64,000 nucleotides of DNA, taken from the IMG/VR virus record IMGVR_UViG_3300035698_017726, positions 50,833-114,832 of that record. One strand, given 5' to 3'. How positions within the stretch are numbered: position 1 is the first letter of the stretch; each line of letters opens with the position of its first letter. A program made the translations under genes and the position numbers. Of this stretch, positions 1-64,000 are shown in pieces. Under the pieces are notes generated by a model. It had not been told where the DNA came from, searched no databases, and was given only the letters and a program-made list of their open reading frames with translations. The stretch comes from a virus.

Positions 1-207
1 GCCGAAGTCTTTGCGCACACCCACGACACCGTTGGTGACGCTACGGCCAAGGCTGTGTGGCCCAATGCCGCTCAGAAGGGCGACATGAAGATCGCCGGTG
101 CCAAGGAAGGATCCCTCTACGAGTTCAGTGAGCTCTTCGACCTCGCCTCAAAGGGTGAGCTTGGTAAGGAAGCTCAGGTCTGGGCCGCGCAAGTAGAGAG
201 TATGTAA
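1..207 (+). CDS. 3' end of a putative virion/internal head protein (partial)
   Basis: Frame 1 open from base 1 to TAA at 205-207; ends ...SLYEFSELFDLASKGELGKEAQVW..., similar to the C-terminus of the next ORF. Confidence 0.7.
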   Translation, partial: AEVFAHTHDTVGDATAKAVWPNAAQKGDMKIAGAKEGSLYEFSELFDLASKGELGKEAQVWAAQVESM

Positions 208-210
208 GAG

Positions 211-1965
211 ATGGCTGCTCCAACCCTTTCAGTTGCCCTACAGCGGGGGAAGAAGACTTTGTTCAAGAAGCCTTCTCCTCAGCAGGGTGAGGTACCTGGA
301 AAGGTTGCGGACATGGCCAATCCGACTACGTCCCAGTTGGACCTGCTGAACACCGTTCCGTCCGCAAGGATGGATCGGTATAAGCAGTACCTTCAGGGAC
401 ACGCAGAGGCTCCGCCTATCGATGTTGTAGAGAAGGCTAGTCCAATTGCCCAAGCCGGAAGAGGCATAGGCACGGTAGCCGGGTCGGTGATTGGGGCCCC
501 CGTCTCTGCCGTTGCTCGTTTGGGTGGTAGAGAGAGAGCACTCAGCGCGTTTAAGTCCACTCAAGGCCTAGGCGCGGATATAGGTGGTCGTCTTGGTGGG
601 TTCGTAGGAACTGAGGCGCTAAAGGCCCAGGAAGCGAAGAGATCTCTTCGTGCCCAAGAAGCTGAGAGAGCTCTAGGGTCAGACGACCTACAAGCGAATA
701 TGGAAAACGCGGTCTGGAGTCAGCAGCTAGGCCAGAACAACACTCGTGGTGCGGCGCAAGACAAGGCTGACCTCGAAAAGGCCCGGATGAGGACCAAGCT
801 TCTCAGCCAGGGGATGAACCTGTATGGTAAGTCTGTAGCCGGCGGTGGCCTACCTTCAGCACCTATAGATTCCGGCCCAGGGATCGGAGAGCAGCTTAAA
901 GACGCATTCAACTCCGTGAGGGGCTCCGTGACTGGAAAAACTGCTGGAATCGGCGAACCTAGTCAAGATCAGTTGGATCTTCTGAATACGCATCCATCCA
1001 TGCGCGCAGATAAGTACAAGCAGCATCTGCAGGGATACGTAGACCGCCCTCAGATTGACCCGGAGTCAGGGGTTGGAACGGGTAGAGTGACCGGCGGTGT
1101 TACCGGTGGGCTACTCGGAGCAGGACTTGGAAGTATTGTTGCTAGCGGCAACCCTTTGGCTGGCGCAGCTGTTGGTGGCGTCGCCGGTGCGGGTCTTGGT
1201 GCTTGGGGCGGCGGGTCTCTGGCGCGCAGTAATGCCCAGAGCACCAATGAAGATAACGCCATGTGGTCCGAGCACGCCAAGGAGCTCCTTGGTAACGAGG
1301 ACCTCACTCCTCACATGGAGAACGCCGTCTGGAGACAACAGCAGCACCAAACCCAGATGCGAGAAGAGCAGGAAGCTGAAGAGCGGCAACGTCGCCAGGA
1401 GATGACGGCTAAGCTAGTCGGCCAGGCCATCGATGCCTATAAGGACCGGGGAACCCCACAGCCCGCTCTGCTACAAGAAGCTGCTCCTGCGCAAGAGCCA
1501 ATGCACGTTGACCCTAGGTCGAGCTTTGGTTCTCCTCCCCCTGATGAACGTGCTCCCAAACTCAAAGAACGAGCACCTAAGCTCAAGGCTAAGGACTCAA
1601 ATCGCCCACTAGGCGATGAGGACATTCCTTCCTGGGCAGAAGACAAAGACGCGTTCCGCGCCGCACAGAAAGAAGTAGAGGGGTACAAGGCTGCGTCTCT
1701 ACGTGACTACGCACAACTTTATGAATTTGCATCTACCGGTGAGCTAGGTAAAGAAGCTCAAGCGTATATCACTGGCTTCGCCCAGCTAGTTGATGGTAAG
1801 CTTGGCAAACCATATCTCACTAAAGTCGCCGATGAAGCTTCAGTCCAAGAGTCTGCAGAGGATGCGAAAAAGCGTAGGCTTTCTTCGCTTCTGAAGAAGC
1901 AGGCACCTTCTGGGACTGTGACAGGATCGGCATCCCCGAACCCACCAATGGGATACCTACAATGA
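211..1965 (+). CDS. Putative internal virion protein with internal duplication and glycine-zipper segments
   Basis: 584-aa ORF; two copies of SQLDLLNTxPS.R.D.YKQ.LQG...MENAVW.QQ; GxxxG-rich stretches; lies upstream of capsid genes. Confidence 0.6.
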   Translation: MAAPTLSVALQRGKKTLFKKPSPQQGEVPGKVADMANPTTSQLDLLNTVPSARMDRYKQYLQGHAEAPPIDVVEKASPIAQAGRGIGTVAGSVIGAPVSAVARLGGRERALSAFKSTQGLGADIGGRLGGFVGTEALKAQEAKRSLRAQEAERALGSDDLQANMENAVWSQQLGQNNTRGAAQDKADLEKARMRTKLLSQGMNLYGKSVAGGGLPSAPIDSGPGIGEQLKDAFNSVRGSVTGKTAGIGEPSQDQLDLLNTHPSMRADKYKQHLQGYVDRPQIDPESGVGTGRVTGGVTGGLLGAGLGSIVASGNPLAGAAVGGVAGAGLGAWGGGSLARSNAQSTNEDNAMWSEHAKELLGNEDLTPHMENAVWRQQQHQTQMREEQEAEERQRRQEMTAKLVGQAIDAYKDRGTPQPALLQEAAPAQEPMHVDPRSSFGSPPPDERAPKLKERAPKLKAKDSNRPLGDEDIPSWAEDKDAFRAAQKEVEGYKAASLRDYAQLYEFASTGELGKEAQAYITGFAQLVDGKLGKPYLTKVADEASVQESAEDAKKRRLSSLLKKQAPSGTVTGSASPNPPMGYLQ

Positions 1966-2330
1966 CTGTAAAGCTAGGATCGACACAGATCTCTGCAGTA
2001 GCTGCTCGGGGTGCCCAGACTATTCGCTCTCTGACAGAGAAGGCAGCTTCTTTGGATTCTGAGAACGACGGTCTGCGTCAGGAACTGGCCGATCTGAGGC
2101 GTGATGCTCGCATCAGCAAGATCGCGTCGGAGATGGACGACAAGGGCCTTCAAGCAGACATGACCTTCGAAGAGAAGGTTGCAGCTCTCCGTGAACATGA
2201 CAATCTCGACCTTGCAGAAGAGGCCGTGAAGTTTGCTTCTTTCGCCGTTCCGCTGGCTACCGTCTCTGAAGATGGGCCTACGGAGAATCAGGGCGGAAGT
2301 CTTCATGGCTATCTTGTGACAGGCGGATAG
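1962..2330 (+). CDS. Coiled-coil protein, possible capsid scaffold
   Basis: 122 aa, helical and charged, several K-x-A-S motifs, two genes upstream of the major capsid gene. Confidence 0.5.
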   Translation: MTVKLGSTQISAVAARGAQTIRSLTEKAASLDSENDGLRQELADLRRDARISKIASEMDDKGLQADMTFEEKVAALREHDNLDLAEEAVKFASFAVPLATVSEDGPTENQGGSLHGYLVTGG

Positions 2331-2396
2331 CAATCCGGCCTTGCATACATGCATCATAGGCCATACCATTCAGGAAGTTAAGGAGGCCCACTTACC

Positions 2397-2960
2397 ATGG
2401 CCGGAACCTATATCTCAATCCTGCAGCCAGGTTACTCCACTCTGTGGACGCGTGACCTGCTGTACACGCCAGGCACCAATGAAAGTGCCTCCATCAACCC
2501 CTTCGATCCCAACGATGATCGACCCCTCGTAGAGGGTGAGTGGCTAGAGCATTCGTCTACGGTACAAAACCGCGTCTCACGCGGCGGCGCCAATGGTGCC
2601 GGTGCTGGAGCATGTACTGCTCCAGGTATCAAAGAAAACGAAGGCATGAACCCCTCGTATATGTACTTCATGGAACAGGGACGGTACGACGCGCAAGCAA
2701 CTAAGCGCGTTCACATGATCTTGGGCCCCTACGGATACGAGTTCCGTACCAAGCTCTGTGACGATACCGTGGCTATTCCGGTGAACACCGCTCTTACCGT
2801 CTGGGACTGGGATGGCCCGGCAGGCGCATGGGGCTTGGTACGTCGTGTTCTTGGAGCTCGCGTAGATGCGGCTTCTTGGACCGTTGGTCGCGTTGTTCGT
2901 GTCTTTGGCACAAACGACGTTAGCGTCATCTTCATGCCTGGTTCCGGCCACGCGGCCTAA
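2397..2960 (+). CDS. Putative head decoration/capsid stabilising protein
   Basis: Strong RBS (AAGGAGG), beta-rich 187 aa, immediately upstream of the major capsid gene. Confidence 0.5.
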   Translation: MAGTYISILQPGYSTLWTRDLLYTPGTNESASINPFDPNDDRPLVEGEWLEHSSTVQNRVSRGGANGAGAGACTAPGIKENEGMNPSYMYFMEQGRYDAQATKRVHMILGPYGYEFRTKLCDDTVAIPVNTALTVWDWDGPAGAWGLVRRVLGARVDAASWTVGRVVRVFGTNDVSVIFMPGSGHAA

Positions 2961-2970
2961 GGAGTACACC

Positions 2971-4128
2971 ATGGATTACACTGCTGAAATGGTCAACTCC
3001 GGCTTCCTAGAGAGACTGGACACCGATGGCCCCACTAAGGTGGCCGCCAACACCCTCAACTACATCAAGGACAGGTTGCGTGAAGCGAGCTTCGCCGACA
3101 TGATCGTCCCCGCTCAACGTGTTGTGCGTGGCGATCTACAGCGTAGTACCGAGCACGACACCATGGTCAAGATCGTGGACATCGAGCCCGGCTCACGCGC
3201 CATGAGCTTGAACTTCCGTGGCCAGCCCGAGGCCGTGTACATCACCGGTAAGCGCTATGCGATCACCTTCTGGACCATCTCGTCCATGAAGTTCGAGATC
3301 GTCGAGCAGGAGCTGATGGCGTACGAGATGCCTGTGACCAAGATCATTGAGGAGAACAGCCTCAAGGATATGGTTGAGGTAAAGGACCGCGAGTTCCTGT
3401 ACCACGTCGAGGCCTGCATCGAAGCTATGCAGAGTGAGGGTAATGCTGGCGCCACCGCGTTCAACACCACGAACGTGAACCTCGGTCCCGCGACCGTGGT
3501 TGGTGTTTCCAAGCTGAAGGGCGAGCTCGCTCTCCAGCAGGTGACTGACGACTTCGTGTCGTACGCCATCTCCCGTCCTGACATCGTCAAGATCAAGAAG
3601 CTGCTCAAGCGTCAGATTCTGGATGCCGCCGGTAACGTCGTGCGCCAGGGACGTCTCAAGCCAGCTCTGATGCTGATGACTGAGTCGGACACCGATGACT
3701 TCGACCAGTGGACCCATGAGGACTTTGGTGACAGGCTCCAGTCTGACACCACTACCGACGGGTACACCTACAACAAGGTCCTAGGTCTGCGCATCATCCG
3801 CACGATCAAGAACGACATCCTTCGTGAAGGCAACGTCTACATCTTCACCAGCCCTGAGTTCTTCGGTAGGAACTACATCCTCAACGATGTGAAGTTCTAT
3901 ATCGACAAGATCGCTAACCGGATCTTCTGGCAGGCCTGGATGGACATTGGTATGGGCTTCGGAAACATCGCTTCCGTAGTCAAGCTTGAGCTCTACTCTG
4001 GCTCCACCATCACTGGTGCTACCGATACCGGCTTTGCGGCTGCCATCCCGGTTGAGGAAGAGGAAATCGGAGCTCAGAACAACAAGGCTGCAGACGGTCT
4101 GACCTTCCCCAGCATCACCGTCTACTAG
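2971..4128 (+). CDS. Major capsid protein (HK97 fold, inferred)
   Basis: AAGGAG RBS then ATG at 2971; 385 aa; strongly biased codon usage typical of high expression; followed by a terminator; position in the head module. Confidence 0.75.
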   Translation: MDYTAEMVNSGFLERLDTDGPTKVAANTLNYIKDRLREASFADMIVPAQRVVRGDLQRSTEHDTMVKIVDIEPGSRAMSLNFRGQPEAVYITGKRYAITFWTISSMKFEIVEQELMAYEMPVTKIIEENSLKDMVEVKDREFLYHVEACIEAMQSEGNAGATAFNTTNVNLGPATVVGVSKLKGELALQQVTDDFVSYAISRPDIVKIKKLLKRQILDAAGNVVRQGRLKPALMLMTESDTDDFDQWTHEDFGDRLQSDTTTDGYTYNKVLGLRIIRTIKNDILREGNVYIFTSPEFFGRNYILNDVKFYIDKIANRIFWQAWMDIGMGFGNIASVVKLELYSGSTITGATDTGFAAAIPVEEEEIGAQNNKAADGLTFPSITVY

Positions 4129-4154
4129 TAGCCGCAAGGCTACCAGAGGCAAAA

Positions 4155-4189
4155 GCGGCCTCGGTCCCTGTGGGGCCGGGGCCGTTTCG
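4155..4189 (+). terminator. Hairpin after the capsid gene
   Basis: GCGGCCTCGGTCC-loop-GGGCCGGGGCCGT followed by TTC. Confidence 0.55.
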
Positions 4190-4202
4190 CCATGGAGCTC
4201 CG

Positions 4203-4925
4203 ATGAGATACCTACTCAGAAACACCATTCGAGACACGCAGTACAAGACGAAGCGTGCTGCGCACCCAGGAAAGGCGAATAGACGGCCGATTATCGGCGG
4301 AAAGCCTCTTCCACCCAGCTCTACCAGAATTCTCCGTCTCCCGCAATTCACCAAGAAGATGCTGGATGAGATCGAGTACCATCAGGAGGTAGGTAACGTC
4401 GTCCTGCTCAGCGTAGGAAAGGCGGGACCCTGTGTAGACATCAACGCACTTAGGAAGCGTCTGGGATTCCCGATTCCAGTGACGCCCGGCCCAGTAGTGA
4501 AGACCGTCAGTGAGCCCGCTCCTGCAGTCTCCATCTCTGAGCCTGTAGAAGAGATTCAGATTCCAGAAGTAGCCCCGGTAGAAGAGGCACCTCTTCCAGT
4601 TCCTGAGCCAGAACCCGAGCCAGAACCCGAGCCCCAGATCGAAGTTCAAGTAGGCGTCGTTACGGCTGTGGTCACCCCCGGAGAAGATGGGGAGTTCGGA
4701 ACTGAGGACGATGTAGTACAGCTAGGCGGCAGCATCATAGATGAGATCACCGAGCCTGATACTCCTGTAGAGGAAGAAGACGCCAAGCCGGTCTATACTG
4801 AGTCTGAGCTCAAGAAGATGAAGAACGACAAGCTCAGAGCAATTCTGTTGATGGAGCACGGAGTGAAGCTCCACGCCAAGAAGGCTGAGCTCGTTTCCAC
4901 GATCCTCGAACTTCAGGAGGACTAA
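4203..4925 (+). CDS. Protein with EP-repeat linker and C-terminal HeH/LEM/Rho-N-like domain
   Basis: PEPEPEPEP tract; C-terminus YTESELKKMKNDKLRAIL...AKKAELVSTIL. Confidence 0.6.
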   Translation: MRYLLRNTIRDTQYKTKRAAHPGKANRRPIIGGKPLPPSSTRILRLPQFTKKMLDEIEYHQEVGNVVLLSVGKAGPCVDINALRKRLGFPIPVTPGPVVKTVSEPAPAVSISEPVEEIQIPEVAPVEEAPLPVPEPEPEPEPEPQIEVQVGVVTAVVTPGEDGEFGTEDDVVQLGGSIIDEITEPDTPVEEEDAKPVYTESELKKMKNDKLRAILLMEHGVKLHAKKAELVSTILELQED

Positions 4926-4930
4926 AGAGC

Positions 4931-5413
4931 ATGGCTCTCGTCCAAGTCCACAACATCTCAGACCGGAATAGCACTAAGTCTCTACCAAAGGCGTTTCGCG
5001 TAGGCGGCATCAAAATCCGTCCTGGCAGCGCCGAGCTGGTAGATGACACTAACATCAACTCAAAGGTTCGTAGACTTCACGGCACACACCTGTGGATCGG
5101 TGCCCTTCCTCCTGCTCTCCTGAAGACCGCCAAGTCGCTCGTCAGAGAAAAGGAAGCTGCCCTCTCCTTGAAGACAGATCCCATGACCATTCAGGAAGCC
5201 AGAGAGTATCTCGGCAGTCTGACGGCCAAGGACATCAGGGTATTGGCAGACGGAATGGTTCCCCCACTGACGTTCAAGCGTGAGCCTCCTGTCCGTCAAC
5301 TAGTCGCCAGAGTAAGCAGAGCCATGTTCAGTGGTACTCGTATCCTGGACCCGTCTGTTTTCTTCTGGTCTCGTAGATGGACTAAGTCAGGATCCGAATA
5401 CGTAGAGAAGTAG
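4931..5413 (+). CDS. Hypothetical protein (head module)
   Basis: 160-aa ORF tightly packed in the operon. Confidence 0.6.
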   Translation: MALVQVHNISDRNSTKSLPKAFRVGGIKIRPGSAELVDDTNINSKVRRLHGTHLWIGALPPALLKTAKSLVREKEAALSLKTDPMTIQEAREYLGSLTAKDIRVLADGMVPPLTFKREPPVRQLVARVSRAMFSGTRILDPSVFFWSRRWTKSGSEYVEK

Positions 5414-5414
5414 A

Positions 5415-5921
5415 ATGCTAGGCTTAGGTCCCACTATTGCGGTTCCTACGGCAAGCGCCCGCATGAACGAGCTGATTGCACGCATTCGGCTCTTCACGCG
5501 GGACTTCCCCGAACTGAACCGACTCATCAAGGGTGAAGAGTCCAGCGACCGTATGATCGCTTGGGCGATCATCGACACCCTTGATGATTGGAACTCCACC
5601 CCTCCATTTCTAAGCATGGCCGCATCCATTTCCAACTTCCCCTCGGAGCACTTGTTGGTCCGAGGGGCAGTCTGCTGTCTCCTAGAGAGTGTCGGTCTTC
5701 TTCAGACCCGGAACCACCTTCAGTTCTCTGATGGTGGCCTGTCTGTGTCGATCTCCGACAAGGCTCCGCTCATCATGAACTGGATTCAGCTCTTCAGAAC
5801 GCAGTACGAGCAGAAGAAGCTCCGCATGAAGACGGCTATCAACATTGAGATGGCCTTCGATGGATCAGGAACCTTCTCAGAGTACTTCGCCGTCAACGGA
5901 ATCTATATGGGAGCGTTCTAA
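5415..5921 (+). CDS. Putative head-tail adaptor
   Basis: 168 aa, helical; position after the capsid gene; FSDGGLSVS motif region. Confidence 0.5.
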   Translation: MLGLGPTIAVPTASARMNELIARIRLFTRDFPELNRLIKGEESSDRMIAWAIIDTLDDWNSTPPFLSMAASISNFPSEHLLVRGAVCCLLESVGLLQTRNHLQFSDGGLSVSISDKAPLIMNWIQLFRTQYEQKKLRMKTAINIEMAFDGSGTFSEYFAVNGIYMGAF

Positions 5922-6490
5922 TGCCCAAAGACATCCCGAACACCATCTGGAAGGCTGATGACCCTCTAGAGCGTAAAGTCCATGCTGCCGAGTATTGGTC
6001 CGAGCTCACAGGTAGAGATGAGTCCGCTAAGCGTGAAGCTGAGAGAGTTCCCTCTCCGCACGATGACGCTGAGGTGGAGTACGAGGATGGAGGGCACACC
6101 TTCGAAGATGAGAAGGATGCCTCTGTCCCTGAGGACCTGAAGGCACCGCTAGTTGGTGGAGCTATTGGGGGCACACTCGGTGCTGCTTCTGGGGCTGCTC
6201 TCGGCTACCACAATAGCCGTCCCGGTGCCGACGGTAAGAGCCGCTCCGAGATAGGAAGAGAGCGGAAGCTCAGGGATCATCTCGAAGACAAAGAGCGGGC
6301 CGGTAAGGCTCCAGGGCTTCGGGCCAAGTATCACCAGATGATGCTGAACGAGGCCGTCAAGAACAGGAAGTCTCCTCTTCGCGGAGCTCTAGGCACTGCC
6401 GTAGGAGTAGGAACTGTAGGAGCACTCAGCGGAGCTGGAGTCGGCGCTGAGTATCAAGGGGCTAAGAGTGATCACGCTTCGGAACTGTAG
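5921..6490 (+). CDS. Glycine-zipper virion protein
   Basis: GGAIGGTLGAASGAALG and GALGTAVGVGTVGALSGAGVG segments. Confidence 0.55.
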   Translation: MPKDIPNTIWKADDPLERKVHAAEYWSELTGRDESAKREAERVPSPHDDAEVEYEDGGHTFEDEKDASVPEDLKAPLVGGAIGGTLGAASGAALGYHNSRPGADGKSRSEIGRERKLRDHLEDKERAGKAPGLRAKYHQMMLNEAVKNRKSPLRGALGTAVGVGTVGALSGAGVGAEYQGAKSDHASEL

Positions 6491-7337
6491 GGTCGTCTCC
6501 TTTAGCAGGGAGTACATGGATATCTTCTGGGAGGTTGAACCTACCAACGAGGATATCCAGGCCTTCGAGTTTTACGTGGAGCGGTCAGAAGCGGAAGCCG
6601 GACCTTGGCAGCAGATTGCGGGTCCCCTTATCGACAGGTACTACGTCAGAGACGACAGCGCGCCACAGCTCTACGTCGCTAGAAGGATGTTCTACCGAGT
6701 AAAGGTACGGAATACGCTACAGGGTTGGGAGTCTTACTCCGACGTCCTCATTCGTGAGGGAGAACGTGACCTTATCTCTGAAGAGATTGTGCGCGCTGAA
6801 GCCGTCCTCTTCAGAGAGTTCGTAGGCCGCAAGTGTTGGATGTTCCCCGTACGCACCTTCGGCCAGAGATGCCCTCAGTGCTACGACAAGGTGATGCAGA
6901 AGGCTACTGACGACAGATGCCCCACATGTTGGGGTACTGGCTACTCCGGAGGCTATCACTACCCTATCGCCTTCTGGGCGCAGCTGGATGAGGGAGAGGA
7001 GTCCATCTCGGCTGCCTCCGACCATCACAGCATGATACTGAACTTTACCATCAGAACTGGACCGTCTCCTGGGATGAAGCCAGGGGACCTGATCATCGAT
7101 AATCTCAATAGACGGTCTAGAGTGCTTTCTTACTCCAGTACTCGCCGTTTAGGAGTACCTGTTAGGCAGGAATGCCGTATGGTTATGGTTCAGCCCAACA
7201 GCGTAGAAGACGCCATTCCTCTGCGCGTAGACCACGAAGACGAGGTGTTGGTGCCGCCTAGGAACTTTACGAATCCCCAGTGTCTAGAAAGCGCTGACTC
7301 AAGCGTAGACGATATACTCGATAAGTATGGGTACTGA
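6468..7337 (+). CDS. Putative head closure/neck protein with FN3-like N-terminus and Zn finger
   Basis: F.VERSE...YRVKV FN3-like pattern; RCPQC...CPTCWGTGYSGGY. Confidence 0.6.
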   Translation: MITLRNCRVVSFSREYMDIFWEVEPTNEDIQAFEFYVERSEAEAGPWQQIAGPLIDRYYVRDDSAPQLYVARRMFYRVKVRNTLQGWESYSDVLIREGERDLISEEIVRAEAVLFREFVGRKCWMFPVRTFGQRCPQCYDKVMQKATDDRCPTCWGTGYSGGYHYPIAFWAQLDEGEESISAASDHHSMILNFTIRTGPSPGMKPGDLIIDNLNRRSRVLSYSSTRRLGVPVRQECRMVMVQPNSVEDAIPLRVDHEDEVLVPPRNFTNPQCLESADSSVDDILDKYGY

Positions 7338-7338
7338 G

Positions 7339-8055
7339 ATGTCTGAAGAGCCTAAGACCAAGATTCAGATTCCATGGAAGACTCATCTGACCAACGCCGG
7401 TTTGGTGGGCCTCAGCATGGGTGGTGGCTATGCTGCCGGATCCTTGGCTGGGTACGGACTGGCTAAGATTCCTGCGGTTCGTGACCAGTGGCACAGCATG
7501 ACGCCCAAGGAAAGAGCGACGTTCAAGGGAGTAGCTCTAGCGGGTCTTTCTACTGCAGCAGGTACCGCTGCAGGTTTAAGGCGTATGGGCACCAATGCTC
7601 GCATCAAGAAGTCCATGCTGGAGATGGAGAAGGCTGACAGGGAAAAGGATAGCCTCCAGAAGGAAGCTGGGGCCGTCTTCACTCAGGCATTCATCTCTGA
7701 AGTAGAGAAGATCGCAGAGCGCGAGCTCTCTGAGATGGAGAAAGAGGCCATTGTCCAGGCCGTCAAAGACATAGCAAGTAGGGGCAAGCCCCTCTTAGCG
7801 GCAGGCATGAAGGCTGTAACAAAGGCCGCTCCAAACCTAGTCCAAGGAAGCGCCTCCAGTCCTGCCGAGGCCATATCAGGCGGGATAAAGGACGTAGCCT
7901 CTCGACTTACCCATACTGCTCCCCGTCCTCATGGAGGAGTAACCCAGTTAGCCTCTCGTCAGCTAGCTAAGAAGGGCCCAGTAGCTGGAATCGGCAAGGC
8001 CCTGAATTGGAGTGCTCCCGCATTCGGGCGCTTTGCGATGGAAGCCGCTACATGA
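7339..8055 (+). CDS. Putative internal virion protein (K-x-A motifs, hydrophobic Gly-rich segments)
   Basis: LQKEAG, AFISEVEKIA and EMEKEAI motifs. Confidence 0.5.
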   Translation: MSEEPKTKIQIPWKTHLTNAGLVGLSMGGGYAAGSLAGYGLAKIPAVRDQWHSMTPKERATFKGVALAGLSTAAGTAAGLRRMGTNARIKKSMLEMEKADREKDSLQKEAGAVFTQAFISEVEKIAERELSEMEKEAIVQAVKDIASRGKPLLAAGMKAVTKAAPNLVQGSASSPAEAISGGIKDVASRLTHTAPRPHGGVTQLASRQLAKKGPVAGIGKALNWSAPAFGRFAMEAAT

Positions 8056-8864
8056 CTCAAGTTCCCGCCAGACACTCGAGTATTGATCAAGGAGTAGGAG
8101 AGGACCCCTCATTCTATATCCTTAGGCTCTACACTCAGTTTCTGCAGGGACTCTTCAACTTCATGCCCACTGGGCACTTCCACTGGGAGCCTAGTCAGGA
8201 GCACAGTGAGATCCTTATTCGTGCAGAGGCTCCCACAGACCCAGAAGTTCTAGGTAAGCTCCCAGCCATCGCAGTGACTATGGGTCCGTACCAGTCCTCG
8301 GGTTTGGGCATCGACAACATGCTCAGTTTCAATATGTGGACCAATGAGCGCACGAGATCTGATCTGATGAATGGGCATCTGGTGGTATACTGCCTCGCGT
8401 CTAACGACAGAGTAGCAATGCGCCTGGCCCACATAGTTTCCCATTACACCCGAGTGCATCAGAGATTGCTGGAGTCCCCAGGGGGATTCCATGCTATTGC
8501 TCGACCCTCTCCAATGGTGAACTCTCCTAGTCCTCCAGGGGCCTTGGTTCCTGGTGACCAGAGAGGCACAGTAATGGTACAAGTAAATGTCCCATTCGCC
8601 TTTCAGTGGACGTGGTCTACAATTCCATTGCGGCAGTCCCCACAAGACCGTTCTTTGGATATGATTACGCAAGAAGATAGAGCATCAGACTACCCTTACA
8701 CTTCCCCTTCCAGGCTTGAAAAGGTAAGGTTAGCTATGTCGACTTCTGACGTCACCGTTAGAAGAATCCGAGGTAGCTACGCTGTCCGCCCTGAGTTCGT
8801 AGAAATCGCCGTAGGACAGGATCCATTCCAGGAGTCCTGGGTGAGTTCCAGCGAGGAGTCATAA
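8052..8864 (+). CDS. Putative tail terminator/completion protein
   Basis: KLPAIAVT motif; directly upstream of the sheath gene. Confidence 0.5.
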   Translation: MTQVPARHSSIDQGVGEDPSFYILRLYTQFLQGLFNFMPTGHFHWEPSQEHSEILIRAEAPTDPEVLGKLPAIAVTMGPYQSSGLGIDNMLSFNMWTNERTRSDLMNGHLVVYCLASNDRVAMRLAHIVSHYTRVHQRLLESPGGFHAIARPSPMVNSPSPPGALVPGDQRGTVMVQVNVPFAFQWTWSTIPLRQSPQDRSLDMITQEDRASDYPYTSPSRLEKVRLAMSTSDVTVRRIRGSYAVRPEFVEIAVGQDPFQESWVSSSEES

Positions 8865-8867
8865 TCA

Positions 8868-11800
8868 ATGTCCGATACCCGCCCCGGCGTAACCGTCGTC
8901 CAAGCACTTACCGAAACTCCGGTAGTTGCCTCGTCTCCTACGCTCGTTCCTTGCATCGTCGGCGTATGCCGTCAGATCATTGAAGAGACCGAGGATGATG
9001 GGACCCCCAATTCGGACGCTCTCTACTCAGAGGACTCGTACCAGCAGTCCGAGATGTACATCCCACAGGCGTCCTTCCCGGACCCACGGGACAACATCGA
9101 CGAGTTGGACATCGAAGAAGCAGAAATCGAAGTATTCCTGCGTCCAGTAGGCGGTTCGCAGGTGGAGCTTCCCCGAGGCTCTGGCGGCTCCTACGGAACC
9201 AGCTTCCTGAAGCTGATGAACCGAAGCCGTGCGACGGCTATCCGGTCCACCATTGGCGCGAACGGTATCGCAGCCACTCTGACGTTCAGTAATGACGTCC
9301 TGCTCATCGCCTTCGACCTGATCAACTCGGCGATCACCACTAGCGATATCACTGTGTCCCTAGACGGGGCCCTGACCATCACCGAAATCGCCACTGCGAT
9401 CAACACGGCTGCGGGCACCACTGTCGCCACCGCATGGCTGGATGCAGACGACGAGATGGGCGCCGGCGCTACGTTCTACTACCTGCAGATTCAGTCCACT
9501 GCTTATGGGGCTACTTCCAGCCTCACTCTCAGAAGCTGCAGCGCCATCCCTGTCCTCTGGGGTACGCTGACTGAGACCAGTGAGTACCGGGTAGATGGTT
9601 CTGGGTTCTGGGGCCAGGACGATGTAGACAGTGACCTCGTCACCCCATGGATCGAATTCTCCAGGGGCTCCGCGACCGTTACCACCGTTCTTGGGGTAAC
9701 TACGGACATCACACTGGCGCCACATGTTGTCAATGAGTTGTGGGTAGGTTGGCTAGATGTCGATGACACCTGGATTGAGTCTGTAGCCGCCGCCGTTACT
9801 TTCACCGGAACCAGTCCAACTATCCCTCTGGTGGCCGCAACTTCTACGGTGCCTGGTGACCAGTTCTGGGCCACTGGCGTACAGGTAGGTAGCGGAGAAA
9901 TCACTAAGGTCGAGACCTCCCGCTTCAAGATTGGAGTTCTCAGTACATCCCTCTCTACCTACGATGATGACGGTGAGCCCACTACACGCGTATACACCAC
10001 CTACGAAGTCAACACTCCAAGCCACCAGACTCCTTTTGCTCCTAAGTATGCTTACTTTGTCGCTGACGGCCTGGTGTACGGCGAGGTCATTCCGGCTGGT
10101 GAGCAGGCCACTATTACCGGTACTACGGCGGGCCTCCCGGCTAGGCCTGCGTACGTACAGGCACCTATCGACGTAGTCTTCCCGGCTGCTCCAGGACTGA
10201 ACCTGGCGGGTATGACGCTCATCTACCAGATCACCACTGATGGTGTTGCTGCTGCGGAAGTGACCTACACCTTCCCCGGTGGGTCCACCGCTGTGGATAT
10301 CGCAGCGCTGCTCGTACTGATGACTGCTGTCGGTATCACTGGAGTCACCGTCACCAATACCGGTGACCGGCTGCTTCTCACTACCACAGCTACTGGCGCA
10401 GACCAGACCATCAGCATCAAGAGCACCGGTACGGTAAACGCTGAGCTCGGCTTCTCCGCTGTTGCAGCCACCACTGGCAGCGGCAAGGACGTCGAGTTTG
10501 CTACCCAGGCCGCATTCGAGACTCAAGCGTTCACTCTGCCTCTGACCTACCTAAATCCCGTCACGCTAGACATGACGGTCGTCGACTCCATGGGTACCCA
10601 TGACCTGTCAGCTACAGGTATTGACCTTTCCGCAGACGCTACTCTCACCGACCTAATCGCGGCTATCTCCACCGCATTCGATGGCGACGGTGTCTCTACC
10701 ATCAACGACGTCGGGATCCCGGTAGCTACGTTGAGCGCGACTGCTTTCGACGCCAATGACATCTCCGGTACGATTACCTTCACCACCGTTGAAGGCGGAT
10801 CTGCGGTCTCTGTTGCGCTCCAGGCTATCGATGAAACGGACGGTTTCAGATACTTCGGTACTTACGATGACCAGGTAGGCGCGTACGCTTTCGTGCCAGC
10901 CATCAACATCATGGCGGACTTCATCTGGCTACGCGGTAGGCTAGCTGTTGATGCTGGTCCAGATGGTTTCGACATTACCATCACCAACTTTGCCAATGCG
11001 CTAGCGGTCACCAACCTCATTCTGACGGTATCTGCTGGGGCCAGTGTAGACGAACTGGCTATAGATATTGCTGCAGCAATCAACACCGCTATCGGTGGAC
11101 CACCTGCAAATCCGGTCACCTGTGTCTTCAACAGAACCACCGGCGTCTTTGACCTCGTAGACCCTGAGGGCGGTACCATCCTCATTGCGGCACGTACGGG
11201 CGGTACCGACCTATCTACTGAGCTGTTTGGCATTGCTTTCACTGCCTCTCAGATTGGCGCATGGTCCGGTAACGCTCCCGACCTCGCCAATGGCGGAATT
11301 GGCGGATCTGGTTGGGACACCATCACCCTTACCGTGGATGACGGCACCGGTCCTCTGGCTGTCTCCAAGGATGCGGATCTCACCTTCTTGCTGACTGACC
11401 CCGAAGAGCTGGTGCAGCTCTTGAACGCAGACACCGAGTTCAATGGGTTTACTGACTTCGGCTACGAAGCAGTGCAGTGGTACATGGTGGATGCGGCCGG
11501 ACATATCGGCGTGCGTACCGTTCCTGGCGGAGTTGTCGCGGCCATCACCATCGGTGCGGCGCAGCAGGGCATGGTAGATATTGGCTTCGACCCAGCAGGA
11601 AACGCGGTTATCGGAACCATTGTGGGCCGTTACGACGATGACGGAGCCAACTTGCTGCTAGGTACCGCCCTTCAGTTCATGTTGGACGACAACCCTTACG
11701 TCTACACCGTCACGGCTTCCGAGAACTCTCTGGCTACCTTCATCGCGGAAATCAACACCGAGGTGGACGGTTCCTCTGATGTAGCGTCCGAGACCGCAGC

Positions 11801-13433
11801 CAAGATGACCTTGACGTCCATGCTGTATGGCGCGGCCTCCAAGGTCGAAATCGACGACACCGGTACCGCTGACGACATCCTAGGCCTGACGGGTCTGTCG
11901 GATGAGGGCGCTGGTCGCCCCAACCCTGACTTCTACCTCGATGCCGTCGGTGCCATCACCATTGGCCCCAGCGTTCTGCGTAACGGCAGCTCCGGAATCC
12001 CTTACACGATTTCATCTGCCTATGCCGAGGTCTACATCGCCTACACGGCTATCCGTGAGGACGTGACCGCTTCCGCTGAAGAGCCGGCTCTGCTCACCTT
12101 CGACAATGTCACGGACATGGAAGCGGCTATCGGCCCCATCAGTACCAACAACCCGTTGGCGCTCGGAGTCTACCTGGCTCTCCTCAACAGCCCGACACAG
12201 AGTGTCTCCGCCCTAGGTGTTGATGAGGTCAATGCGGCTGCCCCCGAAGGTACGTTGGACGGCTGGGCCAGAGCTATCGAGTATCTCGAGGCCAAGGAAG
12301 TCTACGCCATCGCGCCTATGACCGAGGACGAGTACGTACAGCAAGTACTGTCCACTCACGTCCAGGCCATGAGTGAGCCCGCAGAGCGTGGAGAGCGTAT
12401 CGCCGTCATGTGGCGTTCTCTCCCCGATAGGGCATCGGCCATTACGGTCGGCTCCGGCGAAGACGCAGAGAGCACGGGTACTGATGACACTATCGACCTG
12501 GGTACCAACCTCGAGCCCAACCTCATTGCCTACGGCATCGATCCTACAGATCCAATCGACTACGACGAGGAGCTCTACGTCGAGGTCCTCATCACCGAAG
12601 TCGGTTCTTCTACGCTCCGCAAGTACAGTGTCTCTGAGGTCAACGGAGTCATCCTGACCTTCAGGACCACTTTCTTGGCCACTGAGAACACCGATGGGTT
12701 CTACACCACATCTACTCTGGATGAGGACGTCACCGGACAGAGCTGGGCGCTGAAGATCCGTGGCGCCGAGTTGGTCATCACCGGTACTACCCGGCCGGAC
12801 CTAGGCTCCATCGCTGACGCGGCTGCTGATGCTGGCGAAGGCTTTGCCCATCGTCGTGTCTTCCTTCTTGCCTGCAACAACGTGAATACTTCTATCGATG
12901 GCCTCACCGCCAATGTAGAGGGCTTCTACGCTGCTGCTGCTGTTGCCGGAATGGTAGGCGAGCAGCTTCCCCAGCAGTCCTTCACCAATGTAGGCATCAC
13001 TGGCTTCAGCAAGGTCTACGGAACCGATGACACCTTCAGCGAGGACCAGCTCGATACGGTAGCTGACGGTGGACGTTACCTCCTGATCAATAACGGAAGT
13101 CTGGTCATGTCCAGGCATTCGAGATCCACAGCCGTTCTTACCATCGAAAGCCGCGAGCTCTCGATCACGAAGGCTATCGACTACCTGGCTAAGGGCCTCC
13201 GCCTGACGAACCGCGTCTTCATCGGCCGCTTTGTCATCAACTCTGGCTTCCTGGACCAGCTGACCATGGCTAACGAGGGATTCCTCGCCTACGTGGTTAG
13301 TCTGGGCATCGTAAATGCAGCAGCGCTGAACAGCCTGCTACAGGATGAAGACAGTCCTGATACTATTCTGATTGAGGTCGAGGTCGTTCCGGCCTATCCT
13401 TGCAACAAGATTCGCATCACCATCGTGTCCTAG
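8868..13433 (+). CDS. Contractile tail sheath protein (very large)
   Basis: N-terminal RPGVTVVQ; C-terminal sheath-like domain (ERIAV, AAAAVAG, RELSITKAIDY, PAYPCNKIRITI); 1521 aa. Confidence 0.85.
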   Translation: MSDTRPGVTVVQALTETPVVASSPTLVPCIVGVCRQIIEETEDDGTPNSDALYSEDSYQQSEMYIPQASFPDPRDNIDELDIEEAEIEVFLRPVGGSQVELPRGSGGSYGTSFLKLMNRSRATAIRSTIGANGIAATLTFSNDVLLIAFDLINSAITTSDITVSLDGALTITEIATAINTAAGTTVATAWLDADDEMGAGATFYYLQIQSTAYGATSSLTLRSCSAIPVLWGTLTETSEYRVDGSGFWGQDDVDSDLVTPWIEFSRGSATVTTVLGVTTDITLAPHVVNELWVGWLDVDDTWIESVAAAVTFTGTSPTIPLVAATSTVPGDQFWATGVQVGSGEITKVETSRFKIGVLSTSLSTYDDDGEPTTRVYTTYEVNTPSHQTPFAPKYAYFVADGLVYGEVIPAGEQATITGTTAGLPARPAYVQAPIDVVFPAAPGLNLAGMTLIYQITTDGVAAAEVTYTFPGGSTAVDIAALLVLMTAVGITGVTVTNTGDRLLLTTTATGADQTISIKSTGTVNAELGFSAVAATTGSGKDVEFATQAAFETQAFTLPLTYLNPVTLDMTVVDSMGTHDLSATGIDLSADATLTDLIAAISTAFDGDGVSTINDVGIPVATLSATAFDANDISGTITFTTVEGGSAVSVALQAIDETDGFRYFGTYDDQVGAYAFVPAINIMADFIWLRGRLAVDAGPDGFDITITNFANALAVTNLILTVSAGASVDELAIDIAAAINTAIGGPPANPVTCVFNRTTGVFDLVDPEGGTILIAARTGGTDLSTELFGIAFTASQIGAWSGNAPDLANGGIGGSGWDTITLTVDDGTGPLAVSKDADLTFLLTDPEELVQLLNADTEFNGFTDFGYEAVQWYMVDAAGHIGVRTVPGGVVAAITIGAAQQGMVDIGFDPAGNAVIGTIVGRYDDDGANLLLGTALQFMLDDNPYVYTVTASENSLATFIAEINTEVDGSSDVASETAAKMTLTSMLYGAASKVEIDDTGTADDILGLTGLSDEGAGRPNPDFYLDAVGAITIGPSVLRNGSSGIPYTISSAYAEVYIAYTAIREDVTASAEEPALLTFDNVTDMEAAIGPISTNNPLALGVYLALLNSPTQSVSALGVDEVNAAAPEGTLDGWARAIEYLEAKEVYAIAPMTEDEYVQQVLSTHVQAMSEPAERGERIAVMWRSLPDRASAITVGSGEDAESTGTDDTIDLGTNLEPNLIAYGIDPTDPIDYDEELYVEVLITEVGSSTLRKYSVSEVNGVILTFRTTFLATENTDGFYTTSTLDEDVTGQSWALKIRGAELVITGTTRPDLGSIADAAADAGEGFAHRRVFLLACNNVNTSIDGLTANVEGFYAAAAVAGMVGEQLPQQSFTNVGITGFSKVYGTDDTFSEDQLDTVADGGRYLLINNGSLVMSRHSRSTAVLTIESRELSITKAIDYLAKGLRLTNRVFIGRFVINSGFLDQLTMANEGFLAYVVSLGIVNAAALNSLLQDEDSPDTILIEVEVVPAYPCNKIRITIVS

Positions 13434-13445
13434 AGGAGCGAAACC

Positions 13446-14831
13446 ATGAGCACCTACCCAAAGAGTGCCGCCAACACTATCAAGTTCTCCGAGCGTTGGA
13501 TCACTCAGCGCATGCACCGTAAGTACGACGACAAGTTCGACGTGCTCATGGAGTCGCTGAAGGCCATCGAAACGTACGATGAGGCTACCTACCCGTACAT
13601 CACTGCTCTGAGTGATGGCCTTGCCGGCCTGACCCTAGCGGTGAACACCGATGAGACCATCGATGGCGGAAACCTTATGGGTGACGCTACTCAGGGCTAT
13701 TCGGACCTGGCAGTGGCCGCCGGTACTGATACCATCACCTTCAAGTCCGTTATGCCTGGGGCGCACACCATCACGCTCACCCTTGTGCATGTGGCTGCGC
13801 CCGCAGCAGTTACTGCTGCGGATCCAGCTCTCGGAACCCTGACTGTAGCCTTCCAGACAGCAGTTACCACTACGACTCAGCTTATTGCGGCCATCGCCGC
13901 AGATGCCGTCGCCAAGTACATGGTCATCGGTACCGTAGTTGGTGGTGGTGCAGCGGTCATGACCACTGTTGGAGATGCAGGTGCCTACACGCTCCTGGGT
14001 ACTGGCGAGGTCTGCGCTGTGCAGATTGGTACCTACGGTCTCAGCGTACCTGGCGTAGCCACCGTCCCCGGTGTCGGTGTCACCGATTGGACCGCTTCTA
14101 CCATCACCTTGGACGTTGATGCTACTGATATCGACGGTCTCGGTACTCCTCTGGTAGCAGGTATCGGCTACATGTTGGCTGTCCGCGCTGATGGCGTACT
14201 GACTATGCCGGTGCAGCTGGTCTGTGACGCGACCAACATCTCCACCAGTGAGCTGGCCGTAGGAGTCCTGGCGGCAAGTGTTGCCGGTAGAGCGTTGATG
14301 GCTACAGGTTACTTCGATGCCCCCACCGTAGCAGATAAGTTCCTGCAAGGGACTATTGCAGGATCTCTTCTGGCTCCCGAAGTTCGCGCGACTCGTAAAG
14401 TGATCATCCCTGGCGGTAACGGCGTGGGAAATGTTGGCGATTTGAACAGTAGTGCTGTTCAAGTTGTCCCGGCTCCTGGTGCCGGTTTTGCCGTTATCGT
14501 CGATGAGGTCTTCTACAAGTTCGGTGACGATAGCGCCACCGTGTGGGTTGCTTACGACGTAGTTGGTGCGGGTGAAGATCTAGTGCTCCGGTACGTTGGT
14601 GGAGCCGCAGCCGAACTGACTGCCGATGTGGACAACGGCAACGGCGCGGGTGTCCGCCTCGCTCGCGTAGGAGCTGGCACGGATCTAGCCGTCGCTGGCA
14701 GGCTAGTAGCGGATACTATTCCCCAGGAAGATACCGCCGTTGAGCTATTCGTCCGCGCTAACGACCCCTTCGCCGCTGCAGGTGACATGCCCATGACCGT
14801 TACAGTCACCTACCACGTAATCACGGTGTAG
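13446..14831 (+). CDS. Putative virion structural protein
   Basis: 461 aa, Ala/Gly/Val/Thr-rich beta protein between sheath and tube genes. Confidence 0.55.
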   Translation: MSTYPKSAANTIKFSERWITQRMHRKYDDKFDVLMESLKAIETYDEATYPYITALSDGLAGLTLAVNTDETIDGGNLMGDATQGYSDLAVAAGTDTITFKSVMPGAHTITLTLVHVAAPAAVTAADPALGTLTVAFQTAVTTTTQLIAAIAADAVAKYMVIGTVVGGGAAVMTTVGDAGAYTLLGTGEVCAVQIGTYGLSVPGVATVPGVGVTDWTASTITLDVDATDIDGLGTPLVAGIGYMLAVRADGVLTMPVQLVCDATNISTSELAVGVLAASVAGRALMATGYFDAPTVADKFLQGTIAGSLLAPEVRATRKVIIPGGNGVGNVGDLNSSAVQVVPAPGAGFAVIVDEVFYKFGDDSATVWVAYDVVGAGEDLVLRYVGGAAAELTADVDNGNGAGVRLARVGAGTDLAVAGRLVADTIPQEDTAVELFVRANDPFAAAGDMPMTVTVTYHVITV

Positions 14832-14838
14832 TGCTACT

Positions 14839-14868
14839 GAAGGCGCCAGTAGGTACTGGCGCCTTCTT
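14839..14868 (+). terminator. Inverted repeat/terminator
   Basis: GAAGGCGCCAGTA-GG-TACTGGCGCCTTC-TT. Confidence 0.6.
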
Positions 14869-14906
14869 GGCCGCCCCCCATTTCTCTCGCACTGAAGGTA
14901 CCCATC

Positions 14907-15614
14907 ATGGCCACACTTAGCCAATGGTCCCCCTACGACGACTATGTTCAGGGTGGCCTGGTAGACGGGCGGTTCATGAACTCCGCCTATACGCTGATTG
15001 CAGCAGGGCCTCCCAGACTCTCCAACATCGGCGGTCCCAGCTTCTTTGCTGCGGCTCTTGGTGCTGGCAGTGGCGCAGAGGACCAGATTGCGTATCCCAT
15101 CGGCGTAGTTCAGAACTTCTCTCTCGGGCACAACACGAACCTGTCTCGTATCTGGGAAATCGGTTCTGTACGTAGTTACTTCATCCCAGGAAGGACCATT
15201 GGTCAGCTCGGCCTCAGCCGCGTCATGTACCACGGTCCCTCACTACTGCGGGTGCTGTATGCGTACTACCAGGACTTGATCGCTCCCACGCTGGTTAGCT
15301 CGGTGTTCACGAACATCGGTTCTGCCACGGTAGCCAACCCCCATGACGTAGTTATTCCTCCAGGGTACGAGAACATCTTCCTCAACCTGGCGTCTGACCT
15401 CTTCACTCAGCCCATCGGCCTCCTCCTGATGTTCAAGGATAGCAACGAGGATACTATGGGCGCCGGCTATCTTGAGTCTGCCTATGTCCCGAACCATTCT
15501 CTGGCTACGGACGCAATGGGCACGATCATTCAGGAAACAGCAGCAGTTCAGTTCGAACGCCTGGTTCCTATCGCTACGCAGGTAGTGGGACTAGTGAGCG
15601 GTCTGACAGCGTAG
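14907..15614 (+). CDS. Tail tube protein
   Basis: PIGVVQNFSL...RIWEIGS..SYFIPG...GYLESAYV..HSL...IIQETAAVQFERLVP, a T4 gp19-like pattern, downstream of the sheath. Confidence 0.75.
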   Translation: MATLSQWSPYDDYVQGGLVDGRFMNSAYTLIAAGPPRLSNIGGPSFFAAALGAGSGAEDQIAYPIGVVQNFSLGHNTNLSRIWEIGSVRSYFIPGRTIGQLGLSRVMYHGPSLLRVLYAYYQDLIAPTLVSSVFTNIGSATVANPHDVVIPPGYENIFLNLASDLFTQPIGLLLMFKDSNEDTMGAGYLESAYVPNHSLATDAMGTIIQETAAVQFERLVPIATQVVGLVSGLTA

Positions 15615-15621
15615 GTACTGC

Positions 15622-16008
15622 ATGGGACCTCTACGTCAGAAGATAGAAAGTATGTCGAAGCAGGCTCACGCTAACCGTGAGCCTGCTCTGGTGCGTACTA
15701 TTCTCTCTGCCGAAAAGGTGGCCTCTGCTGTGACCACAGCTAGAGAAATGATGGAGAAGAGTGCCAAGCCTCTTTACGGCACCAAAGGAATCATTGTTGG
15801 TGGTGCCATGGACAGAGCTCTGCAGCAGCATGAGTACGCTAAGGGCAGAACTCTCAGACTAGCCAAGAGCAAGATGTACCGGGCCCAGAACAAGTTGAAG
15901 ATTCAGAGGCACAAAAAGAGGTATGCTGCGCAGGTAGACATGGGAGTACGAAGACAGCAGAACAGAGAACGCGTAGGCACGAGCTACGTCTCCACAGGAA
16001 TGCAATGA
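15622..16008 (+). CDS. Hypothetical basic virion protein (K-x-A motifs)
   Basis: SKQAH, EKVAS, EKSAK. Confidence 0.5.
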   Translation: MGPLRQKIESMSKQAHANREPALVRTILSAEKVASAVTTAREMMEKSAKPLYGTKGIIVGGAMDRALQQHEYAKGRTLRLAKSKMYRAQNKLKIQRHKKRYAAQVDMGVRRQQNRERVGTSYVSTGMQ

Positions 16009-16430
16009 TCTCGGCCTTCTTTAAGGAGATGGATAAGCTGGCCAACGTCCTTATGGATGAGGCGCATGCTCCCCGAGTAAATGGGCTGGTCACCAATAGG
16101 ATAGCTACTACCAGTGCCGCTAGAGGCGCCTCGGCAGGAGTAGCTCCAAAGGGCAGGCCCAATGCGATCAACCTGGGTAGCGGTAACTGGGCCAAGATCG
16201 GCAACCTATCTTCCATGGACACACAAGGAATGATGGCCACTACGCTTGGAGCAGCTGCGCTTACTGCCGGGGCTATTCAGGCTCCTCGAATGATCCGGTC
16301 GATTCAGAAGAACTACCAGGGAGATCCTGAGGCTGAGGGTGTCTCTCCTGCGACACTTTATATGTCAGGGCAGGTAGCCCAAGGCGCGTCGAAAGCCCTT
16401 CAGCCTGCGCTACGAAGAGTTCTCTCCTAG
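16005..16430 (+). CDS. Hypothetical virion protein
   Basis: Starts SAFFKEMDKLA; overlaps the previous stop codon. Confidence 0.5.
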   Translation: MISAFFKEMDKLANVLMDEAHAPRVNGLVTNRIATTSAARGASAGVAPKGRPNAINLGSGNWAKIGNLSSMDTQGMMATTLGAAALTAGAIQAPRMIRSIQKNYQGDPEAEGVSPATLYMSGQVAQGASKALQPALRRVLS

Positions 16431-16602
16431 TTGGGGATAGAGGGCTCTCTAGATCTTCGGGGTCAAAGAGGCCTTCGTCCTCTATGGCCATGTCGAGCAG
16501 TACGTGTAGTACGTTTGCCGCTGTTACTCGTCGTCCAGCCGCTATGGACAGCGTTCTCGCCGTCCTTTCTAGGTAGCTGCGATGGTGGTCGAGTAGTTTC
16601 AT
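16273..16602 (-). CDS. Hypothetical, possible ribbon-helix-helix DNA-binding protein
   Basis: MKLLDHHRSYLERTARTLS..GRRVTAANVLHVLLD; converges on and overlaps the previous gene. Confidence 0.4.
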   Translation of the reverse strand: MKLLDHHRSYLERTARTLSIAAGRRVTAANVLHVLLDMAIEDEGLFDPEDLESPLSPTRRELFVAQAEGLSTRLGLPALTYKVSQERHPQPQDLPGSSSESTGSFEEPE

Positions 16603-16621
16603 GGCTAAGAGGGAAGCCCCT

Positions 16622-16963
16622 TTAGGCTTCCGGCATGGTGTTAACGGAGGAGAGGATTGACCGCAGCTCTTGCTGCCCTTTGACCTCTTCGTAGGCCACG
16701 TCAATCAGTGCGTGTGTGGCCCCGGCGGCCATTTCTGGGGTCAGGCCGTTGTACTGCCGCAGCATGTTGAGGATCATCACCTCCATCTGCTGGCAAAGCA
16801 CTCTGGCCGCCACCTGAGGATTGGTGGTGGCTGCCGCAGTGAAGTTGGCCTTCGTTTCGCCCATATCCTCGTAGATAGTGAGGAACATGAAGTCGTCGAT
16901 ACCATATTCCTTGGACATTTTCTGCAGCTTGTCCAGGAATTCCATGACTCGGGGTTCCTTCAT
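16622..16963 (-). CDS. Hypothetical protein
   Basis: ATG at 16963 overlapping the VWA stop codon. Confidence 0.55.
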   Translation of the reverse strand: MKEPRVMEFLDKLQKMSKEYGIDDFMFLTIYEDMGETKANFTAAATTNPQVAARVLCQQMEVMILNMLRQYNGLTPEMAAGATHALIDVAYEEVKGQQELRSILSSVNTMPEA

Positions 16964-18951
16964 CGTGTTCCCTTCTCTATGTGTGCCCGCACGAGAACCT
17001 TGGCCGCCTCGGGCAGGGCTGTTGCCAGTCCTCTGATGTCTTCTACGTTCCCATAACGGGCCTTTCCGAAAGTGGCTTCGAACATGGCCTGGTAGGCCTT
17101 CGGTCCGATGCCCAGTACGGAGAGCACTACACCGTCCTTCCACATCTCGTCGATGACGTTATTCAGGTCCTCGTTGGCGTTGCCCGTGGACTTACGAGCT
17201 CTCAGCGTATTGGGGAGGCCGTCGGTGATGAGGAGCACCGCTCTGGTCGTCTTGGAGTTCCTTGCCCACTCCAGCGCCACGTCCATGGCCTGCACGGTAG
17301 CCGTGTAGTTCATGCTGACGCCCTTGGCTTCTCTGGGACTCCCGACCTTTTTGAAGAAGTACATGCAGGAGCTGTAGCCCCAGAGATGGAGCTGTACCTG
17401 CTTGCTCTTACAGGCCACCATCGTGTCAGCGATAGCCTGCTCGGCAATCTCCACGCCCTTACCCGACATGGATCCGCTGAGGTCCACCAGCATGAGGAGC
17501 TCCATTCCTGACTCTCTCTTCAAGGAGACGAAGAGAGGGTCCTCGTCGAGCGTGCCGTTGAGCTTGGCCGAGATGAAGGCTTCGACATCCAGTTCATCTC
17601 CCTCTTCTACGAGCTTTCTGCGCTTCTTCATGCGGATCTTGTCTAGCTCGTGCTGGATGTTCCACGCAGCAGCCGTGGGTGGGGGCAGGGCACGCGTTGC
17701 CTCTACGAAGAACCCAGGGATGCCTGCAACCTTACAGGCGCCTGAGAGCGTGTCCTGGGCCTGCTCCTTCGATGTCTTGTCAGGCATGGCCATAGCGGTG
17801 CGCGCTTGGTCCAGCTTGTCCTCAGCTGCCCTGGCGCCTTCGTCTAAGAGCTGAGACATCGAGCTCTTACCGCTGTCGTCGAAGTCATTGTCCTTGGCTG
17901 TCAGCAGCCTACGAATCCTAGCCAGGTCCTTAGCGTTGGGCGCCTTTGATTTGGGACCCTTCTGGAGATCGTTCTTCCCCATCATCCTCTGCTTGCTGTT
18001 CCCGTGGGCTGGGCTCGATTGGGGCCGTCTTACTGCGTTGGTAAGCGCCTCTAATTTTTGCTGTGCATTCTGCTGCCCGTTCGAAGGCTTCTTGCGCTTC
18101 TTGGGAGGCGGCTTCGAACCCGAGCTCCCTGAAGATCCTGGCTTGCTCGTCGAAGAGCTCGAGCTCTGCTTCGAACCACCAGATTGTGAGGGCTGCTGCT
18201 GGGAGGCCCCTCCCTGACCAGAGGTCTTCGCCGGTTTCGGAGGGGGCTCCAGCAGGGCATCCGCTATATCGTCCACAAGTCTTGCAGTGATTGCTAGGCA
18301 TGCTGCTGCGTCTACTCCTTCTACGAGGTTCTTAGAGGCCACCATGTATGGCGCACAGGCCTTGAACTTATCCGGCGCCGTATGTGTCTGGATTCCTGAG
18401 GCCACTCTACAGAGGTAAGCGAGCAGGTCCTTGCGTGCATCCTCTCCGAGCTCAAACTCGGCGATACCTCTCCACTGCTCTTCTTGAAGCTGTCCTCCGC
18501 CCGGATAGAGCTGCTCCCAGAGGTACCGCACCCGGTGATCCTCGAGGATGTTCCAGATCTGATGGGTCAGGAGGTCCAGCTTCTCCTTGTAGGGCAGGGC
18601 ATCCTTGTGCGTCGCAGGAATCTTGGCCCTACGTAGTAGCCGTTCTACTGCCTGCTTCCTGAAGGCCTCGGTCATGGCCAGGTCAGTACCGAAGAGACAG
18701 TGGGATACCTCGTGCTCTACTACCAGGTACCCTTCTTTGTCGCTCATCGGCGCCTTGATGTAGGTCTCACAGTCTGTGGACCCACCTGGGTCGTCGATGA
18801 GAGCGAAGTCTCTGCCTAGGAGTGAGCCAAAAGTGGAGATGAGGTTCTCCGAGCGAGCTCGGATATACTCGGCGTCTCCAGACATTGGGCCTAGGTCTAG
18901 TTCTGGTCTAGTTCTCTGGGGCACTAGGCCCAATGGATTTGGCTGTGACAT
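16960..18951 (-). CDS. VWA-domain protein with N-terminal HExxH (CobT-like MoxR partner)
   Basis: HEVSH, NILEDHRV; MIDAS DLSGS...T...ITDG. Confidence 0.85.
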   Translation of the reverse strand: MSQPNPLGLVPQRTRPELDLGPMSGDAEYIRARSENLISTFGSLLGRDFALIDDPGGSTDCETYIKAPMSDKEGYLVVEHEVSHCLFGTDLAMTEAFRKQAVERLLRRAKIPATHKDALPYKEKLDLLTHQIWNILEDHRVRYLWEQLYPGGGQLQEEQWRGIAEFELGEDARKDLLAYLCRVASGIQTHTAPDKFKACAPYMVASKNLVEGVDAAACLAITARLVDDIADALLEPPPKPAKTSGQGGASQQQPSQSGGSKQSSSSSTSKPGSSGSSGSKPPPKKRKKPSNGQQNAQQKLEALTNAVRRPQSSPAHGNSKQRMMGKNDLQKGPKSKAPNAKDLARIRRLLTAKDNDFDDSGKSSMSQLLDEGARAAEDKLDQARTAMAMPDKTSKEQAQDTLSGACKVAGIPGFFVEATRALPPPTAAAWNIQHELDKIRMKKRRKLVEEGDELDVEAFISAKLNGTLDEDPLFVSLKRESGMELLMLVDLSGSMSGKGVEIAEQAIADTMVACKSKQVQLHLWGYSSCMYFFKKVGSPREAKGVSMNYTATVQAMDVALEWARNSKTTRAVLLITDGLPNTLRARKSTGNANEDLNNVIDEMWKDGVVLSVLGIGPKAYQAMFEATFGKARYGNVEDIRGLATALPEAAKVLVRAHIEKGTR

Positions 18952-19823
18952 CAGTACAGGACCACCTTGGTCAAGTCAGTCTTGAACGTGGACTTGACGC
19001 GTGCTTGGAAGTTCTTGATGTGCTCTCCCTCGTACTTACCTTCAAGCAGCTTTAGGGCCATATTCAGGTCTCCCATTAGCGCCCAGTTATCCATGAACTG
19101 GACGAGGTCACGAGTAGAGAGGGCATACTCCATCTGCTGGCCTCTAGTTTCCTTGGCTAGATTGAGAAGGCAGGCCAGCTTGTTTCGTTCTGCCGCGCTG
19201 GGCGGGCTGGAGAAGCGAGCCTGCAGAATCTCCAGTTCGTCCTTGGCGTCCATGTAGTTTACGTCGATGAACTGAAATCTGCTTCGCATGTCTTCGTTCA
19301 GGTTGTAGGTACCGCCGTAGTTCGGGTTCATGGTCCCTACCAACCAGATTTTCGCCCCCTCATTCACTCTGAACACCCTGCCGATCTTGGGGACAGAGAT
19401 CTCCTGCCTGTAGTCGGCTACAGGGTTGAGGATCTTCTGTGCCGTCGGCGGCAGTACGTTGATCTCCTCGAGCACTAGTAGACAGCCGCCCATCTCATTG
19501 GCGATCTCCACTGCCGCAGTCAGCGTTCCCAGCATAAAGAAGACGTCGTCTCCTTGCAGCGAGAAGGTACCGATGAGGTCCCTGACTGATGTCTCTTCGG
19601 TACAGTCCTGGCGGAGTAGCGGAACTCCCTTGTCCGCTGCCCACTGCTCCAGAGCCAAAGTCTTGCCCGACCCCTTAGGACCTCTAAGAATGAGGTTCGG
19701 ACCCCACGCCAGAGTCTCCAAAAGAGGAAGTAGCCCTACATCTCGATAGTCTGCGTGACTACGGGGAACCAAGTACTTGGTGTCAATCCGTCTCTGTTCA
19801 ATCGATCCTACTACTGTGCTCAT
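18951..19823 (-). CDS. MoxR-family AAA+ ATPase (CbbQ/NirQ/NorQ-like)
   Basis: Walker A GPKGSGKT, Walker B LVLEEIN, TMNP, RSRF, STRDL. Confidence 0.9.
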   Translation of the reverse strand: MSTVVGSIEQRRIDTKYLVPRSHADYRDVGLLPLLETLAWGPNLILRGPKGSGKTLALEQWAADKGVPLLRQDCTEETSVRDLIGTFSLQGDDVFFMLGTLTAAVEIANEMGGCLLVLEEINVLPPTAQKILNPVADYRQEISVPKIGRVFRVNEGAKIWLVGTMNPNYGGTYNLNEDMRSRFQFIDVNYMDAKDELEILQARFSSPPSAAERNKLACLLNLAKETRGQQMEYALSTRDLVQFMDNWALMGDLNMALKLLEGKYEGEHIKNFQARVKSTFKTDLTKVVLY

Positions 19824-19907
19824 GTAAGCCTCCTTTGAGCTGTATTCTTGTGACAGATAAACTAACCCCCTGTACTCACGATAGCACTTGCACTGTGCTC
19901 ACAAAAG

Positions 19908-20177
19908 ATGGTAAGACCCCTCATGAGCTCCCCAATCGATCTATCGCAGTCCGATTTCAAAGAACTTCAGATGCAGCTCGGTCAGCTACTCTGGATGTGC
20001 CTAAAGAAGAGCAAGACCGCTGCGGTCTTTGTACTGAGGGAAGATGACCACATCACCATTCTCGATCCATCCATTCTGGCTAGTGTGGGAGATGAGCAGA
20101 TGGCTATCCAGTTGCTTGAAGCTGGATGGACCGGTGACCAGATCGAAGAGTTCTTCGAAAGGAGAGACAGTGCGTGA
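19908..20177 (+). CDS. Hypothetical protein
   Basis: Short ORF leading a + strand operon. Confidence 0.45.
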   Translation: MVRPLMSSPIDLSQSDFKELQMQLGQLLWMCLKKSKTAAVFVLREDDHITILDPSILASVGDEQMAIQLLEAGWTGDQIEEFFERRDSA

Positions 20178-20552
20178 AGCTTCCGTGATCCCTTTTAGTT
20201 CCGTAGCCCCAAGACCCAGAGACCTGCCGTCGAGCGGTGACTTCCGGATGTCGTCGTCGTTCGTTGACATGGGGAAACTACAGTCTCGAGCTTGTCGGCT
20301 GAGCAAGAAGTGGACTGAGTGGAGAGGAGAAGAACTGTTTCCGCCAGGGTACCTAGAGGATGTGGGAAAGATGGTGAAGGCCTCCGTCAGAGAGGTGAGC
20401 CGCGTAGAGATTGACCCTACAGGCAAGGTTCAGTTCTCCACCTGCGATAGATGGGGCTCTTACGAGTACTCATTCCAGCTGAACCCTCTTTGGGTAAACT
20501 TGAGGGTGTTTTCGGCCAAAAGAAAGAGTCGAGGACCCAAATAGGAGCCAGT

Positions 20553-21377
20553 ATGGCAAAACCGTTTGTGAAGTGGATTGGAGGTAAAGGCCGCTCACTG
20601 GGGCACCTATTGCCCCTATTCCCAAATGAAATCACGAACTACCACGAGCCTTTCGTAGGCGGTGGCGCCCTTTTTCTATCTATGGCTGATAGGATCAAGG
20701 GACAGACTTTCCTGGCTGACGCCAATGGAAAGCTCATAGTCGTCTGGGAAGAGGTATGGACGCATCCAGAGAAGGTGATAGCCTTCTTGACGATGATGGA
20801 GGCAGAAGACAGCAAAGAGTTCTTCCTGGCTATGCGCAGGAAGTACAACCTGGGGACCCACGCGTTCCCCATGTCTGGAGAGTTCGCAGCGGCCTTTATC
20901 TACCTGAATAGGGCCACATATAACGGTCTGTACCGGGAGAATCTGAGTGGCGGCTTCAACGCTCCATTCAGTGCGGCGAGAAAGATAGGCAAGGGAATCT
21001 GCCTACCTGACCGCATCTGGGGCGCTTCAGTAGCGATGACACAGTGTAACGAGCTCTACCTGATAGGCATGGATTTCCGGGAGACGCTCAAACTAGTAGT
21101 AGCTGGCGACGTGGTGTACTTGGACCCTCCCTACGACGGAACATACGCCCAGTATACGACGCCAAAGTTCACCGAGGATGACCAGCGAGACCTGGCGACG
21201 ATAGCAGAAGTTCTTGCCGACGCTAACGTCACGGTTATTGCTTCAAACGCGGATACACCTCTCATCAGGGAGCTCTATAAGGACTTCGACATTTATGAGA
21301 CTCAAAGGGTGAACTCCGTAAACTCCAACGCAGAAGATAGGGCCCCGAAGAAGGACCTTACCATCTGCTCTTTCTGA
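20553..21377 (+). CDS. dam: DNA adenine methyltransferase (D12 class)
   Basis: KPFVKWIGGK, EPFVGGGALF, YLNR..YNGLYR, YLDPPY; AGGAG RBS. Confidence 0.92.
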   Translation: MAKPFVKWIGGKGRSLGHLLPLFPNEITNYHEPFVGGGALFLSMADRIKGQTFLADANGKLIVVWEEVWTHPEKVIAFLTMMEAEDSKEFFLAMRRKYNLGTHAFPMSGEFAAAFIYLNRATYNGLYRENLSGGFNAPFSAARKIGKGICLPDRIWGASVAMTQCNELYLIGMDFRETLKLVVAGDVVYLDPPYDGTYAQYTTPKFTEDDQRDLATIAEVLADANVTVIASNADTPLIRELYKDFDIYETQRVNSVNSNAEDRAPKKDLTICSF

Positions 21378-21383
21378 GGAACC

Positions 21384-22214
21384 ATGTCAGGTAACGTAGA
21401 CACCACCACTATCGAGATCCCCATCGAGGACATCCACACCAAGGTCAATGTGGATAACATCCGGACGCACTTCGACTCTCGCCGTATCGAAGAGCTCGCC
21501 GACTCCATCTACGAGAACGGACTGCTACAGCCAATCCTGGTCATGCAGTCCGAGGATGACGACGGCAGCGACATCGTTGAGCTGATTGCTGGTGAGCGCC
21601 GTCTCAGGGCCATCCAGTACATCCGCGCTACCATTGATGAGGACTTCATGGATACGGGCGTGCCCTGTGTCTCATGGGTCGGCGCAATCGAGGACGCAGA
21701 ATACGCCAACGCTATCGAGAACATCGAGCGCGAAGAGGTCGACGAAGTCGATACCTCGGCTTGGATCGTACGCCAGCTAGACAAGGGCGTCACCCAGGAC
21801 CACCTGGCCAAGAAGGTCCATAAGTCCCCGCAGTGGATTAGCTTCCGCAAGGTCTTCCACGAGCGGGCCTGTGACGAGCTGAAGGATGCTCTCCGTGAGG
21901 GCCTCATCCACTTCTCGGCTGCTTACGAGCTGGCCAAGAGGAAGGACCACGATGAGCAGAGGAAGATGATCGAGAACTTCCGCAAGCTCGGGAAGAAGAT
22001 CTCCCTGGAAGACGCACAGAACGTCAACCAGCCCGACAAGAGTTCCAAGCCCAGCAAGAAGGCTAGGCAGAAGATGGAAGCTGTCGCTCAGAAGGTCGCT
22101 GAGGACCAAGGCAGTGAAACCGCTAGGGGCGTTTCTTTCGGGCTCCGATACTGCGACGGCCTCTTGACCGAGGCGGAGATGTTGGAGATTTTGGAGATGG
22201 AGAAGCAGAAATAG
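21384..22214 (+). CDS. parB: ParB/Spo0J-family protein
   Basis: IEELADSI..GLLQPILV...IAGERRLRA; ENIERE; downstream HTH. Confidence 0.88.
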   Translation: MSGNVDTTTIEIPIEDIHTKVNVDNIRTHFDSRRIEELADSIYENGLLQPILVMQSEDDDGSDIVELIAGERRLRAIQYIRATIDEDFMDTGVPCVSWVGAIEDAEYANAIENIEREEVDEVDTSAWIVRQLDKGVTQDHLAKKVHKSPQWISFRKVFHERACDELKDALREGLIHFSAAYELAKRKDHDEQRKMIENFRKLGKKISLEDAQNVNQPDKSSKPSKKARQKMEAVAQKVAEDQGSETARGVSFGLRYCDGLLTEAEMLEILEMEKQK

Positions 22215-22539
22215 ACCTGCCGCCGTCTATTACCTCAAGGCTCTCTTCGTCCTTCTCTTGGGCGAGGAGGGCCTTGTACTCTTTCAGGCTCTGCCCGCGT
22301 TTCCATCCCCAGAGAATCTCTTTCTTTAGCCCAGAGCTGCTTTCTCTAATGAGGTCCAGAGACCCGTCTTCCCATTCCCCGAACACGATCCAGGATGCCC
22401 TGTCTCCAGGCACCTTGACTACTTGGCCCATCGGAAAATCGATACCTAAAGAAGAGAGTATCTTCAAGGCGGAGGTTGCCTTAGCCTTATTCAGGCCTTC
22501 TAGGTCGGCTTCGATTAGTGCTTGAAGATACGCCAGCAT
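22123..22539 (-). CDS. Hypothetical protein
   Basis: 138-aa ORF converging on parB. Confidence 0.4.
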   Translation of the reverse strand: MLAYLQALIEADLEGLNKAKATSALKILSSLGIDFPMGQVVKVPGDRASWIVFGEWEDGSLDLIRESSSGLKKEILWGWKRGQSLKEYKALLAQEKDEESLEVIDGGRSISASPSPKSPTSPPRSRGRRSIGARKKRP

Positions 22540-22738
22540 TCTGGTCTATCTATAGCACTTTAGTGAGGAGGCCGGGCCACTTAGGCCGCGAAACCCAGCC
22601 TCCTCAGGCTTTCTTCCATTTAACCAGTACCGCCCCACATGGGGTCGGGGAGCCGCAGGGAGGTCGACTCCTTTGTCGCTTGTGCGACCGGCCTAAAAGG
22701 CCCCAGATAACCAATGGCTAGTCTCTGGTTCAAAACAC

Positions 22739-23164
22739 TTATAGCAGCTTGATGATCAAATTTGCTGCAACAGCTATCACTGTGCCACCAAGAGCTATGA
22801 AACTAGTAACCAGTGCGAGGTGCACAGTCTGCTTATTCTTCCGGTCTTCCTTGATCCGCTCGTCTCTATTCTCTTGGCACTTCTTCAGATTCTTGGACTG
22901 GTTCTCTCTATGCGTCTTAGCGTCCTCTAGATGTTGTTCCGTCATCCTCATGCGTGTAACTAGCGAGTCACCATTGGACCCCGTCAGGAGCTTATTCTGT
23001 GTTTCCACAGCAGTAGCTAGCCTACACAGTTCGCCTGTAGATACCCGTTGCTCCGTGATTACCCCCTGAATACTCTTTTCGAGGGACACGGAAGATTCCT
23101 CCTGCTTATCCATACGCCTTTTGAGCTCATGGACGTCAGACAGAGTGGCCGGATCAACGGTCAT
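22739..23164 (-). CDS. Coiled-coil membrane protein (XhlA/holin-like)
   Basis: Coiled coil plus a single C-terminal transmembrane helix. Confidence 0.5.
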   Translation of the reverse strand: MTVDPATLSDVHELKRRMDKQEESSVSLEKSIQGVITEQRVSTGELCRLATAVETQNKLLTGSNGDSLVTRMRMTEQHLEDAKTHRENQSKNLKKCQENRDERIKEDRKNKQTVHLALVTSFIALGGTVIAVAANLIIKLL

Positions 23165-23271
23165 TGCGCTTCCTCTCTACTGTATCAACTGCACGGGGTC
23201 TGAACGCAGTAGAATTTTATAACTATTACAAGAGAAGTATACTAAAGCCCCTATAACAGCGTCAACTACGT

Positions 23272-25119
23272 CTATCCGAAGATCCTGGAAACGGTCAGCC
23301 TCTGTGCGGTGAATTTCTTGGAGACGCCATTCAAAGTCTCACTTCCCATGAAGGGCTGCCAAGAAACTGCAGCAGTGACGATGGGAGTGGTATGGACTAC
23401 GACGCCATCGATAAAGCACTGACAGGTCCCGCCAGCCTGCATGTCCAGGCCGAACTGATGGCGGCCAGGTGCTACCGCGATTCCGGTGTCGAAGTTGGTA
23501 GAGACGCCTGCGATTCTTACTACGACGTACCAGTTGGGGTTAGCGCCGTAACGGGCATCTGTGGAGTAGCCAAAGAAAACCTGGTCATTGTCGGTGACGT
23601 TGTCCAGAAGAGTGGCTCCAGCGTTTAGCGTCTCCTTGAAGCCGCAGGCCAGAACCATAAGCGCTGCGTCGACTACCTTCAGGTTCGCCTTCATCATGAG
23701 GCGAGTAGCCCCTGTGGTCAGCCAGGTTGTGCTCTCTAGAGGAGACTGATCGGCTACAGCCGCTGCACCCTTGACGAGCATCTGGTCATTGGCCACGTCG
23801 CCAGTAGCTACAGCGATTCCTCCTCCTGCGTCGAAGGTAGCCAGAGCACTGGTGGAGTTCGTGCCTATGACTTCAACACGCTTGGAGGCGTTGTCGTTGG
23901 CGATATCTGCCGCGACACCTGGACGCTGACTGAAGTCCTCGGTAACTACCCAGCGGGGTCCATGGTCGATACCGTCGGTACGGATGGGGCCCATGGTGTC
24001 GAGGAAGATAGAGGGGTTGGTAGTCTTGTTACCGATGACCTCTACTTCGGCTCCATTGACCGTGGAGACGCTGAAGTAGCTATTGGCGCCCTGCGCTAGG
24101 ACGTAAGCTGCCGCATTATTGTCCATGATGGACAGCGCCACGGGGCCCAGAGACGTCAGGTTGTACCCGAAGGTACCCGCGTCCAGGTCGAATCCACCGA
24201 GGGCTCCAACATCCACACTGAACGAGTCGATGAGGCCGTCGCTGAGAATAACCGTGGCGCGACTAGCGGTGATGGCGTAGGCCGAGCCCGCTACGTTGAA
24301 CTTATATGGGCCGACGGTCTGGTTGTAGGAGCCACCCGCACCGATGGTGAAGGCACCACCGGTGACGTCCAACCCGCCAGTGACGTCGAGATTACCGGCC
24401 ATGATCTTTTGGCCGGTACCCAGCCAGTTCATAGCAGGATTGGTGACCGCGTTACCCCAGCTCTGTACTTCTACACCAGTGGTGGTGTCCAGCAGGTAGT
24501 AGTTATCCGCAGCTACGGACTGTCTGTACGCGGTAGCCGAGTTGGCCATCATGGCCCAGGTGATGTCGCCTGTGATGCAAGAAAGGTTCAGACCCGCAGA
24601 ACCCGCGATGAGGTTCAGCTGAGTGGTTCCTGCGCCAGTACCGATGTCGATTACCCTGTCTCCGCCGGTACCGATGTTGATGTTGAAGTTGTCGGCGTCG
24701 TTACCCATGCTGATGGCGCCACCAGAGGAGTTGAGCTCCAGGGTGGTGTCGGCATCGAGCTCAATCGCGGCCAAGGAGTCCAGGAAGAGGCCTCTGTTAC
24801 CTCCTCGCAGGAAGGTTCTCAGCGTGAGAAGTCCCGTGTTGAAGCCGAGCTCCAGATCTTCGAGAGTATCGGTCGTAGTGAAGGCTGCATACTCATTGGT
24901 GCCCTCACGGATACGCCACGCATTGACCGTGTTGTCTACCAGGAGCTTGTCGGTGACCGGAGTGCCACTGGTGACAATGGCCTGGACCGTACCGTCATCC
25001 AGGATGGTGTACAGGACGTCATCGGTGCCGAACCAGACTGCTTGCTCTCCCGCTGAGGGAGTAGCTGGGGTGGCGCCTTGGCGACCAGTAAATACGTCAG
25101 ACTTGATGTTTCCGCTCAT
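23272..25119 (-). CDS. Putative tail fibre/receptor-binding protein
   Basis: Gly/Thr/Asn-rich repeats (NEYAAFTTTDTLE, DNYYLLDTTTGVE, NSYFSVSTVNGAE); C-terminal lectin-like beta sandwich (CQCFIDGVVV). Confidence 0.6.
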   Translation of the reverse strand: MSGNIKSDVFTGRQGATPATPSAGEQAVWFGTDDVLYTILDDGTVQAIVTSGTPVTDKLLVDNTVNAWRIREGTNEYAAFTTTDTLEDLELGFNTGLLTLRTFLRGGNRGLFLDSLAAIELDADTTLELNSSGGAISMGNDADNFNINIGTGGDRVIDIGTGAGTTQLNLIAGSAGLNLSCITGDITWAMMANSATAYRQSVAADNYYLLDTTTGVEVQSWGNAVTNPAMNWLGTGQKIMAGNLDVTGGLDVTGGAFTIGAGGSYNQTVGPYKFNVAGSAYAITASRATVILSDGLIDSFSVDVGALGGFDLDAGTFGYNLTSLGPVALSIMDNNAAAYVLAQGANSYFSVSTVNGAEVEVIGNKTTNPSIFLDTMGPIRTDGIDHGPRWVVTEDFSQRPGVAADIANDNASKRVEVIGTNSTSALATFDAGGGIAVATGDVANDQMLVKGAAAVADQSPLESTTWLTTGATRLMMKANLKVVDAALMVLACGFKETLNAGATLLDNVTDNDQVFFGYSTDARYGANPNWYVVVRIAGVSTNFDTGIAVAPGRHQFGLDMQAGGTCQCFIDGVVVHTTPIVTAAVSWQPFMGSETLNGVSKKFTAQRLTVSRIFG

Positions 25120-25169
25120 TTTGGGCTCCTGAGAGTGTCCTTAGGCTACCTCATCCGAGGTATCGCGGG

Positions 25170-25514
25170 CTAAGAGATTTCGTAGACGATGTCGATGACT
25201 ATGCGGCCGTCGACGTTGGCAAGGTTGGAGTTGCACCTAGCCGTAATAGGCTCGTTCCCTGGGATGGCGCTGCTCACGTCTATTTCGGTGAATCCGTTTG
25301 TCGCCTTGAACACACTTACTTTGGCGATTTGGGCGTCACCTTGCTCTAAATACAGCTTCTTGCTGGTGCTCTTGGAGCCCTCATTAGGCAACCAAAGCAT
25401 AGTACATTTAGTGGCACAGATAAGATTATCGTCAGAGGCGGCAACTATTGAGACCTCGTGCATCTTCGATAGCTGGTCGGTCTGTATTTCGATGATGAGT
25501 TGCCCCTGCATCAA
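25170..25514 (-). CDS. Hypothetical beta-rich structural protein
   Basis: Within the fibre gene cluster. Confidence 0.45.
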   Translation of the reverse strand: MMQGQLIIEIQTDQLSKMHEVSIVAASDDNLICATKCTMLWLPNEGSKSTSKKLYLEQGDAQIAKVSVFKATNGFTEIDVSSAIPGNEPITARCNSNLANVDGRIVIDIVYEIS

Positions 25515-26374
25515 GATACCTTCATACGTACGGTGATTTCGTAGGTGTAGGCGCTCGCGTCATTTGTGACTCTACCTACCCAAAGCCCAAAGTCCTTTTG
25601 GGTGGAGAACCCGAGCCCACCGTGTCCGTAGGCAGTGGATCCTTGCCACACTCCCGCGTCGTTGAGCGATTGGATAAATGAGCCAGGAGAACGGCTGTTC
25701 TGTTCGAGGGCCCAGTTACTGCGGCACCGTCGCACAACCGCGTTGGTAGGCCCAACGGCAGCGACAGTAGCGTCCTTAACACGTAAAGCTGTCTGTGTTG
25801 CTGCTGTGTCCTGCTGCATCCCATGGCCGGTGCGGGCAAAAGCTAAACTTGTCACATCGTTAGTCGCTTGGACTAAGTTTATCGCTGTGTGATCGTCACC
25901 AGAGATAGTCGAGACGTATACCTCAGTCTCCAGACTCAGGCCGGCAGGAAGGTCGAGCTTTCTGTGGAGAACATCCATAAGCTCGGGGTTGGTAACGGCT
26001 ACGGTATCGAGGGTAATGGTCTTGCCGCTTCGAGCGGTGATGACCCCACCAGCCTGAACCCGTAGAGTCCAGCCCGCATCGTCCCAGTCAGGGAGGTCCA
26101 TCCAGCCGGTCGCGTCGCCGAGCTGGATTTCGTGGGTGTGGACAGACTTACCTGCGCCGTCCAGCCCCTTGACCTTCCATACTCCGGAGTGGAAAGTGGG
26201 GGTGAATGTCCGCACAGTGGAGCTGACGACGGCGAGCATCCCCGACTGGTCTTGGCCCTTCGGGTCCTCAAGGACCCAGGTTGTGGGCACTACAACGGTG
26301 GCCGTGGATGTGACTAGTCCTGGCCAGGTCAATACCGTCTTCTTCGCGAGTACAGCTGGCTGGATGAAGCCCAT
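25511..26374 (-). CDS. Putative tail-associated protein
   Basis: 287 aa, beta-rich, in the fibre cluster. Confidence 0.5.
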   Translation of the reverse strand: MGFIQPAVLAKKTVLTWPGLVTSTATVVVPTTWVLEDPKGQDQSGMLAVVSSTVRTFTPTFHSGVWKVKGLDGAGKSVHTHEIQLGDATGWMDLPDWDDAGWTLRVQAGGVITARSGKTITLDTVAVTNPELMDVLHRKLDLPAGLSLETEVYVSTISGDDHTAINLVQATNDVTSLAFARTGHGMQQDTAATQTALRVKDATVAAVGPTNAVVRRCRSNWALEQNSRSPGSFIQSLNDAGVWQGSTAYGHGGLGFSTQKDFGLWVGRVTNDASAYTYEITVRMKVS

Positions 26375-27768
26375 TAGATTCTCTCCCAGCCTGTGGGAGG
26401 AACTGCCTCATTCTGTACAAAGCCGACAGTATCTCCGGCAGAGGAAAAGACGTGGCTGGCGACGAGACCATTATCTAGAGTGTCTGCGCCTGCGGGAGTA
26501 ACATCTACTAGGTTGGCGATGTTCCGAGCCTTCACCCAGATGACTCCTCCAGAGAAGGAAGCTGCGTCTGGGAGAGTAAAGGGAACAACAGCTCCAGTGC
26601 CGTCTCCAATAAAGAACAGAGAGGTTTCTAGACCCGTGATGGGGTACGCAGCAACCTTGACGCTGGGAGCTCCAAACTCTAGCGCTCTGTATGGGTGAGC
26701 TGCGAAGTCGTCTCTATTGGCCGTCGAATTGTGTACTGTTGGGGATGCCGATGCCCCCGCCTTCTGGGTATAGCGATAATCCAGGACCCCTTTGAGTACA
26801 GCTTCGGGGGCGTTAGTGAACGCCGTTTTAGTCTGGAAGGTCAGTCGGTACAGAACTACTATTTCGGCTACCGGGATTCCGGTTAGATCCAGCGTAGAGT
26901 ACTCTTCCGCTTCTGCTGCAGAGAGAGATGGGTACTCTCCCTGTCCCAGAATGACCATGACGGGTGCGAGTCCATTGTTCGTGGCGAGGACAAAAGCGTT
27001 GAAGTAATAGTTGTTCGTTACTTCGGTGAGCACCCAGTTCGGGCCAGTGAATTGGTTGTACGATGGCCGATTGGGGTTGTCGTCGTAGAAGGGGTAGGTA
27101 GTAGCTGCTCGCCCTCGCCATATCCCCGTAGTTCCCAGTTGATAGAAGATCGGAAGCTCTGCGGGCACAGCAAGAATTTGTTCGAAGATATTGGCTGGAG
27201 CAGCAGAGTGCGTGATCTCAATCTCGATGTCCGCATCGTGGAAGTCTCCATTAGAGATTGAACATTGAGCGTGAGAGTTAGCGCTTCCGTCACCGATAAG
27301 GGTGTAGTCCCCAAGGGATAGGCCACTGTCGTACGCTGCGCCTCGGGTGTGGTGCAGGTAGTGGTGGATGTTTGGGTCAATCAGTCCGTGGCGTTCTTCT
27401 GCGATATAGAACGCAGTCTTGTTCACCGCATCCCAGTAGATGATGGATACACCCGCCTCTGTGAAGAAGTTGAACGTCGTCTGTGTCGCGGTAAGTACTC
27501 CAGCGTTGTTGTAGTAGAACCACCAAATGCCTTCGGTGTCGGTGATGACTACTGTTTCTGGAGCGGCAACGTTGTACTTGGCTCCCTCCAGATAGATGTC
27601 GAAGCTCACGGCTGGAGCTAGAGGACCGATGGTAAGGGTACGTGAAAGGTCATCCCAGGAAACGATGCTGTCTGCACGGTTTACGAATCCGTGAGGAAGG
27701 CCCAGATCAACGAACCCAGTACTAGAGGAAGCGGGTACGGGCCCGCCTCTCATTACGCGGATGGCCAT
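26374..27768 (-). CDS. Putative tail fibre protein
   Basis: HGFVNR, EERHG..H.YLH.T.GA.Y.SG and FTLPDAA..G..IWVK motifs typical of phage fibres. Confidence 0.6.
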   Translation of the reverse strand: MAIRVMRGGPVPASSSTGFVDLGLPHGFVNRADSIVSWDDLSRTLTIGPLAPAVSFDIYLEGAKYNVAAPETVVITDTEGIWWFYYNNAGVLTATQTTFNFFTEAGVSIIYWDAVNKTAFYIAEERHGLIDPNIHHYLHHTRGAAYDSGLSLGDYTLIGDGSANSHAQCSISNGDFHDADIEIEITHSAAPANIFEQILAVPAELPIFYQLGTTGIWRGRAATTYPFYDDNPNRPSYNQFTGPNWVLTEVTNNYYFNAFVLATNNGLAPVMVILGQGEYPSLSAAEAEEYSTLDLTGIPVAEIVVLYRLTFQTKTAFTNAPEAVLKGVLDYRYTQKAGASASPTVHNSTANRDDFAAHPYRALEFGAPSVKVAAYPITGLETSLFFIGDGTGAVVPFTLPDAASFSGGVIWVKARNIANLVDVTPAGADTLDNGLVASHVFSSAGDTVGFVQNEAVPPTGWERI

Positions 27769-28943
27769 GTTGCCTCCCTATACGTGATGTGGGCGCCAAA
27801 GAACTTGAGAACGGAGCCCGCACCAGGAGTGATGTCGACCCGTAGCCTGTAGGACTCTCGGTCGTCCAGCATAGGAGGAGTAGCTAGAGTATGGGTAACT
27901 GCGTGGAGATCGACGGTGCTACGCTTTACAGCGGTGTTGTGCTGAGTCACAAATGTCTGTCCACCGCTGATATCCGTGACCGTAGGAAGAGCGCCTACTC
28001 CGAGAGTATCGACAGCTGGAGGAGACACCAGGAAGAGTGTCCCCTCAATATCGGTCAGGATTGCCGTCTCTACCCGGTAGAGAAGTGTAAAGGCCACCGG
28101 CTGCGTTCTGGCGACAGCGGTTCCTGCCTTCTCCGAGTAGTCAGCCACTAGAATGGCGGCTCCCGCACCTAGAGGCTTTTCGTAGTAGATCTCATTGGTC
28201 ACTGTGTTGAAGTTCAGGACCCACAGAAGGCCATCTCCCGGCTCGAAGTACTGAGCTGAGATGAACTTCGAGGAAAGCCGCATTCCTGGGTCGAAGTCGT
28301 TGACGATGAGCGTGCCCTGAACGTCCAGAGTTCCGGTGACGTTCAGAACGTCATGCATGAGCAGTTGACTGCCTGCCGGGATGATCGTGTACTCGTACAC
28401 CGTCTCGGGCTGGCTGAATTCGGGGCGCCAGGGGCGGTCATCTATAACAAAGAGATCGCCAAGCACATTGAGGGTGCCTTGGATATCCAGAGTGCCTGCG
28501 ATGATCAGCTCTTCATCGACGGGAATGGTAGCCGTCTCTGTCGGAGTGACGATGAGTTCCTGGCTCCACTTCTTCCTGAACCCACCGCCAACTACGGCAG
28601 CTGCTACCGCAGTCCATTCAGCTAGGGTCAGGTGGTAGTACTCACCTGCAGCTCCTCCCTGAATCGCAGAGAGGGAGTTGTGGGAACCAAGGAAGGGAGA
28701 GAAGAGACCTACAGCAATCCAGCGCCCGACTCCTACGGTTGGGGCGAGGATAGAGACTCCATCGTCGGCAAGGACGCTGTCGTAGTCATACGCGAAGATC
28801 TGAGTGGTGGAGTCCATATAGACAAGGACTCTGTCTGCTGAGTCCCCTGTAGGAAGCAGCCTCAGTTCTGCAATGTCTTCAACAGCAATGGCAATCCTGT
28901 CCTGAAAGGACCGCCCCTGGATAGTTCCTTTCCACCTACTCAT
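27753..28943 (-). CDS. Putative tail fibre/structural protein
   Basis: DDGVSILAP..GRW and HNSLSAIQGG..GEYYHLT motifs; internal repeat GTLDxQGTL. Confidence 0.55.
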   Translation of the reverse strand: MSRWKGTIQGRSFQDRIAIAVEDIAELRLLPTGDSADRVLVYMDSTTQIFAYDYDSVLADDGVSILAPTVGVGRWIAVGLFSPFLGSHNSLSAIQGGAAGEYYHLTLAEWTAVAAAVVGGGFRKKWSQELIVTPTETATIPVDEELIIAGTLDIQGTLNVLGDLFVIDDRPWRPEFSQPETVYEYTIIPAGSQLLMHDVLNVTGTLDVQGTLIVNDFDPGMRLSSKFISAQYFEPGDGLLWVLNFNTVTNEIYYEKPLGAGAAILVADYSEKAGTAVARTQPVAFTLLYRVETAILTDIEGTLFLVSPPAVDTLGVGALPTVTDISGGQTFVTQHNTAVKRSTVDLHAVTHTLATPPMLDDRESYRLRVDITPGAGSVLKFFGAHITYREATWPSA

Positions 28944-29311
28944 GAGGGAATCACTAGGGCCAACCAGGCCTCAAGAGTTGGGGTAGCTGCTCCAGCAATC
29001 TGGGTCACTTCGAGAGCTACTCGGTTCAGTCCCTGGACTTCCATGGAGACTACGTCGTCATCGTTGACCGTAAGGACTTCTCCCTTATGCCATTCCATGC
29101 TGATGGAGCTGTACCACCAGACTTGGATACGGAAGACCGGAGAGGTACCCGCCGTCTTGAACAGGAAGTGGATATACTCGTTCCGGGTGAGAAGATATCC
29201 ATCAGAGGCTACGGTGGGAGCAGCGGTGATGGCCACGATTCCAGCCAGGATCTTCCTGGCCTGTGCCGTTGACCCACTTTTCCCTGTAGTTGTAGTCACA
29301 TGTCGGGGCAT
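28940..29311 (-). CDS. Hypothetical structural protein
   Basis: GGAGG RBS then MPRHV. Confidence 0.5.
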   Translation of the reverse strand: MPRHVTTTTGKSGSTAQARKILAGIVAITAAPTVASDGYLLTRNEYIHFLFKTAGTSPVFRIQVWWYSSISMEWHKGEVLTVNDDDVVSMEVQGLNRVALEVTQIAGAATPTLEAWLALVIPS

Positions 29312-29422
29312 GAAGGCCTCCTTCAGACAGAGAATATCACGCCAATAGCTAAAAAGAGGAGCCATAGCTCCTCCGCTGGGCGTTGCATCAACTGCAAGCA
29401 GTGTAGACGCTACCCAGCTCAA

Positions 29423-29695
29423 CTACCAGGGGAGTTCTTCCCTAGGCGGCCTAGTCCACTTTTTGCTCTTTGCGTAGAGCTTCATTCCTTCCCATATGAC
29501 CCATGGAATCCGCTGTCTCCCCTTACTCTTGGTCTTGAACATTCCCTTGTTCTCGTAGATGAGCTTCACATCTACGGTGATGGATTTCTTCCCGCGCACT
29601 CCTACTACTGTGTACTTCAGCCTTCCTCCCGGCTGGGGTTGCCAGAATTGCCTGCCTACCTCGGGAGGGCTGTCTTTTGTTCCACCAGTGCTCAT
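29423..29695 (-). CDS. Hypothetical basic protein
   Basis: 90-aa ORF. Confidence 0.4.
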   Translation of the reverse strand: MSTGGTKDSPPEVGRQFWQPQPGGRLKYTVVGVRGKKSITVDVKLIYENKGMFKTKSKGRQRIPWVIWEGMKLYAKSKKWTRPPREELPW

Positions 29696-29917
29696 TTTGT
29701 TCCCCTGAAGCCTATGAAGAAAATGCTTCCTCCTGAAGTAAATTCTTCATAGTAAGTGTTCTTATCGGTTCCTATTCTATGTCGTCTACTCCTAGAGCTT
29801 GTAGCAGATCTTAACGTTTTCTTCTGCGAAACCCTAGGGGTAATTCATTGCTGGCACCCTGTTAGTACGAGAGCTATGCTGATGGGGCCATATCGAAACA
29901 CCATCCAGGAGGATCCC

Positions 29918-30373
29918 ATGGCCTTTTTGACCAAAGAAGAGCGTCAGTCTCTCACCCGTACTGAGCGTCGGGAGCTTCGTCAGAAGCTTCGTCAGGAGCG
30001 TCGTGCTGAGAAGAAGGCAGCCGGTGGCGGCCCCAAGTTCAACATCGACTGGAAGAAGGTCGACGAGCTGGCCACTGAGCTCATCCTCGATATGGCCGGC
30101 ATTGCCATGCCCGCTGAAGAGAAGATGCAGGCTGTGCTAGATGAGCTCGTCGAGCAGCTCGATGAGTTCTGCACCTGGACCGGCGTAGGCACCACTCTCG
30201 GTGGTATCTTTGGTGGGTCCATCGGTGCGCTCATCGGTGGCCTCGCTGCTGCAGGTCTGGAGCAGGTTGACGGTATCGCCCTCAAGGCTATCGCCGACAA
30301 GTTTATCGAGCCCCAGGTCCAGCGCGTCTATGACCGTCTGAAGGCCGAGGGTAAGGTCGAAGAGTCCGCCTAA
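29918..30373 (+). CDS. Glycine-zipper membrane-associated protein
   Basis: AGGAGG RBS; GTTLGGIFGGSIGALIGGLAAAG. Confidence 0.6.
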   Translation: MAFLTKEERQSLTRTERRELRQKLRQERRAEKKAAGGGPKFNIDWKKVDELATELILDMAGIAMPAEEKMQAVLDELVEQLDEFCTWTGVGTTLGGIFGGSIGALIGGLAAAGLEQVDGIALKAIADKFIEPQVQRVYDRLKAEGKVEESA

Positions 30374-30446
30374 CCAGTTCGTAGTTCCTGCTGACCTGAA
30401 GGCGCCTCCGGCGCCCGTTAGCAAGTCGCCATGGAAGTCCAAGAAG

Positions 30447-30668
30447 ATGTGGGCCTTCATGGTGGCAGAGCTGACTTGGAAGCTCATCGTCCTCGTCATG
30501 ATCTGGAAGCTAGTGAACGGCACCGATCTCTCTATTGTAGAGGGATCGGTGATGTCCATTGTGATCGTGACCACTGGCGTCCTAGAGGTGGGGTACCTCT
30601 TGGGCCAGGCCGCCTTGGACCGCTACACGTCGCTGGACTTCTTCAGCATGCTCAAGCCGGGGCCTTGA
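30447..30668 (+). CDS. Putative holin
   Basis: Two transmembrane helices preceded in frame by KSKK; near the endolysin. Confidence 0.45.
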   Translation: MWAFMVAELTWKLIVLVMIWKLVNGTDLSIVEGSVMSIVIVTTGVLEVGYLLGQAALDRYTSLDFFSMLKPGP

Positions 30669-31347
30669 CCGTTACTCCGCCTGGGAGAACGTACTGAATC
30701 GAGCCCACAGCGCCCTTGGCCTTTTCGGCCTTGAACGCCCATAGTCGGTCGAAGAGCTCGAGCTGATCCTTGGCGTCCTGAAGTGCATCGTGAGCGGGCC
30801 CCGACGTAGGTGATACCCATTCGCGTATAGAGTTCCTTCTCCTCGAAGGCCCACTCCAGGTCCGGCAAGAGGCCCAGCGCAAAAGCTGCGATGTCGATGG
30901 CCTCATAGTGGAAAGGATTCACTAAGCCGGCGGCTCCGAAGAGCTTGCTGATGAACGCCCAGTCCAGTCCAGTGGCGTAGCCTACAAAGACGCACTCGAA
31001 GTTCTGGCCGCGCACAGGGACATTGAGCCCCAAGACTGTCGTGACCTGTTTCATGATCCAGTCATGGAAGCAGAGTGCGTGGTCGTAGACCCAGCCCCTG
31101 ATCTCCCCGTGCTTGCCTAGACTCAGGTTGGCGCCGGGGTACAGCGCTCCGAAGACGAGGCCTTCTTCAATCAGCTTTGGTAGGTTCTCCAACGACCAAA
31201 GCTGATTCGGGCATCCTGCGAGATGGGCAAGTCTGCCTTGTACTCTTCGCCCGTTTCTCTACACACCGCTCCAATCTGCAGTAGCTGCCCGTACGCTGGA
31301 TTCGTGTCGGTTGCCTCTACATCTACTGAGAAGAAGATCTTTTTCAC
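30652..31347 (-). pseudogene. DEDDh 3'-5' exonuclease interrupted by two frameshifts (pseudogene or assembly error)
   Basis: ExoI SVDVEAT from GTG 31347, ExoII LDWAFI and ExoIII AHDALQDA lie in different frames; shifts near 31198 and 30800. Confidence 0.75.
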
Positions 31348-32235
31348 TTACCACCACCATGAGAAAATGCGTACCGAGGAGAGCTTCCTGTTTACGCTGG
31401 TTACCTTGTCACTGGCGTTTCCCTCGATGCTATCGAAGGTGCCGTCGTCCTTTACTCTCAATACGAAACCGGTATGTGCGGCGCCCATTGGGTCACCTCT
31501 ATCTGCATGGACCCAGTCCTTACCCAGTGTGAAGATCATGCCGGGCACAATGTCGTCCGAGGACGGAGTCACGAAGGTCTTGCGTTTACGGGCCCACGGC
31601 TCAAGATGGTGAGAGCAGGAACCGAACCATGCTCCGAAGGGCGTCTCTTCCCATGAGACCCGATAGCCAAAGGCCGCAGATAGTCCCTCTTTCAGCGACC
31701 AAGACACGAAGATGCAGCACCATGGGGGCATCTTGGAGGTGTCCGCCCACCTGAAGTGGATGCAGTAGTCGCTGGGGAGCTTACCTCTAGTCGAAGGGCT
31801 GACGATGTGGCCGATTTCTGGCCCACCATTGGAGCCCTTGGGGACTTCTCGCAGGCCGTACTGCATCACGGCAGAAGTCAGCACGCACACTACCTCGGCT
31901 ACGTCGTCTTCCTTCATCTCTTTGGGGAAGGCTCCGTCAACGCCGAGGTAGTGCTTCTGCTTCAGGTCGTCGAGGTAAGTGAGGTGCTCGCTGATCCATG
32001 CAGCGTCGAGGTCAGCAGGAACAGCTACTTCCGTATCGACCAGTAGTGCTGTCCAGGTCTGCGCACCCACAATGCCGTCGGCACTGAGAGCTCGAGAGAT
32101 CTGGAATGTCACCACAGCGGTTTCGGTCTTGGCGCCGAAGGCACCATCTTCGCCGACGTGGAAGCCAAAGGTGTTGAGCCTCTGTTGGAGGAACTTGACC
32201 TCTTTGCCCTTACTGCCTTCTCTGAGAACCTTCAT
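31348..32235 (-). CDS. Endolysin: peptidoglycan-binding domain + CHAP amidase
   Basis: LREGSKG.EV..LQ..L...DGAFG..TE.AV..FQ...DGIVG..TW; WCCIFVSW, HTGFV, IEGN. Confidence 0.88.
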   Translation of the reverse strand: MKVLREGSKGKEVKFLQQRLNTFGFHVGEDGAFGAKTETAVVTFQISRALSADGIVGAQTWTALLVDTEVAVPADLDAAWISEHLTYLDDLKQKHYLGVDGAFPKEMKEDDVAEVVCVLTSAVMQYGLREVPKGSNGGPEIGHIVSPSTRGKLPSDYCIHFRWADTSKMPPWCCIFVSWSLKEGLSAAFGYRVSWEETPFGAWFGSCSHHLEPWARKRKTFVTPSSDDIVPGMIFTLGKDWVHADRGDPMGAAHTGFVLRVKDDGTFDSIEGNASDKVTSVNRKLSSVRIFSWWW

Positions 32236-34118
32236 GAGACTACCTCGACATCCGTCATGTCCATTAGAAGAGATGCTCGTGCTTCTGCTTCTTTGCCGAG
32301 CATCTCTACCAAGGTAGCCTCTGTGACCATCTCCGTGCCATCAGGAATGGTGACTAGTTCCAGCACTCGTCCACGAGGACTCATCGTGGTCCGATACAGC
32401 ACCTTAGCTGGCATCTCACCGAGTCCCTTGAACCTGGTGATGTCCCCCTTGGGCCACTTCTTCATGAGCTTCTCCAGCTCAGCATCGTCGTGAGCCCAAT
32501 GGATGGCTTTGCGTACGGTGACTCTGTAGAGCGGAGGCTTGGCCAAGTACAGACGTCCCTCAGTGATGAGACCGGGAAGGTACCTATAGAAGAACGCCAG
32601 CAGCAGAGTAGCGATATGGTGACCGTCGATGTCGGCATCGGTCATGATGATGATCTTGCCGTATCTCAGGTTGCCGGAGTTGTAGTGAGGCCCAATGCCG
32701 CAACCCAATGCCTCGACGATATCCCGTAGCTCTGCGTTCTTGGTCACCTTGGAGAAGGTGTTCTGCATCGCGTTGAGTACCTTGCCTCTGAGCGGAAGGA
32801 TGGCCTGGGTATTCCTGTCCCTTCCCTGCTTGGCGGAGCCGCCGGCGGAGTCTCCTTCTACCAAGAACAGCTCAGTCTCCTCCAGATCATTGGAGCTGCA
32901 GTCGGCTAACTTTCCGGGGAGAGTAAGCCTCTTGACTACACTCTTTCGGGCTACGGTGGTCGCCGCAGCTCTGGAGGCCGTCCTTGCTCTGGCTGCCTGG
33001 ATGATGCGGTCCACCAGCTTCTTGCTCTGTGTGGCGTTCTTCACCAGCCAGTCTTCCAGGTCCGCCTGGAAGCGAGAGACCAGGTCCTTGGCTTCCGGGT
33101 TGTTTAGCCTGTGCTTGGTCTGCCCCTGGAACTGGGGGTTCAGCAAGTAGAGGGAAAGTACTCCTACTGCGCCTTCTCTGATGTCATCGGGGGAGATCTT
33201 CAGCCGCTTTGGGACGTCCTTGTGCCCGTGAAGCAGCTTCCGAACTGCTGCGACGATGCAGTCCTTCAACGCTTGATGGTGAGTCCCTCCATCCTTGGTG
33301 GGGATGCCATTGGCGAAAGACTTGAGCTCCTCGGTAGCCTCATATGTCCAAGTAAGTAGGACCTGTACCCGTCCATCTCCCACCTGCTCGTCGAACAGGA
33401 AGGGGAACTCCGTGACCATATCGGCGTCGGCCAAGAGAGAAGTCAGATAGTCCTGCAGCCCGCCACCGAACTTGAAGACTTCTCTGATGCTGCCGCCCAA
33501 GTCGTCGAAGGTGAGCTCCACTCCGGCATTCAAGTAAGCCTTGAGTCTCAACCGATTGAGGATGAGCTCGACGTCGAACTTCTGTTTCCCGAAGGTATCG
33601 ACGTCGGGGAGGAAGCGTACGTAGGTACCCGTCCACTTCTTCTTGTCCACCTGTTTCCTCTTGGAGATCCGGCCCTTGGGGACTCCGCCCACGTACTTCC
33701 TGGTCCAGCAGTGACCGTCACGGTTGACTGCTACCTCCATCCAAGTACTTAGCGCGTTGGCTACTGCCGCTCCCACTCCATGTAGCCCGCCTGCGCTTCC
33801 ATACGCTCCGCTCCCGAATTTGCCGCCGGCGTGGAGCTCGGTGAAGACGACGTCTATCGTCGACTTCTTCTTCGTGGGATGCATTCCGGTTGGAATACCT
33901 CGACCGTCGTCACTAACGGAGATGCTTCCGTCCGGCCATAGTTGGACGACGATAGCCTTGGCATGTCCGCCAATAGCTTCGTCGATGGAGTTGTCGAGGA
34001 TCTCCCAGAGCAGGTGGTGATAACCGTCCTTCCCTGTTCCTCCGACGTACATTCCGGGCCGAGCTCGGACCGCTTCAAGACCCTCGAGGACTCTGATGTC
34101 TTTCTCGTCATAACTCAC
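32232..34118 (-). CDS. Type IIA DNA topoisomerase subunit B (GyrB/ParE family)
   Basis: GLEAVRARPGMYVG, EILDNSIDE, DDGRGIP, LHAGGKF, EGDSAGGS, PLRGK, TDADIDG, RFKGLGEM. Confidence 0.97.
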   Translation of the reverse strand: MSYDEKDIRVLEGLEAVRARPGMYVGGTGKDGYHHLLWEILDNSIDEAIGGHAKAIVVQLWPDGSISVSDDGRGIPTGMHPTKKKSTIDVVFTELHAGGKFGSGAYGSAGGLHGVGAAVANALSTWMEVAVNRDGHCWTRKYVGGVPKGRISKRKQVDKKKWTGTYVRFLPDVDTFGKQKFDVELILNRLRLKAYLNAGVELTFDDLGGSIREVFKFGGGLQDYLTSLLADADMVTEFPFLFDEQVGDGRVQVLLTWTYEATEELKSFANGIPTKDGGTHHQALKDCIVAAVRKLLHGHKDVPKRLKISPDDIREGAVGVLSLYLLNPQFQGQTKHRLNNPEAKDLVSRFQADLEDWLVKNATQSKKLVDRIIQAARARTASRAAATTVARKSVVKRLTLPGKLADCSSNDLEETELFLVEGDSAGGSAKQGRDRNTQAILPLRGKVLNAMQNTFSKVTKNAELRDIVEALGCGIGPHYNSGNLRYGKIIIMTDADIDGHHIATLLLAFFYRYLPGLITEGRLYLAKPPLYRVTVRKAIHWAHDDAELEKLMKKWPKGDITRFKGLGEMPAKVLYRTTMSPRGRVLELVTIPDGTEMVTEATLVEMLGKEAEARASLLMDMTDVEVVS

Positions 34119-34546
34119 AAACTCTCCCAGTCCCTACGACTGTTGTATGCCGCGACCTCTTCGATAGAGGCTCTGCGGGTAACGACTAGAACCGTATCTC
34201 CGGGCAGCGGAGGGTCCATAGTCTTGTAGACCCACTTCTTCCCGATGACACGTCGAGGCACCCCGTCCACCACCACGATCTCTCCTAGCCAGGGAACTCG
34301 TGAGCTATTCCTCACGGAGTAGCTGTCGCCTATCTTGTCCTCGTACTCTAGGGCTCCGACTCCCTGCGGTCGGTCGGATTCCTGAGACTTGGCCAGCTTC
34401 TCGAGACTCTTGGCTATGGATACCAGAGCCCCTGCGATCTTGGGGACGGTTCCTTGGTAAAAGCGAGCACCCATCTGTGACTGAAAGAACTCCACTCCCA
34501 TTCTTCTCTCCCTATTTGTATCTTTGTTACACAAAGGACAACGCAT
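34115..34546 (-). CDS. Hypothetical protein
   Basis: 143-aa ORF in the operon. Confidence 0.5.
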   Translation of the reverse strand: MRCPLCNKDTNRERRMGVEFFQSQMGARFYQGTVPKIAGALVSIAKSLEKLAKSQESDRPQGVGALEYEDKIGDSYSVRNSSRVPWLGEIVVVDGVPRRVIGKKWVYKTMDPPLPGDTVLVVTRRASIEEVAAYNSRRDWESL

Positions 34547-34547
34547 A

Positions 34548-35348
34548 TTAGTTTTCCTCTGGAGTTCTTATGCCAAGCTTTAGGCGAAGCTTTGTCATCG
34601 CCTTTTTCAAGATCTGTCGAGCCCGTTCTCGAGTGACCGTCTTCCCCTCCTTGACGTGTTTCCCCAGCTCCCGCAGAGACATGGCTTCCCCGCCGTCCAG
34701 TCCGTAGTAGAGGACCAGCGCTAGGTACTCGTCATCATCCAGGTCGCCTGCCTTGTTCATGGCGGAGAGGCAGGAGCACGAGATCATGGCCAGCTGCTCG
34801 GGGTTGGGGTCCTTGGACGGACCCCACTGGTCAAAGTTCTCGCAATCCGGAGACCCTTGGTAGTATGCGCCGTTAGTGCCGTCGCCGTAACAGCCACACA
34901 TGAACGCTACAGTAAAGACAGAGATATTCTCATTGTCGGGGCACAGCTCCACCAGCGTGGGGATTCTCCCCTCCCTAAGAATCTCTTGTTCTCTCCTGTA
35001 AGCGTCCCTCTTCATCTGCTCCATGTAGAGAGGGACTCTGATCCCAAAAGTACCTGTTCTATTCTGAAGCTCTCGCTGGATGAACCAGCCAGCTACCGTC
35101 CCCAGCTTTCCCTTGTCCGGCTTCCAGTACTTTACGGCCTTGTAGAGGCCAAGCATCGCTACTTGGAAGTCGTCATCACTGCCGTAGCCTTTCTTCCGCG
35201 TGATGGCGTACGCCAGTAGCTTATTGAACATGACCACTTCCCAGAGAAGCTCTGGAGGGTCACCAGCAGCTCTGGCCTCTTCTCTCAGTCGGATGGACTT
35301 TTCTAAAAATAGCTCTTTGGAGCGTTTGGCTTGTTTGGGCATGTCCAA
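34548..35348 (-). CDS. Phage RNA polymerase sigma-70 family factor
   Basis: Region 2 DDFQVAMLGLYKAV..W.PDKG....A.W.I; region 4 YGLDGG..SLRELG...VTRERARQI..KAM.KLR. Confidence 0.9.
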   Translation of the reverse strand: MDMPKQAKRSKELFLEKSIRLREEARAAGDPPELLWEVVMFNKLLAYAITRKKGYGSDDDFQVAMLGLYKAVKYWKPDKGKLGTVAGWFIQRELQNRTGTFGIRVPLYMEQMKRDAYRREQEILREGRIPTLVELCPDNENISVFTVAFMCGCYGDGTNGAYYQGSPDCENFDQWGPSKDPNPEQLAMISCSCLSAMNKAGDLDDDEYLALVLYYGLDGGEAMSLRELGKHVKEGKTVTRERARQILKKAMTKLRLKLGIRTPEEN

Positions 35349-35418
35349 TATCTAATAGGTGTGCTTATCAGATGCACGAACGCCCCAGAACCTAAGCTCT
35401 GGGGCGTGTGCTGTGGAG

Positions 35419-36021
35419 CTACCGCAACCACTCCTTGGGTACGAAGTCTCTCCACTCATCTGGCATGTGGCGTAGCCGGGATAGGTTCATCCTGACGATG
35501 TCCCAGGCCTTCGGCTGGTAGGGACGTCTCTTCAGCCTAAGGACCTTACGGTCCGGACCCCTTGCGGTACCTAGGGGATCTGAGCCCTTGCAGTTGTTGC
35601 AGGGCTTACAAGATGTAGTGACGTTCAGCCAGCTATGGACGGGAACCACTAGACCGCTCCAAGGGAGAGTAACCATCCCCTCCTTGGCGTGGGCCTTAGC
35701 GACTACGTGGTCAATCGAGAGCTCGTCGAAGACGTTCTTCTCCGGCTTGTAGCTACAGTACTGGCAGGTGTGTCTGTCTCTGGCAAAGATCGGACCTCTC
35801 TTCAAACGTACCTTCTGGTGATAGATGGGCACGAATGTCTTGTAGGCGATGACTGCTGGCCAGGGGAATTCCCTGGAAGGGGACCTGAGCACACGGCCTT
35901 CATAGTTGGACAGGGTGTAGGCGACCTCCTTCTGGAGGAGCTCGAATGCCTTCCACCACGATACAATCCTGAAGGGCTTTGAGTCTGGGTGTGCGTTTAG
36001 AACAAGAACTGAAGCAGTCAC
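35419..36021 (-). CDS. HNH endonuclease
   Basis: VLVLNA, IFARD.HTCQYC, SIDHVV, NVTTSCKPCNNCKG. Confidence 0.9.
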   Translation of the reverse strand: MTASVLVLNAHPDSKPFRIVSWWKAFELLQKEVAYTLSNYEGRVLRSPSREFPWPAVIAYKTFVPIYHQKVRLKRGPIFARDRHTCQYCSYKPEKNVFDELSIDHVVAKAHAKEGMVTLPWSGLVVPVHSWLNVTTSCKPCNNCKGSDPLGTARGPDRKVLRLKRRPYQPKAWDIVRMNLSRLRHMPDEWRDFVPKEWLR

Positions 36022-36035
36022 AACGACCTCCTTTT

Positions 36036-36245
36036 TTAGTCGCCTAACTTGGGTTTGGGGTCCACTACGGCGCCGTACTGCCCAACGATGACATTCTCCT
36101 CATCGTCTTCGATTACGTAGATATGATCGGGTTGGAGTAATTCCATCTGTGTCCTCTCGTCCATGGCGTCAGCCACGAGATTGTGGTCCGGAGCAATTTC
36201 GGTGTCTGGAGGGATTCGGATAAACGCTATCACTCGGAAGGGCAT
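36036..36245 (-). CDS. Hypothetical protein
   Basis: 69-aa ORF. Confidence 0.4.
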   Translation of the reverse strand: MPFRVIAFIRIPPDTEIAPDHNLVADAMDERTQMELLQPDHIYVIEDDEENVIVGQYGAVVDPKPKLGD

Positions 36246-36504
36246 ATTTCAGTGTTCCTGGGCTTTCGATGTAAAAAGTCTTCTGGCGTCTTCTCAACTT
36301 TTTGAAGAGTCTTTCCGCCATTAGCGCATAGCTTTGATTGGTCATGATCCACTGCGCTGCTACCTTCCAAGGCCGGCGACTGCGCGTGAATCTAGCGCCG
36401 CCCGCCAGCTCCCCATTGTGCTGACGTAAGCGTCTCTTGAGATCTGTCGTGATCCCCGTGTAGTAGGTTCCATCCACGCCCTCTAAGACGTAAAGAGTCC
36501 ACAT
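36169..36504 (-). CDS. GIY-YIG nuclease (UPF0213/SLX1-like)
   Basis: LYVL...YYTGITTDLKRRLRQHN..GGARFTR.RRPW. Confidence 0.88.
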   Translation of the reverse strand: MWTLYVLEGVDGTYYTGITTDLKRRLRQHNGELAGGARFTRSRRPWKVAAQWIMTNQSYALMAERLFKKLRRRQKTFYIESPGTLKYALPSDSVYPNPSRHRNCSGPQSRG

Positions 36505-36520
36505 AACTATCCCCTAAAAA

Positions 36521-36597
36521 TGGCACCCCGTAGAGGACTCGAACCTCTTACCCTCGGTTTAGAAGACCGATGCTCTATCCAGATGAGCTAACGGGGC
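36521..36597 (-). tRNA. tRNA-Arg(TCT)
   Basis: Cloverleaf, loop CT-TCT-AA, CCA. Confidence 0.93.
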
Positions 36598-36601
36598 ATA
36601 A

Positions 36602-36677
36602 TGGTGAGCGGTACTGGGTTCGAACCAGCGACCCGCAGCTTGTAAGGCTACTGCTCTTCCAACTGAGCTAACCGCCC
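36602..36677 (-). tRNA. tRNA-Val(TAC)
   Basis: Loop CT-TAC-AA, CCA. Confidence 0.93.
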
Positions 36678-36717
36678 GAGTGGCCTCGGACGCCGAAGCA
36701 CCCGAGGCCTAGTGGAG

Positions 36718-37107
36718 CTAGATGCCCCATTCCTGCATCTTGACCATCAGGCTCATGTCGATGGACACGGCCTTGGCCTTGATGTTCGCCAAGAGCTTGC
36801 GCTCGAGGTCGCTGATGATGCCGTCGCCTTCGATGTGGCTGATGAGGAACGCTGCCTCGGCGGGGTCGACCACGCCGGGGGTGTTCTCGTCGGCCAGGAC
36901 ATAGTCGGACAGAGCTTCGACGAACAGGTCGTCCCAGCTGCTGTCGTTCTCGTTGCCCTCGGTGGCATCGGCGAGCTCGAAGAGGACCGCAGCCTCCTCG
37001 GTATCGATGACGCCGTCCTCGTAGATGGCGGCCTTGAGGGCCACGACTTCATCGGAGTCGATGATGCCGTCTTCGAGGATGTCGGTCTTGAGCTGCTGCA
37101 GTGACAT
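36718..37107 (-). CDS. TerB-like acidic helical protein
   Basis: Repeated DG.ID..E motifs; next to a TerD-type gene. Confidence 0.55.
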   Translation of the reverse strand: MSLQQLKTDILEDGIIDSDEVVALKAAIYEDGVIDTEEAAVLFELADATEGNENDSSWDDLFVEALSDYVLADENTPGVVDPAEAAFLISHIEGDGIISDLERKLLANIKAKAVSIDMSLMVKMQEWGI

Positions 37108-37179
37108 GGTACCTCCCTGGTACTCTCGAGGATGTGGAACTTTGGGGCCCCACGGGTAGTCTGGATAGTCCGGCGAGGA

Positions 37180-37713
37180 CTAGGAGTTGATGACGGCCCA
37201 GAGGTCGTCGAGCTTGGAGAGGCCCTTGAGGGTGCCGCCCTTGGAGACGTTGACCAACTGCGCGCCCATGGGGCTCGAGTTGTCGATGGTGGCGATGACG
37301 CAGACGTTGCCGGTTGCGCCGGCGTCGAGGGTCACGGCGTGGTCGGTGCCGGAGTCGTCCATGAAGGACAGCTTGACGTCGCTGGAGTCGAAGCGAGCGG
37401 GGGCGCCGCTCTTCACCTGGCCGTAGTCCCAGACCAGGATGTGGACCTTCTCCATCTCGTCGATGTTGGCGATCCGCATCTGTTCCTGGTTGTCGCCGCC
37501 GCTGTCGCCGACGCCTTCGTCACCGGACAGCTCCATAAAGGGGAAGGCGTTCATGTCGCCCTTGTCGCCGAAGTACGCCAGGCCCTTACGGCCGTCCTTG
37601 GCCTCGTAGAGCGCTGCGAGGTCGAAGTCGGCGGCGGTGGTCCACTTCATGGTGATGAGAGCTTGCTTGAGGGTGGGCAGCTGTGCGGTCGCGCCCTTCT
37701 GTACGAGTTCCAT
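37180..37713 (-). CDS. TerD/TerA-family stress protein
   Basis: W..A.DFDLAALY, LSGDEG.G..GGDN.E.MRI. Confidence 0.75.
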   Translation of the reverse strand: MELVQKGATAQLPTLKQALITMKWTTAADFDLAALYEAKDGRKGLAYFGDKGDMNAFPFMELSGDEGVGDSGGDNQEQMRIANIDEMEKVHILVWDYGQVKSGAPARFDSSDVKLSFMDDSGTDHAVTLDAGATGNVCVIATIDNSSPMGAQLVNVSKGGTLKGLSKLDDLWAVINS

Positions 37714-37828
37714 GTGTTTCCCCTAGAGGAGTTTGAGGTTCGTCCCGGTCTCTCTTGGAGTCAAAGAAGAGAGCCCCAGAAATCCCAGGACATTCTTCTT
37801 ATGTCAGAAAACACAGTTAAAAAGAGGG

Positions 37829-37902
37829 TGGGCGAATTCGGACTTGAACCGAAGACCCTCTGGTTATGAGCCAGGTGCTCTAACCTACTGAGCTATTCGC
37901 CC
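37829..37902 (-). tRNA. tRNA-CAT (likely Ile2/lysidine type)
   Basis: Loop CT-CAT-AA, GGGC start; 3' end ACCC rather than ACCA. Confidence 0.8.
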
Positions 37903-38022
37903 TAAAACCTCTATCTCTCTTTGAGCTCGAACTTCTCGAAGAAGGGAGCGGCGTCCTTGCGGTTTCCGCTGATCCACATATCGTGAATCCTATGGACGAT
38001 GTACATCACTTTTCTCCCGAGA

Positions 38023-38099
38023 TGGTGGACCGGACGGGAATCGAACCCGCGACCTTCGCCTTGCAAGGGCGTTGCTCTCCCGGACTGAGCTACCAGCCC
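38023..38099 (-). tRNA. tRNA-Ala(TGC)
   Basis: Loop CT-TGC-AA, G3.U70, CCA. Confidence 0.93.
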
Positions 38100-38112
38100 A
38101 CATCTCTGTTCT

Positions 38113-39033
38113 CTAATCGATCCAGCCCACTCCTTCCATCCTGGCGGTGCCCTGATCGGTGGTTTCCGTGTTGCCCAGGATCTTCATCCACTTGGCGCAT
38201 TTCACGGTCTTGTGGTCGACGTGACGGACCTTGCCGCGTACGAAGACTTCGTCACGTCCTCTCACGGAGTGCCCGTGCTCCAGCTGCGCACCCGGCATCG
38301 TGATGAGCTCGTCGGCTACGTGCGGGTTGCCTCCGGGCCTGCCGAGGAAGGAACCGATGTTGACTCCCTTTTTGACGGCGTTCTTGGTCTTGGCCAGCGC
38401 AGTCTCGATAGCCTTGAGCTCTTCGTCGCTAGCCCGAAGGAAGAACCACTCACCCTGGCGGCGGGACAAGCGGTGCTTGCCTTCGGCCGTGTGGATAGTG
38501 GGGTGCTTCAAGCTATCGTGCGCCTGCTGGATGCTGGTGCAGGACCTGCTGAGCTCGGTGATGAAGAGCTGGCGCTCATCCAGACCCATGAGGAAGTACC
38601 GGCTACGGCCAGCGGTGGTCTGGAGCACCCAGATACCGTCTTTGCGGAGCTCCACGTTCTTGCGGACTGCGAAGCTCTGCTGCGTTTTCCAGGCCTCGAA
38701 CCAGTTGTTGGCGGTCTTGAACTGCTTCTTGAGCCTGTCGATGCCGTATCGGCCTACTACGACCCTTTCCCAGAACTCACGCTTGGGCTCGCGGACCCGC
38801 AGGATGACCTGCTTGCGCCTGTCGTCGGTGGCGGCGATGTCCGCCACGTTGCTGTCGTTGCCCCAGAAGATCTCGAACCACTCGTTGCGAGAGTTGCCCT
38901 TGGTCTTCCGGCAGATGTCCATGCCGAAGATCTCCGAGTTGCTCACGAAGGAGAACTGCTTCTCCCGAATCTTGATGACCAGTCCTGCCTTCAAGAACTT
39001 CTTCTGCAGATTCTGTGCTTTCTGGTGTGCCAT
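38113..39033 (-). CDS. Phage-type hypothetical protein
   Basis: 306 aa; RQGEWFF, GNPH and RHVDH motifs. Confidence 0.65.
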   Translation of the reverse strand: MAHQKAQNLQKKFLKAGLVIKIREKQFSFVSNSEIFGMDICRKTKGNSRNEWFEIFWGNDSNVADIAATDDRRKQVILRVREPKREFWERVVVGRYGIDRLKKQFKTANNWFEAWKTQQSFAVRKNVELRKDGIWVLQTTAGRSRYFLMGLDERQLFITELSRSCTSIQQAHDSLKHPTIHTAEGKHRLSRRQGEWFFLRASDEELKAIETALAKTKNAVKKGVNIGSFLGRPGGNPHVADELITMPGAQLEHGHSVRGRDEVFVRGKVRHVDHKTVKCAKWMKILGNTETTDQGTARMEGVGWID

Positions 39034-39087
39034 GCTTTCTCCCTAAGAAATGGCTGTAAGCTTTCGCTCACACTTCTTATAACTGAA

Positions 39088-39163
39088 TGGTGGAATAGAT
39101 GGGACTCGAACCCACAACCTACGACTTGCGAAGCCGTTGCTCTCCCAGTTGAGCTACTACCCC
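39088..39163 (-). tRNA. tRNA-Ala(CGC)
   Basis: Loop TT-CGC-AA, G3.U70. Confidence 0.9.
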
Positions 39164-39168
39164 AAAGA

Positions 39169-39244
39169 TGGTGGGCAAGACTGGACTCGAACCAGCGACT
39201 TCCTCCATGTCACGGAGACACTCTTCCATCTGAGTTACTCGCCC
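39169..39244 (-). tRNA. tRNA-Val(GAC)
   Basis: Loop GT-GAC-AT, CCA. Confidence 0.9.
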
Positions 39245-39262
39245 ATCTTTTTCTAACTAACC

Positions 39263-39324
39263 CTTGCCGGTCTTTCCGAACTGATTACCTTCATTACATG
39301 ATGAATCGCTCCCGACGACGATGA
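39263..39324 (+). promoter_or_regulatory. Putative promoter plus leaderless mini-ORF MMNRSRRR
   Basis: TTGCCG-16nt-TACCTT, ATG at 39298 seven nt after the -10; ATG ATG AAT CGC TCC CGA CGA CGA TGA. Confidence 0.45.
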
Positions 39325-39389
39325 CAGCCCCACCCCGGAAAGCGGGGTCCACGAACACCGGGCCATAAGTACGTCCAGCGACTCACTAC

Positions 39390-39467
39390 ACTCCCTTAGC
39401 TCAGTCGGCAGAGCACCGAGGTTATCGACCTTGGGGGCCGCAGGTTCAATCCCTGTAGGGAGTACCA
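39390..39467 (+). ncRNA. Atypical tRNA-like RNA (6-bp anticodon stem, loop TTATCGA)
   Basis: Acceptor ACTCCCT/AGGGAGT-ACCA, normal D and T arms. Confidence 0.7.
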
Positions 39468-39472
39468 TTTTT

Positions 39473-39578
39473 GCGTGGGTAGCTCAAGGAGGCGCCAGGC
39501 TTCGGGCCTGGATTGCCGTGGTAGAGCGCTCGACTGACCGTCGAGAGGTTGGGGGTTCGAACCCTTCCCCACGCACCA
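39473..39578 (+). ncRNA. Atypical tRNA-like RNA with ~30-nt D-loop hairpin insertion
   Basis: GCGTGGG/CCCACGC-ACCA; insert CCAGGC-TTCG-GGCCTGG; loop CTGACCG. Confidence 0.7.
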
Positions 39579-39584
39579 TTTTCT

Positions 39585-39669
39585 GCGCCGGTAGCTCAGT
39601 GGCTAGAGCACCAGTCGTCCTTCGGGGCTTGGCTGGAGGGCGGGGGTTCGAATCCTCCCCGGCGCACCA
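39585..39669 (+). ncRNA. Anticodon-less tRNA-like RNA (arm capped by UUCG)
   Basis: GCGCCGG/CCGGCGC-ACCA; arm CCAGTC GTCC TTCG GGGC TT GGCTGG. Confidence 0.7.
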
Positions 39670-39671
39670 TT

Positions 39672-39917
39672 TCAGAGAAGAACGAGTTTGCCCTCTTTCA
39701 CGAGGTCCCGTTCTCGAATCTCTGCGAGCTCCAGCTGTACTCTCTTCCCGACCAGCGCCGTTTGTGTGCCTGCCAAATGGTCCTCCAGTCGCCTAATGTC
39801 GCCCTTCAGTCGCTCATTGGGCGCGATGAAGTCCGCTGCTCGGAGGCTCGTGAACTTGCTCCCCGGCAAAGGCGTTCTGAGGGACTCTACGGAAACGCTA
39901 CCTATTTTCGCCATCAA
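39672..39917 (-). CDS. Hypothetical protein
   Basis: GGAGGA RBS, 81 aa. Confidence 0.45.
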   Translation of the reverse strand: MMAKIGSVSVESLRTPLPGSKFTSLRAADFIAPNERLKGDIRRLEDHLAGTQTALVGKRVQLELAEIRERDLVKEGKLVLL

Positions 39918-39934
39918 TCCTCCAGAGGCACTCT

Positions 39935-40312
39935 ATGGATAAGCTCTACATCGTAGTGAAGGAATCTCTCCACCCCGGTCTCAAGATTGCTCAGGCCTGT
40001 CATGGTCTTAGGCTCTTCGGCGACCGCTATCCCGACATCGATGCAAAGTGGTACGAGGAGTCCAACAACCTCGTCATCCTCCAGGCCACTGACATCGGGG
40101 AGCTCGCTGACTCTCTCGAAGGTAGGGGCCTGAAGGTCTCCAGGTTCTTCGAACCCGACCTAAAGAACGCGCTGACGGCTATCGCTGTTGAGCCTAGTGG
40201 CGGTAGGTATCTCTCCCACCTGCCCCTGGCATCCAACAAGATGGTCGTTCAGTCCAAGCCTGCTGTGCCTCTTTCGTTTTCGGGCAGAGTGGCTTGGCTT
40301 TTCGGAATGTAA
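39935..40312 (+). CDS. Peptidyl-tRNA hydrolase, PTH2-like
   Basis: KLYIVV...L.PG.KIAQACH...W......VIL...F.EPDL...LTAIA....LS.LPL. Confidence 0.85.
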   Translation: MDKLYIVVKESLHPGLKIAQACHGLRLFGDRYPDIDAKWYEESNNLVILQATDIGELADSLEGRGLKVSRFFEPDLKNALTAIAVEPSGGRYLSHLPLASNKMVVQSKPAVPLSFSGRVAWLFGM

Positions 40313-40313
40313 A

Positions 40314-40387
40314 TGGAGCGGGTAGTCAGACTCGAACTGACTTCTCCAGCTTGGAAGGCTGGGGCACAACCCATATACCATACCCGC
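40314..40387 (-). tRNA. tRNA-Gly(TCC)
   Basis: Loop CT-TCC-AA, U73. Confidence 0.9.
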
Positions 40388-40417
40388 TCGGGTAGTCTAT
40401 TTGGCTTAACGCTATGA

Positions 40418-40494
40418 TGGAGCCCACGCTCGGATTCAAACCGAGGACCTATGGTTTACAAAACCAGTGCTCTGATCAACTGAGCTACGCGGGC
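40418..40494 (-). tRNA. tRNA-Thr(TGT)
   Basis: Loop TT-TGT-AA. Confidence 0.88.
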
Positions 40495-40499
40495 TAAAG

Positions 40500-40574
40500 T
40501 GGAGCCGAAGGTCAGATTTGAACTGACGACCTCTTCCTTACCAAGGAAGCGCTCTACCCCTGAGCTACGACGGC
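40500..40574 (-). tRNA. tRNA-Thr(GGT)
   Basis: Loop TT-GGT-AA. Confidence 0.92.
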
Positions 40575-40730
40575 TTATCTTCTCCCTAAGATCTCTATAG
40601 CCTTTCTTCGCATCAGTTCCGCTTTGCAGAGCAGGAAAAGGGCAGTCATCCGGCCATGGTCTGGAATGGCGGCGGTATGTATCCCTCTGAACGCGTTCAG
40701 GGCGTTTACTACTCGTTCTGCCTCTTATGA

Positions 40731-40806
40731 TGGAGCCCCGAGTCAGATTTGAACTGACGGCCCGCTGCTTACGAAGCAGCCACTCTGACCACTGAGTTAC
40801 CGGGGC
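40731..40806 (-). tRNA. tRNA-Thr(CGT)
   Basis: Loop TT-CGT-AA. Confidence 0.92.
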
Positions 40807-40813
40807 CTAATCG

Positions 40814-41089
40814 TCAGTAGGGCAGATCTTCTCTATCGAACTCTTCCTGCGGCGTCCCTTCTCTCTGATAAGAGGTATCTTGCCGTGGAGCTGCTGGCGT
40901 AATATTGCCGAGAAGTCGATTCAGAAGCCTGTTATCACTGACCATGAAGATGTTGAGTCTGCTCTGGTCAGTCTTATCGGGCCCCATGTGGATCTTAATG
41001 CTGCCTAGCAGTCCAAATTCCAAGTAGCCCGAGTATCCACCCCGTTTAGTCTTCCACATTGCGCCCACACGGGCCCATTTCGTTGCCAT
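40814..41089 (-). CDS. Hypothetical protein (OB-like start, acidic ...DLPY tail)
   Basis: VGAMWK...YSGYLE; acidic C-terminus. Confidence 0.5.
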   Translation of the reverse strand: MATKWARVGAMWKTKRGGYSGYLEFGLLGSIKIHMGPDKTDQSRLNIFMVSDNRLLNRLLGNITPAAPRQDTSYQREGTPQEEFDREDLPY

Positions 41090-41098
41090 GTTTCTCCC

Positions 41099-41169
41099 TG
41101 GAGCGGCCGAAGGGCGACGATCCCTCTACCTCGGCAAGGCGGCGCTCTACCAGCGTGAGCTACGGCCGC
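41099..41169 (-). pseudogene. Degenerate/short tRNA-Gly(GCC)
   Basis: GCGGCCG/CGGCCGC-TCCA, TTGCC present but about 5-6 nt missing from the anticodon 3' strand/variable loop; atypical T loop. Confidence 0.65.
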
Positions 41170-41180
41170 TCAAAGTAAGA

Positions 41181-41254
41181 TGGTTGCGGGAGCGAGATTT
41201 GAACTCGCGTACCAAGGGTATGAGCCTCGTGAGTGGCCACTACTCTATCCCGCG
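41181..41254 (-). tRNA. tRNA-fMet(CAT), initiator-like
   Basis: C1:A72 mismatch, CGCGGG start, loop CT-CAT-AC. Confidence 0.85.
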
Positions 41255-41313
41255 ACACATCTAAAATGGGAGCACTCCAGTAAAGGTACAGCTCCCGTAG
41301 GTTTCTGTCAAAT

Positions 41314-41395
41314 TGGTGGGAAGAGGCAGCGGTAAAACTGCCCCAGGTCGCTGTCGACTTAGCGCCTGTCGACATATAGCGCCTGTTTTCTTCCC
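41314..41395 (-). ncRNA. D-armless tRNA-like RNA with CCA end
   Basis: GGGAAGA/TCTTCCC-ACCA; T-like arm GGCAG/CTGCC; one long irregular stem in place of the D and anticodon arms. Confidence 0.55.
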
Positions 41396-41400
41396 ATAAA

Positions 41401-41477
41401 TGGTCGGGGCGACTGGATTCGAACCAGCGACCACCTGACCCCCAGTCAGGTGCGCTACCAAACTGCGCCACGCCCCG
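41401..41477 (-). tRNA. tRNA-Pro(GGG)
   Basis: Loop CT-GGG-GG. Confidence 0.93.
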
Positions 41478-41478
41478 A

Positions 41479-41820
41479 TTATCTCTCGTAAAGAATCCCT
41501 ATGGTCTCGCAGATACGCTGGAGCTTCTGCTCGTTACCTTCTCTCTGGTGCTGAATCCATACCGCGTCAATCTTACCGCAGTGAGATGAATCACTCCGAT
41601 AGCGGTAGTGGTCTTCCTTTGCGACTCCGTCTTCGTCCATGATGCGCTGGTACTCGATGATCGAGTTGAACTCGTCTCCGACCTTTGCATTTGTCTTCCA
41701 GCCAGGAAGTTGCGCTTGATTGCCGTAGTATCTGCTCTCAATGCCGGTAACTCTGTGGAACCCTGGGTAGAAGGCGACGATGATGTCGCCTTCTACCAGG
41801 TCCTGATCGAACTCACTCAC
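41479..41820 (-). CDS. Hypothetical protein
   Basis: 113-aa ORF. Confidence 0.5.
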   Translation of the reverse strand: MSEFDQDLVEGDIIVAFYPGFHRVTGIESRYYGNQAQLPGWKTNAKVGDEFNSIIEYQRIMDEDGVAKEDHYRYRSDSSHCGKIDAVWIQHQREGNEQKLQRICETIGILYER

Positions 41821-41823
41821 TCA

Positions 41824-42639
41824 CTAGAACTTCACCTTCTTGATGAGCTCTATGGTGTAGCCAGCCTCGTCGAGGACGAAGCGCGAGAAGACTTCGTCTT
41901 CAATCAGCTGCCTGCCGACGGCGATGTAGTCCTCGAGGGTGAGCTCGCTGTCGGGGATGATCCTGACTGTCGGAGCCTCGAGGGCCAGTTCCGCAATCTT
42001 CTCCAACCGGGCCAGTGCGTCGACAGGCACGAGCTTGAAGCCTTTGGGAACGACCGAAGCACCTTCGGACGGAGAGGCTGTACTGTCCAGCTTGGCCCTG
42101 AGGGCCAAGATCTCTTCGTTCGCCAGCTCGACCTCCTTTCTGGGCTCCGCCTTCGAACGCCGGGACTTGGCGGTCTTCTTCTTGGGAGGAACCGGAGGCG
42201 GAACCTTGCCCGCTGCCTGGCTCGCTCTCTTCTCGTCTTCCTGGGCATGACGGGCAGCACTGAGACGTGCCCGACGGCTCTTCCACTTCTCGAGGTCAGC
42301 CTTGGAGACGCCCTGCATCCCCATGGCGCTTAGTTCCTTCTCTTCGTGGAAGGTTTTCTTGCCTTCGCTGACGCAGAAGGCCTTGAAGGTCGGGTAGTGA
42401 ACGCCTAGAAGCTTGGTGTTCACGGGAACGATGCCCAGCATCTCCCAGGCGTCCGGCCTCAGACGCTCGAAGCGGCTGTACGAGCACGTCACCGGGTCTT
42501 CGGGATTGTGCTCGTTCCTGTTGAGGAGGTGACGCGTCAGCGCGCCGTAGAGGTGCTGTCCCTTGAGCCAGGGCCACTTCATCAGTACTTCGGTCAGATG
42601 GACGAGAGTCTCGTCCGGAGTCAAGTTTCTTGGCTTCAC
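41824..42639 (-). CDS. Hypothetical protein
   Basis: GTG start after AGGGAG; biased codon usage. Confidence 0.6.
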   Translation of the reverse strand: MKPRNLTPDETLVHLTEVLMKWPWLKGQHLYGALTRHLLNRNEHNPEDPVTCSYSRFERLRPDAWEMLGIVPVNTKLLGVHYPTFKAFCVSEGKKTFHEEKELSAMGMQGVSKADLEKWKSRRARLSAARHAQEDEKRASQAAGKVPPPVPPKKKTAKSRRSKAEPRKEVELANEEILALRAKLDSTASPSEGASVVPKGFKLVPVDALARLEKIAELALEAPTVRIIPDSELTLEDYIAVGRQLIEDEVFSRFVLDEAGYTIELIKKVKF

Positions 42640-42658
42640 AGTATCTCCCTTGTGAAGT

Positions 42659-42735
42659 TGGTGGCTGCAGGCAGAATTGAACTGCCGACCTGCGGGGTAT
42701 GAGTCCGCCGCTCTATCCAACTGAGCTACACAGCC
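42659..42735 (-). tRNA. tRNA-Met(CAT), elongator
   Basis: GGCT start, loop CT-CAT-AC. Confidence 0.85.
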
Positions 42736-43445
42736 GTGGTTTCCGCATGCCACATGACCTTCTGGCCACAGCACACAAACTTGGTACCTTGTATGTTCCA
42801 GGAGCCCAGGAGGTGATGATGTCCGAACGCCCACAGCCTTGGTACGTGGCTGGAGTTCCTGACGACATTATCGAACATCCGGGGTACTGGTTCTGATTCT
42901 CTGCTGGAGTTGTTGTACTTCAGCGGTACTATCAGTGGGCAGTCATGGGTGACGACTACTTCTGGCTTCAGTTTGTCGTAGAGCTGAAAGAACTCATCCC
43001 ACTCTGCATGGGTAGGTTGCTCATACGCCCACCAGCTTTGCCCCTCGACTCTGTACATCTTGTCGATGCTTCTGGCTCCTCCGAAGAAGAGATGAGAGAC
43101 GCCACAGATATACAGTGGCGTAGGGCGCGTAGCCCATTCACATCCGGGAGCGAGTACCACGAGACCGTCATCTTCCTCTGGCGGTTTCTGCTGTTCATCT
43201 CTGAGTCTGCACCAGACGTCGTAGTTTTCGTGATTGCCTCCGCATGTAGTCCAGGTTGGGCCGTCTCGACCTTGCCGAGCTCGCTTGATGAAGTACCTCT
43301 TCAGCTTGTCGGAGGGATTCCAGTGGATGCCTAGGTCCCCGACCTGAACGATGTGCTTCACTCCTTCTCGGGTAGCGAGCTCATCGATCTTTGCCAGGTC
43401 CTCTATGTCCCCATGAATGTCCCCCACGTACCAGATGGTTTCCAT
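42726..43445 (-). CDS. Metallophosphoesterase (calcineurin-like)
   Basis: GDIHG, GD, GNHE, THD, GHHH. Confidence 0.9.
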   Translation of the reverse strand: METIWYVGDIHGDIEDLAKIDELATREGVKHIVQVGDLGIHWNPSDKLKRYFIKRARQGRDGPTWTTCGGNHENYDVWCRLRDEQQKPPEEDDGLVVLAPGCEWATRPTPLYICGVSHLFFGGARSIDKMYRVEGQSWWAYEQPTHAEWDEFFQLYDKLKPEVVVTHDCPLIVPLKYNNSSRESEPVPRMFDNVVRNSSHVPRLWAFGHHHLLGSWNIQGTKFVCCGQKVMWHAETTAV

Positions 43446-43459
43446 TGTCCGCTCCTAAA

Positions 43460-43534
43460 TGGTTGGGGTGGTAGGATTCGAACCCACGAATAGCGGGACC
43501 AAAACCCGCCGGCTTACCACTTGCCGACACCCCA
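43460..43534 (-). tRNA. tRNA-Gln(TTG)
   Basis: Loop TT-TTG-GT, U1-A72. Confidence 0.9.
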
Positions 43535-43541
43535 AAAGTAA

Positions 43542-43701
43542 AGTCTCCCGCGACCAGTGTGCGTCTTGCCTAAGGACGCGAGAGCAGCAGTTCTCCAGGC
43601 CCTACTCCGGACATAGGACGAGGTCCGTCGTGCCGCTTCGCTTGTGTCCGCTCTTTCAAGGATGGCTGCATCGGCCTACCTCCTCGCCGCAGACGGAGAC
43701 T
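43542..43701 (-). ncRNA. Structured ncRNA resembling the 23S rRNA GTPase-associated centre (H42-H44)
   Basis: Terminal stem AGTCTCC/GGAGACT; core GCGAGGAGGTAGGC-CGATGCA-GCCATCCTTGAAAGAG...CACTGGTCG. Confidence 0.6.
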
Positions 43702-43702
43702 A

Positions 43703-43778
43703 TGGTGATCCCAGGGGGAATTGAACCCACCATTGTCGAGATGAAAGCCCGATGTCCTGTCCGTTAGACGATGGGACC
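43703..43778 (-). tRNA. tRNA-Glu(TTC)
   Basis: Loop CT-TTC-AT. Confidence 0.9.
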
Positions 43779-43785
43779 ACAGTTC

Positions 43786-44049
43786 TTATGTCTGTTTCGA
43801 CGCGCCGATGAAGTCCTTGAGGATCTCAGCGTGCGTCTTCTCCTTGCTGAAGTTGGGCAGCTTCCGGATGTCGAACTCTTGTAGGGAGTTCACGCCTTCT
43901 GGGTCATCTGTGTAGAACCATATCGAAGGCCACTGCTGTGCCGAGTGGTAGATCGGGGCATGTCCCCGGAGGCTCACTGCCATCTCCGGCTTCTCCGGCT
44001 TCTTGTATGGGATCTGTTTGCCTCGGTAGCTCAAGCTGTACCTCGTCAT
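43786..44049 (-). CDS. Hypothetical protein
   Basis: 87-aa ORF. Confidence 0.45.
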   Translation of the reverse strand: MTRYSLSYRGKQIPYKKPEKPEMAVSLRGHAPIYHSAQQWPSIWFYTDDPEGVNSLQEFDIRKLPNFSKEKTHAEILKDFIGASKQT

Positions 44050-44178
44050 GGATGATGTTGAGTAGGCTGTGCTCCCTGCCTACGCGTTCTACTAAGCCAG
44101 CGAGCTCGAGGTCGCTGATGGTGGATGCTGCCAGGCTCTGGGGAGCCCAATAGACTCTGTTCCCCTTGCTGTGGATGA

Positions 44179-44367
44179 TCACAGGTTCACCTTTCTCGGC
44201 GCCTTGTTGGGGTGAATCTGCTGCAGATTGAAGTTGATGTCGTCGCTGAGTCCCCACGCTCCAGCCAGCGCTGCCTTGACGCCTCTGGCGATCATCCTGG
44301 CCGCTACGTCATCTACCGCTGGGAACCTAAAGCGTACGCTCAGGAGGTAGGATCTTTTGCCGGACAT
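44179..44367 (-). CDS. Hypothetical protein
   Basis: 62-aa ORF with RBS. Confidence 0.4.
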   Translation of the reverse strand: MSGKRSYLLSVRFRFPAVDDVAARMIARGVKAALAGAWGLSDDINFNLQQIHPNKAPRKVNL

Positions 44368-44540
44368 ATAGTCAGCCTCTCCTGCAGTGCTTGGTCTAGG
44401 AGTTCCTCGGACAGCCCCATAACCAGTACCAGTTTCCGGAGGATGATGTTCTGCCTCCTGAGGTCGGGCACATAGCTGAAGTCCCCTGGGAACTGGTCTC
44501 CGTTGTAGACTTCCTCGAACTCTTCTTCAGTGACTATCAT
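44340..44540 (-). CDS. Hypothetical protein
   Basis: GGGAGAG RBS, 66 aa. Confidence 0.45.
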   Translation of the reverse strand: MIVTEEEFEEVYNGDQFPGDFSYVPDLRRQNIILRKLVLVMGLSEELLDQALQERLTICPAKDPTS

Positions 44541-44558
44541 GTTCTCTCCCGTAAATAA

Positions 44559-44635
44559 TGGCACCCCAGAGAGGACTTGAACCTCTGGCCTACTGATTAG
44601 GAATCAGTTGCTCTATCCAACTGAGCTACTGGGGC
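44559..44635 (-). tRNA. tRNA-Arg(CCT)
   Basis: Loop TT-CCT-AA. Confidence 0.93.
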
Positions 44636-44644
44636 ACACTGTCC

Positions 44645-44857
44645 TTATGACAGGTCTTCTTCCCCCTCGCTGTCGAGCTCTACGTTGTCGTAGCAGAACT
44701 CGAGGCCCTCAGCGAGGTGAAAGGCATCCGCCTTGCGACGGGCTATCCGGAGCATCTTCCGCCTTGCGGAGGAACCGGGGGGTGGAGCACAGCATGGACA
44801 TTTCATTCCACCTGGGCCAGTGAGGATTAGCTTCTTAGCTACGTCATAGTTCGTCAT
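44645..44857 (-). CDS. Small hypothetical protein (GPGG.KCPCC motif)
   Basis: 70-aa ORF. Confidence 0.5.
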   Translation of the reverse strand: MTNYDVAKKLILTGPGGMKCPCCAPPPGSSARRKMLRIARRKADAFHLAEGLEFCYDNVELDSEGEEDLS

Positions 44858-44927
44858 GTTAGGTATTACCGTCGGTAGGCGGAAGTGCCTTCAAAGTCGG
44901 TAAAAGTACTGATGCACCCTCATGATT

Positions 44928-45425
44928 TCATTCTCCCGTATCTTCCTCCACTTCTTGTGGAGGGAGTCTCATGATTAGCGGCCTTGGAAGCATGATAGAA
45001 GGATAAGTCTCTTCATGCATCGTGCCAGTATCCACGGGGACCACAAAGTCAGGCGCTGGAGTTGGTGCCGGTGTCGATTCGGGCTGGGGAGCGGACCAAG
45101 CTGGTTGAGCTGCTGTCGTTGATGGCGACGAGCCTATCGCGGGTATGACAGGAGCTTCCACTGTTTCCACTGCCTCTGCCGGAACGTCCATCGGTATGCC
45201 CTCCGTAGAGCCTCCGAAGACCCCGAAGAAGTCGAGTTTCATACTGATGCCGAGCACTCCGGCAAAGAGAAGGAAGAGTCCACCTAAGACGCAGGCAAAG
45301 AGCCTGATCGGGGACTTCTTCTCTTGCGAAGAGTTCGACTGCTGTTCTTTGATGACGTCCAGAAGCTCCCGTACTGGGTCGTGTCCCTCACTGTGGGCTT
45401 CTGGGTCTTTGATATCCTTAGGCAT
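44928..45425 (-). CDS. Membrane protein with Pro/Thr-rich tail
   Basis: AAGGAGG RBS; single transmembrane helix. Confidence 0.6.
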   Translation of the reverse strand: MPKDIKDPEAHSEGHDPVRELLDVIKEQQSNSSQEKKSPIRLFACVLGGLFLLFAGVLGISMKLDFFGVFGGSTEGIPMDVPAEAVETVEAPVIPAIGSSPSTTAAQPAWSAPQPESTPAPTPAPDFVVPVDTGTMHEETYPSIMLPRPLIMRLPPQEVEEDTGE

Positions 45426-45452
45426 GATACCTCCTTGAAGGAGTATATCTGA

Positions 45453-45529
45453 TGGTCCGGGTAACAGGACTTGAACCTGTGGCCTCCTGCTCCCGAAGCA
45501 GGCGCTCTACCTGACTGAGCTACACCCGG
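45453..45529 (-). tRNA. tRNA-Pro(CGG)
   Basis: Loop TT-CGG-GA. Confidence 0.92.
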
Positions 45530-45532
45530 AAA

Positions 45533-45610
45533 TGGTTGAGACGCTAGGATTCGAACCTAGGAATAACGGGATCAGAACCCGCTGGCTTAACCGGACTTGC
45601 CTACGTCTCA
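45533..45610 (-). tRNA. tRNA-Gln(CTG)
   Basis: Loop TT-CTG-AT. Confidence 0.9.
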
Positions 45611-45640
45611 ATAATGGTCCTTACCTCTCAAAGCCTAAGA

Positions 45641-45717
45641 TGGTGGGACTGAGTAGATTTGAACTACCGACTTCCTGCTTATCAGGCAAGCGCTCTAACC
45701 AACTGAGCTACAGTCCC
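45641..45717 (-). tRNA. tRNA-Ile(GAT)
   Basis: Loop CT-GAT-AA. Confidence 0.93.
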
Positions 45718-45776
45718 GAGTTGCCGGGGTTTAAGGTCCTTTGCCGGAAGGACATAGCACAGGTTTGACGCTGTGA

Positions 45777-45854
45777 TGGGGTGAGTAGGGGGATTCGAAC
45801 CCCTCAGCCTCTCGGACCACAACCGAGCGCTCTACCTAATGAGCTTTACCCACC
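45777..45854 (-). tRNA. tRNA-His(GTG)
   Basis: Loop TT-GTG-GT, G-1:C73. Confidence 0.9.
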
Positions 45855-45862
45855 ATAGTTAA

Positions 45863-45937
45863 AGGATGACCGGTAGGTTTCGAAGCCTACATTGTACCGG
45901 CGACGGCCGGGTGCTTTGCGCTATTAAGCTACGGTCA
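45863..45937 (-). pseudogene. Degenerate tRNA-like element (4-nt anticodon loop CGTC)
   Basis: TGACCG/CGGTCA, D stem GCTT/AAGC, CCGGC/GCCGG, GTAGG/CCTAC; no CCA. Confidence 0.5.
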
Positions 45938-45938
45938 A

Positions 45939-46014
45939 TGGCTGGACCTCTCGGACTTGAACCGAGGACAAACGGATTAACAGTCCGCTACTCTGCCAAC
46001 TGAGTTAAGGTCCA
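45939..46014 (-). tRNA. tRNA-Asn(GTT)
   Basis: Loop CT-GTT-AA, G73. Confidence 0.92.
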
Positions 46015-46027
46015 ACAAGAAAAGGGA

Positions 46028-46194
46028 TGAGGGAAACACGAGTTACGTACACGGCATTTGGCGTTGCGGAGGCACGAACGCTAATGTTCTCCGTGTACTC
46101 AGTAGCGGCAGGAAACTTTGGCCTCTCTGGCGCCCTGCTTCGCTCTTTGTTTACTCGCGCTCTTTACTCGGGGCTGCATACCCAAAGTCCCTCA
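46028..46194 (-). ncRNA. Unknown multi-stem structured RNA candidate
   Basis: TGAGGGA/TCCCTCA closing stem, GCGAGT/ACTCGT, GTACACGG/CCGTGTAC, GCAGG/CCTGC; lies between tRNAs. Confidence 0.45.
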
Positions 46195-46195
46195 A

Positions 46196-46272
46196 TGGTA
46201 CTCCCGACGGGACTCGAACCCGCAGCCTTCGGCGTGAGAGGCCGACGATCTAGCCGATTAATCTACAGGAGC
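46196..46272 (-). tRNA. tRNA-Glu(CTC)
   Basis: Loop CT-CTC-AC. Confidence 0.9.
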
Positions 46273-46279
46273 ACGCTGT

Positions 46280-47050
46280 CTATCCTTCGAGCAGTTTCAC
46301 TCTTCCCTGGAGTGCGCCCGCTACGGAGGCGAGGTGGGCCTGGAGCTCGGAGCTCGAGGTCAGCGCCTGCTTGGTGAGCTCGACGGTGACAACCCTGGAG
46401 ATCTCATCTGGGTCGTCGATGAGCTTGTTCAGTTTGCTTTTCTTCGTGAAGAGCTCTTCGAGGTGCTCGGTTCTCCAGTCGATGAGCGCCTGGGCCTCTT
46501 TTTGCTCTTCCGGTGTGACGGGCATCTTGAGCGAGCGAAGAACGCACTCAGGCAGCAAGGCCCCGAGATGAGGGACGGTCACGTTTTCGTCCTCGTCCTC
46601 GCCCTCTATCTCGCTGATAGAGATCGTCCATACCTTCGGAATTCCCCACCTCAGCCCATCGCTGATATGTCTTCTGTGGGTCCCGAAGGTGTGAACGAAC
46701 CAGTACTGGGGCCCAACGTAGTACCTGTTGTCGTCGTCCTGGTCCACGTACGAGGTACAGAGTGCGCGCTCCATGTTCGTGGTCCAGGTAGGAGTCTTGA
46801 ACTTCTTCTCGATGGAGAGGGACAAGACAACGGTGTAGGCTTTGATCAGATCGTTGATGGGGCCACGGTACTCCTCGTCAGCCCGATTCTTGAGCTTCTT
46901 CATGAGGGCCCTGATGCGGTTGAACAGCTCCCTGTCTTTCACATCGATCTGAGCTTTGACGTCGACGAGCTCAGCTTTGAGCTGAATCATGTACTGGTCG
47001 GCCAGTAAAGTCGCTACATCGCTATTGCTGATGACAATCTTCGTGTCCAT
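46280..47050 (-). CDS. Hypothetical coiled-coil protein
   Basis: 256-aa ORF. Confidence 0.6.
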   Translation of the reverse strand: MDTKIVISNSDVATLLADQYMIQLKAELVDVKAQIDVKDRELFNRIRALMKKLKNRADEEYRGPINDLIKAYTVVLSLSIEKKFKTPTWTTNMERALCTSYVDQDDDNRYYVGPQYWFVHTFGTHRRHISDGLRWGIPKVWTISISEIEGEDEDENVTVPHLGALLPECVLRSLKMPVTPEEQKEAQALIDWRTEHLEELFTKKSKLNKLIDDPDEISRVVTVELTKQALTSSSELQAHLASVAGALQGRVKLLEG

Positions 47051-47839
47051 TTATCGGTTTCTCCGGCGAGCCTTACGGTCGCCCGGTGAGTGTGTTCTGA
47101 AGCTGTGCTTGTCGAAGCCCTTGGAGTGCGCTTTCAGCTCATCGCTGATGGGCGCTGGAGGGTCGACCTGCCTAGCCATGTTGTTTCCGAGGAACATGTC
47201 CAGTTCCTGGAAGGTAGCCCACGTATCCACCTCTGCTTGGAACCCCAGCGGCTTGAGCGGAGGGTTCAGGATGATGGTGGGCCCACTGTGGTCACGGCTT
47301 ACCTGGATTACGGGCGCTTCAAACTCCCTGAAGAGCTCGTCAGGTACTTGCTGTGACTGATACTTCTCTACCCATCTGTTCCAGCCCGCAGCGTTGAAAG
47401 GGTACTCCCTCCAGCTGTTGGGCGTCTTTTCTCTCTGACTTTCGAACCACTTCTTACCCAGTGGCCGACGTCCCCATCGGTTGACCAGTCCGTGTTCCTG
47501 GGCGGTGTCGAGGATGAGCTCCGGTGAGGCACTGGCCAAAGAGATAGGAGTCTGTCTGCAGTCTACTTCCTGGTTGGCCTCGAAGGAGTACCAGCCGTAG
47601 ATTCTGCCGCAGAAGAGGACCAGTCTCCGTCTACACACTCCGGTCAGGTCGTTGGGGAATCCCGGCATAGCGCCGAACATGTCGTGGTAGGGCTTGAGCA
47701 TTGGCCAAATCTTCCGGAGGGCCGGGCCATCATTGGCGTCGCCAGCGCTGATGATTTTCTTGTGTCTCAGGTACACCAGCCGGTCAGTGGGGTCCTGGCA
47801 TCCGTCGTAGAAGTCTCTGTGCTTGCTAATGATCCTCAT
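47051..47839 (-). CDS. Phage-type hypothetical protein
   Basis: MRIISK.RDFYDG start, KGFDK.SFR end. Confidence 0.65.
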   Translation of the reverse strand: MRIISKHRDFYDGCQDPTDRLVYLRHKKIISAGDANDGPALRKIWPMLKPYHDMFGAMPGFPNDLTGVCRRRLVLFCGRIYGWYSFEANQEVDCRQTPISLASASPELILDTAQEHGLVNRWGRRPLGKKWFESQREKTPNSWREYPFNAAGWNRWVEKYQSQQVPDELFREFEAPVIQVSRDHSGPTIILNPPLKPLGFQAEVDTWATFQELDMFLGNNMARQVDPPAPISDELKAHSKGFDKHSFRTHSPGDRKARRRNR

Positions 47840-47854
47840 GCTGTCCTCATTGAA

Positions 47855-47930
47855 TGGTCGGGGTGACTGGATTCGAACCAGCGACCCCCTGCTCCCAAAG
47901 CAGGTGCGCTACCAACTGCGCCACACCCCG
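47855..47930 (-). tRNA. tRNA-Pro(TGG)
   Basis: Loop TT-TGG-GA. Confidence 0.94.
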
Positions 47931-48148
47931 ACAAAGTGCAGGAGATGAAGAACCTTTTCAGGCAGGTTCTCTTTTCGCCTTCTCCTGCAGAAGGCTAGCC
48001 CAACCGCTACGCTCCCTATGATCCAATGGCAGACCAATGTCGAACATCTTGCGATGCACCTACGACATACAGAAGCTCGAAAGCGAAGAATGGGTCTTGA
48101 AGGAGTGAGCTTCTGCTCGACCACGCAGCAACGCTCCGCGACGAACTG

Positions 48149-48225
48149 TGGTGAGACGACCCGGAATCGAACCGGGGACCCACGGCTTAAAAGGCCGGTG
48201 CTACTACCAACTGAGCTATCGTCCC
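48149..48225 (-). tRNA. tRNA-Lys(TTT)
   Basis: Loop CT-TTT-AA. Confidence 0.9.
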
Positions 48226-48229
48226 TAAA

Positions 48230-48451
48230 TGGTGGAACCGCTCGGACTCGAACCGAGAACCTCTACAACCAAATTGTATCGCTCTACCTGTCGCCCCTAC
48301 TGCTTTGGGGTTTGCCAAAATTCAGTGCTCCTCTCCAGCCCCCGCCACGGTATATGTGGTTTGGGTGCGGGTTCGGTCACGATCTCCCTCATGGCCAAAG
48401 GGTAACTTATTCGTTGGTAGCAGTAGAGGACTGTGATTGAGCTACGGTCCC
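48230..48451 (-). ncRNA. tRNA-like RNA with ~145-nt structured D-loop insertion and G3.U70 acceptor
   Basis: GGGACCG-TA-GCTC-AA[insert]GGTA-GAGC...CTCGG-TTCGAGT-CCGAG-CGGTTCC-ACCA. Confidence 0.7.
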
Positions 48452-48462
48452 AAAAGTGAAAA

Positions 48463-48542
48463 TGGCGAAGCGTACGGGATTCGAACCCGTCTGAATGTCC
48501 GGCGTGACAGGCCGGTGTCCACACCTAGCAGACCCACGCTCC
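48463..48542 (-). tRNA. tRNA-Asp(GTC)
   Basis: Loop CT-GTC-AC, G73. Confidence 0.88.
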
Positions 48543-48553
48543 TGAATAAAGGG

Positions 48554-48627
48554 TACCCCCTCTCGGGATCGAACCGAGGACCTATGGATTAAGAGTCCAG
48601 CGCTCTAGCCAGCTGAGCTAAGGGGGC
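48554..48627 (-). tRNA. tRNA-Lys(CTT)
   Basis: Loop CT-CTT-AA; 3' end ACCC. Confidence 0.88.
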
Positions 48628-48694
48628 ACAAATAGGCCAAATGTTTGAAGAGCAAAGCTCTCCTTGCATCCTTCTTATGTCAGTTCTCCCTGAA

Positions 48695-48871
48695 CTATTC
48701 TTCGAGCTCCACCTCTAGTTCTCCGGGGTCGTCAGAGCTATCGTCTTTGGCGTCTAAGTCGAAGGTCTCAACCTGCTCTTCCGCCACGATCTTTGCTTCT
48801 GCCTGAGTATCGGCCTCGACGTCGAAGTTTACGCGCTGTTCTCTTCGGTACTGACATCGATATGTATGCAT
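48695..48871 (-). CDS. Small acidic hypothetical protein
   Basis: 58 aa MHTYRCQYRREQRVNFDVEADTQAEAK...; GGGAGAG RBS. Confidence 0.5.
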   Translation of the reverse strand: MHTYRCQYRREQRVNFDVEADTQAEAKIVAEEQVETFDLDAKDDSSDDPGELEVELEE

Positions 48872-48887
48872 AGTCTCTCCCTTTAAG

Positions 48888-48964
48888 TGGCGACCCCAGC
48901 AGGATTCGAACCTGCGGCCTTACGCTCCGGAGGCGTACGCTCTATCCAGTTGAGCTATGGGGCC
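48888..48964 (-). tRNA. tRNA-Arg(CCG)
   Basis: Loop CT-CCG-GA. Confidence 0.93.
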
Positions 48965-49029
48965 GGAGTGGGAGCTCGCGATGGCCTATTAAGGCACGCT
49001 CCCAACCAATCATATTCGTGTTTCAAAGA

Positions 49030-49106
49030 TGGCATGCCCGGAGGGAGTCGAACCCACGACAACTCGGTTCGTAGCCGAGTGCTCTGTCCAGCTGAGCTAC
49101 GGGCAC
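49030..49106 (-). tRNA. tRNA-Arg(ACG)
   Basis: Loop CT-ACG-AA. Confidence 0.92.
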
Positions 49107-49117
49107 ACATACTTCTC

Positions 49118-49180
49118 AAAGAAAAAGGCCCCAGGAGAAAACTCCTGGGGCCTTTTAGCGTCGTCCTAAAGGACCCCAGG
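49118..49180 (-). terminator. Attenuator B: intrinsic terminator with competing antiterminator
   Basis: Terminator AAAAGGCCCCAGGAG-TTTT-CTCCTGGGGCC-TTTTTCTTT; CCTGGGGTCCTTTAG right after the leader stop is complementary to its left arm. Confidence 0.85.
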
Positions 49181-49270
49181 TCAGCTCGGCTCGTCATTGC
49201 GCACGATACCTTCTTGCTGCCGCTTAGCTGCGGTTACATGAGGCATCGTGGTTGGTCTGACGTCGAGCAT
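49181..49270 (-). CDS. Leader peptide B (29 aa, MLDVRPTTMPHVTAAKRQQEGIVRNDEPS)
   Basis: GAGGA RBS; 26 distinct codons in 29, almost all cognate to downstream tRNAs. Confidence 0.8.
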   Translation of the reverse strand: MLDVRPTTMPHVTAAKRQQEGIVRNDEPS

Positions 49271-49300
49271 CTGCGGGGTGTTCCTCTTGGTGACTCTATG

Positions 49301-49329
49301 GTTGTATAGAATCCTGGGATTCATGTCAA
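49301..49329 (-). promoter_or_regulatory. Sigma70-like promoter of tRNA operon B
   Basis: TTGACA-17nt-TACAAC. Confidence 0.7.
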
Positions 49330-49348
49330 CCATTCTGCAAGAATTCTT

Positions 49349-49894
49349 CTAGGTGCTGATGCGAGGCCTTCGTTCGTCCTGGGTAATCTTCTCTCTACGC
49401 CTAGATGGTTGCGTGACCTCGTAGACACCAGGTGTTCGAACCAAGATGATCCTCGGCTGAGCTTCTACAGCCTCCATGAGGAGCGGCATCATCATGGCCA
49501 TAGGGAAGCCGTCGGTTTCGGTGCAGCCGAGAATAGGAAGCATGATCTTCCCGCCCAGCAGCTTGGGCATCATTCTCACCAGCTCTGTGAGCCCGAACTT
49601 GATGAGTCTAGAGGAGACGTAGCTTCTCCAAGAGAGATGGGGCTTGGCGTTATTCCTTTCCCGCGTAGGAAAGAGGATCAGCCTGCCGTCCTCCCACTCC
49701 ATCGGTACCGCATCTCCCATGAGCTGGCATTGCTGCCCGTACCATTGAGGGAGCTCTGGGAAGAGAGCAGCGGCCTGTGCTGCGATGGTCAGGCCGCCCA
49801 TGACAGCTTCTCCGCGTTTGTTCCACCCTGCATTCGTGGGAACTACGATCCAGTCTTCTGGGTACGCCATTCTCCAGATGTTGCCTTCAAGCAT
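49349..49894 (-). CDS. Macro-domain (ADP-ribose-binding)-like protein
   Basis: IVVPTN...G.AVMGG..IA.QAA..FP, ILFPT, LPILGC. Confidence 0.65.
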   Translation of the reverse strand: MLEGNIWRMAYPEDWIVVPTNAGWNKRGEAVMGGLTIAAQAAALFPELPQWYGQQCQLMGDAVPMEWEDGRLILFPTRERNNAKPHLSWRSYVSSRLIKFGLTELVRMMPKLLGGKIMLPILGCTETDGFPMAMMMPLLMEAVEAQPRIILVRTPGVYEVTQPSRRREKITQDERRPRIST

Positions 49895-49908
49895 GTGGCC
49901 TCGGAGGT

Positions 49909-50312
49909 AAAAAGGGAAGGGGTCCGGAAGCTATTGCCCATCGTCCGGACCCCAGTTTGTTTATCGCGATTTCAACGCCTCACGGCTTTCGTCTCGGTTT
50001 AAGTTGACCATGACCGCTCTTTCGCTGAGCTACCGGGCCATAATGGAGGCCCGGACGGGATTCAAACCCGTGACTGTCTTGTTTAATCCGAGCACTGTGA
50101 TTGAGGCGACACGACGAATACTCAACTTGTCAGAGTTAGCTTGAACTTCATTGCCGTCTGTCCGATGGGCCCGATGCTCTACCGTTGAGCTACCCCGGCA
50201 TAGAATGGTGCCGGGGGACGGAATTGAACTCGCCTACCTTCGGGAGTATGGTGGACAGATTTTTGTGGCGTCAGATTCAGGTTCAGTTTCAGCTTGTCTG
50301 ATACGTTGATTC
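49909..50312 (-). ncRNA. ~400-nt RNA with two circularly permuted tRNA modules, hexamer repeats and a terminator
   Basis: T arm-CCCCGGC-ACCA-ttctat-GCCGGGG-D arm; T arm-CCGGGCC-TCCA-ttat-GGCCCGG-D arm; ends in a GGGGTCCGGA/TCCGGACCCC hairpin plus T tract. Confidence 0.75.
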
Positions 50313-50313
50313 T

Positions 50314-51054
50314 CTAAGAAAGGATGAACTCGAAGAGGGGCTTACCGACAGCCTGGGCGGGGGCTGGGGAGCTGTTGGCCTCTTCTCTGGCGATGTGGAC
50401 AGCCTGGCGCAGCTTGTTGACCTTCTCCAGCATGGCCTTCTTCTTCGAGGCGCTCATGCAGCCAGAGAGGTTGGTCGTGACCCAAGTGCCTTCGATGATG
50501 TCCTCGGTGAGCTCAGTCCACTGGGCTGGGTGCTTCTCAGTGGCTTCGACGACTACGCGAGGGGTCTTCACCTTCTTGGACTTGTAGGTCTCGGTGGGCT
50601 TGCCCCGATACATCCGAGTACCGTCGTCGTACGCCCAAGGCTCCGAGGGGTCCAGCTCTGGGATGCGGGCCAGTACGCCGGCCATGTCCTTCAGCTGCTT
50701 CTCGAGGGAGAGCAGGAAAGGAACAGGGGCGTCCGCCAGGAGGATGACGCCATCCACTTCGACGCTGGCGAAAGCACCCATGTTGGCGAAGTCCCTGGTG
50801 GCTTCGGCATCCATCAGGTTGGTCCACTGAAGGACGCACTGGTCCAGTACGTCGTCGGTGCGCTTCTGCACCAGGATGTCCTTTTCCTGGTACTTGATGC
50901 CGTCTTCCTCTGCGGGCGTCCAGGCCTTGGTCTGCCCCTTGAAGAGGTCAGCCTTTGCCAGTGCCTTGTAGAGCTTGCTCAGCTCGGAGTTCGCTGCGGT
51001 CTTCACGTCCTTCGTGATGGCGATGACGTGAGAAAGTCTGCTTTTCTTGGCCAT
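50314..51054 (-). CDS. Conserved hypothetical protein (resembles the DUF7873-type family, from memory)
   Basis: VPFLLSLEKQL, EATEKHPAQ and AREEAN motifs. Confidence 0.65.
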   Translation of the reverse strand: MAKKSRLSHVIAITKDVKTAANSELSKLYKALAKADLFKGQTKAWTPAEEDGIKYQEKDILVQKRTDDVLDQCVLQWTNLMDAEATRDFANMGAFASVEVDGVILLADAPVPFLLSLEKQLKDMAGVLARIPELDPSEPWAYDDGTRMYRGKPTETYKSKKVKTPRVVVEATEKHPAQWTELTEDIIEGTWVTTNLSGCMSASKKKAMLEKVNKLRQAVHIAREEANSSPAPAQAVGKPLFEFILS

Positions 51055-51102
51055 GAAATGCTCCCTTATTTGTAGGCTAAGTACTCTACTTGTAGCCGGA
51101 AA

Positions 51103-51294
51103 TCATGGTTTTTTTACATCTTCAGGAATAGAGGCCGGAAGTTCGTCTAGCTGTTGCCGCTCATCTTCGACAGCTTTCCGCTCCTGAACTATCTGCTGCT
51201 TGAGGCTACCCTTAGCTCCATTGACCTTGTGGGGCTTGCACATAAGACAGCCTGAGCGTCTATTCTTCGGTCTACCGCGTTTATGGTGGCCCAT
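51103..51294 (-). CDS. Small basic protein (GCLMCKPHK motif)
   Basis: 63 aa with a CxxC..H pattern. Confidence 0.55.
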   Translation of the reverse strand: MGHHKRGRPKNRRSGCLMCKPHKVNGAKGSLKQQIVQERKAVEDERQQLDELPASIPEDVKKP

Positions 51295-51600
51295 TTATAT
51301 CCTGCAGAATCGAATACCGAAGTTCTTGCCTTTCTTCGTGAATGTCCATGTTCCTGTAACCAGTCCGTCCTTGAATAGATACATGACAGAGTCCAGATTA
51401 GAGAGGAACATCGTGAACTCTTTCTGGGTGAGCACGTCCTGGAAGACGGCGTAAGCCGCGCTCCGTCCTCGGTTGAACCTCAAGAATCGCAGAGTAGCGT
51501 CGAACTCGTAGATATCGATCCACTGCGAGCTGTTGTAGAGGCTCGGGTAGTGCTCTTGGTTCCCGTTCTTGTCGAAGGGTACTTTTCTGTCCCAGACCAT
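51295..51600 (-). CDS. Hypothetical protein
   Basis: RGRSAA and WTF.KKG.NFGI motifs. Confidence 0.55.
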   Translation of the reverse strand: MVWDRKVPFDKNGNQEHYPSLYNSSQWIDIYEFDATLRFLRFNRGRSAAYAVFQDVLTQKEFTMFLSNLDSVMYLFKDGLVTGTWTFTKKGKNFGIRFCRI

Positions 51601-51621
51601 TCTGGCTCCGATGGTAGTTGG

Positions 51622-51707
51622 TGGCGGAGGGAGAGGGAGTCGAACCCTCAAGGCTTGCGCTCGGCTGATTTCGAATCAACTGCAGTCACCTATCTGCTTG
51701 CCCCTCC
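51622..51707 (-). tRNA. tRNA-Ser(CGA)
   Basis: Loop TT-CGA-AA, long variable arm, G73. Confidence 0.9.
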
Positions 51708-51940
51708 ACATGCTTTCATCAGCTCTTCTATCTCCCTAAGGAACCTAGAGTCCAGAGCTGCCATAGTCTCGTCGGACATCATGTTCGTATAGGCAGCAGC
51801 GAACTTCTGGTTCTTCATGAAGTCTCTGCCGTCCAAGAGATCCTGCTTGGTGAAGACCAAGGGCTCGACGGTCCAGATAGGAAACTGCGGCCATGCTCTG
51901 ACCGACCCATCGTTCCAGGACCATCTCTCGACCATGTAGA

Positions 51941-52261
51941 TCATGGGTCCGGGATCGTGATCTGAGAGTTGTCCTTGTTACAGGGGTGGCGCAGAGCTTG
52001 GGCCATCAGAGCGATGATGTGGTCCTTAGCGAAGTCACTGACATCAGTGCTCCAGATAGGGGCGTCCATTGAGTCCTGTCCCTCTCTCATCTCTACTATA
52101 GGTCGTACCTCCCCAGTAGTTGCCCCACGTTTAGATAGGGCCAACACTACCCGGTAGATGTTGCAAAGACTGTCCCGTGGGGCGTCCAAGTCTATTTCTG
52201 CGATGACTCTGGGAAAGGTTGTGTCATCTGGTAGGGCGCAACCAATTTGTCCTGAGAACAT
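51941..52261 (-). CDS. Hypothetical protein
   Basis: 106-aa ORF, translationally coupled to neighbours. Confidence 0.45.
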   Translation of the reverse strand: MFSGQIGCALPDDTTFPRVIAEIDLDAPRDSLCNIYRVVLALSKRGATTGEVRPIVEMREGQDSMDAPIWSTDVSDFAKDHIIALMAQALRHPCNKDNSQITIPDP

Positions 52262-52545
52262 TACCAGGTCTCGTAGTCGGTGAAGTCCAACACTTTGCCG
52301 GATTGGAGATGGGTCGCGGTCTTGACGAGGCCTATCCCCGTGGGGACGAACATGAAGGCTACTCCCGCAATCCCTTTACCAGCGATGATTGATTCCTCAT
52401 CGCTGAGCTCCGCCCACCTCTTGACTCTTGCGCACTCTTCTGGCGTAAGCTCGAAGCGCACTCTCCAGGTTCCTTGGTGCGAGAAACAGGCACTTCCGTC
52501 GCTACTATCGTCTAGTTTGCTCTGTACAATTTTTTCGTCTTCCAC
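52261..52545 (-). CDS. Hypothetical protein
   Basis: AAGGAG RBS; F.PTGIG...LDFTDYE.W motif. Confidence 0.55.
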   Translation of the reverse strand: MEDEKIVQSKLDDSSDGSACFSHQGTWRVRFELTPEECARVKRWAELSDEESIIAGKGIAGVAFMFVPTGIGLVKTATHLQSGKVLDFTDYETW

Positions 52546-52558
52546 TTTCGCTCCTTGT

Positions 52559-52644
52559 TGGCGGAGAGCAGGGGAGTCGAACCCCTAAGGCTTTCGCTCG
52601 ACTGATTTCAAATCAGCTGCCGTCACCCATCGGCTTGGCTCTCC
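52559..52644 (-). tRNA. tRNA-Ser(TGA)
   Basis: Loop TT-TGA-AA, long variable arm. Confidence 0.9.
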
Positions 52645-52649
52645 AAGAT

Positions 52650-52733
52650 TGGTGCCTAGGAAGGGACTCGAACCCTCACGGCCGAAGCCACCCAGTTTTA
52701 AGCCAGGCATGTCTGCCATTCCATCACCTAGGC
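52650..52733 (-). tRNA. tRNA-Leu(TAA)
   Basis: Loop CT-TAA-AA. Confidence 0.9.
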
Positions 52734-52777
52734 AGTGTGATGTTTGTACTGTGTACCCATTATCTGGATACTGAATG

Positions 52778-52865
52778 TGGCGGAGAGTGAGGGATTCGAA
52801 CCCTCGTACCTTACGGCGCACCGCTTAGCAGGCGGGCCTCTTTGTCCTATCTCGAGCAACTCTCC
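52778..52865 (-). tRNA. tRNA-Ser(GCT)
   Basis: Loop CT-GCT-AA. Confidence 0.9.
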
Positions 52866-53167
52866 TAATTTCCGTCTTTTGGGAACTCTTCGACTACCCC
52901 TCCGATGGGGGTGCGGGTACCAAACATCTCCTCCATCTTGTCGTTGTCCACATACATCTTGGTGATGGTACCTGCGACGCCTCTTTTTCCTTCATCAAAG
53001 AGGATAACTGGTGCCTGTTCCCCGTTTCTTTTGTGCGCCTCAATCACAGCTTTGTCGTAGTAGTTCGTGCCCTTCATGCGGACAGGACCCATGTTCTTAG
53101 CCCTCTCTCCGGGGCAGACGATGTACCAGTGGTCCCCGCGTGCTTCGACGGTCCACTTCTTATCCAT
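52865..53167 (-). CDS. Hypothetical protein
   Basis: 100-aa ORF. Confidence 0.45.
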   Translation of the reverse strand: MDKKWTVEARGDHWYIVCPGERAKNMGPVRMKGTNYYDKAVIEAHKRNGEQAPVILFDEGKRGVAGTITKMYVDNDKMEEMFGTRTPIGGVVEEFPKDGN

Positions 53168-53296
53168 TGAGCTTCTCCAGCTCAGCGTCCTTGCGCATGA
53201 TGACCTCGGCTAGGTCTCTGATGGCGCTGTTGTACCTGTTCATGATTGCCGTCTCCATAGCAATTCTGTCGGCTACCCACAGCTACGGCCTATAAA

Positions 53297-53373
53297 TGGC
53301 ATGTCTGGGAGGAATTGAACCTCCAACCTTCGGATTTGGAATCCGGTGCTCTGCCTAATTGAGCTACAGACAT
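53297..53373 (-). tRNA. tRNA-Trp(CCA)
   Basis: Loop TT-CCA-AA, G73. Confidence 0.9.
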
Positions 53374-53379
53374 ACAATG

Positions 53380-53487
53380 TGGTGGAGAACAGAGGGACTC
53401 GAACTCCTCATTCACCGGCCAAGCTACCTCACAGGAAAACCTGGGTAGCTTCGCTACGTGCTCTTTCCGATTAGAAGGATGCTCCCC
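53380..53487 (-). ncRNA. Anticodon-less tRNA-like RNA with Ala-type acceptor (G3.U70)
   Basis: GGGGAGC/GTTCTCC-ACCA; TTCGAGT loop; long hairpin AAGCTACC-CAGG-TTTT-CCTG-GGTAGCTT replaces the anticodon arm. Confidence 0.65.
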
Positions 53488-53491
53488 ACAA

Positions 53492-53575
53492 TGGTGTGCA
53501 TGGAGGGACTTGAACCCTCATGTCCTAAGACACGAGGCCCTCGACCTCGCGCGTCTGCCATTCCGCCACACGCAC
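53492..53575 (-). tRNA. tRNA-Leu(GAG)
   Basis: Loop TC-GAG-GG (unusual C33), long variable arm. Confidence 0.85.
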
Positions 53576-53580
53576 ACAAA

Positions 53581-53778
53581 CTATCCAGGTACTGCGAACT
53601 TTCTTACGGTTCGCCTACCCAATTGGACCTCATCGCCAGGCTTTACGTCGGCCATGATGTCCTTCACTACCTTGCCATTGATCTTGACCCATCCCGAGGC
53701 CAACAGTCTGCGGGCCTGAGAATGGGACTGTACTACTCCGGCGTCACCCATGGCCTTGACGGCTTTGATGAACTCCAT
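53581..53778 (-). CDS. Stand-alone S4 RNA-binding domain (TyrRS C-terminal-like)
   Basis: GVVQSHSQARRLLASGWVKINGKVVKD...GDEVQLGRR; GGGAGAG RBS. Confidence 0.8.
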   Translation of the reverse strand: MEFIKAVKAMGDAGVVQSHSQARRLLASGWVKINGKVVKDIMADVKPGDEVQLGRRTVRKFAVPG

Positions 53779-53798
53779 AATCTCTCCCGTTGAAATGC

Positions 53799-53889
53799 TG
53801 CAGACCACCCACTTCGGAGTGCCCACTCGCCTATGTAGGAAGCCCGCCCCTTGCGGGACAGGGCGGGAGTTGAACCCGCATAGTCTGCA
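53799..53889 (-). ncRNA. Permuted tRNA-like RNA (YrlA/Y-RNA-like topology)
   Basis: TGCAGACT/GGTCTGCA closing stem, T arm GCGGG-TTCAACT-CCCGC, acceptor-like hairpin closed by GCAA. Confidence 0.55.
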
Positions 53890-53893
53890 TTGA

Positions 53894-53982
53894 TGGTGGC
53901 CATGGGGAGACTCGAACTCCCAAGGGGATGCATGCCCCACTGCGCCCTGAACGCAGCGCGTTTACCTTTTCGCCACATGGCC
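53894..53982 (-). tRNA. tRNA-Leu(CAG)
   Basis: Loop TT-CAG-GG. Confidence 0.9.
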
Positions 53983-53987
53983 TAAAA

Positions 53988-54071
53988 TGGTGCGCAGAGA
54001 GGGACTTGAACCCTCACACCCGAAGGCACCGGGTCCTAAACCCGGCGTGTCTGCCATTCCACCACCTGCGC
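53988..54071 (-). tRNA. tRNA-Leu(TAG)
   Basis: Loop TT-TAG-GA. Confidence 0.92.
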
Positions 54072-54187
54072 ATTTTGTCTCTTTCGCCGGCGACGATCCG
54101 GCTAAACACCGTCCCCGCCATCAAGGCTCGCAAACTCCCCGACCCGCCTGGCGTACACCCAAGGCGGCAGAAAGAGATCAGGCGATA

Positions 54188-54262
54188 TGGAGATGACGAT
54201 GGGAATTGAACCCACGCTAATGGGTTTTGCAAACCCATGCCTTACCGCTTGGCTACGTCATC
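54188..54262 (-). tRNA. tRNA-Cys(GCA)
   Basis: Loop TT-GCA-AA, U73. Confidence 0.9.
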
Positions 54263-54265
54263 CAA

Positions 54266-54341
54266 TGGTGGAGCTGGGGGGAATCGAACCCCCGACCCCC
54301 TGAATGCCATTCAGGTGCTCTCCCAACTGAGCTACAGTCCC
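54266..54341 (-). tRNA. tRNA-Ala(GGC)
   Basis: Loop AT-GGC-AT, G3.U70. Confidence 0.92.
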
Positions 54342-54430
54342 ACAATGCTAATTCAAACCTACTCAGTAACTATAGCCTGCTTTCGGTATACATCTATCTT
54401 GTGCCGTTTTGAGCAGGTCTTTTCAAGTAA

Positions 54431-54506
54431 TGGTGGTTAGGGGCGGAGTTGAACCGCCGACATAGGGATTTTCAGTCCCCCGTTCTACCAACTGAACTAC
54501 CCAACC
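54431..54506 (-). tRNA. tRNA-Phe(GAA)
   Basis: Loop CT-GAA-AA. Confidence 0.92.
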
Positions 54507-54653
54507 ACGGCGTCACCAAGGTGGCAGCAAGCCACCTATCTGCCTCACTCTTAGAGCTCTACTCAGGCCTCTTGGGGTCCGGGTAGAGACTCCTACTGGA
54601 GAGGAGATGGATATTTCTCCGCTCGAGAAGTCTATCAACATGTTTCTCCCCAA

Positions 54654-54739
54654 TGGCGGAGACGACAGGATTCGAACCTGCGGAGCTTTCACCCTCCTGC
54701 TTTCCAAGCAGGTGCCATAAGCCTCTCGACCACGTCTCC
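54654..54739 (-). tRNA. tRNA-Ser(GGA)
   Basis: Loop TT-GGA-AA, long variable arm. Confidence 0.92.
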
Positions 54740-54961
54740 TTATTGAAGGCTGAGCTGCCTGTGCCTTTCTTGCTCGTAAGCCATGAAGATCCCATCCAGT
54801 ACTGATGGGCACATCTCCAGTTGCTGCTCAGCTATCTTGAACTCGATATTCCCTGGTCCTCTGAAGTAGAGCTGGTCGGCGACCTTCTTCAGCATCCTGA
54901 CTCCCATCTGGTACTCTTCCAGAATGCTGTTCGTCCCTTCAACGGTGAGTTCAGAGGCCAT
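54740..54961 (-). CDS. Hypothetical protein
   Basis: AGGAG RBS, 73 aa. Confidence 0.5.
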   Translation of the reverse strand: MASELTVEGTNSILEEYQMGVRMLKKVADQLYFRGPGNIEFKIAEQQLEMCPSVLDGIFMAYEQERHRQLSLQ

Positions 54962-55002
54962 GGAATCTCCTAGAGCGTCCGTCCAGTCTACCGTGTAGCG
55001 GA

Positions 55003-55091
55003 TGGTGGGGGTAGAGGGAATCGAACCCACTCGGGACTTTAAGCCACCGGCTTTACAGGCCAGCCCGTCTTCCTTAGCGGTCTACACCCCC
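55003..55091 (-). tRNA. tRNA-Tyr(GTA)
   Basis: Loop CT-GTA-AA, long variable arm. Confidence 0.88.
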
Positions 55092-55099
55092 ACAGTAAA

Positions 55100-55184
55100 T
55101 GGTGCGCGAGGAGGGATTCGAACCCTCACGACTCTAGGCCACTGGAATTTGAACCCAGCGCGTCTGCCATTCCGCCACTCGCGC
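55100..55184 (-). tRNA. tRNA-Leu(CAA)
   Basis: Loop TT-CAA-AT, long variable arm. Confidence 0.9.
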
Positions 55185-55211
55185 GAAAACTACCATCGTA
55201 TTCAGAATGTC

Positions 55212-55246
55212 AAAGAAAAAGGCCCGCCTGGAGGGGCGGGCCTTTT
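55212..55246 (-). terminator. Attenuator A terminator
   Basis: AAAAGGCCCGCC-CCTCCA-GGCGGGCC-TTTTTCTTT; left arm complementary to the leader 3' end GAGGGCGGGCCT. Confidence 0.85.
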
Positions 55247-55269
55247 CATGTCGCGGTTCGCGTTGAGAG

Positions 55270-55347
55270 CTAGGCCCGCCCTCGGATCTCGGCCAGGAGG
55301 CTCGAGGCCCAATAGGAAAAGCAGGACAATGACATTACGCGGTTCAT
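55270..55347 (-). CDS. Leader peptide A (25 aa, MNRVMSLSCFSYWASSLLAEIRGRA)
   Basis: Codons 6-19 all cognate to the 14 downstream tRNAs; likely leaderless mRNA. Confidence 0.8.
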   Translation of the reverse strand: MNRVMSLSCFSYWASSLLAEIRGRA

Positions 55348-55353
55348 GCTCTT

Positions 55354-55383
55354 ACCCTAATGAGGTTCGTCTTCAGGTGTCAA
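55354..55383 (-). promoter_or_regulatory. Sigma70-like promoter of tRNA operon A
   Basis: TTGACA-18nt-TAGGGT; ATG 7 nt downstream. Confidence 0.7.
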
Positions 55384-55593
55384 CAAGGTCGGCGAACTTT
55401 TCTCGCGAACTACGACGCGTGCTCCAGACCAGTCTTCACTGCTAATCGTCCAGAACACGCGTATAACCTCGTATCTACTCTCTCCGACTTCTATCTCTTC
55501 GCCCTCTCTGGGAACCATGCCGGTGAAGTAAACCTTCACGGCTCCGAACTCACTCAGTATCGCGTGGCGCGTTTTTCGGGATGATGTCTTCAA
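55357..55593 (-). CDS. Hypothetical protein
   Basis: VPREGEEI....RYEV.RVFW, similar to the C-terminal part of 34115-34546. Confidence 0.45.
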   Translation of the reverse strand: MKTSSRKTRHAILSEFGAVKVYFTGMVPREGEEIEVGESRYEVIRVFWTISSEDWSGARVVVREKSSPTLLTPEDEPH

Positions 55594-56434
55594 ATCTCAC
55601 CTCATCTACTAAGTAGCCTGACGCACGTTCGTGACCTCCGCCTCCTCTTTGAAGGGCCAAGGCCCCGACGTCGAAGCCATTGGACCTGAGCTCCACCTTC
55701 CCGAACTCAGGAAGATAGACGGCTCCGTAGTTGGCTCCCGCTTCGTTGGCGAGCTGATGTCCTAGCTGAGAAGTATGCCTGGAGGCGATTACCCATGCGA
55801 AGGTGTCACCGTTCTCGTCCACGCCCAGTGTGGCCCGATGCATCTTGGCCCTGATGTAGCCTCTCTCCTGCCTGACAAGGTTGGCGACTACCAACGATTC
55901 TTCTGACGTCAGGAGAGGGGTCGGCTCTCTGTTCAAGAAGTACTTCCGCCCGAAGAATGCCCTCAGCCTGTCCAGGCCATCGCCCACCAGCCAGAGGTCG
56001 GCGTCTTCTCTCAACCATAGGTCTCTGGCATTAACGGCCATCACCCATTCTGGCAGGTGGGGGTACTTCCCCTTCAGCTCCAAGAACGAAGGGAACCAGT
56101 GCTGGAACACCAGAGCTGTACCGCTCATGGAGTCGTCGTAGACGACGGTAGCATGCTCCCACAGGTTCTCTAGCGCCTTCAGCGCAGATCTCTTGTGGTG
56201 GTCAATGATGGTGACTTTCGCTCCCTTGAAGAGAAGTAGCTCGGTCAGCACTTTCTTCCCTGGGACGATATCCGTAAGGATGATCTCGTCGTAGTCCTCC
56301 ATGCATTTCTCGACGGTCCGGTCGATGTCGTTGTACCCGCAGAAGAAAGTCTTTCTCTGCGGGTGAACCATGCCTACCAGTACAGAGCACCCGAAGCCGT
56401 CCAAGTCACTGTGCGTGATGTGCGCTATCTTCAT
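55550..56434 (-). CDS. DHH-family phosphoesterase (NrnB/oligoribonuclease-like)
   Basis: HSDLDG, TD, IDHH, LRS, GGGH..ASG. Confidence 0.9.
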   Translation of the reverse strand: MKIAHITHSDLDGFGCSVLVGMVHPQRKTFFCGYNDIDRTVEKCMEDYDEIILTDIVPGKKVLTELLLFKGAKVTIIDHHKRSALKALENLWEHATVVYDDSMSGTALVFQHWFPSFLELKGKYPHLPEWVMAVNARDLWLREDADLWLVGDGLDRLRAFFGRKYFLNREPTPLLTSEESLVVANLVRQERGYIRAKMHRATLGVDENGDTFAWVIASRHTSQLGHQLANEAGANYGAVYLPEFGKVELRSNGFDVGALALQRGGGGHERASGYLVDEVRFEDIIPKNAPRDTE

Positions 56435-57297
56435 CTACGGATTCCTGGGGGTGGTGGGCAGAAGAACGCTGAGCTCTCTCCAGGGAACGCACCAGAGGTG
56501 GACTCGACCATCGGTACTCCCCAGCCCTTGAGCTGGCTGGTGGTGCCATAGCGGAGCTCCATCACCTGGTCAGGGGAGTCACCGGCTTTCTTGAACTCGA
56601 CCTGCACCGTGTTCATAGCCACGGACTCTCCATAGCCAGTGCCCACGCTCTTTGTGCGCTGGCTCGCCTGGGTTCTACGGCTTCGAGCGATGCCTTTGGC
56701 TGTCCTAGTGGGCGGAGTAGATAGGCTATTTACGGTACAGCCTCTGGAGGTGTCTTCAGCAGAATAGGCTGGACTGGCGGCACAGATCGGCTCGACCACG
56801 TCCATGAAGTCGAGACAGGCGTCGTCACCTTTTGCCTGGGTGTCATCGCATGAGCTGCGGGGGATGCCATTCGAGTCTCCGCTCCTCCACTGAGGAGCAT
56901 ACTCGCGCTCCTTCTCCTTGAAGACCGCAGCGCCGATGTAGCCGACGAAGCTCTTGCCTGCGCCCATCTTTGCGCTGTAGGAGTCATCCTTCGCGCTGAA
57001 CTCGAAGGCAGCAGCTCTGTCATTGCTCTGCAGCCAGCCCTTGATGGTGACTGTAGCGTATGCATCGATGACGTAGCCGGAGCCGTTGAACGTGGCCGGC
57101 TTGATGTCTCCGCTGGTATCTACCGACTTGACGATGTTGATGCCGTCTACGGTGAGCACGGCGAGAATCCTGCCGTGGTGCCTGTTTCTGACTCTAATGG
57201 TGTACTCGCCGGATTCGGGAGCATGGAAGTAGGTCTTTCCGCCATGGGAGATGACTGGAAGGTTCTTGCCATCATGAATGAGGCTCAGTTCGATCAT
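56431..57297 (-). CDS. Phage-type hypothetical protein
   Basis: EYTIRVRN...VLTVDGINI...GYVI...IKGW...F.F; GTGYGE; FCPPPP. Confidence 0.65.
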   Translation of the reverse strand: MIELSLIHDGKNLPVISHGGKTYFHAPESGEYTIRVRNRHHGRILAVLTVDGINIVKSVDTSGDIKPATFNGSGYVIDAYATVTIKGWLQSNDRAAAFEFSAKDDSYSAKMGAGKSFVGYIGAAVFKEKEREYAPQWRSGDSNGIPRSSCDDTQAKGDDACLDFMDVVEPICAASPAYSAEDTSRGCTVNSLSTPPTRTAKGIARSRRTQASQRTKSVGTGYGESVAMNTVQVEFKKAGDSPDQVMELRYGTTSQLKGWGVPMVESTSGAFPGESSAFFCPPPPGIRR

Positions 57298-57475
57298 CTG
57301 GGTGCCACACCTGTAGCTGAGGTTTGCGTGGAAAAATCTTCAATCTGTTCTCCACGATGGCGTTGAACAGCTCAGTCACTAAGCTTGTGCGGTTCAGTCC
57401 TTGGATACGCGCCCAGTGGTCGATGTAGTCCAGCAGGTCCTGATCCAATCGCATAGATATGAGTGTCTTAGCCAT
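57272..57475 (-). CDS. Ribbon-helix-helix (CopG-like) regulator
   Basis: LISMRLDQDLLDYID..A...GLNRTSLV. Confidence 0.7.
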   Translation of the reverse strand: MAKTLISMRLDQDLLDYIDHWARIQGLNRTSLVTELFNAIVENRLKIFPRKPQLQVWHPDDRTEPHS

Positions 57476-57510
57476 GGTTAATGTATATCCTCTGTATATA
57501 CAGGACGCAA

Positions 57511-57537
57511 GGTCGGTGGACACGATGTCCACCGACC
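57511..57537. repeat. Perfect 12-bp inverted repeat (terminator or operator)
   Basis: GGTCGGTGGACA-CGA-TGTCCACCGACC. Confidence 0.6.
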
Positions 57538-57545
57538 GGTCAGTC

Positions 57546-58019
57546 CTAGTTCATGGTCTCGGGGCTGACGAGCCGAGAGAATAGGTCTGCAAGCTCTTCT
57601 GCACGCTCTTCGCCCAAAGCGCTATTCTTCTCGCCGGCATCTTCGATAGAATCACCGGCGAGAACGCGCTGCGCTTCTTCAGCCATTGTCGACGCCGCCA
57701 TCCCCAGAGTGATGGAGAGGATGTCGCCCCCCCACATGCACTTCTGGCTGGCCGTGCTACGGACGAAGTCCATGAAAACCCCGTAGTCCTCTTCGAAGAT
57801 GCCTTCCAGCATGGACAGGATCCTCGGGAAGTGGCGGTCTGCCGAAGAGTTGATCGCTTGCCGCATCTCTTCCTCGGTGCCCTCGACCTTCAGTTCCTTG
57901 AACATCGCTATGGTGAACGCGATGAACTTTTCCCTGTCCGCGAAGATGTTAGCCATAGCGAAGAGTTCAGCGTTGATTTTATGGTCTTGTTCGCTCATTG
58001 TTTGGCTCCTTTCCACCAT
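57546..58019 (-). CDS. Hypothetical protein
   Basis: 157-aa ORF. Confidence 0.55.
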   Translation of the reverse strand: MVERSQTMSEQDHKINAELFAMANIFADREKFIAFTIAMFKELKVEGTEEEMRQAINSSADRHFPRILSMLEGIFEEDYGVFMDFVRSTASQKCMWGGDILSITLGMAASTMAEEAQRVLAGDSIEDAGEKNSALGEERAEELADLFSRLVSPETMN

Positions 58020-58125
58020 CTCTTAATGCGTCCCCGCATGATGGCGTCTTTCTTATAGCGTTCCCAAAGAATGCCTCCTATTACCCCGAGGGAGAATAGG
58101 AGGCAGGTAGAGACGGCTAAGATCA

Positions 58126-58878
58126 CTACTGGATCCAGCCCTTGGCCTTCACGATCTTGACCCAGCCGGGGAACTCGTTGAGGAGCTGCTTGTAGAAGTC
58201 TTCATCGGAGAGGCCCTTCACGCTGCGAGCTTCGAAGAAGCCGGCGGAGTCGATGGCGAACCGCTTGTCTGTGTTGCCGATGTCGTCGAGGTCCTCGAGG
58301 AACGTGAACTTGGCTCCGCCCACTCCGCAGAACTGGATGAACATGGGGAGCTGGTTCAGCTTGGCCAACGCCTCGATGGTCTTCGCACGGTCTCCGCAGT
58401 TGCCGTCGGTCACGAAGAGGACGAACACGGGGTGCTTGCGGGGAGCCTTGACCTGGGGAGCCTTCTTGCCTCTGCCGGAGTAGCCGCCCTTGGCTGCGCC
58501 CAGCTCTGCCGCGAAGTAGCGTTCGCCTATCAGTTCGATGACGGTCGCGTAGTTGGTACCGTACTCGTAGTTGGTAGTACGCATGTGCTTCTTGACATAG
58601 CCGTCGATGTCGTCGATGCCCACATCACCGACGAAGGTGGCGCGCTCGCCGAAGTCGAAGTGCTGGATGGCGCCGTCGTCATCCATGGCCAGGCCGAGGC
58701 CGAGGCCGCGTTCGACGATATCCTGGACCTCGCCACTGCTGAAGCGGCCAGACATGCTGCCGCTGATGTCCATGACCAGCACGACTTCAGCCGTCACGCC
58801 GAAGAGGTCGAGGGTCATTTTCATGGTGCTGAGCTTCTGGCCCAGCTGCTGTACACGTTCTTTGCTTTTGAGCTGCAA
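58126..58878 (-). CDS. vWA-domain protein, TerF/Ter-operon type
   Basis: VLVMDISGSM, MDDDG, GTNYA, FVTDG, F.FLE.LDD, D.AGFF, LLNEFPGW. Confidence 0.85.
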   Translation of the reverse strand: MQLKSKERVQQLGQKLSTMKMTLDLFGVTAEVVLVMDISGSMSGRFSSGEVQDIVERGLGLGLAMDDDGAIQHFDFGERATFVGDVGIDDIDGYVKKHMRTTNYEYGTNYATVIELIGERYFAAELGAAKGGYSGRGKKAPQVKAPRKHPVFVLFVTDGNCGDRAKTIEALAKLNQLPMFIQFCGVGGAKFTFLEDLDDIGNTDKRFAIDSAGFFEARSVKGLSDEDFYKQLLNEFPGWVKIVKAKGWIQ

Positions 58879-59041
58879 AACTTATCCTCCCTGAGGAAAG
58901 TTAAGGGTTTATGGAGACTGGCTCCACGTTTCTTATGACTCCAATGCTGCTGTCATTGTCGAAAGGTCAATGTCATACGCAGGGGAGCGACTAGCTTGCG
59001 AAGCTTCTCCAGCTCTTTGGTGAGCTCTTCAACAGTGGCCA

Positions 59042-59293
59042 TTACTTGTTCCTGTAGTGAGGCCCAATCCTCATTTCTTTGGTTGTTCCGCTGTTTACGG
59101 TCTGTACCCACCATCCTGCTGCGGAGAAGATGGTTTGCAGTGACCCTACCAAGTCCGGAGGCGGAGAGATGACTCGGTACTTTGTATTGGGCTCCCACAG
59201 AGGACGGAGAAGTCTATTGGTAGCGGCTACCCACTTATCTATTAGGCTGTCCGCCAACTCTACGTCTCCCGGTCTAAGGGCGTTTACGCTCAT
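59042..59293 (-). CDS. Hypothetical protein
   Basis: 83-aa ORF. Confidence 0.4.
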   Translation of the reverse strand: MSVNALRPGDVELADSLIDKWVAATNRLLRPLWEPNTKYRVISPPPDLVGSLQTIFSAAGWWVQTVNSGTTKEMRIGPHYRNK

Positions 59294-60143
59294 AGCAGTG
59301 GGCAGCCTTCCCAGCCGACGTGGATGAAGCCGTCGGGCTGGAGTACTAGACTACGGAGCTCTTCGCTTGGTTCTACCTCCAGGGCCATGCAGGTAGCCAT
59401 AGACACCGATAGGCCTTTGTACGCATAAACGATGTCTCCATGCTCCAGCTTGTAACGAGCGTAGCCACCATCCCTGAGTAGGTACTCCAGCATGCCCACA
59501 GAGTCGTGATAGTCCGCCCCATGCTCTTGTACCCAGTCTTTGGCTCTATCGTCTTTGCTCTCGTGGGGAATACCCAACCGACGGCAAGTCAGCTGCTGTA
59601 TTCCTAGTCTGCTTAGTGCGGAGACATAGCCTTCGAACCTTTCCTTATTCTTGGGCCCCTCACCAAGCTTGAAATCGTCTCCGGTCATGTTGAGGCTGAT
59701 ACGACACAACATGCCCGCCTTCACTATTCTACTAGCTACCTCGTAGTAGTCATGGTCATGCCCCATTATTGAGCAGTTGGTCTCTGGGTCCATCGATGAC
59801 GCAGAGATAGATACGCAGGTTACCCCCAGTTCCCTGAACCCCAGAAGAACTGGGTCCAACAGCTGTGTCCCATTGGTCTGGATCTCTACCCGAGGGAATT
59901 CTGGGCCCAGCTGCTCCAAGATGACGTGAAGGTCGGTGTATTGGAGAGTTGGCTCCCCTCTTCCAGTAATCAACAGGGTCTCGCAGTTGATCGTCCTATT
60001 TAGCTTCTTTACCTTCCAAAGACTCTTCAAGATGCGCCCATTGGAGGCACCGCCTTGCCGACGAGTCATTCGTGTCATGCAGAAGCCGCAGTTACCGTGT
60101 TACATCCACCCGCCAAGTTGACACTAATACTGGAGGCCTTCAC
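59290..60143 (-). pseudogene. Radical SAM protein with a frameshift in the CxxxCxxC motif
   Basis: GTG 60143 MKASSISVNLAGGCN + extra AC + GNCGFCM...; ITGRGEP, IQTNG. Confidence 0.75.
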
Positions 60144-60391
60144 TTTGTTCTCGATGATGAGCTGATGACGCCCAACTCAGCGAGTCCACAGATGAAGAAG
60201 AGGATGACCCAGAAGAGATCTGCCTGGTTGAAGTGGGCATAGTAGGCGATGAGGAACCTAGGCGCGCAGATAGCGCAGAGGACATCTGCCCAGTACGGAA
60301 CGTCGTTGGCCGGGATGAGGCCATGACTGTTGCTCCAAAGGAGCGTGCATCTTGGGAATAGTAGGGCTGCGAACAGCCAACCAGTGGTCAA
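60140..60391 (-). CDS. Small membrane protein
   Basis: Hydrophobic 83 aa with repeated FPR/APR. Confidence 0.55.
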   Translation of the reverse strand: MTTGWLFAALLFPRCTLLWSNSHGLIPANDVPYWADVLCAICAPRFLIAYYAHFNQADLFWVILFFICGLAELGVISSSSRTK

Positions 60392-60723
60392 TGTACTGTC
60401 TCCTCTTTGTCGTAAGACAGAAGGACGTTGCCTTCAGTGTCTTCGTCGGTGATTTGTGTTTCTTTCTCCAGCCACAGTGCTTCGATAACGAAGTTATCTG
60501 CGAGCGCGCTCAAAAGCAGGTTGTACGCTGCTCGTCCTTCAGTCTCTGTGTCATAGATGTAGTCGACGTCCCTGCAGCCAAAGCCTGTTCCCGAACTGGC
60601 CCAGTTCTCGTCCCCCAATGTTGCGGTGATGGTGTCGTTGACTAGCCTCCAGTACTCCATGGAGTTGCCGAAGGCTTGGCCGCCCAACTGGACGCTGATG
60701 CCTACTCGATATTTGGTACCCAT
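60388..60723 (-). CDS. Hypothetical protein
   Basis: GTGFGCRD motif. Confidence 0.5.
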   Translation of the reverse strand: MGTKYRVGISVQLGGQAFGNSMEYWRLVNDTITATLGDENWASSGTGFGCRDVDYIYDTETEGRAAYNLLLSALADNFVIEALWLEKETQITDEDTEGNVLLSYDKEETVH

Positions 60724-60992
60724 CCGGTGTCCTCCAAGAGCATCACGCGCTCTTCTAGTAGTTCGATGTAGCCCTCTTGGAGTTCTTGTTTGTCTGAGGA
60801 GGAACAGCCATGGCCGATCAGAGCGCCAACGGCGCAGAAGAGAGCCATTCTGCTGATGATCTCAACTGGATGAGGTCGGGCCATCTTTAGAAGATGGCCC
60901 AGTAGCATCGTAATGGATTCTTGTGTTTCGTTGATGCGCGCTGTGTTCCTTTGTACTACTTCTTCGATGGTGCCCGTGAACTTTGTCTTCAT
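60702..60992 (-). CDS. Hypothetical membrane protein
   Basis: One hydrophobic helix. Confidence 0.45.
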   Translation of the reverse strand: MKTKFTGTIEEVVQRNTARINETQESITMLLGHLLKMARPHPVEIISRMALFCAVGALIGHGCSSSDKQELQEGYIELLEERVMLLEDTGWVPNIE

Positions 60993-61076
60993 GGTGTCTC
61001 CGATAGTTTGATTAGGGCCATGCTGCTCATGATGCATAGGTAGAGCACAACGACTGTGACGATGAGCTCCCAGATA

Positions 61077-61406
61077 TCAGGACTCGGCTTTGCCACCAGG
61101 TAACTCCCACGTAGGCTGGCTGGGGCTACTCGAAGGCACCATCTTTAGTTCGAAGGTCCCCACCCCAGGGATGAAAAGAAAATACGGTATTGGCTTGGGC
61201 AGGTTGTCCGTAGTCCAGAAGACCTTGAAGCACAGCTGCGGCATTAGGTCTCTCAAGTGCCTACGTTTCTTGGCCCAGTAGCTCCATACATCGTCCTTCA
61301 CGACCCCCTCCGCCTTGCCGTCACGCAAGGCGGAGGTAGTCATGCCGATGTCCAAGTCAGGGAAGAAGGTCTTGAAGGTCAAGACCAACCTGTTGATGTG
61401 TCTCAC
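61077..61406 (-). CDS. Hypothetical protein
   Basis: 109-aa ORF. Confidence 0.45.
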   Translation of the reverse strand: MRHINRLVLTFKTFFPDLDIGMTTSALRDGKAEGVVKDDVWSYWAKKRRHLRDLMPQLCFKVFWTTDNLPKPIPYFLFIPGVGTFELKMVPSSSPSQPTWELPGGKAES

Positions 61407-61703
61407 TTACTCTACCTTTACGCAGGTGAGCGCGCGGTTAGCATAGACGGAGTAGCAGGTCACTCCATAATCATCTGGGCCAACGCGCCAGAGGTAGGCG
61501 TCGTTGCCGATCTCTGCGATGGGTACGTCGTCGTACTTCTGCGCCCAGCACCTCTGGAATGCCTCCAGGGGCATTCCTTTTGGACAATGCACACTCATCT
61601 CCACTACTGGGACGTCTACGGGCTTATCTTTGGCCCCCAAGAAGATGACCACAAGGCCTGCAGTAGTGACCGCGATAGTCAGCAGCATTCGGTACTCCCT
61701 CAA
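61407..61703 (-). CDS. Hypothetical exported protein
   Basis: N-terminal signal/anchor, four Cys. Confidence 0.45.
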   Translation of the reverse strand: MREYRMLLTIAVTTAGLVVIFLGAKDKPVDVPVVEMSVHCPKGMPLEAFQRCWAQKYDDVPIAEIGNDAYLWRVGPDDYGVTCYSVYANRALTCVKVE

Positions 61704-61855
61704 CCAGTCTCCTATTCCGATGAACTCCTCCCAATAGGTTGGAGTTCGGAAAACTGGCTCTTCTTCAGGTTCAGCAGGTTCAGCGGTGTCAGCTTCAGCG
61801 TCACGGAGCTCGGCTAGGCCATACGCATATACAACGCAGACCTTCTCCGTGAATC

Positions 61856-62068
61856 TTATGACATCCTTTTCCTGAAGAATGCAGCTATTGGCCTAGCGAC
61901 CGTAGAAGTCATGATTTTGCCGCCGTGAAAGTTGACTGCTCGCGTAGCACCACTCTTCTGTACGAAGATTTGCGCCTTGCTGAAGTCCTTCACCCATCTG
62001 ACCGGCCCCGGCCCGTGATTCTTGTAGAAAAGACCGTTTCTCACTACGAAGTATACGTCTCGATGCAT
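61856..62068 (-). CDS. Hypothetical protein
   Basis: WV.D.SKA.IF....A motif. Confidence 0.45.
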   Translation of the reverse strand: MHRDVYFVVRNGLFYKNHGPGPVRWVKDFSKAQIFVQKSGATRAVNFHGGKIMTSTVARPIAAFFRKRMS

Positions 62069-62424
62069 TTATTCCCCAGAAAGGCCCAAAGACGTTCTTC
62101 GGCGCCCATTTTGCATAGGTTGAACACTGGAATATTGCACGCATCAGCCAATCTGATGGCCTGACCCGTACCCCCAGTATGTCTACCGGTCTCTTTTAGT
62201 GTCTCGGCGCCATCAGTGGTCCAACAGACCACGAAAGCCACTGGATCTCGCAGTGAGTCACCAAGTACTTGGTGACTGTTGCGTGCTTGAAGCTTCTTCC
62301 CGCCTTGTTTTAGTGCGTCCAGTCGCGCGCTGCGAAGGAATATCTGGGTCATCGTGACGTTGCTGAAGTCAGTGCCCGTCTCTGCCGCCTTCAACAGCTC
62401 TACTACGTCTTGGTCTTCGGCCAT
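62044..62424 (-). CDS. SLOG/DprA-like phage protein (C-terminal half)
   Basis: ARN.HQVLG..L..PV.FVVCWT.DG...GGTGQAIR.A....IPVFNL. Confidence 0.7.
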   Translation of the reverse strand: MAEDQDVVELLKAAETGTDFSNVTMTQIFLRSARLDALKQGGKKLQARNSHQVLGDSLRDPVAFVVCWTTDGAETLKETGRHTGGTGQAIRLADACNIPVFNLCKMGAEERLWAFLGNKCIETYTS

Positions 62425-62528
62425 TCTTTTGATCTCCTCTATTGTTTTGTCGAGTAACTCCCAGCTGAGATTCTTTCCATTCCCCTAGGGAGTAACTAGG
62501 TCGCTAGAGTAATCAATGATGTCCCACA

Positions 62529-62915
62529 TTAATAATCACTCCCTCCTTGACCATCTCCAGCTCCGTGCATCTTGTCCGGGTCAAGGCAAGGCTTGGGACC
62601 AGGCTCGAACTCTGCTTTGAGTTGGTCGTAGAGCTCACGTCGTGATGCTTGGGACAGCGTCTTCTTATTGGCGGCCTCAGATATCTTCTCGGAGAGTCTC
62701 CATGATTCTACTGGGAGCTCTCTAACGTAAGCCACCGCCAAGATGTCTCCCTCTTCGGGTCCGTTCCAGTGCTCATCGCCAACACCGTCGAAGTGGTTCC
62801 TGGCTTCGGCGATAGCTTCGCTCTGGGTAGTGGCCTTGAGCTCCACCAACAGCTCTCCGCAGCCTACGGTGAAGTCACAGCCTATTGGCTGACGTAGATG
62901 TGCGTAAAACTTCAT
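62529..62915 (-). CDS. Hypothetical protein
   Basis: GCDFTVGCG motif. Confidence 0.55.
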   Translation of the reverse strand: MKFYAHLRQPIGCDFTVGCGELLVELKATTQSEAIAEARNHFDGVGDEHWNGPEEGDILAVAYVRELPVESWRLSEKISEAANKKTLSQASRRELYDQLKAEFEPGPKPCLDPDKMHGAGDGQGGSDY

Positions 62916-63448
62916 AGGTTCAGCGTCCTTTGGTGAGTTGCCTCATCCAGTAGGGTGTAGTCCTCAGCCAGTATCTCGTCTGCCCACGCCATGGCCTCTT
63001 CGCGCAGCTTACGTAGGTTGACGTGCTTGTCTTTCGGGCCCCAGCCCGTCCGACCGCCATTTTTCGAGTTCAGAGTCCACTGCCAGCAGTCGGATAAGAA
63101 TCCCCCATCTCCGGCGCTTTGGCTCATTGGGCGCAGCCAGGCTCGTCTCCACCAGGGTTCTTCGTTACAACCAACCAGATAACGCCGTAAGCTGAAGGGA
63201 AACCCTTCGTCCCACATCCACGGAGCTAGCATCGTCTCGTAGAGCTCGCGTCTTTTTGTTGTTATCTGTTGTTCACGATAGTTCAGGGCATCCACCTGCG
63301 CGTCCAGCACATCCAAGCGGTGTTGGAGCGTCTCCATCTTTCGGTCAAGCTCTTCACGCTCGACCATTTGCTCTTCCATCAGGTCAGCCTGCATCTCGTC
63401 TACCCTGTCCCTCTCCTCTACGAGCTCGAAGTAACGTTTAACGCTCAT
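62912..63448 (-). CDS. Hypothetical coiled-coil protein
   Basis: 178-aa ORF. Confidence 0.55.
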   Translation of the reverse strand: MSVKRYFELVEERDRVDEMQADLMEEQMVEREELDRKMETLQHRLDVLDAQVDALNYREQQITTKRRELYETMLAPWMWDEGFPFSLRRYLVGCNEEPWWRRAWLRPMSQSAGDGGFLSDCWQWTLNSKNGGRTGWGPKDKHVNLRKLREEAMAWADEILAEDYTLLDEATHQRTLNL

Positions 63449-63948
63449 CTGTCCCTCTTGTGTAGGATATGACGAATTGACATGAGCACATTGCCTAGCC
63501 AGTTCTCCCCCTCTATGTCCTTACATTTGTCGCAGGTACAGTTTCCCCAGAAGTTATCGTGCCAGTTGTTACCTTCTACCAACTCAGCATCCATAGTAGA
63601 CAGCAACATGCTTCTGAGTGCCTCATTCTGCTCAAACTTAGCTGTGACAATGTCGGTCAAGATGCCGACCTTTACGTCTTCCCAGTCGTCTCTTAGCTCA
63701 ACCTTACGTCCTAATCTCTTCGCACGTCCAGGAGTGGTCGCCTCGGCGATAGCTGTGTAGTCGTCTGGGTGCTTGGCCTTCGAGGCCTGGAATGCGTGTT
63801 CTACGGTATCCCATAGTCGGCCGTCATACTGAAAGGCATGAACGAAGAAGTTACTGAGCCATCTGTATTTGCCGGAGAAGCCTATATCATTGTGAACGTA
63901 GCCCGTCCGAATGTACAGCTCTACGGGCTTGTAGTCGCGGTCACTCAT
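63445..63948 (-). CDS. NADAR (YbiA-like) family protein
   Basis: LSNF, TVEHAFQASK, AKRLGR..LR.DWE, KFEQN, LVEGN.W.D.FWG, G.N.LG..LM. Confidence 0.93.
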   Translation of the reverse strand: MSDRDYKPVELYIRTGYVHNDIGFSGKYRWLSNFFVHAFQYDGRLWDTVEHAFQASKAKHPDDYTAIAEATTPGRAKRLGRKVELRDDWEDVKVGILTDIVTAKFEQNEALRSMLLSTMDAELVEGNNWHDNFWGNCTCDKCKDIEGENWLGNVLMSIRHILHKRDR

Positions 63949-64000
63949 TTATTGTCCTTGAGGTCAACAGACACCTTTGCGGTGATCTTGTGTGTTGTAC

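Follow-up and report, generated by a model that had tools for sequence, protein, structure and literature searches.

Two elements that precede large tRNA arrays in a 64,000-nt window of DNA from an uncultured salt-lake phage (positions 50,833 to 114,832 of the IMG/VR record IMGVR_UViG_3300035698_017726) are, judging from their sequence, probably ribosome-mediated (leader-peptide) transcription attenuators, which would control the arrays by sensing decoding speed. Each set of tRNAs would then probably be made only when ribosomes read the codons of a short leader slowly. Leader-peptide attenuation has been textbook knowledge since the trp operon, in which amino-acid supply is sensed to control enzymes. 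The same device is apparently used here on tRNA genes, such that scarcity of a tRNA would slow the ribosome and yield more of that tRNA. A preliminary description of this DNA had proposed that an attenuator containing the codons of its own tRNAs gates each array. This reading is supported by the codon statistics, by antiterminators located at the stop codons, by the lack of promoter room between terminator and first tRNA, and by the recurrence of the arrangement in two very distant giant phages (G002 and G010).

ARAGORN identified 42 tRNAs on the minus strand, which divide by amino acid into two arrays as previously described. Array A (51622..55184, minus strand) contains 14 tRNAs (Leu x5, Ser x4, Tyr, Phe, Cys, Trp, and Ala-GGC), with 14 anticodons over seven amino acids. 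Array B (36521..49106, minus strand) contains 28 tRNAs for 14 amino acids, with 26 distinct anticodons and co-directional protein ORFs in between; in all, the phage carries 40 distinct anticodons. The arrays had been called operons, and while the arrays themselves stand, we only infer their operon status, given that array B extends over 12.6 kb and includes at least ten protein ORFs. A terminator scan of the interior of array B found no canonical terminator on the same strand.

A short ORF that has both a start codon and a ribosome-binding site lies directly 5' of each array. The leader A ORF (55270..55347, minus strand) comprises 25 codons and a TAG stop. It starts 9 nt past the stop codon of the preceding ORF. 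At -4.0 kcal/mol, compared with -5.9 kcal/mol for the genome median, its Shine-Dalgarno (SD) sequence ranks as weak to moderate. The leader B ORF (49181..49270, minus strand) comprises 29 codons and a TGA stop, has 26 distinct codons, and is preceded 10-11 nt 5' of its start by the SD sequence GAGGA (-6.0 kcal/mol, against the same median). Both ORFs had been noted before, as had the lack of UNN sense codons in leader B, and our analysis confirmed both points: no sense codon of leader B is TNN. Upstream of each leader is a TTGACA hexamer, a candidate -35 box: that of leader A (55378..55383, minus strand) falls within the end of an upstream 78-aa ORF, and that of leader B (49324..49329, minus strand) in the intergenic spacer that follows the ORF at 49349-49894. 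TTGACA occurs 17 times genome-wide versus approximately 56 expected occurrences. Of the TTGACA promoter proposed at the head of each array, the hexamers are present, but the -10 boxes are weak and a consensus promoter scan called no promoter at either leader.

The codons of the two leaders are enriched for those read by the downstream tRNAs. In leader A, codons 6-19 (55291..55332, minus strand; motif SLSCFSYWASSLLA, 12 distinct codons) form a sampler run in which every codon is readable by array A and which covers 14/14 of its anticodons. Full coverage was obtained in only 2 of 200,000 random ORFs (p ~1e-5), and a readable run of 14 in none of the 200,000. Leader B covers 23 of the 26 anticodons of array B, including those of the tRNAs at the distal end of the array, 12.6 kb away, a value equalled in 35/200,000 random ORFs (p ~2e-4). 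Among the 642 short ATG ORFs of the genome, each leader ranks first for its own array. The preliminary description had suggested such a randomization of the codon-anticodon overlap, and the match that it reported is far above chance by the random ORFs, the genomic ORFs, and the Fisher test alike. Its further claim that the leader codons split in the same way as the tRNAs is borne out statistically (Fisher test p = 2.8e-4), but the split is incomplete: leader A has nine B-set codons and leader B contains the A-set codons CTC and AGC. Combined, the leaders contain codons for all 20 amino acids. Each codon is sampled roughly once, and sensitivity to a mild tRNA shortage should for this reason be low.

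In both cases an intrinsic terminator sits between the leader and the tRNA genes. Terminator A (55210..55246, minus strand) has an 8-bp GC stem, a 6-nt loop, and a T tract, while terminator B (49116..49156, minus strand) has 11 GC-rich pairs extended by A-U pairs, a 4-nt loop, and a T tract. With stabilities of -21.4 and -28.9 kcal/mol, respectively, they are the two most stable canonical terminators on the minus strand of the 114.8-kb record. They have in common the flanks AAAAGGCCC...GGCCTTTTTCTTTGA, which occur exactly twice in the record, both times at the leaders, in agreement with the earlier report of a terminator with shared flanks at each array. The leader stop codon is 24-27 nt from the terminator in both leaders. 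The first tRNA begins ~25 nt after the end of terminator A and ~10-15 nt after the end of terminator B. Because each T tract lies just ~10-25 nt from the first tRNA, those tRNAs would be made only by read-through. The gap from terminator B to its first tRNA is too short for a promoter, and transcription from a second TTGACA found 3' of terminator A would begin inside the tRNA.

An antiterminator had also been described at each array, and folding of the RNA agrees. Antiterminator strand A (55271..55282, minus strand; GGGCGGGCC) is made up of the final three sense codons plus neighbouring bases that overlap the TAG stop, and antiterminator strand B (49167..49181, minus strand; CCUGGGGUCCUUUA) begins right after the stop codon. 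Each pairs with the 5' arm of its terminator, making antiterminator and terminator mutually exclusive. The duplexes have energies of -25.2 (A) and -21.7 kcal/mol (B), and 0/1000 dinucleotide shuffles were as good for either one. As long as the 3' arm has not emerged, the minimum-energy fold of the nascent RNA contains the antiterminator in both cases. At equilibrium the terminator was always favoured, so the switch must be kinetic. Folding with a masked ribosome footprint predicted that the 5' arm stays sequestered at every sampler A-site position and becomes free only when the A site is at the stop codon in leader A and at codons 28-30 in leader B. In this footprint model, the antiterminator strand is masked by a ribosome that has reached the stop codon but left exposed by one stalled upstream. 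Folding revealed no clear pause or anti-antiterminator (1:2) hairpin in either leader, and an untranslated leader is therefore predicted to read through, unlike that of the trp operon. Leader A showed just a local hairpin inside the sampler. In the full-length fold of leader B, the SD region makes a long-range pairing with the antiterminator strand that is absent from the nascent RNA.

We envisage the following sequence of events, in which both leader translation and conditional termination are inferred. Transcription would come in from upstream and a ribosome would translate the leader. If all sampled codons are decoded promptly, the ribosome would arrive at the stop codon and cover the antiterminator strand; the terminator hairpin would then form 44-46 nt downstream, halting RNA polymerase before the first tRNA. 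If charged tRNA is scarce for any sampled codon, decoding would slow and the ribosome would lag. The antiterminator strand, left free, could then capture the terminator 5' arm, and polymerase would enter the array that supplies those tRNAs. As the product of the array would feed back on its own sensor, the array would be made on demand. Phage tRNA arrays, which are usually seen as passive codon-usage supplements, would thereby gain demand-driven control. When and why large phages express tRNAs, and whether tRNA-targeting defences are answered, become testable questions, and leaders with 'one codon of each kind' may be natural designs for multiplex decoding-speed sensors that could be used as reporters.

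Among known systems, the closest parallels are the multivalent attenuators of enterobacteria, such as the ilvGMEDA leader (Ile/Leu/Val) and the thr leader (Thr/Ile), together with trpL, hisL, leuL, and pheL. These also have a short translated ORF with regulatory codons, and a choice between terminator and antiterminator decided by ribosome position; the stop-to-terminator spacing is of the same order as that of the trp attenuator. They differ in that they regulate biosynthetic enzymes, whereas the phage leaders would regulate tRNAs, the decoders of the leader itself. Their regulatory codons are runs for one to three amino acids, whereas those here represent seven and 14, mostly with one codon each, by isoacceptor; a clear 1:2 hairpin is a further point of difference. 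The pheST (pheM) attenuator of the Escherichia coli phenylalanyl-tRNA synthetase likewise applies leader-peptide control to part of the translation apparatus, with charged tRNA as the signal, but it belongs to a cellular genome, controls a synthetase, and senses one amino acid. T-box riboswitches also sense tRNA status by codon-anticodon pairing and switch between terminator and antiterminator, but a T-box needs no ribosome and binds uncharged tRNA directly by way of one specifier codon, whereas the phage elements hold translatable ORFs. A cmscan search of 36000-56500 (E up to 0.1) gave no match to the Rfam His, Thr, Trp, Leu, or Phe leaders or to the T-box, and returned only tRNA-type and chance hits. 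The large tRNA arrays of T4, T5, and mycobacteriophages, which serve as a supplement or in counter-defence, resemble the present ones as sets that compensate host tRNA supply; searchable published accounts of phage tRNA arrays do not describe control of their transcription by a leader peptide. In mycobacteria, leaderless polycysteine short ORFs, which are tiny ORFs with runs of cognate codons controlling a downstream operon, act as attenuators that sense cysteine supply for metabolic genes (bioRxiv 10.1101/834739); they are not known to gate tRNA genes. Our literature search found no published account of codon-matched attenuators controlling tRNA genes, in line with the statement in the preliminary description that none was known for tRNA arrays.

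A search upstream of tRNA arrays in other giant phages, also proposed earlier, was successful in G002 and G010, but most of the giant phages surveyed had no such leaders. G002 is a 441-kb genome whose topoisomerase is 39% identical to that of this phage. One of its loci has a TTGACA-17-TATAAT promoter, a leader encoding YPYHPYPYHP (chance of the run ~1e-10 per position), and a -26 kcal/mol terminator ahead of an array of His, Tyr, Pro, Tyr, and Pro tRNAs; the antiterminator at this locus is weak and was not significant in the shuffle test. At a second locus, a leader with 8 Leu in 23 codons and a terminator are followed by three Leu tRNAs. The leader in the 350-kb genome G010 spans 44 codons, among them 14 readable ones in a row (p ~1e-4); together with a 10-bp antiterminator (2/1000 shuffles as good) and a terminator, it precedes a 19-tRNA array. 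The distance from the stop codon to the terminator 3' arm is 44-46 nt in leader A, leader B, and G010. Across five leader-array pairs, the observed score was reached by the true pairing only, 1 of 120 permutations. Recurrence of the layout at 39% topoisomerase identity, or without detectable kinship, suggests a widespread and overlooked class.

We considered whether the hairpins might be ordinary terminators of upstream genes. The short ORFs would then have arisen by chance or encode unrelated micro-proteins, and the arrays would depend on promoters of their own or on leaky transcription. The weak -10 boxes of the leader promoters and the second TTGACA after terminator A would fit such an arrangement, and in G006 and G007 a terminator and then a promoter do precede the tRNAs. 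However, no promoter fits after terminator B, and one at the second TTGACA would start within the tRNA. Chance ORFs would also have to account for the codon match (p ~1e-5 and 2e-4), the top rank of the leaders among 642 ORFs, antiterminators better than all 1000 shuffles, and the matched-codon layout found again in G002 and G010, which makes this explanation highly improbable. It is also improbable that the leaders are translated and codon-matched but act by a route other than intrinsic termination, be it Rho-dependent polarity, RNase processing, or an effect on the stability of the leader transcript, in which the hairpin would serve processing or stability. The Lys leader of G002 and the Ile-TAT leader, whose hairpins lack a good T tract, and the weak antiterminator of the G002 His/Tyr/Pro locus point in that direction, but both hairpins in the window are textbook terminators with T tracts, and each leader has a strong competing antiterminator at its stop codon.

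A different question is what the putative attenuators respond to. With the same hardware, the leaders could be sentinels for tRNA loss caused by host defence (anticodon nucleases or host shut-off), deploying replacements after attack, a possibility that we regard as doubtful. Counteraction of tRNA-cleaving defences by phage tRNAs is established, once-per-codon sampling suits all-or-none tRNA loss better than graded starvation, and the joint span of all 20 amino acids and the 40 anticodons of the phage would suit this role. Against it, the sequence contains nothing that identifies a trigger, and Pfam linked no nuclease, inhibitor, or repair gene to the leaders, the matches nearby being only a metallophosphatase, a weak below-cut-off DHH match, DUF7873, and GIY-YIG. 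Simple product feedback explains the same anatomy, and plain feedback on tRNA supply accounts for the data equally well as a nuclease trigger. A host anticodon nuclease is a plausible, if speculative, trigger. Only tentatively might the leaders be viewed as a two-channel, whole-code sensor of translation health, isoacceptor by isoacceptor, in which loss of any host tRNA would switch on the array with the replacement; the arrays would in that case be inducible counter-defence cassettes and not constitutive codon-usage supplements.

No close relatives of the phage were found in the collections searched. The leader regions are matched without differences by salt-lake metagenome contigs from different studies: contig X1 covers both leaders, and X3 and X4 cover leader A, with no variants. 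The phage itself encodes an RNA polymerase beta'-like protein, and its plus strand has three additional tRNA-like genes at 39390-39669. Some of the leaders, for example leader A of this phage and the G002 Leu leader, are possibly leaderless or coupled.

ARAGORN identified 42 minus-strand tRNAs in the window, and these divide by amino acid into two arrays, as the preliminary description had it. Array A (51622-55184) contains 14 tRNAs (Leu x5, Ser x4, Tyr, Phe, Cys, Trp and Ala-GGC), and array B (36521-49106) contains 28, which serve the remaining 14 amino acids. Both array heads share a common order of elements: a TTGACA box, a short ORF, and a GC-rich hairpin with a T tract. The two minus-strand ORFs, leader A (55347-55270, 25 codons) and leader B (49270-49181, 29 codons), are followed by hairpins that share the flanks AAAAGGCCC and GGCCTTTTTCTTTGA, a composite motif that occurs nowhere else in the record. 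In a whole-record scan for hairpins with T tracts, no other canonical terminator on the tRNA strand was as stable as these two (-21.4 and -28.9 kcal/mol), and none inside the arrays was comparable. The earlier claim that each array is headed by a leader and a terminator is borne out. In both arrays the first tRNA begins only ~10-25 nt after the T tract and, as no promoter fits in this interval, the first tRNAs would be made only by read-through. A TTGACA located after terminator A (55213) was rejected as a usable promoter since its start site would fall within the tRNA. The -10 boxes at the leaders are weak, as is the SD sequence of leader A, and there was no Rfam match to known leader families or to a T-box. 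TTGACA is strongly under-represented in the record (17 copies on both strands versus ~56 expected), and three of the 10 minus-strand copies are located at the two leaders.

Codon readability was judged by standard wobble rules. Every one of codons 6-19 of leader A (motif SLSCFSYWASSLLA) is readable by array A tRNAs, and all 14 anticodons of the array are covered, 10 of them by Watson-Crick matches. As background, array A reads only 30% of the codons in the long ORFs of the phage. Among 200,000 random ORFs with phage codon usage, the coverage of leader A was equalled twice and its run of 14 was never reached. Leader B contains 26 different codons out of 29; 25 of the 29 (counting the start ATG) are readable by array B tRNAs and 23 of the 26 distinct anticodons are covered, a coverage equalled by 35 of 200,000 random ORFs with phage codon usage. 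Each leader ranked first for its own array among the 642 ATG-started ORFs of 20-35 codons found in six frames of the whole record, and the A/B split of leader codons was significant (Fisher p = 2.8e-4). These tests uphold the proposal that the leader codons match their own downstream tRNAs. The codons of leader B include those for the most distal tRNAs (Arg-TCT and Val-TAC, 12.6 kb away), which argues that the whole of array B is one regulatory unit. A Ser-rich ORF preceding Ser-CGA at 51910 was discarded because it reads a real gene out of frame and itself has only a single TCG codon.

The last sense codons of leader A (GGGCGGGCC) repeat the terminator 3' arm and can therefore pair with the 5' arm. 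At leader B, it is the bases immediately 3' of the stop codon (CCUGGGGUC...) that repeat the 3' arm and can pair with the 5' arm. The antiterminator duplexes have energies of -25.2 (A) and -21.7 kcal/mol (B), and no duplex as good arose when the leader was dinucleotide-shuffled 1000 times. While it still lacks the 3' arm, the nascent RNA has the antiterminator as its minimum-energy fold, and the full RNA has the terminator; as the terminator wins at equilibrium, the choice between the two must be kinetic. When a 28-nt ribosome footprint was masked at each A-site position, the 5' arm was held by the antiterminator at all positions of the sampler, the run of array-matched codons, and the antiterminator was lost only at the stop codon (A) or at codons 28-30 (B). 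The distance from the stop codon to the terminator 3' arm is 44 nt in A and 46 nt in B. No convincing 1:2 hairpin, the pause hairpin of trp-type attenuators, is present in the leaders.

The best-supported interpretation of these sequence and folding results is ribosome-mediated attenuation that would sense how fast the ribosome decodes codons corresponding to the downstream tRNAs. Fast decoding would bring the ribosome to the stop codon, where it would mask the antiterminator and allow termination; slow decoding of any sampled codon would leave the antiterminator free and open the array. The suggestion that a codon-sampler attenuator gates each tRNA array is supported by statistics, predicted structure and recurrence in distant phages. 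The proposed attenuator would be a variant of a known regulatory kind applied to tRNA genes. Its design differs from trp-type attenuators in the genes controlled, in its breadth (7 and 14 amino acids), in having approximately one codon per isoacceptor, and in that an untranslated leader is predicted to default to read-through. Full-text literature searches found no description of tRNA genes under the control of a leader peptide, in agreement with the earlier statement that no attenuator of this kind had been described for tRNA arrays. A Phe leader before the E. coli tRNA-Phe genes was considered as a precedent and proved wrong for pheV, which in K-12 has a promoter only. Sampling of single codons suits strong depletion of one tRNA species, and fits, though it does not demonstrate, the proposed anti-defence trigger by anticodon nucleases.

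The window spans positions 50833-114832 of an IMG/VR virus record 114.8 kb long and ~62% complete. Metagenome runs made on salt lakes by several studies, in several years, contain identical contigs, indicating that the sequence is real; the contigs of four such runs contained no leader variants. The phage is large and myovirus-like. Its few recognisable proteins include the large subunit of topoisomerase II and the product of a 1521-aa ORF whose end is sheath-like. Upstream of the window (G000:C1:28468-28878, in whole-record numbering), a 2057-aa ORF contains RNA polymerase Rpb1 domain 2, a catalytic region of the beta' type (77.5 bits, or 104 bits when an adjoining same-frame match is included), which implies that the phage encodes its own multisubunit-type RNA polymerase. 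The long variable arm of the phage tRNA-Tyr (89 nt) points to a bacterial host.

No close relative of this phage was found in the collections searched: the leader regions had no blastn match among 50,697 phage records, the flanking proteins led to no relatives in IMG/VR, and a DHH-like neighbour protein had no more than three homologues, all distant, in a set of 5.8 billion proteins. Distant giant phages were reached via the topoisomerase and via a protein adjoining one of their arrays, their tRNAs were mapped, and 205 array heads were examined. The device is recurrent, not universal. Matched leaders were observed in two genomes, G002 and G010; apart from these, the giant phages surveyed have plain promoters, and there was no convincing leader at the array heads of G001, G006-G008 and G011-G014. 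The strong terminators that immediately precede tRNAs in G006 and G007 were rejected as ordinary gene terminators followed by promoters.

G002 is an AT-rich genome of 441 kb whose topoisomerase is 39% identical to that of this phage. Its His, Tyr, Pro, Tyr, Pro array is headed by a consensus TTGACA-17-TATAAT promoter, a leader that includes the run YPYHPYPYHP (chance ~1e-10 per position) and a -26 kcal/mol terminator. Three Leu tRNAs in the same genome are preceded by a leader in which 8 of 23 codons are Leu (p = 4e-4), together with a terminator. A Lys-rich 12-codon ORF before a Lys, suppressor, Lys, Gln array is only suggestive of a codon-matched leader. The 19-tRNA array of G010 (350 kb) is preceded by a 44-codon leader whose codon choices are isoacceptor-specific: Ser-GCT is matched by AGC x3, Leu-GAG by CTT x4, and Arg-ACG by CGT and CGA. 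The leader contains a run of 14 readable codons (p ~1e-4) and, near the ORF end, a perfect 10-bp antiterminator (2 of 1000 shuffles were as good); its stop codon lies 46 nt from the terminator 3' arm. Across five leader-array pairs, the observed enrichment was reached by the true pairing only (1 of 120 permutations). Also in G010, a Lys-rich ORF that precedes a pair of Lys tRNAs was dismissed as an out-of-frame reading.

On the minus strand of G002 (L018, 239250-240050), tRNA-Ile-TAT is preceded by an extended -10 promoter and an ORF of 24 codons, two of which, close to the end, are ATA. A perfect 22-nt palindrome without a T tract overlaps the ATA codons and the stop, an arrangement that may represent another type of codon-matched control. 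G001, G002 and G010 each encode a suppressor tRNA with anticodon CTA (loci L010:2868, L011:2129, L014:703 and L055:3215), which hints at TAG read-through or recoding.

Several further elements lie in and around the two arrays. Three tandem tRNA-like genes (Rfam 47.6-57.9 bits) are found on the plus strand at 39390-39669, inside the minus-strand array; one has the anticodon ATC and one is 103 nt long. Two degenerate minus-strand tRNA-like sequences (41102-41169 and 45865-45938) score 27 bits, just below the Rfam cut-off, and the former has a GCC anticodon-like triplet, the missing reader of the leader B GGT codon. Just upstream of tRNA-Met (41254), a minus-strand TTGACA box followed by a GGGAGC...GCTCCC hairpin with ATTTT (41260-41311) may be an internal promoter or control point of array B. 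A GIY-YIG endonuclease gene (minus strand, 36169-36504; Pfam E = 2e-12) directly follows the last array B tRNA. A third strong minus-strand hairpin (49919-49953, -20 kcal/mol), followed by TTCCCTTTTT, sits after a Y-like RNA and before the ORF at 49349-49894, and is likely the end of the array A transcription unit. A DUF7873 gene (Pfam E = 3e-74) is followed by two tRNA-like modules (49988-50260, minus, and 50314-51054), whose long inserts bear a weak similarity to YrlA, a Y RNA-like family (36.9 bits versus a gathering score of 69). DUF7873 homologues were found in 65 phage records. The cultured Rhizobium phage RHph_TM30 has no such leader at the tRNA array around its DUF7873 gene, and this array also encodes a TROVE (Ro60-like) protein.

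Follow-up and report, generated by a model that had tools for sequence, protein, structure and literature searches.

The larger of the two tRNA gene blocks in this phage is probably gated by a leader-peptide transcription attenuator that samples codons, referred to here as element B. A short open reading frame (ORF) at the head of the block presents the ribosome with one codon for nearly every tRNA encoded behind it and is followed by a terminator that appears to be switchable, a combination from which it follows that the phage probably makes these tRNAs only when its ribosomes run short of them. The parts expected of such a device were found in the right order: a short ORF with a start codon and a ribosome-binding site, as read from the sequence, upstream of the genes to be regulated; leader codons cognate to the product of the operon (21 of 26 anticodons); an intrinsic terminator between the leader and the first tRNA; and, in silico, a mutually exclusive antiterminator that depends on the position of the ribosome.

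Phage tRNA genes are commonly viewed as passive helpers in codon usage or as spares against tRNA-cleaving defences, and to our knowledge the control of their expression is essentially unknown. The sequence studied here is a 64-kb window (the whole stretch of DNA that was analysed, with a GC content of approximately 55%), which forms the second half of a 114.8-kb IMG/VR virus record with an estimated completeness of 62%. ARAGORN identified 44 tRNA genes in the window, and the conventional ones all lie on the minus strand and fall into two blocks. These blocks and one degenerate gene within them are as follows:

55184-51622, minus strand: tRNA block A, with five Leu and four Ser tRNAs, Tyr, Phe, Cys, Trp and Ala-GGC
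49106-36521, minus strand: tRNA block B, with 28 genes, 26 distinct anticodons and interspersed ORFs (ARAGORN and Rfam)
41102-41169, minus strand: degenerate tRNA-Gly(GCC)-like gene, which scores 27.2 bits with the Rfam tRNA model, under the cut-off of 29

Block B begins with tRNA-Arg(ACG) and contains every tRNA that is not in block A. Under standard wobble rules the codon sets of the two blocks are disjoint, and the two combined read every sense codon but ATA, GGC and GGT. All readers of UNN codons (anticodons ending in A36: Phe, Leu-UUR, Ser-UCN, Tyr, Cys and Trp) belong to block A, as do all tRNAs with a long variable arm and Leu-CUN, Ser-AGY and Ala-GGC; the division between the blocks follows codon class, not chance order. 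Although a plus-strand unit (39390-39669) interrupts its 12.6 kb, we treat block B, as an assumption, as a single transcription unit.

Several other features of the region deserve a brief description. In the tRNA-Gly(GCC)-like gene, the acceptor stem is intact and CCA is encoded, but the T loop is non-canonical and the anticodon stem contains a mismatch; another weak tRNA-like match lies at 45865-45938. Between tRNA-Arg(CCG) and tRNA-Lys(CTT) there is a very acidic 58-aa ORF with a Shine-Dalgarno sequence (48695-48871, minus strand). This ORF has no terminator and encodes many Asp, Glu and Lys residues, the same amino acids as those of the tRNAs that follow it. A sub-threshold match to YrlA (Y RNA-like; 36.9 bits, E = 6e-5) at 49988-50094 on the minus strand is located directly downstream of the gene for a DUF7873 protein (50314-51054, minus strand), a family that adjoins tRNA arrays in many uncultured phages and is common in actinobacterial chromosomes too.

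Element B lies immediately upstream of block B and consists of the following parts:

49324-49330, minus strand: GTTGACA, candidate -35 element of the leader-B transcript, with a putative function
49301-49308, minus strand: candidate -10 region, a weak match that reads TACAAC at 17-nt spacing or TATACA at 15 nt
49281-49288, minus strand: Shine-Dalgarno-like AAGAGGAA, 12 nt ahead of the ATG at 49270
49270-49181, minus strand: leader ORF B, 29 sense codons plus TGA, with the peptide MLDVRPTTMPHVTAAKRQQEGIVRNDEPS
49180-49166, minus strand: segment 1, CCTGGGGTCCTTTAG, directly 3' of the leader stop, the 5' arm of the antiterminator
49158-49144, minus strand: segment 2, CTAAAAGGCCCCAGG, shared as the 3' arm of the antiterminator and the 5' arm of the terminator
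49156-49112, minus strand: intrinsic terminator B, a perfect 15-bp stem (AAAAGGCCCCAGGAG and CTCCTGGGGCCTTTT) with a TTTT loop and a U-rich tail

The promoter and the translation of leader B are putative. On the minus strand of the 64-kb window, GTTGACA is present at two sites only, one ahead of each of two leaders (the second is that of a sister element described below), and the consensus promoter scan did not call the -10 element of leader B. The Shine-Dalgarno-like motif is of the same type as those of the phage's genes, although it stands 12 nt from the ATG compared to 5-9 nt in those genes. Since the reading frame is open upstream to an ATG at 49333 (50 codons), we infer the start codon at 49270; no Shine-Dalgarno sequence precedes the upstream ATGs at 49333 or 49324, and GTTGACA falls within the longer frame. 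The leader peptide, in its 50-aa reading, had no family match in Pfam or PHROGs.

A first-pass annotation of this DNA, made from the letters alone, had given the codon string of the leader, which matches the sequence exactly, and had counted 26 distinct codons among its 29, a count that is correct (ATG, GAC and ACC occur twice each). It had also held that nearly every codon has a reader in block B. This stands for 25 codons, of which 20 are read by Watson-Crick pairing and 5 more by wobble, with CTC and AGC excepted; what does not stand is the direct reader that had been assigned to GGT, because the Gly-GCC gene would read this codon by wobble only and is itself a doubtful, sub-cut-off tRNA-like gene. 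Block A supplies the readers of CTC (codon 2) and AGC (codon 29), and the reader of GCT is its Ala-GGC unless Ala-UGC reads U. Taken together, leader B samples 21 of the 26 distinct anticodons of block B and all 14 of its amino acids.

The match between the codons of leader B and the tRNAs of block B is statistically exceptional. When all 56,035 open stretches of 28 codons in the six frames of the window were scored for distinct block-B anticodons, leader B was the global maximum (21 of 26, with a median of 11 and a 99.9th percentile of 18). In random codon draws from the phage's own usage, the probability that at least 24 of 28 codons are read by block B was 0.010 and that of at least 26 distinct codons was 0.007 (joint probability 5e-6). 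Among composition-preserving shuffles, a count of 21 anticodons was reached in only 9e-5 of those that remained open. Leader B is T-poor (13%), and this accounts for part of its enrichment in block-B codons, which by itself had P = 0.053 in the composition-preserving shuffles. At the amino acid level, the presence of all 14 block-B amino acids with at most two residues from L/S/Y/F/C/W had P = 4e-4 in simulation, and only three places in the 64-kb window show this pattern. Synonymous choice, given the peptide, favours different isoacceptors in leader B (21 compared to a mean of 17.4, P = 0.021) and also in leader A of the sister element (P = 0.022). Elsewhere in the window, a count of 20 distinct block-B anticodons within 28 codons is reached at one place only, a 100-aa ORF in block A (52865-53167, minus strand), which is probably a real protein gene.

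Among the terminator-like hairpins of the minus strand, terminator B is the strongest in the window. Its hairpin (49156-49123) is GC-rich, with a dG of -29.4 kcal/mol, and is located 17 nt ahead of tRNA-Arg(ACG). In a scan of the whole minus strand for hairpins followed by a U-run, terminator B and terminator A, its counterpart ahead of block A, were far above all others. The distance from the terminator to the first tRNA is 17 nt for block B and 32 nt for block A, and, as no promoter fits in such gaps, both tRNA blocks must be expressed by passing their terminators. The two terminators have a 15-nt tail, GGCCTTTTTCTTTGA, in common, which the window contains only at these two sites. At 37773-37791 on the minus strand, after tRNA-Met and approximately 1.1 kb ahead of the last two tRNAs, there is a weaker hairpin of the terminator type, GTCCTGGGATTTCTGGGGC with the tail TCTCTTCTTTGA; its arm and tail resemble those of terminator B, and it may be an internal operon boundary.

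With regard to the switch itself, it had been proposed that the segment directly after the leader stop pairs with the left arm of the terminator, and that a ribosome at the end of the leader would mask this segment while a stalled one would leave the antiterminator in place. The pairing was found to involve 14 of 15 positions (13 Watson-Crick pairs and one G-U pair; dG -21.6 kcal/mol), and segment 1 is a better complement to the terminator arm than 99.95% of shuffled upstream sequences (P = 5e-4). The dependence on the ribosome was reproduced in constrained folds of the nascent RNA, in which a 28-nt stretch kept single-stranded served as a mimic of the ribosome. When the RNA extends to just past segment 2, the antiterminator is the minimum-energy fold either without a ribosome or with the A site at any codon up to 27, and it is gone only when the A site is on codon 28, codon 29 or the stop.

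In the full-length RNA at equilibrium, the terminator is present at every position of the ribosome, and the fold consists of the terminator plus a pairing between the Shine-Dalgarno region and segment 1. Equilibrium folds with a stalled ribosome never give the antiterminator, and a purely thermodynamic switch was rejected for this reason; antitermination must be kinetic (co-transcriptional), like that of the classical attenuators, and would depend on a putative timing between ribosome and polymerase. The reason why the equilibrium fold always carries the terminator is that segment 1 has a second partner in the Shine-Dalgarno region. This partner, segment 0, comprises the Shine-Dalgarno region and CCCC (49277-49274) and pairs with segment 1 in the minimum-energy folds (AAGAGGA...CCCC with GGGG.UCCUUU), such that the 129-nt stretch from the Shine-Dalgarno sequence to segment 1 forms one long hairpin (dG -56.2, z = -6.4). 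With this pairing, the device becomes four-segmented and trp-like, the fourth segment being one that the first-pass annotation did not include.

The smaller block is preceded by a sister element with the same kinds of parts:

55384-55213, minus strand: putative attenuator A, comprising GTTGACA, leader ORF, segment 1 and terminator
55347-55270, minus strand: leader ORF A, with the peptide MNRVMSLSCFSYWASSLLAEIRGRA
55281-55272, minus strand: segment 1 of A, the last codons of the leader, GGGCGGGCCT, which pair with the left arm of terminator A
55247-55216, minus strand: terminator A, 32 nt ahead of block A (55184-51622)

Leader A has an unbroken run of 14 block-A codons (codons 6-19), which together sample 12 of the 14 block-A tRNAs, and the rest of its sensing zone contains no own-block codons. 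The sensing zones of leaders A and B use complementary codon sets (14:4 versus 2:23, Fisher P = 3.5e-6). In nascent folds of element A, the antiterminator is kept with the ribosome up to codon 19-20, codon 19 being the last of the own-codon run, and is absent once the ribosome has reached codon 21. In addition, each segment 1 fits its own terminator arm better (-23.8 and -26.0 kcal/mol) than that of the other element (-13.5 and -17.2 kcal/mol). Only the terminator and GTTGACA align between elements A and B, and homology of the two leaders themselves is thus unsupported. Element A also shows the layout TTGACA-N18-TAGGGT-N6-ATG (55345-55383, minus strand), which occurs once in the 64-kb window.

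In the proposed mechanism, transcription would start at or upstream of GTTGACA and yield a short mRNA with the 29-codon ORF. Once segment 2 has been made, segment 1 would pair with it, segment 3 would be kept off, and RNA polymerase would continue into the tRNAs. If a ribosome has come to the last codons or the stop by the time segment 2 appears, it would cover segment 1, whereupon the terminator would form and end the transcript 17 nt short of the first block-B tRNA. The putative physiological signal is the supply of the sampled tRNAs: shortage of any of them would slow the ribosome and leave the gate open, plenty would close it, and the outcome would be negative feedback on tRNA supply. The sister element would act in the same way for the complementary tRNA set. 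The pairing of the Shine-Dalgarno region with segment 1 would shut the leader after release and may terminate transcripts that were never translated. With a single codon per tRNA, the response should be weaker than that of classical codon runs and should come only with severe shortage.

Element B might instead be a translation-coupled but generic attenuator, which senses the overall speed or availability of ribosomes (as in host shut-off, starvation or ribosome-targeting stress) and not specific tRNAs, with the diversity of codons as a by-product of a hydrophilic, T-poor leader. We consider this quite unlikely. In its favour, one codon per tRNA makes a weak specific sensor; against it, leader A has a run of 14 consecutive own-block codons and none in the rest of its sensing zone. 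The T-poor composition explains part of the enrichment in block-B codons, but the number of block-B anticodons remains extreme after control for composition (P = 9e-5) and is the maximum of the whole window. The complementarity of leaders A and B (P = 3.5e-6) and the synonymous choice in favour of distinct isoacceptors in both leaders also argue for specific sampling. A further point on the generic side comes from phages of the DUF7873 neighbourhood, some of which have a unit of ORF, antiterminator and terminator before tRNA-Gln without codon sampling.

These phages were found by searches for relatives of the locus. A blastn comparison of 48800-50000 with GenBank phages matched the tRNAs and nothing else, and the neighbouring proteins (a 181-aa protein and the DUF7873 protein), used as single queries, had no close relative in IMG/VR. 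DUF7873 neighbour proteins with 54-56% identity do exist (P0002-P0005), of which P0002 and P0005 were not found in IMG/VR. A 17-mer of the shared terminator tail matched 62 loci, none of them beside tRNAs. DUF7873 profile searches covered IMG/VR, metagenomes and GTDB genomes; the relatives obtained were only 35-43% identical, and many of them were actinobacterial chromosomes. A total of 160 phage or metagenome DUF7873 loci carry 705 plus-strand tRNAs, the order of which shows no conservation, and in only 11 cases does a terminator lie 60 nt or less ahead of a tRNA.

Loci L033, L041, L060, L061 and L068 share a conserved ORF of 51-58 codons, the last codons of which pair with the left arm of a strong terminator located 8-13 nt ahead of tRNA-Gln. 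Codon sampling was tested for these small ORFs and was not significant. Thus, the architecture recurs, and the sampler is not general in the DUF7873 phage neighbourhood. Synonymous changes between these phages suggest selection on the 51-58-aa peptide, and the ORF could belong to a different translation-coupled gate or be a small protein gene. It has a good Shine-Dalgarno sequence and contains the motif SENxRI twice (for example, L061 6680-6886). When the 427 small ORFs that precede tRNAs across all loci were scanned in an exploratory way, nothing convincing emerged, and the best foreign codon-sampling match, in L053, was rejected as it lies inside an HNH endonuclease gene.

A second alternative dispenses with translation: the element would be a structured non-coding RNA gene made up of promoter, long hairpin and terminator, or the leaky terminator of the upstream gene, and the tRNAs would be made by constitutive partial read-through. 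There is little likelihood of this in our view. The long hairpin of 129 nt from the Shine-Dalgarno sequence to segment 1 (dG -56.2, z = -6.4), the poor Shine-Dalgarno spacing and an equilibrium fold that always consists of hairpin plus terminator are what an untranslated RNA might show; no Rfam family, however, matches beyond chance, and both the codon statistics and the position of the stop exactly at the edge of segment 1 would have to be coincidences, which would have been repeated at element A with a complementary codon set. Finally, the ORF might simply encode a small protein (of 29 aa, or of 50 aa if read from the ATG at 49333) and have its own terminator, the likeness to an attenuator being fortuitous. 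This is very improbable, for although the frame is open for 50 codons and related phages have small conserved ORFs and terminators between tRNAs, the product has no Pfam or PHROG match, no Shine-Dalgarno sequence stands before 49333 or 49324, GTTGACA is inside the longer frame, a strong terminator 17 nt ahead would silence the tRNA block unless it were conditional, and segment 1 complements the terminator arm more closely than shuffled sequences do (P = 5e-4).

If the codon-sampling attenuator is true, the phage has a self-regulating tRNA supply, in which the leader peptide reads the supply of the very tRNAs that are encoded behind it. Classic attenuation would then extend from amino acid biosynthesis to the decoding apparatus, and the element would represent a compact natural sensor of isoacceptor availability. 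A more speculative and, in our opinion, unlikely extension is that attenuators A and B make up a two-channel gauge of the tRNA pool, which replaces only the failing half of the pool and serves as a counter-defence sensor, not for economy alone. In such a gauge, channel A would watch the UNN-reading tRNAs together with Leu-CUN, Ser-AGY and Ala-GCC, and channel B would watch all others; loss from the pool might be caused, for example, by a host anticodon nuclease or by phage-induced loss of host tRNAs.

Leader-peptide attenuators of enterobacteria include single-amino-acid systems (the trp, his, leu and pheA leaders) and multivalent ones such as the thr leader (Thr and Ile) and the ilvGMEDA leader (Ile, Val and Leu). 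Element B resembles these in having a short ORF with cognate codons, an intrinsic terminator and an exclusive antiterminator that depends on the position of the ribosome, and its four segments, with pairing between the Shine-Dalgarno region and segment 1, are like those of trp in particular. It differs from them in several respects. The target would be tRNAs and not biosynthetic enzymes; 21 isoacceptors and 14 amino acids are sampled once each, whereas the amino acid leaders contain runs of one to three amino acids; leaders A and B divide the whole code between them; and the nascent default of element B is the antiterminator in the modelled folds, so that only a ribosome at the stop would close the gate.

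Two further types of control are comparable in part. The pheST attenuator of E. coli, with a pheM leader that contains Phe codons before the genes for phenylalanyl-tRNA synthetase, is similar in that a leader-peptide attenuator adjusts part of the translation machinery to the amount of charged tRNA available; in contrast to element B, the putative target of which is a tRNA array in a phage, it senses one amino acid and controls a protein-coding synthetase operon in a cell. T-box riboswitches recognise uncharged tRNA without translation, by direct binding to their specifier loop and T-box sequence. They share with element B a choice between terminator and antiterminator that is gated by the status of tRNA, whereas in element B an ORF is integral to the device. 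A permissive Rfam search of 35000-57000 found no T-box or other Rfam family, and the only matches near the element were chance-level ones to terminator hairpins.

The nearest item in the literature is an inducible tRNA array under a repressor, the trn operon of Anabaena sp. PCC 7120. According to the abstracts of two reports, this supernumerary array stays off under normal conditions, is switched on by impaired translation and is controlled by the transcriptional repressor TrcR, and no leader-peptide attenuator is mentioned in them (PMC8421152; PMC10272220). Full-text literature searches for leader-peptide attenuation of tRNA genes or of phage tRNA operons found none. The attenuation logic of element B is therefore classical, and the tRNA target, the design of one codon per isoacceptor and the pair of complementary leaders are undescribed in the literature that was searched.

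The closest likeness outside this phage was observed in phiCbK (JX100813), in which annotated terminators stand directly ahead of tRNA blocks, with attenuation not mentioned in the genome paper. Its block of Phe, Val, Ile, Ile, Val, Gln and Gln tRNAs is preceded by TTGACA-N17-TAGGGT-N7-ATG and a 32-codon ORF that contains QFVRQIQVVRNI, in which 9 of 12 codons belong to the tRNA block that follows (P = 5e-5), and the segment CCGGGCGGGCC pairs with the left arm of the terminator in the nascent fold. Thus, as in element B, there are a TTGACA, a short ORF in which the block's amino acids are over-represented, an antiterminator and a terminator, although segment 1 of phiCbK lies inside the ORF and that of element B after the stop. 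The TTGACA-TAGGGT-ATG layout (51305-51343) is like that of element A; in its general form, TTGACA-N17/18-TAGGGT-N6/7-ATG, it occurs twice in phiCbK. With this layout, transcription would start at the ATG or right beside it, an arrangement that points to a leaderless mRNA for the leader in both element A and phiCbK. The two phages are unrelated, and phiCbK differs in its GC content of 66%, its lack of a DUF7873 neighbour, its small blocks and its leaders with few amino acids. If the cultured phage phiCbK and its Caulobacter do carry an element of the same kind, the idea is directly testable, and the one phiCbK block that was re-examined here fits, by its motifs and predicted folds, a device of this kind.

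What the first reader, a model, noticed from the sequence alone, without database searches (positions are those of the whole stretch)
49909..51054. Conserved protein followed by a ~400-nt RNA with two circularly permuted, CCA-containing tRNA modules
Seen: directly after the stop of 50314-51054 the transcript has two modules ordered T arm, acceptor 3' strand + NCCA, 4-6 nt linker, acceptor 5' strand, D arm (about 50170-50245 and 50009-50081). Each sits at the tip of a longer stem (TCGGG/CCCGA plus GGACAGA/TCTGTCC; GTCATG/CAAGAC plus CTCGG/CCGAG). Neither has an anticodon loop, and the RNA ends in a terminator. Established: permuted tRNA-like domains occur in two-piece tmRNA and YrlA Y RNAs. Inference: RNase P and 3' trimming could yield a three-piece RNA with two chargeable ends (A73 and U73), probably forming an RNP with the adjacent protein, whose family I recall from Actinobacteria, cyanobacteria and phages.
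Basis: partly seen in the sequence, partly recalled or inferred. Interest (0 to 1): 0.8.

Follow-up and report, generated by a model that had tools for sequence, protein, structure and literature searches.

The report
Double tRNA-mimic RNA beside DUF7873
Right after an unstudied phage protein gene (DUF7873) lies a roughly 400-base folded RNA carrying two back-to-front tRNA look-alikes; the same gene-RNA pair recurs in most Streptomyces relatives and in many phages, and I found no published description of it.

Summary
On the minus strand, the DUF7873 gene (50314-51054) is followed by a ~400-nt RNA (49909-50313). It holds two circularly permuted tRNA-like modules: T arm, 7-bp acceptor stem closed by an NCCA-containing loop, D arm, and no anticodon loop.

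It is not a local oddity. A covariance model of the module hits the same strand just downstream of DUF7873 in 77 of 80 bacterial loci, 73 of 80 viral loci and 9 of 9 cultured phages tested. Two modules are the norm.

A 44-sequence full-length alignment shows strong covariation: 92.5% of cells paired against 68.6% in shuffles, and 49 of 55 pairs with compensatory changes. This includes long-range helices that were not used to pick the sequences.

Rfam 15 has no family for it. Only YrlA (a Ro60-bound Y RNA) matches, below threshold (36.9 and 21.2 bits; cut-off 69). No Ro60 gene lies on the 114.8-kb contig (62% complete by CheckV), and 23 of 27 complete DUF7873 phage genomes lack one.

My reading is a YrlA-like tRNA mimic with a different, unknown protein partner. 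RNase P cleavage into CCA-ended pieces is plausible, because M. smegmatis YrlA does this, but it is untested. This scan noted the same RNA earlier on other DNA.

The parts
50314..51054 (-). DUF7873 protein gene (246 aa, stop TAG at 50314-50316)
   Evidence: Pfam PF25283, E 3.2e-74, 250 bits against a cut-off of 27. AlphaFold2 model pLDDT 91.8.
49909..50313 (-). Whole ~400-nt structured RNA, from the DUF7873 stop codon to the T-run after the terminal hairpin
   Evidence: Fold z = -4.1. Aligns end to end with 43 homologous RNAs (A6). Covariation shown.
50297..50301 (-). 5' strand (UCAGA) of the long-range helix X that encloses module A; pairs with 50130-50134
   Evidence: Alignment columns 21-26 with 216-221: all 6 pairs show compensatory changes and 79.5% of cells are paired. 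The window's own 5' strand lies just outside the aligned stretch (A6 starts at 50299); it was read from the sequence, and the minimum-energy fold pairs it with 50130-50134.
50271..50296 (-). Tract of four 6-nt-periodic CUNA repeats (CAAGCUGAAACUGAACCUGAAUCUGA)
   Evidence: The U and A of each repeat are near-invariant across 44 sequences. Variation is not compensatory with the spacer copies, so this is a sequence motif, not a helix.
50157..50259 (-). Module A: outer stem, anticodon-stem analogue, T arm, 7-bp acceptor stem closed by the loop ACCAUUCUAU, D arm
   Evidence: Model R1 54.9 bits. Rfam YrlA 21.2 bits, partial. Acceptor-stem columns 98.7% paired with 7 of 7 covarying.
50130..50134 (-). 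3' strand (UCUGA) of helix X
50102..50108 (-). 5' strand (CGCCUCA) of the outer helix enclosing module B; pairs with 49976-49982
   Evidence: Columns 251-256 with 402-407: 91.6% paired, 6 of 6 pairs with compensatory changes.
49993..50092 (-). Module B: CUCGG/CCGAG stem, anticodon-stem analogue, T arm (UUUGAAU loop), 7-bp acceptor stem closed by the loop UCCAUUAU, D arm, then the conserved UUAAA motif
   Evidence: R1 67.5 bits. Rfam YrlA 36.9 bits over the full model, E 1.4e-6, below the 69-bit cut-off. The elbow pair G19:C56 is A19:U56 here and only here among 44 sequences.
49976..49982 (-). 3' strand (UGAGGCG) of the outer helix of module B
49909..49953 (-). Terminal hairpin (GGGGUCCGG / CCGGACCCC, 17-nt loop) followed by UUCCCUUUUU; a likely intrinsic terminator
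   Evidence: Read from the sequence and present in the fold. A GC-rich terminal hairpin sits at this position in the relatives' tails as well.

Best explanation
The locus is a two-gene unit: the DUF7873 protein and, on the same transcript or directly behind it, a ~400-nt non-coding RNA.

The RNA is built from two YrlA-type tRNA mimics. Each keeps the tRNA elbow (T arm plus D arm) and a full 7-bp acceptor stem. Each is circularly permuted: the acceptor stem is closed by a loop that begins with discriminator-C(CA), and long-range helices replace the anticodon arm. A tract of 6-nt-periodic CUNA repeats, a UUAAA motif and a terminal hairpin complete the RNA.

Shown here: the structure, its covariation, and its near-obligate linkage to DUF7873 in bacteria and phages.

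Inferred mechanism:
1. RNase P cuts 5' of each acceptor strand.
2. The upstream piece ends in, or is trimmed and repaired to, NCCA.
3. The three pieces stay together through the acceptor stems and the covarying long-range helices.
4. The resulting particle displays two tRNA-like elbows and CCA ends. It works with DUF7873 rather than Ro60 in tRNA or RNA surveillance.

The last point would explain why phages place the unit inside their tRNA gene arrays.
For: Structure:
- Both modules are reproduced by the minimum-energy fold and by model R1.
- In the 44-sequence MAFFT alignment, 92.5% of cells are paired against 68.6% in shuffles and 41-48% in slid controls. 49 of 55 pairs show compensatory changes, including three long-range helices that played no part in choosing the sequences.
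- T-loop U54, U55, C56, A58 and D-loop A14, G18, G19, A21 are near-invariant. The window carries the double change A19:U56.

Linkage:
- In 80 bacterial loci, all 140 hits at E < 1e-4 lie on the DUF7873 strand just downstream of the gene, covering 77 loci.
- 73 of 80 viral loci have a hit, as do 9 of 9 cultured phages, down to 25% protein identity.
- DUF7873 is a single-copy gene in 96 of 151 sampled Streptomycetaceae genomes.

Processing:
- Acceptor stems are always 7 bp. This is the feature to which Chen et al. attribute RNase P cleavage of M. smegmatis YrlA, which also gains CCA in vivo (PMC4201824).
- Loop position 2 is C in most modules and the full NCCA occurs in 46 of 192.
- 12 of 26 modules carry NCCA in phages whose own tRNA genes rarely encode CCA.
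- In this phage, 38 of 42 tRNA genes and both modules encode CCA.

Independence from Ro60:
- No TROVE gene on the contig.
- 23 of 27 complete DUF7873 phage genomes lack one, as do 37 of 96 DUF7873-positive Streptomycetaceae.
- In three of the four Ro60 loci examined in genomes that also carry DUF7873, YrlA-like RNAs of their own lie directly upstream of Ro60, and none of the four has a DUF7873 gene nearby.
Against: - There is no transcript, end-mapping, binding or charging datum. Processing and the RNA-protein complex are inferences.
- DUF7873 is near-neutral (pI 6.85; family median 6.3), not basic. It has no recognisable RNA-binding or catalytic fold.
- TROVE is somewhat enriched with DUF7873: 61% against 40% within Streptomycetaceae, odds ratio 2.4, p = 0.017, not corrected for relatedness. 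It lies within 3-11 kb in a few phages. A link to Ro60 is therefore not excluded.
- The contig is only 62% complete.
- Many bacterial loops are only 6-7 nt without CCA, so the loops could stay closed, as in Salmonella YrlA.
Confidence: 0.55

Rival explanations
1. It is an ordinary Ro60-dependent Y RNA, a divergent tandem YrlA/YrlB-like pair. It works with host or phage Ro60 (Rsr), and DUF7873 is an accessory or merely adjacent gene.
For: - The best Rfam match is YrlA, over the full model, E 1.4e-6.
- M. smegmatis has two Y RNAs cut from one precursor (PMC4201824).
- TROVE occurs in 31 of 50 and 4 of 5 DUF7873 genomes, against 8 of 201 in an Actinomycetota sample.
- 8 of 50 DUF7873 phage contigs carry TROVE, some within 3-11 kb.
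Against: - The scores are about half the family cut-off.
- No TROVE gene lies within 4 kb or anywhere on the 114.8-kb contig.
- 23 of 27 complete DUF7873 phages and 37 of 96 Streptomycetaceae have DUF7873 without TROVE.
- Within the family the association is weak (odds ratio 2.4), so most of the phylum-level enrichment reflects shared ancestry.
- Three of the four Ro60 loci examined in these genomes have separate YrlA-like RNAs of their own.
- The GNCGAAN0-1G motif thought to bind Rsr shows no positional preference: 45 matches scattered over 103 RNAs.
Confidence: 0.15
2. It is a cis-acting 3' element of the DUF7873 mRNA. The tRNA-like modules would serve as RNase P processing and stabilising signals that define or protect the mRNA 3' end, as the tRNA-like element does for MALAT1. 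It would have no function in trans.
For: - The RNA always lies directly downstream on the coding strand.
- In the window no promoter-like or terminator-like site separates the gene from the RNA.
- RNase P substrate features are conserved.
Against: - Two full modules, three covarying long-range helices, a conserved repeat tract and a terminal hairpin over ~400 nt are far more than a processing signal needs.
- The RNA core is conserved across phyla at least as well as the protein.
- In some relatives a tRNA gene or ~500 nt separates gene and RNA (Keelan, PA-SR01).
Confidence: 0.1
3. It is a permuted or split tRNA gene, a two-piece tmRNA, or decayed tandem tRNA genes.
For: - The order T arm, acceptor, CCA, acceptor, D arm is also the order at the junction of two tandem tRNA genes and in permuted tmRNA genes.
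- The window holds 44 tRNA genes.
- Tandem tRNA junctions give weak hits to the same models.
Against: - No anticodon loop, tag reading frame or tmRNA call.
- The two acceptor strands of each module are perfectly complementary and covary across 44 sequences, which neighbouring unrelated tRNAs would not do.
- The unit is conserved in bacteria far from any tRNA array.
Confidence: 0.03

Closest known systems
YrlA (Y RNA-like A, Rfam RF02553), partner of bacterial and phage Ro60/Rsr; Chen et al. 2014 (PMC4201824), Wang et al. 2018 (bioRxiv 10.1101/312249)
   Same: - Circularly permuted tRNA mimic: T arm, loop-closed acceptor stem, D arm and a tRNA-like elbow.
- The RNA ends lie where the anticodon arm would be.
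- The M. smegmatis member has a 7-bp acceptor stem, is cut by RNase P and receives CCA.
- Two Y RNAs can come from one precursor.
- The family also occurs in phages.
   Different: - Scores only 36.9 and 21.2 bits against the 69-bit cut-off.
- Not next to Ro60; instead next to DUF7873 in nearly every case.
- Two modules sit in one ~400-nt RNA held by additional covarying long-range helices.
- A CUNA repeat tract is present, and there is no positioned GNCGAA motif.
- 7-bp acceptor stems and discriminator-C(CA) are the rule here, not the exception.
[quoted passage not shown] 2018; the original paper was not held
   Same: A tRNA-like RNA proposed to work with a protein other than Ro60, in an RNA-repair context.
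   Different: - It is said to resemble an authentic tRNA and to sit beside a Band-7 protein and RtcB.
- No Band-7 or RtcB gene is on this contig.
- Rhodococcus phage NiceHouse has a Band-7-like gene two genes downstream of its DUF7873 RNA, which may or may not be connected.
Two-piece (permuted) tmRNA
   Same: Permuted gene order, with the CCA-bearing acceptor strand ahead of the 5' acceptor strand. Pieces are held together by long helices after processing.
   Different: No tag reading frame, no pseudoknot series and no ARAGORN tmRNA call. There are two tRNA-like domains instead of one.

Membership tests
YrlA / bacterial Y RNA (RF02553) | Reaches Rfam's gathering score (69 bits) | tested here: not met
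   36.9 bits (49988-50094) and 21.2 bits (50172-50242). No hit at the gathering threshold in the window and none at or above it in seven related loci scanned by E-value.
YrlA / bacterial Y RNA (RF02553) | Permuted tRNA-like domain: T arm, loop-closed acceptor stem, D arm, conserved elbow nucleotides | tested here: met
YrlA / bacterial Y RNA (RF02553) | Encoded within about 4 kb of a Ro60 (TROVE) gene on the same strand (criterion of Chen et al. 2014) | tested here: not met
   No TROVE match anywhere on the 114.8-kb contig. The contig is 62% complete, so a distant Ro60 gene cannot be excluded, but none is nearby.
YrlA / bacterial Y RNA (RF02553) | GNCGAAN0-1G motif near the 5' end (putative Rsr contact) | tested here: not met
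   The window has one match (GACGAAAG, 49986-49993), in the 3' tail and not at the 5' end. Across 103 related RNAs there are 45 matches spread over all segments.
YrlA / bacterial Y RNA (RF02553) | Bound by Ro60/Rsr | not testable with these tools
   Needs immunoprecipitation.
Canonical tRNA (RF00005) | Anticodon arm, and 5'/3' ends at the acceptor stem | tested here: not met
   No ARAGORN call in 49909-50313. The only Rfam tRNA hit is sub-threshold (23.9 bits) and joins halves of the two modules across a 94-nt insert.
tmRNA (one- or two-piece) | Tag reading frame and a tmRNA call | tested here: not met
   ARAGORN reports no tmRNA and Rfam has no tmRNA hit.
DUF7873 (PF25283) | Full-length match above Pfam's cut-off | tested here: met
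   250.2 bits against 27, residues 5-245 of 246.
DUF7873-linked double tRNA-mimic RNA (unnamed; defined here) | Two R1-type modules on the DUF7873 strand within about 700 nt downstream, enclosed by covarying long-range helices | tested here: met
   The window aligns end to end with 43 homologues.

The most novel reading that the evidence does not exclude
After RNase P cleavage the RNA becomes a three-piece scaffold with two genuine CCA ends that are aminoacylated. Module A has A73 in 58 of 59 bacterial copies and often a tRNA-Leu-like D arm, and LeuRS ignores the anticodon. DUF7873 would then be an enzyme or adaptor that uses these charged, non-decoding tRNA mimics, for example for ribosome-independent aminoacyl transfer or as a sensor of charging status.
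Probability: 0.1. Interest if true: 0.92.

Novelty: new variant of a known kind. Interest (0 to 1): 0.78.

Why it matters
Loop-closed, permuted tRNA mimics are described in bacteria only as Ro60-bound YrlA-type Y RNAs. Here the same kind of mimic is doubled, elaborated into a ~400-nt RNA, and tied to a different, wholly uncharacterised protein.

It is a single-copy gene in about two thirds of sampled Streptomycetaceae genomes. It also sits in cultured phages of Gordonia, Rhodococcus, Arthrobacter, Rhizobium, Ralstonia, Klebsiella, Vibrio and a cyanobacterium, often inside the phage's tRNA gene array.

That points to an undescribed RNA-protein system touching tRNA biology. It can be tested now in tractable hosts and phages. 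In deposited genomes the RNA is currently unannotated, or mis-annotated as a small ORF or an odd tRNA.

Tried and rejected
- A first single-protein scan of viral contigs found nothing. An alignment query found 211 loci.
- My first regex scanner missed the window's own modules because of the UUUGA T loop. I rewrote it.
- Fold searches of the DUF7873 model gave no convincing match. Foldseek against PDB and BFVD had no hit at E <= 0.001. VIA-align's best was Z 8.7 at rmsd 8.3, and otherwise coiled-coil hairpins.
- PDB sequence, PHROGs, PADLOC, NCBIfam and the ESM Atlas gave nothing beyond DUF7873 itself.
- Duplex-energy z-scores for the long-range helices were weak (median z -0.8 to -1.2). Column covariation settled the question instead.
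- RNAalifold paired the CUNA repeats with spacer copies. I rejected this because the variation there is not compensatory.
- The link between CCA in the modules and CCA in the phage's own tRNA genes was not significant (p = 0.22).
- Burroughs and Aravind 2016 and the 2020 Ro60 review were not held.
- A 2026 preprint on three tRNA-mimic families covers other RNAs: skipping-rope, DUF2693-FD and salivarius-1.
- No paper mentions DUF7873.

Full report
**What is at the coordinates.** The minus strand of 49700-51300 holds an ORF at 50314-51054. It is a full-length member of Pfam DUF7873 (PF25283, E 3.2e-74). From its stop codon to a T-run at 49909 runs about 400 nt without a credible ORF. Each of the two units runs T arm, 7-nt acceptor 3' strand, NCCA, a short linker (TTCTAT in module A, TTAT in module B), the perfectly complementary 7-nt acceptor 5' strand, TA, then a D arm. 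A GC-rich hairpin with a T-run closes the RNA. The minimum-energy fold reproduces both cloverleaf tops (z = -4.1). ARAGORN finds 44 canonical tRNAs in the window but nothing here, and no tmRNA.

**Context.** The window is part of a 114.8-kb IMG/VR phage contig that CheckV rates 62% complete. The unit sits between two blocks of tRNA genes. Of 42 tRNA genes checked, 38 encode CCA after the discriminator, as both modules do.

**Known families.** At Rfam's gathering thresholds the window yields only tRNAs. With E-value reporting, module B matches YrlA (RF02553) over the whole model at 36.9 bits and module A partially at 21.2 bits. The family cut-off is 69. YrlA is the tRNA-mimicking Y RNA bound by bacterial Ro60 (Rsr). 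Chen et al. 2014 define it by three things: a position within about 4 kb of Ro60 on the same strand, a GNCGAAN0-1G motif near the 5' end, and the permuted tRNA-like domain. Only the last holds here. No TROVE match exists on the contig, and the one motif match lies in the 3' tail.

**Is it conserved?** An alignment of DUF7873 proteins retrieved 80 viral and 80 bacterial loci, out of 211 and at least 569 confirmed.
- A strict pattern scan found a module 200-350 nt downstream of the gene in 75 of 80 bacterial and 47 of 80 viral loci.
- I built covariance model R1 from 63 modules.
- In the bacterial loci all 140 hits at E < 1e-4 lie on the gene's strand just after the gene, in 77 of 80 loci. Nothing else in those 8.7-kb stretches scores.
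- 73 of 80 viral loci have a hit at E < 1e-9.
- Two modules about 48 nt apart are the norm: 59 of 80 bacterial and 43 of 80 viral loci at these strict thresholds, and more with weaker hits.
- Nine cultured phages carrying DUF7873 homologues all have the modules downstream: GodonK, NiceHouse, Racecar, Keelan, PA-SR01, RHph_TM16, phiRSL1, Kp24 and Vibrio K479, down to 25% protein identity.
- There the region is unannotated, carries a small doubtful ORF, or in Kp24 is annotated as an odd suppressor tRNA.

**Whole-RNA architecture.** A MAFFT alignment of 44 full-length RNAs including the window (A6) shows this order:
1. Helix X 5' strand.
2. A tract of 6-nt-periodic CUNA repeats.
3. Module A.
4. 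Further CUNA copies and the X 3' strand.
5. The outer helix 5' strands.
6. Module B.
7. An ACUGA and a UUAAA motif.
8. The outer helix 3' strands.
9. The terminal hairpin.

On a structure of 55 pairs, 92.5% of cells pair, against 68.6% in column shuffles and 41-48% when partners are slid by 1-3 columns. 49 pairs show compensatory changes. The module helices were partly selected for by the search. Helix X and the two outer helices were not, and all of their main pairs covary. The CUNA repeats behave differently. Their U and A are near-invariant, but changes at the variable position are not matched in the copies they could pair with. I therefore read them as a single-stranded recognition motif rather than a helix.

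The elbow nucleotides (U54, U55, C56, A58, A14, G18, G19, A21) are near-invariant in both modules. In the window's module B alone, C56 is U and G19 is A, a double change that keeps the tertiary pair.

**Processing.** M. smegmatis YrlA is the one YrlA with a 7-bp acceptor stem. RNase P cleaves it in vitro and in vivo, and the 5' fragment gains CCA (PMC4201824). Wang et al. 2018 note that most YrlAs are poor RNase P substrates. In the DUF7873-linked RNA the 7-bp stem is universal (98.7-99.7% of cells paired). The loop starts with a conserved discriminator: A in 58 of 59 bacterial module A copies, and U or G in module B. Position 2 is C in most modules, and the full NCCA occurs in 46 of 192 modules. 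NCCA appears in 12 of 26 modules from phages whose own tRNA genes seldom encode CCA. It is therefore not just a copy of local tRNA gene style. Cleavage at both loops would give three pieces held together by the acceptor stems, the anticodon-stem analogues, helix X and the outer helices. This is inference; no transcript data were available.

**Relation to Ro60.**
- Four of five, and then 31 of 50, DUF7873 genomes carry TROVE, against 8 of 201 in an Actinomycetota sample.
- Within Streptomycetaceae, DUF7873 is in 96 and TROVE in 81 of 151 genomes. 59 have both, 37 have only DUF7873 and 22 have only TROVE. The odds ratio is 2.4 and p = 0.017, uncorrected for relatedness.
- The two genes are usually far apart. 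In three of the four Ro60 loci examined, YrlA-like RNAs lie directly upstream of Ro60, and none of the four has a DUF7873 gene nearby.
- Among phage contigs 8 of 50 have TROVE, and 4 of the 27 rated at least 90% complete.
- So Ro60 is not required, though a looser functional connection is not excluded.

**The protein.** The AlphaFold2 model is confident (pLDDT 91.8). It matches no solved or viral predicted structure convincingly and no other family library. The protein is near-neutral (pI 6.85). Invariant residues include N91, W140, T172, H175, P176, Q178 and N227, which would suit an enzyme or a specific binder equally. Neighbouring genes other than the RNA are not conserved. In phages, 36 of 80 loci have tRNA genes within 4 kb.

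**Prior knowledge.** No held paper mentions DUF7873. The nearest ideas in print are YrlA with Ro60, and the predicted Band-7-associated tRNA of Burroughs and Aravind 2016. I could read the latter only through Wang et al. 2018. Earlier agents of this scan noted the same gene-RNA pair on other DNA many times. Those notes gave me the Burroughs and Aravind lead. They do not count as independent evidence.

**Verdict.** I class it as a new variant of the YrlA-type tRNA mimic with a different partner. The structure and the linkage are shown. RNase P processing is likely. The complex with DUF7873 and any aminoacylation remain to be tested.

Noticed in passing
window 49349-49894 (-): The 181-aa ORF just after the RNA's terminator has weak matches to the macrodomain part of antitoxin DarG (PADLOC E 0.0017; NCBIfam E 0.0025, far below its cut-off). 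Pfam and PHROGs find nothing.
   Followed up: partly
window 50271-50296 (-), with further copies near 50130-50150 and 50001-50005: Conserved 6-nt-periodic CUNA repeats: about four in the leader, then more after module A and after module B. The periodicity suggests binding sites for a repeating or oligomeric protein; I did not test this.
   Followed up: partly
window 49919-49953 (-) and the terminal hairpins of related loci: The loop of the terminal hairpin appears to share a motif across relatives (AUGGGUA, AUGGAUA, CGGAUAUG, CCGGCUA). The hairpin may therefore be more than a terminator. This is by eye only.
   Followed up: no
L183:1966-2045 (Klebsiella phage vB_KpM_FBKp24): A feature annotated 'tRNA-OTHER, tRNA-Sup-TTA' overlaps module B of the DUF7873-linked RNA (R1 hit 1994-2116, 51.7 bits). 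It is probably a mis-annotation.
   Followed up: partly
L179:3877-4749 (Rhodococcus phage NiceHouse): A Band-7-like membrane protein gene follows the DUF7873 RNA and a tRNA-Lys gene. This recalls the Band-7-associated tRNA predicted by Burroughs and Aravind.
   Followed up: no
G001:C1:2547354-2547452 and G002:C1:6296331-6296429 (Streptomyces genomes): A third locus in each genome scores 61.1 bits with module model R1. It is near neither DUF7873 nor TROVE. It could be another tRNA mimic or a junction of tandem identical tRNA genes.
   Followed up: no
G365:C4:4561415-4564681 (a Streptomycetaceae genome): Here a TROVE gene and DUF7873 lie about 2.4 kb apart on the same strand. This is the only close pairing I saw among the bacterial genomes.
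   Followed up: no
window 36521-55184: 38 of 42 canonical tRNA genes of this phage encode CCA directly after the discriminator.
   Followed up: yes
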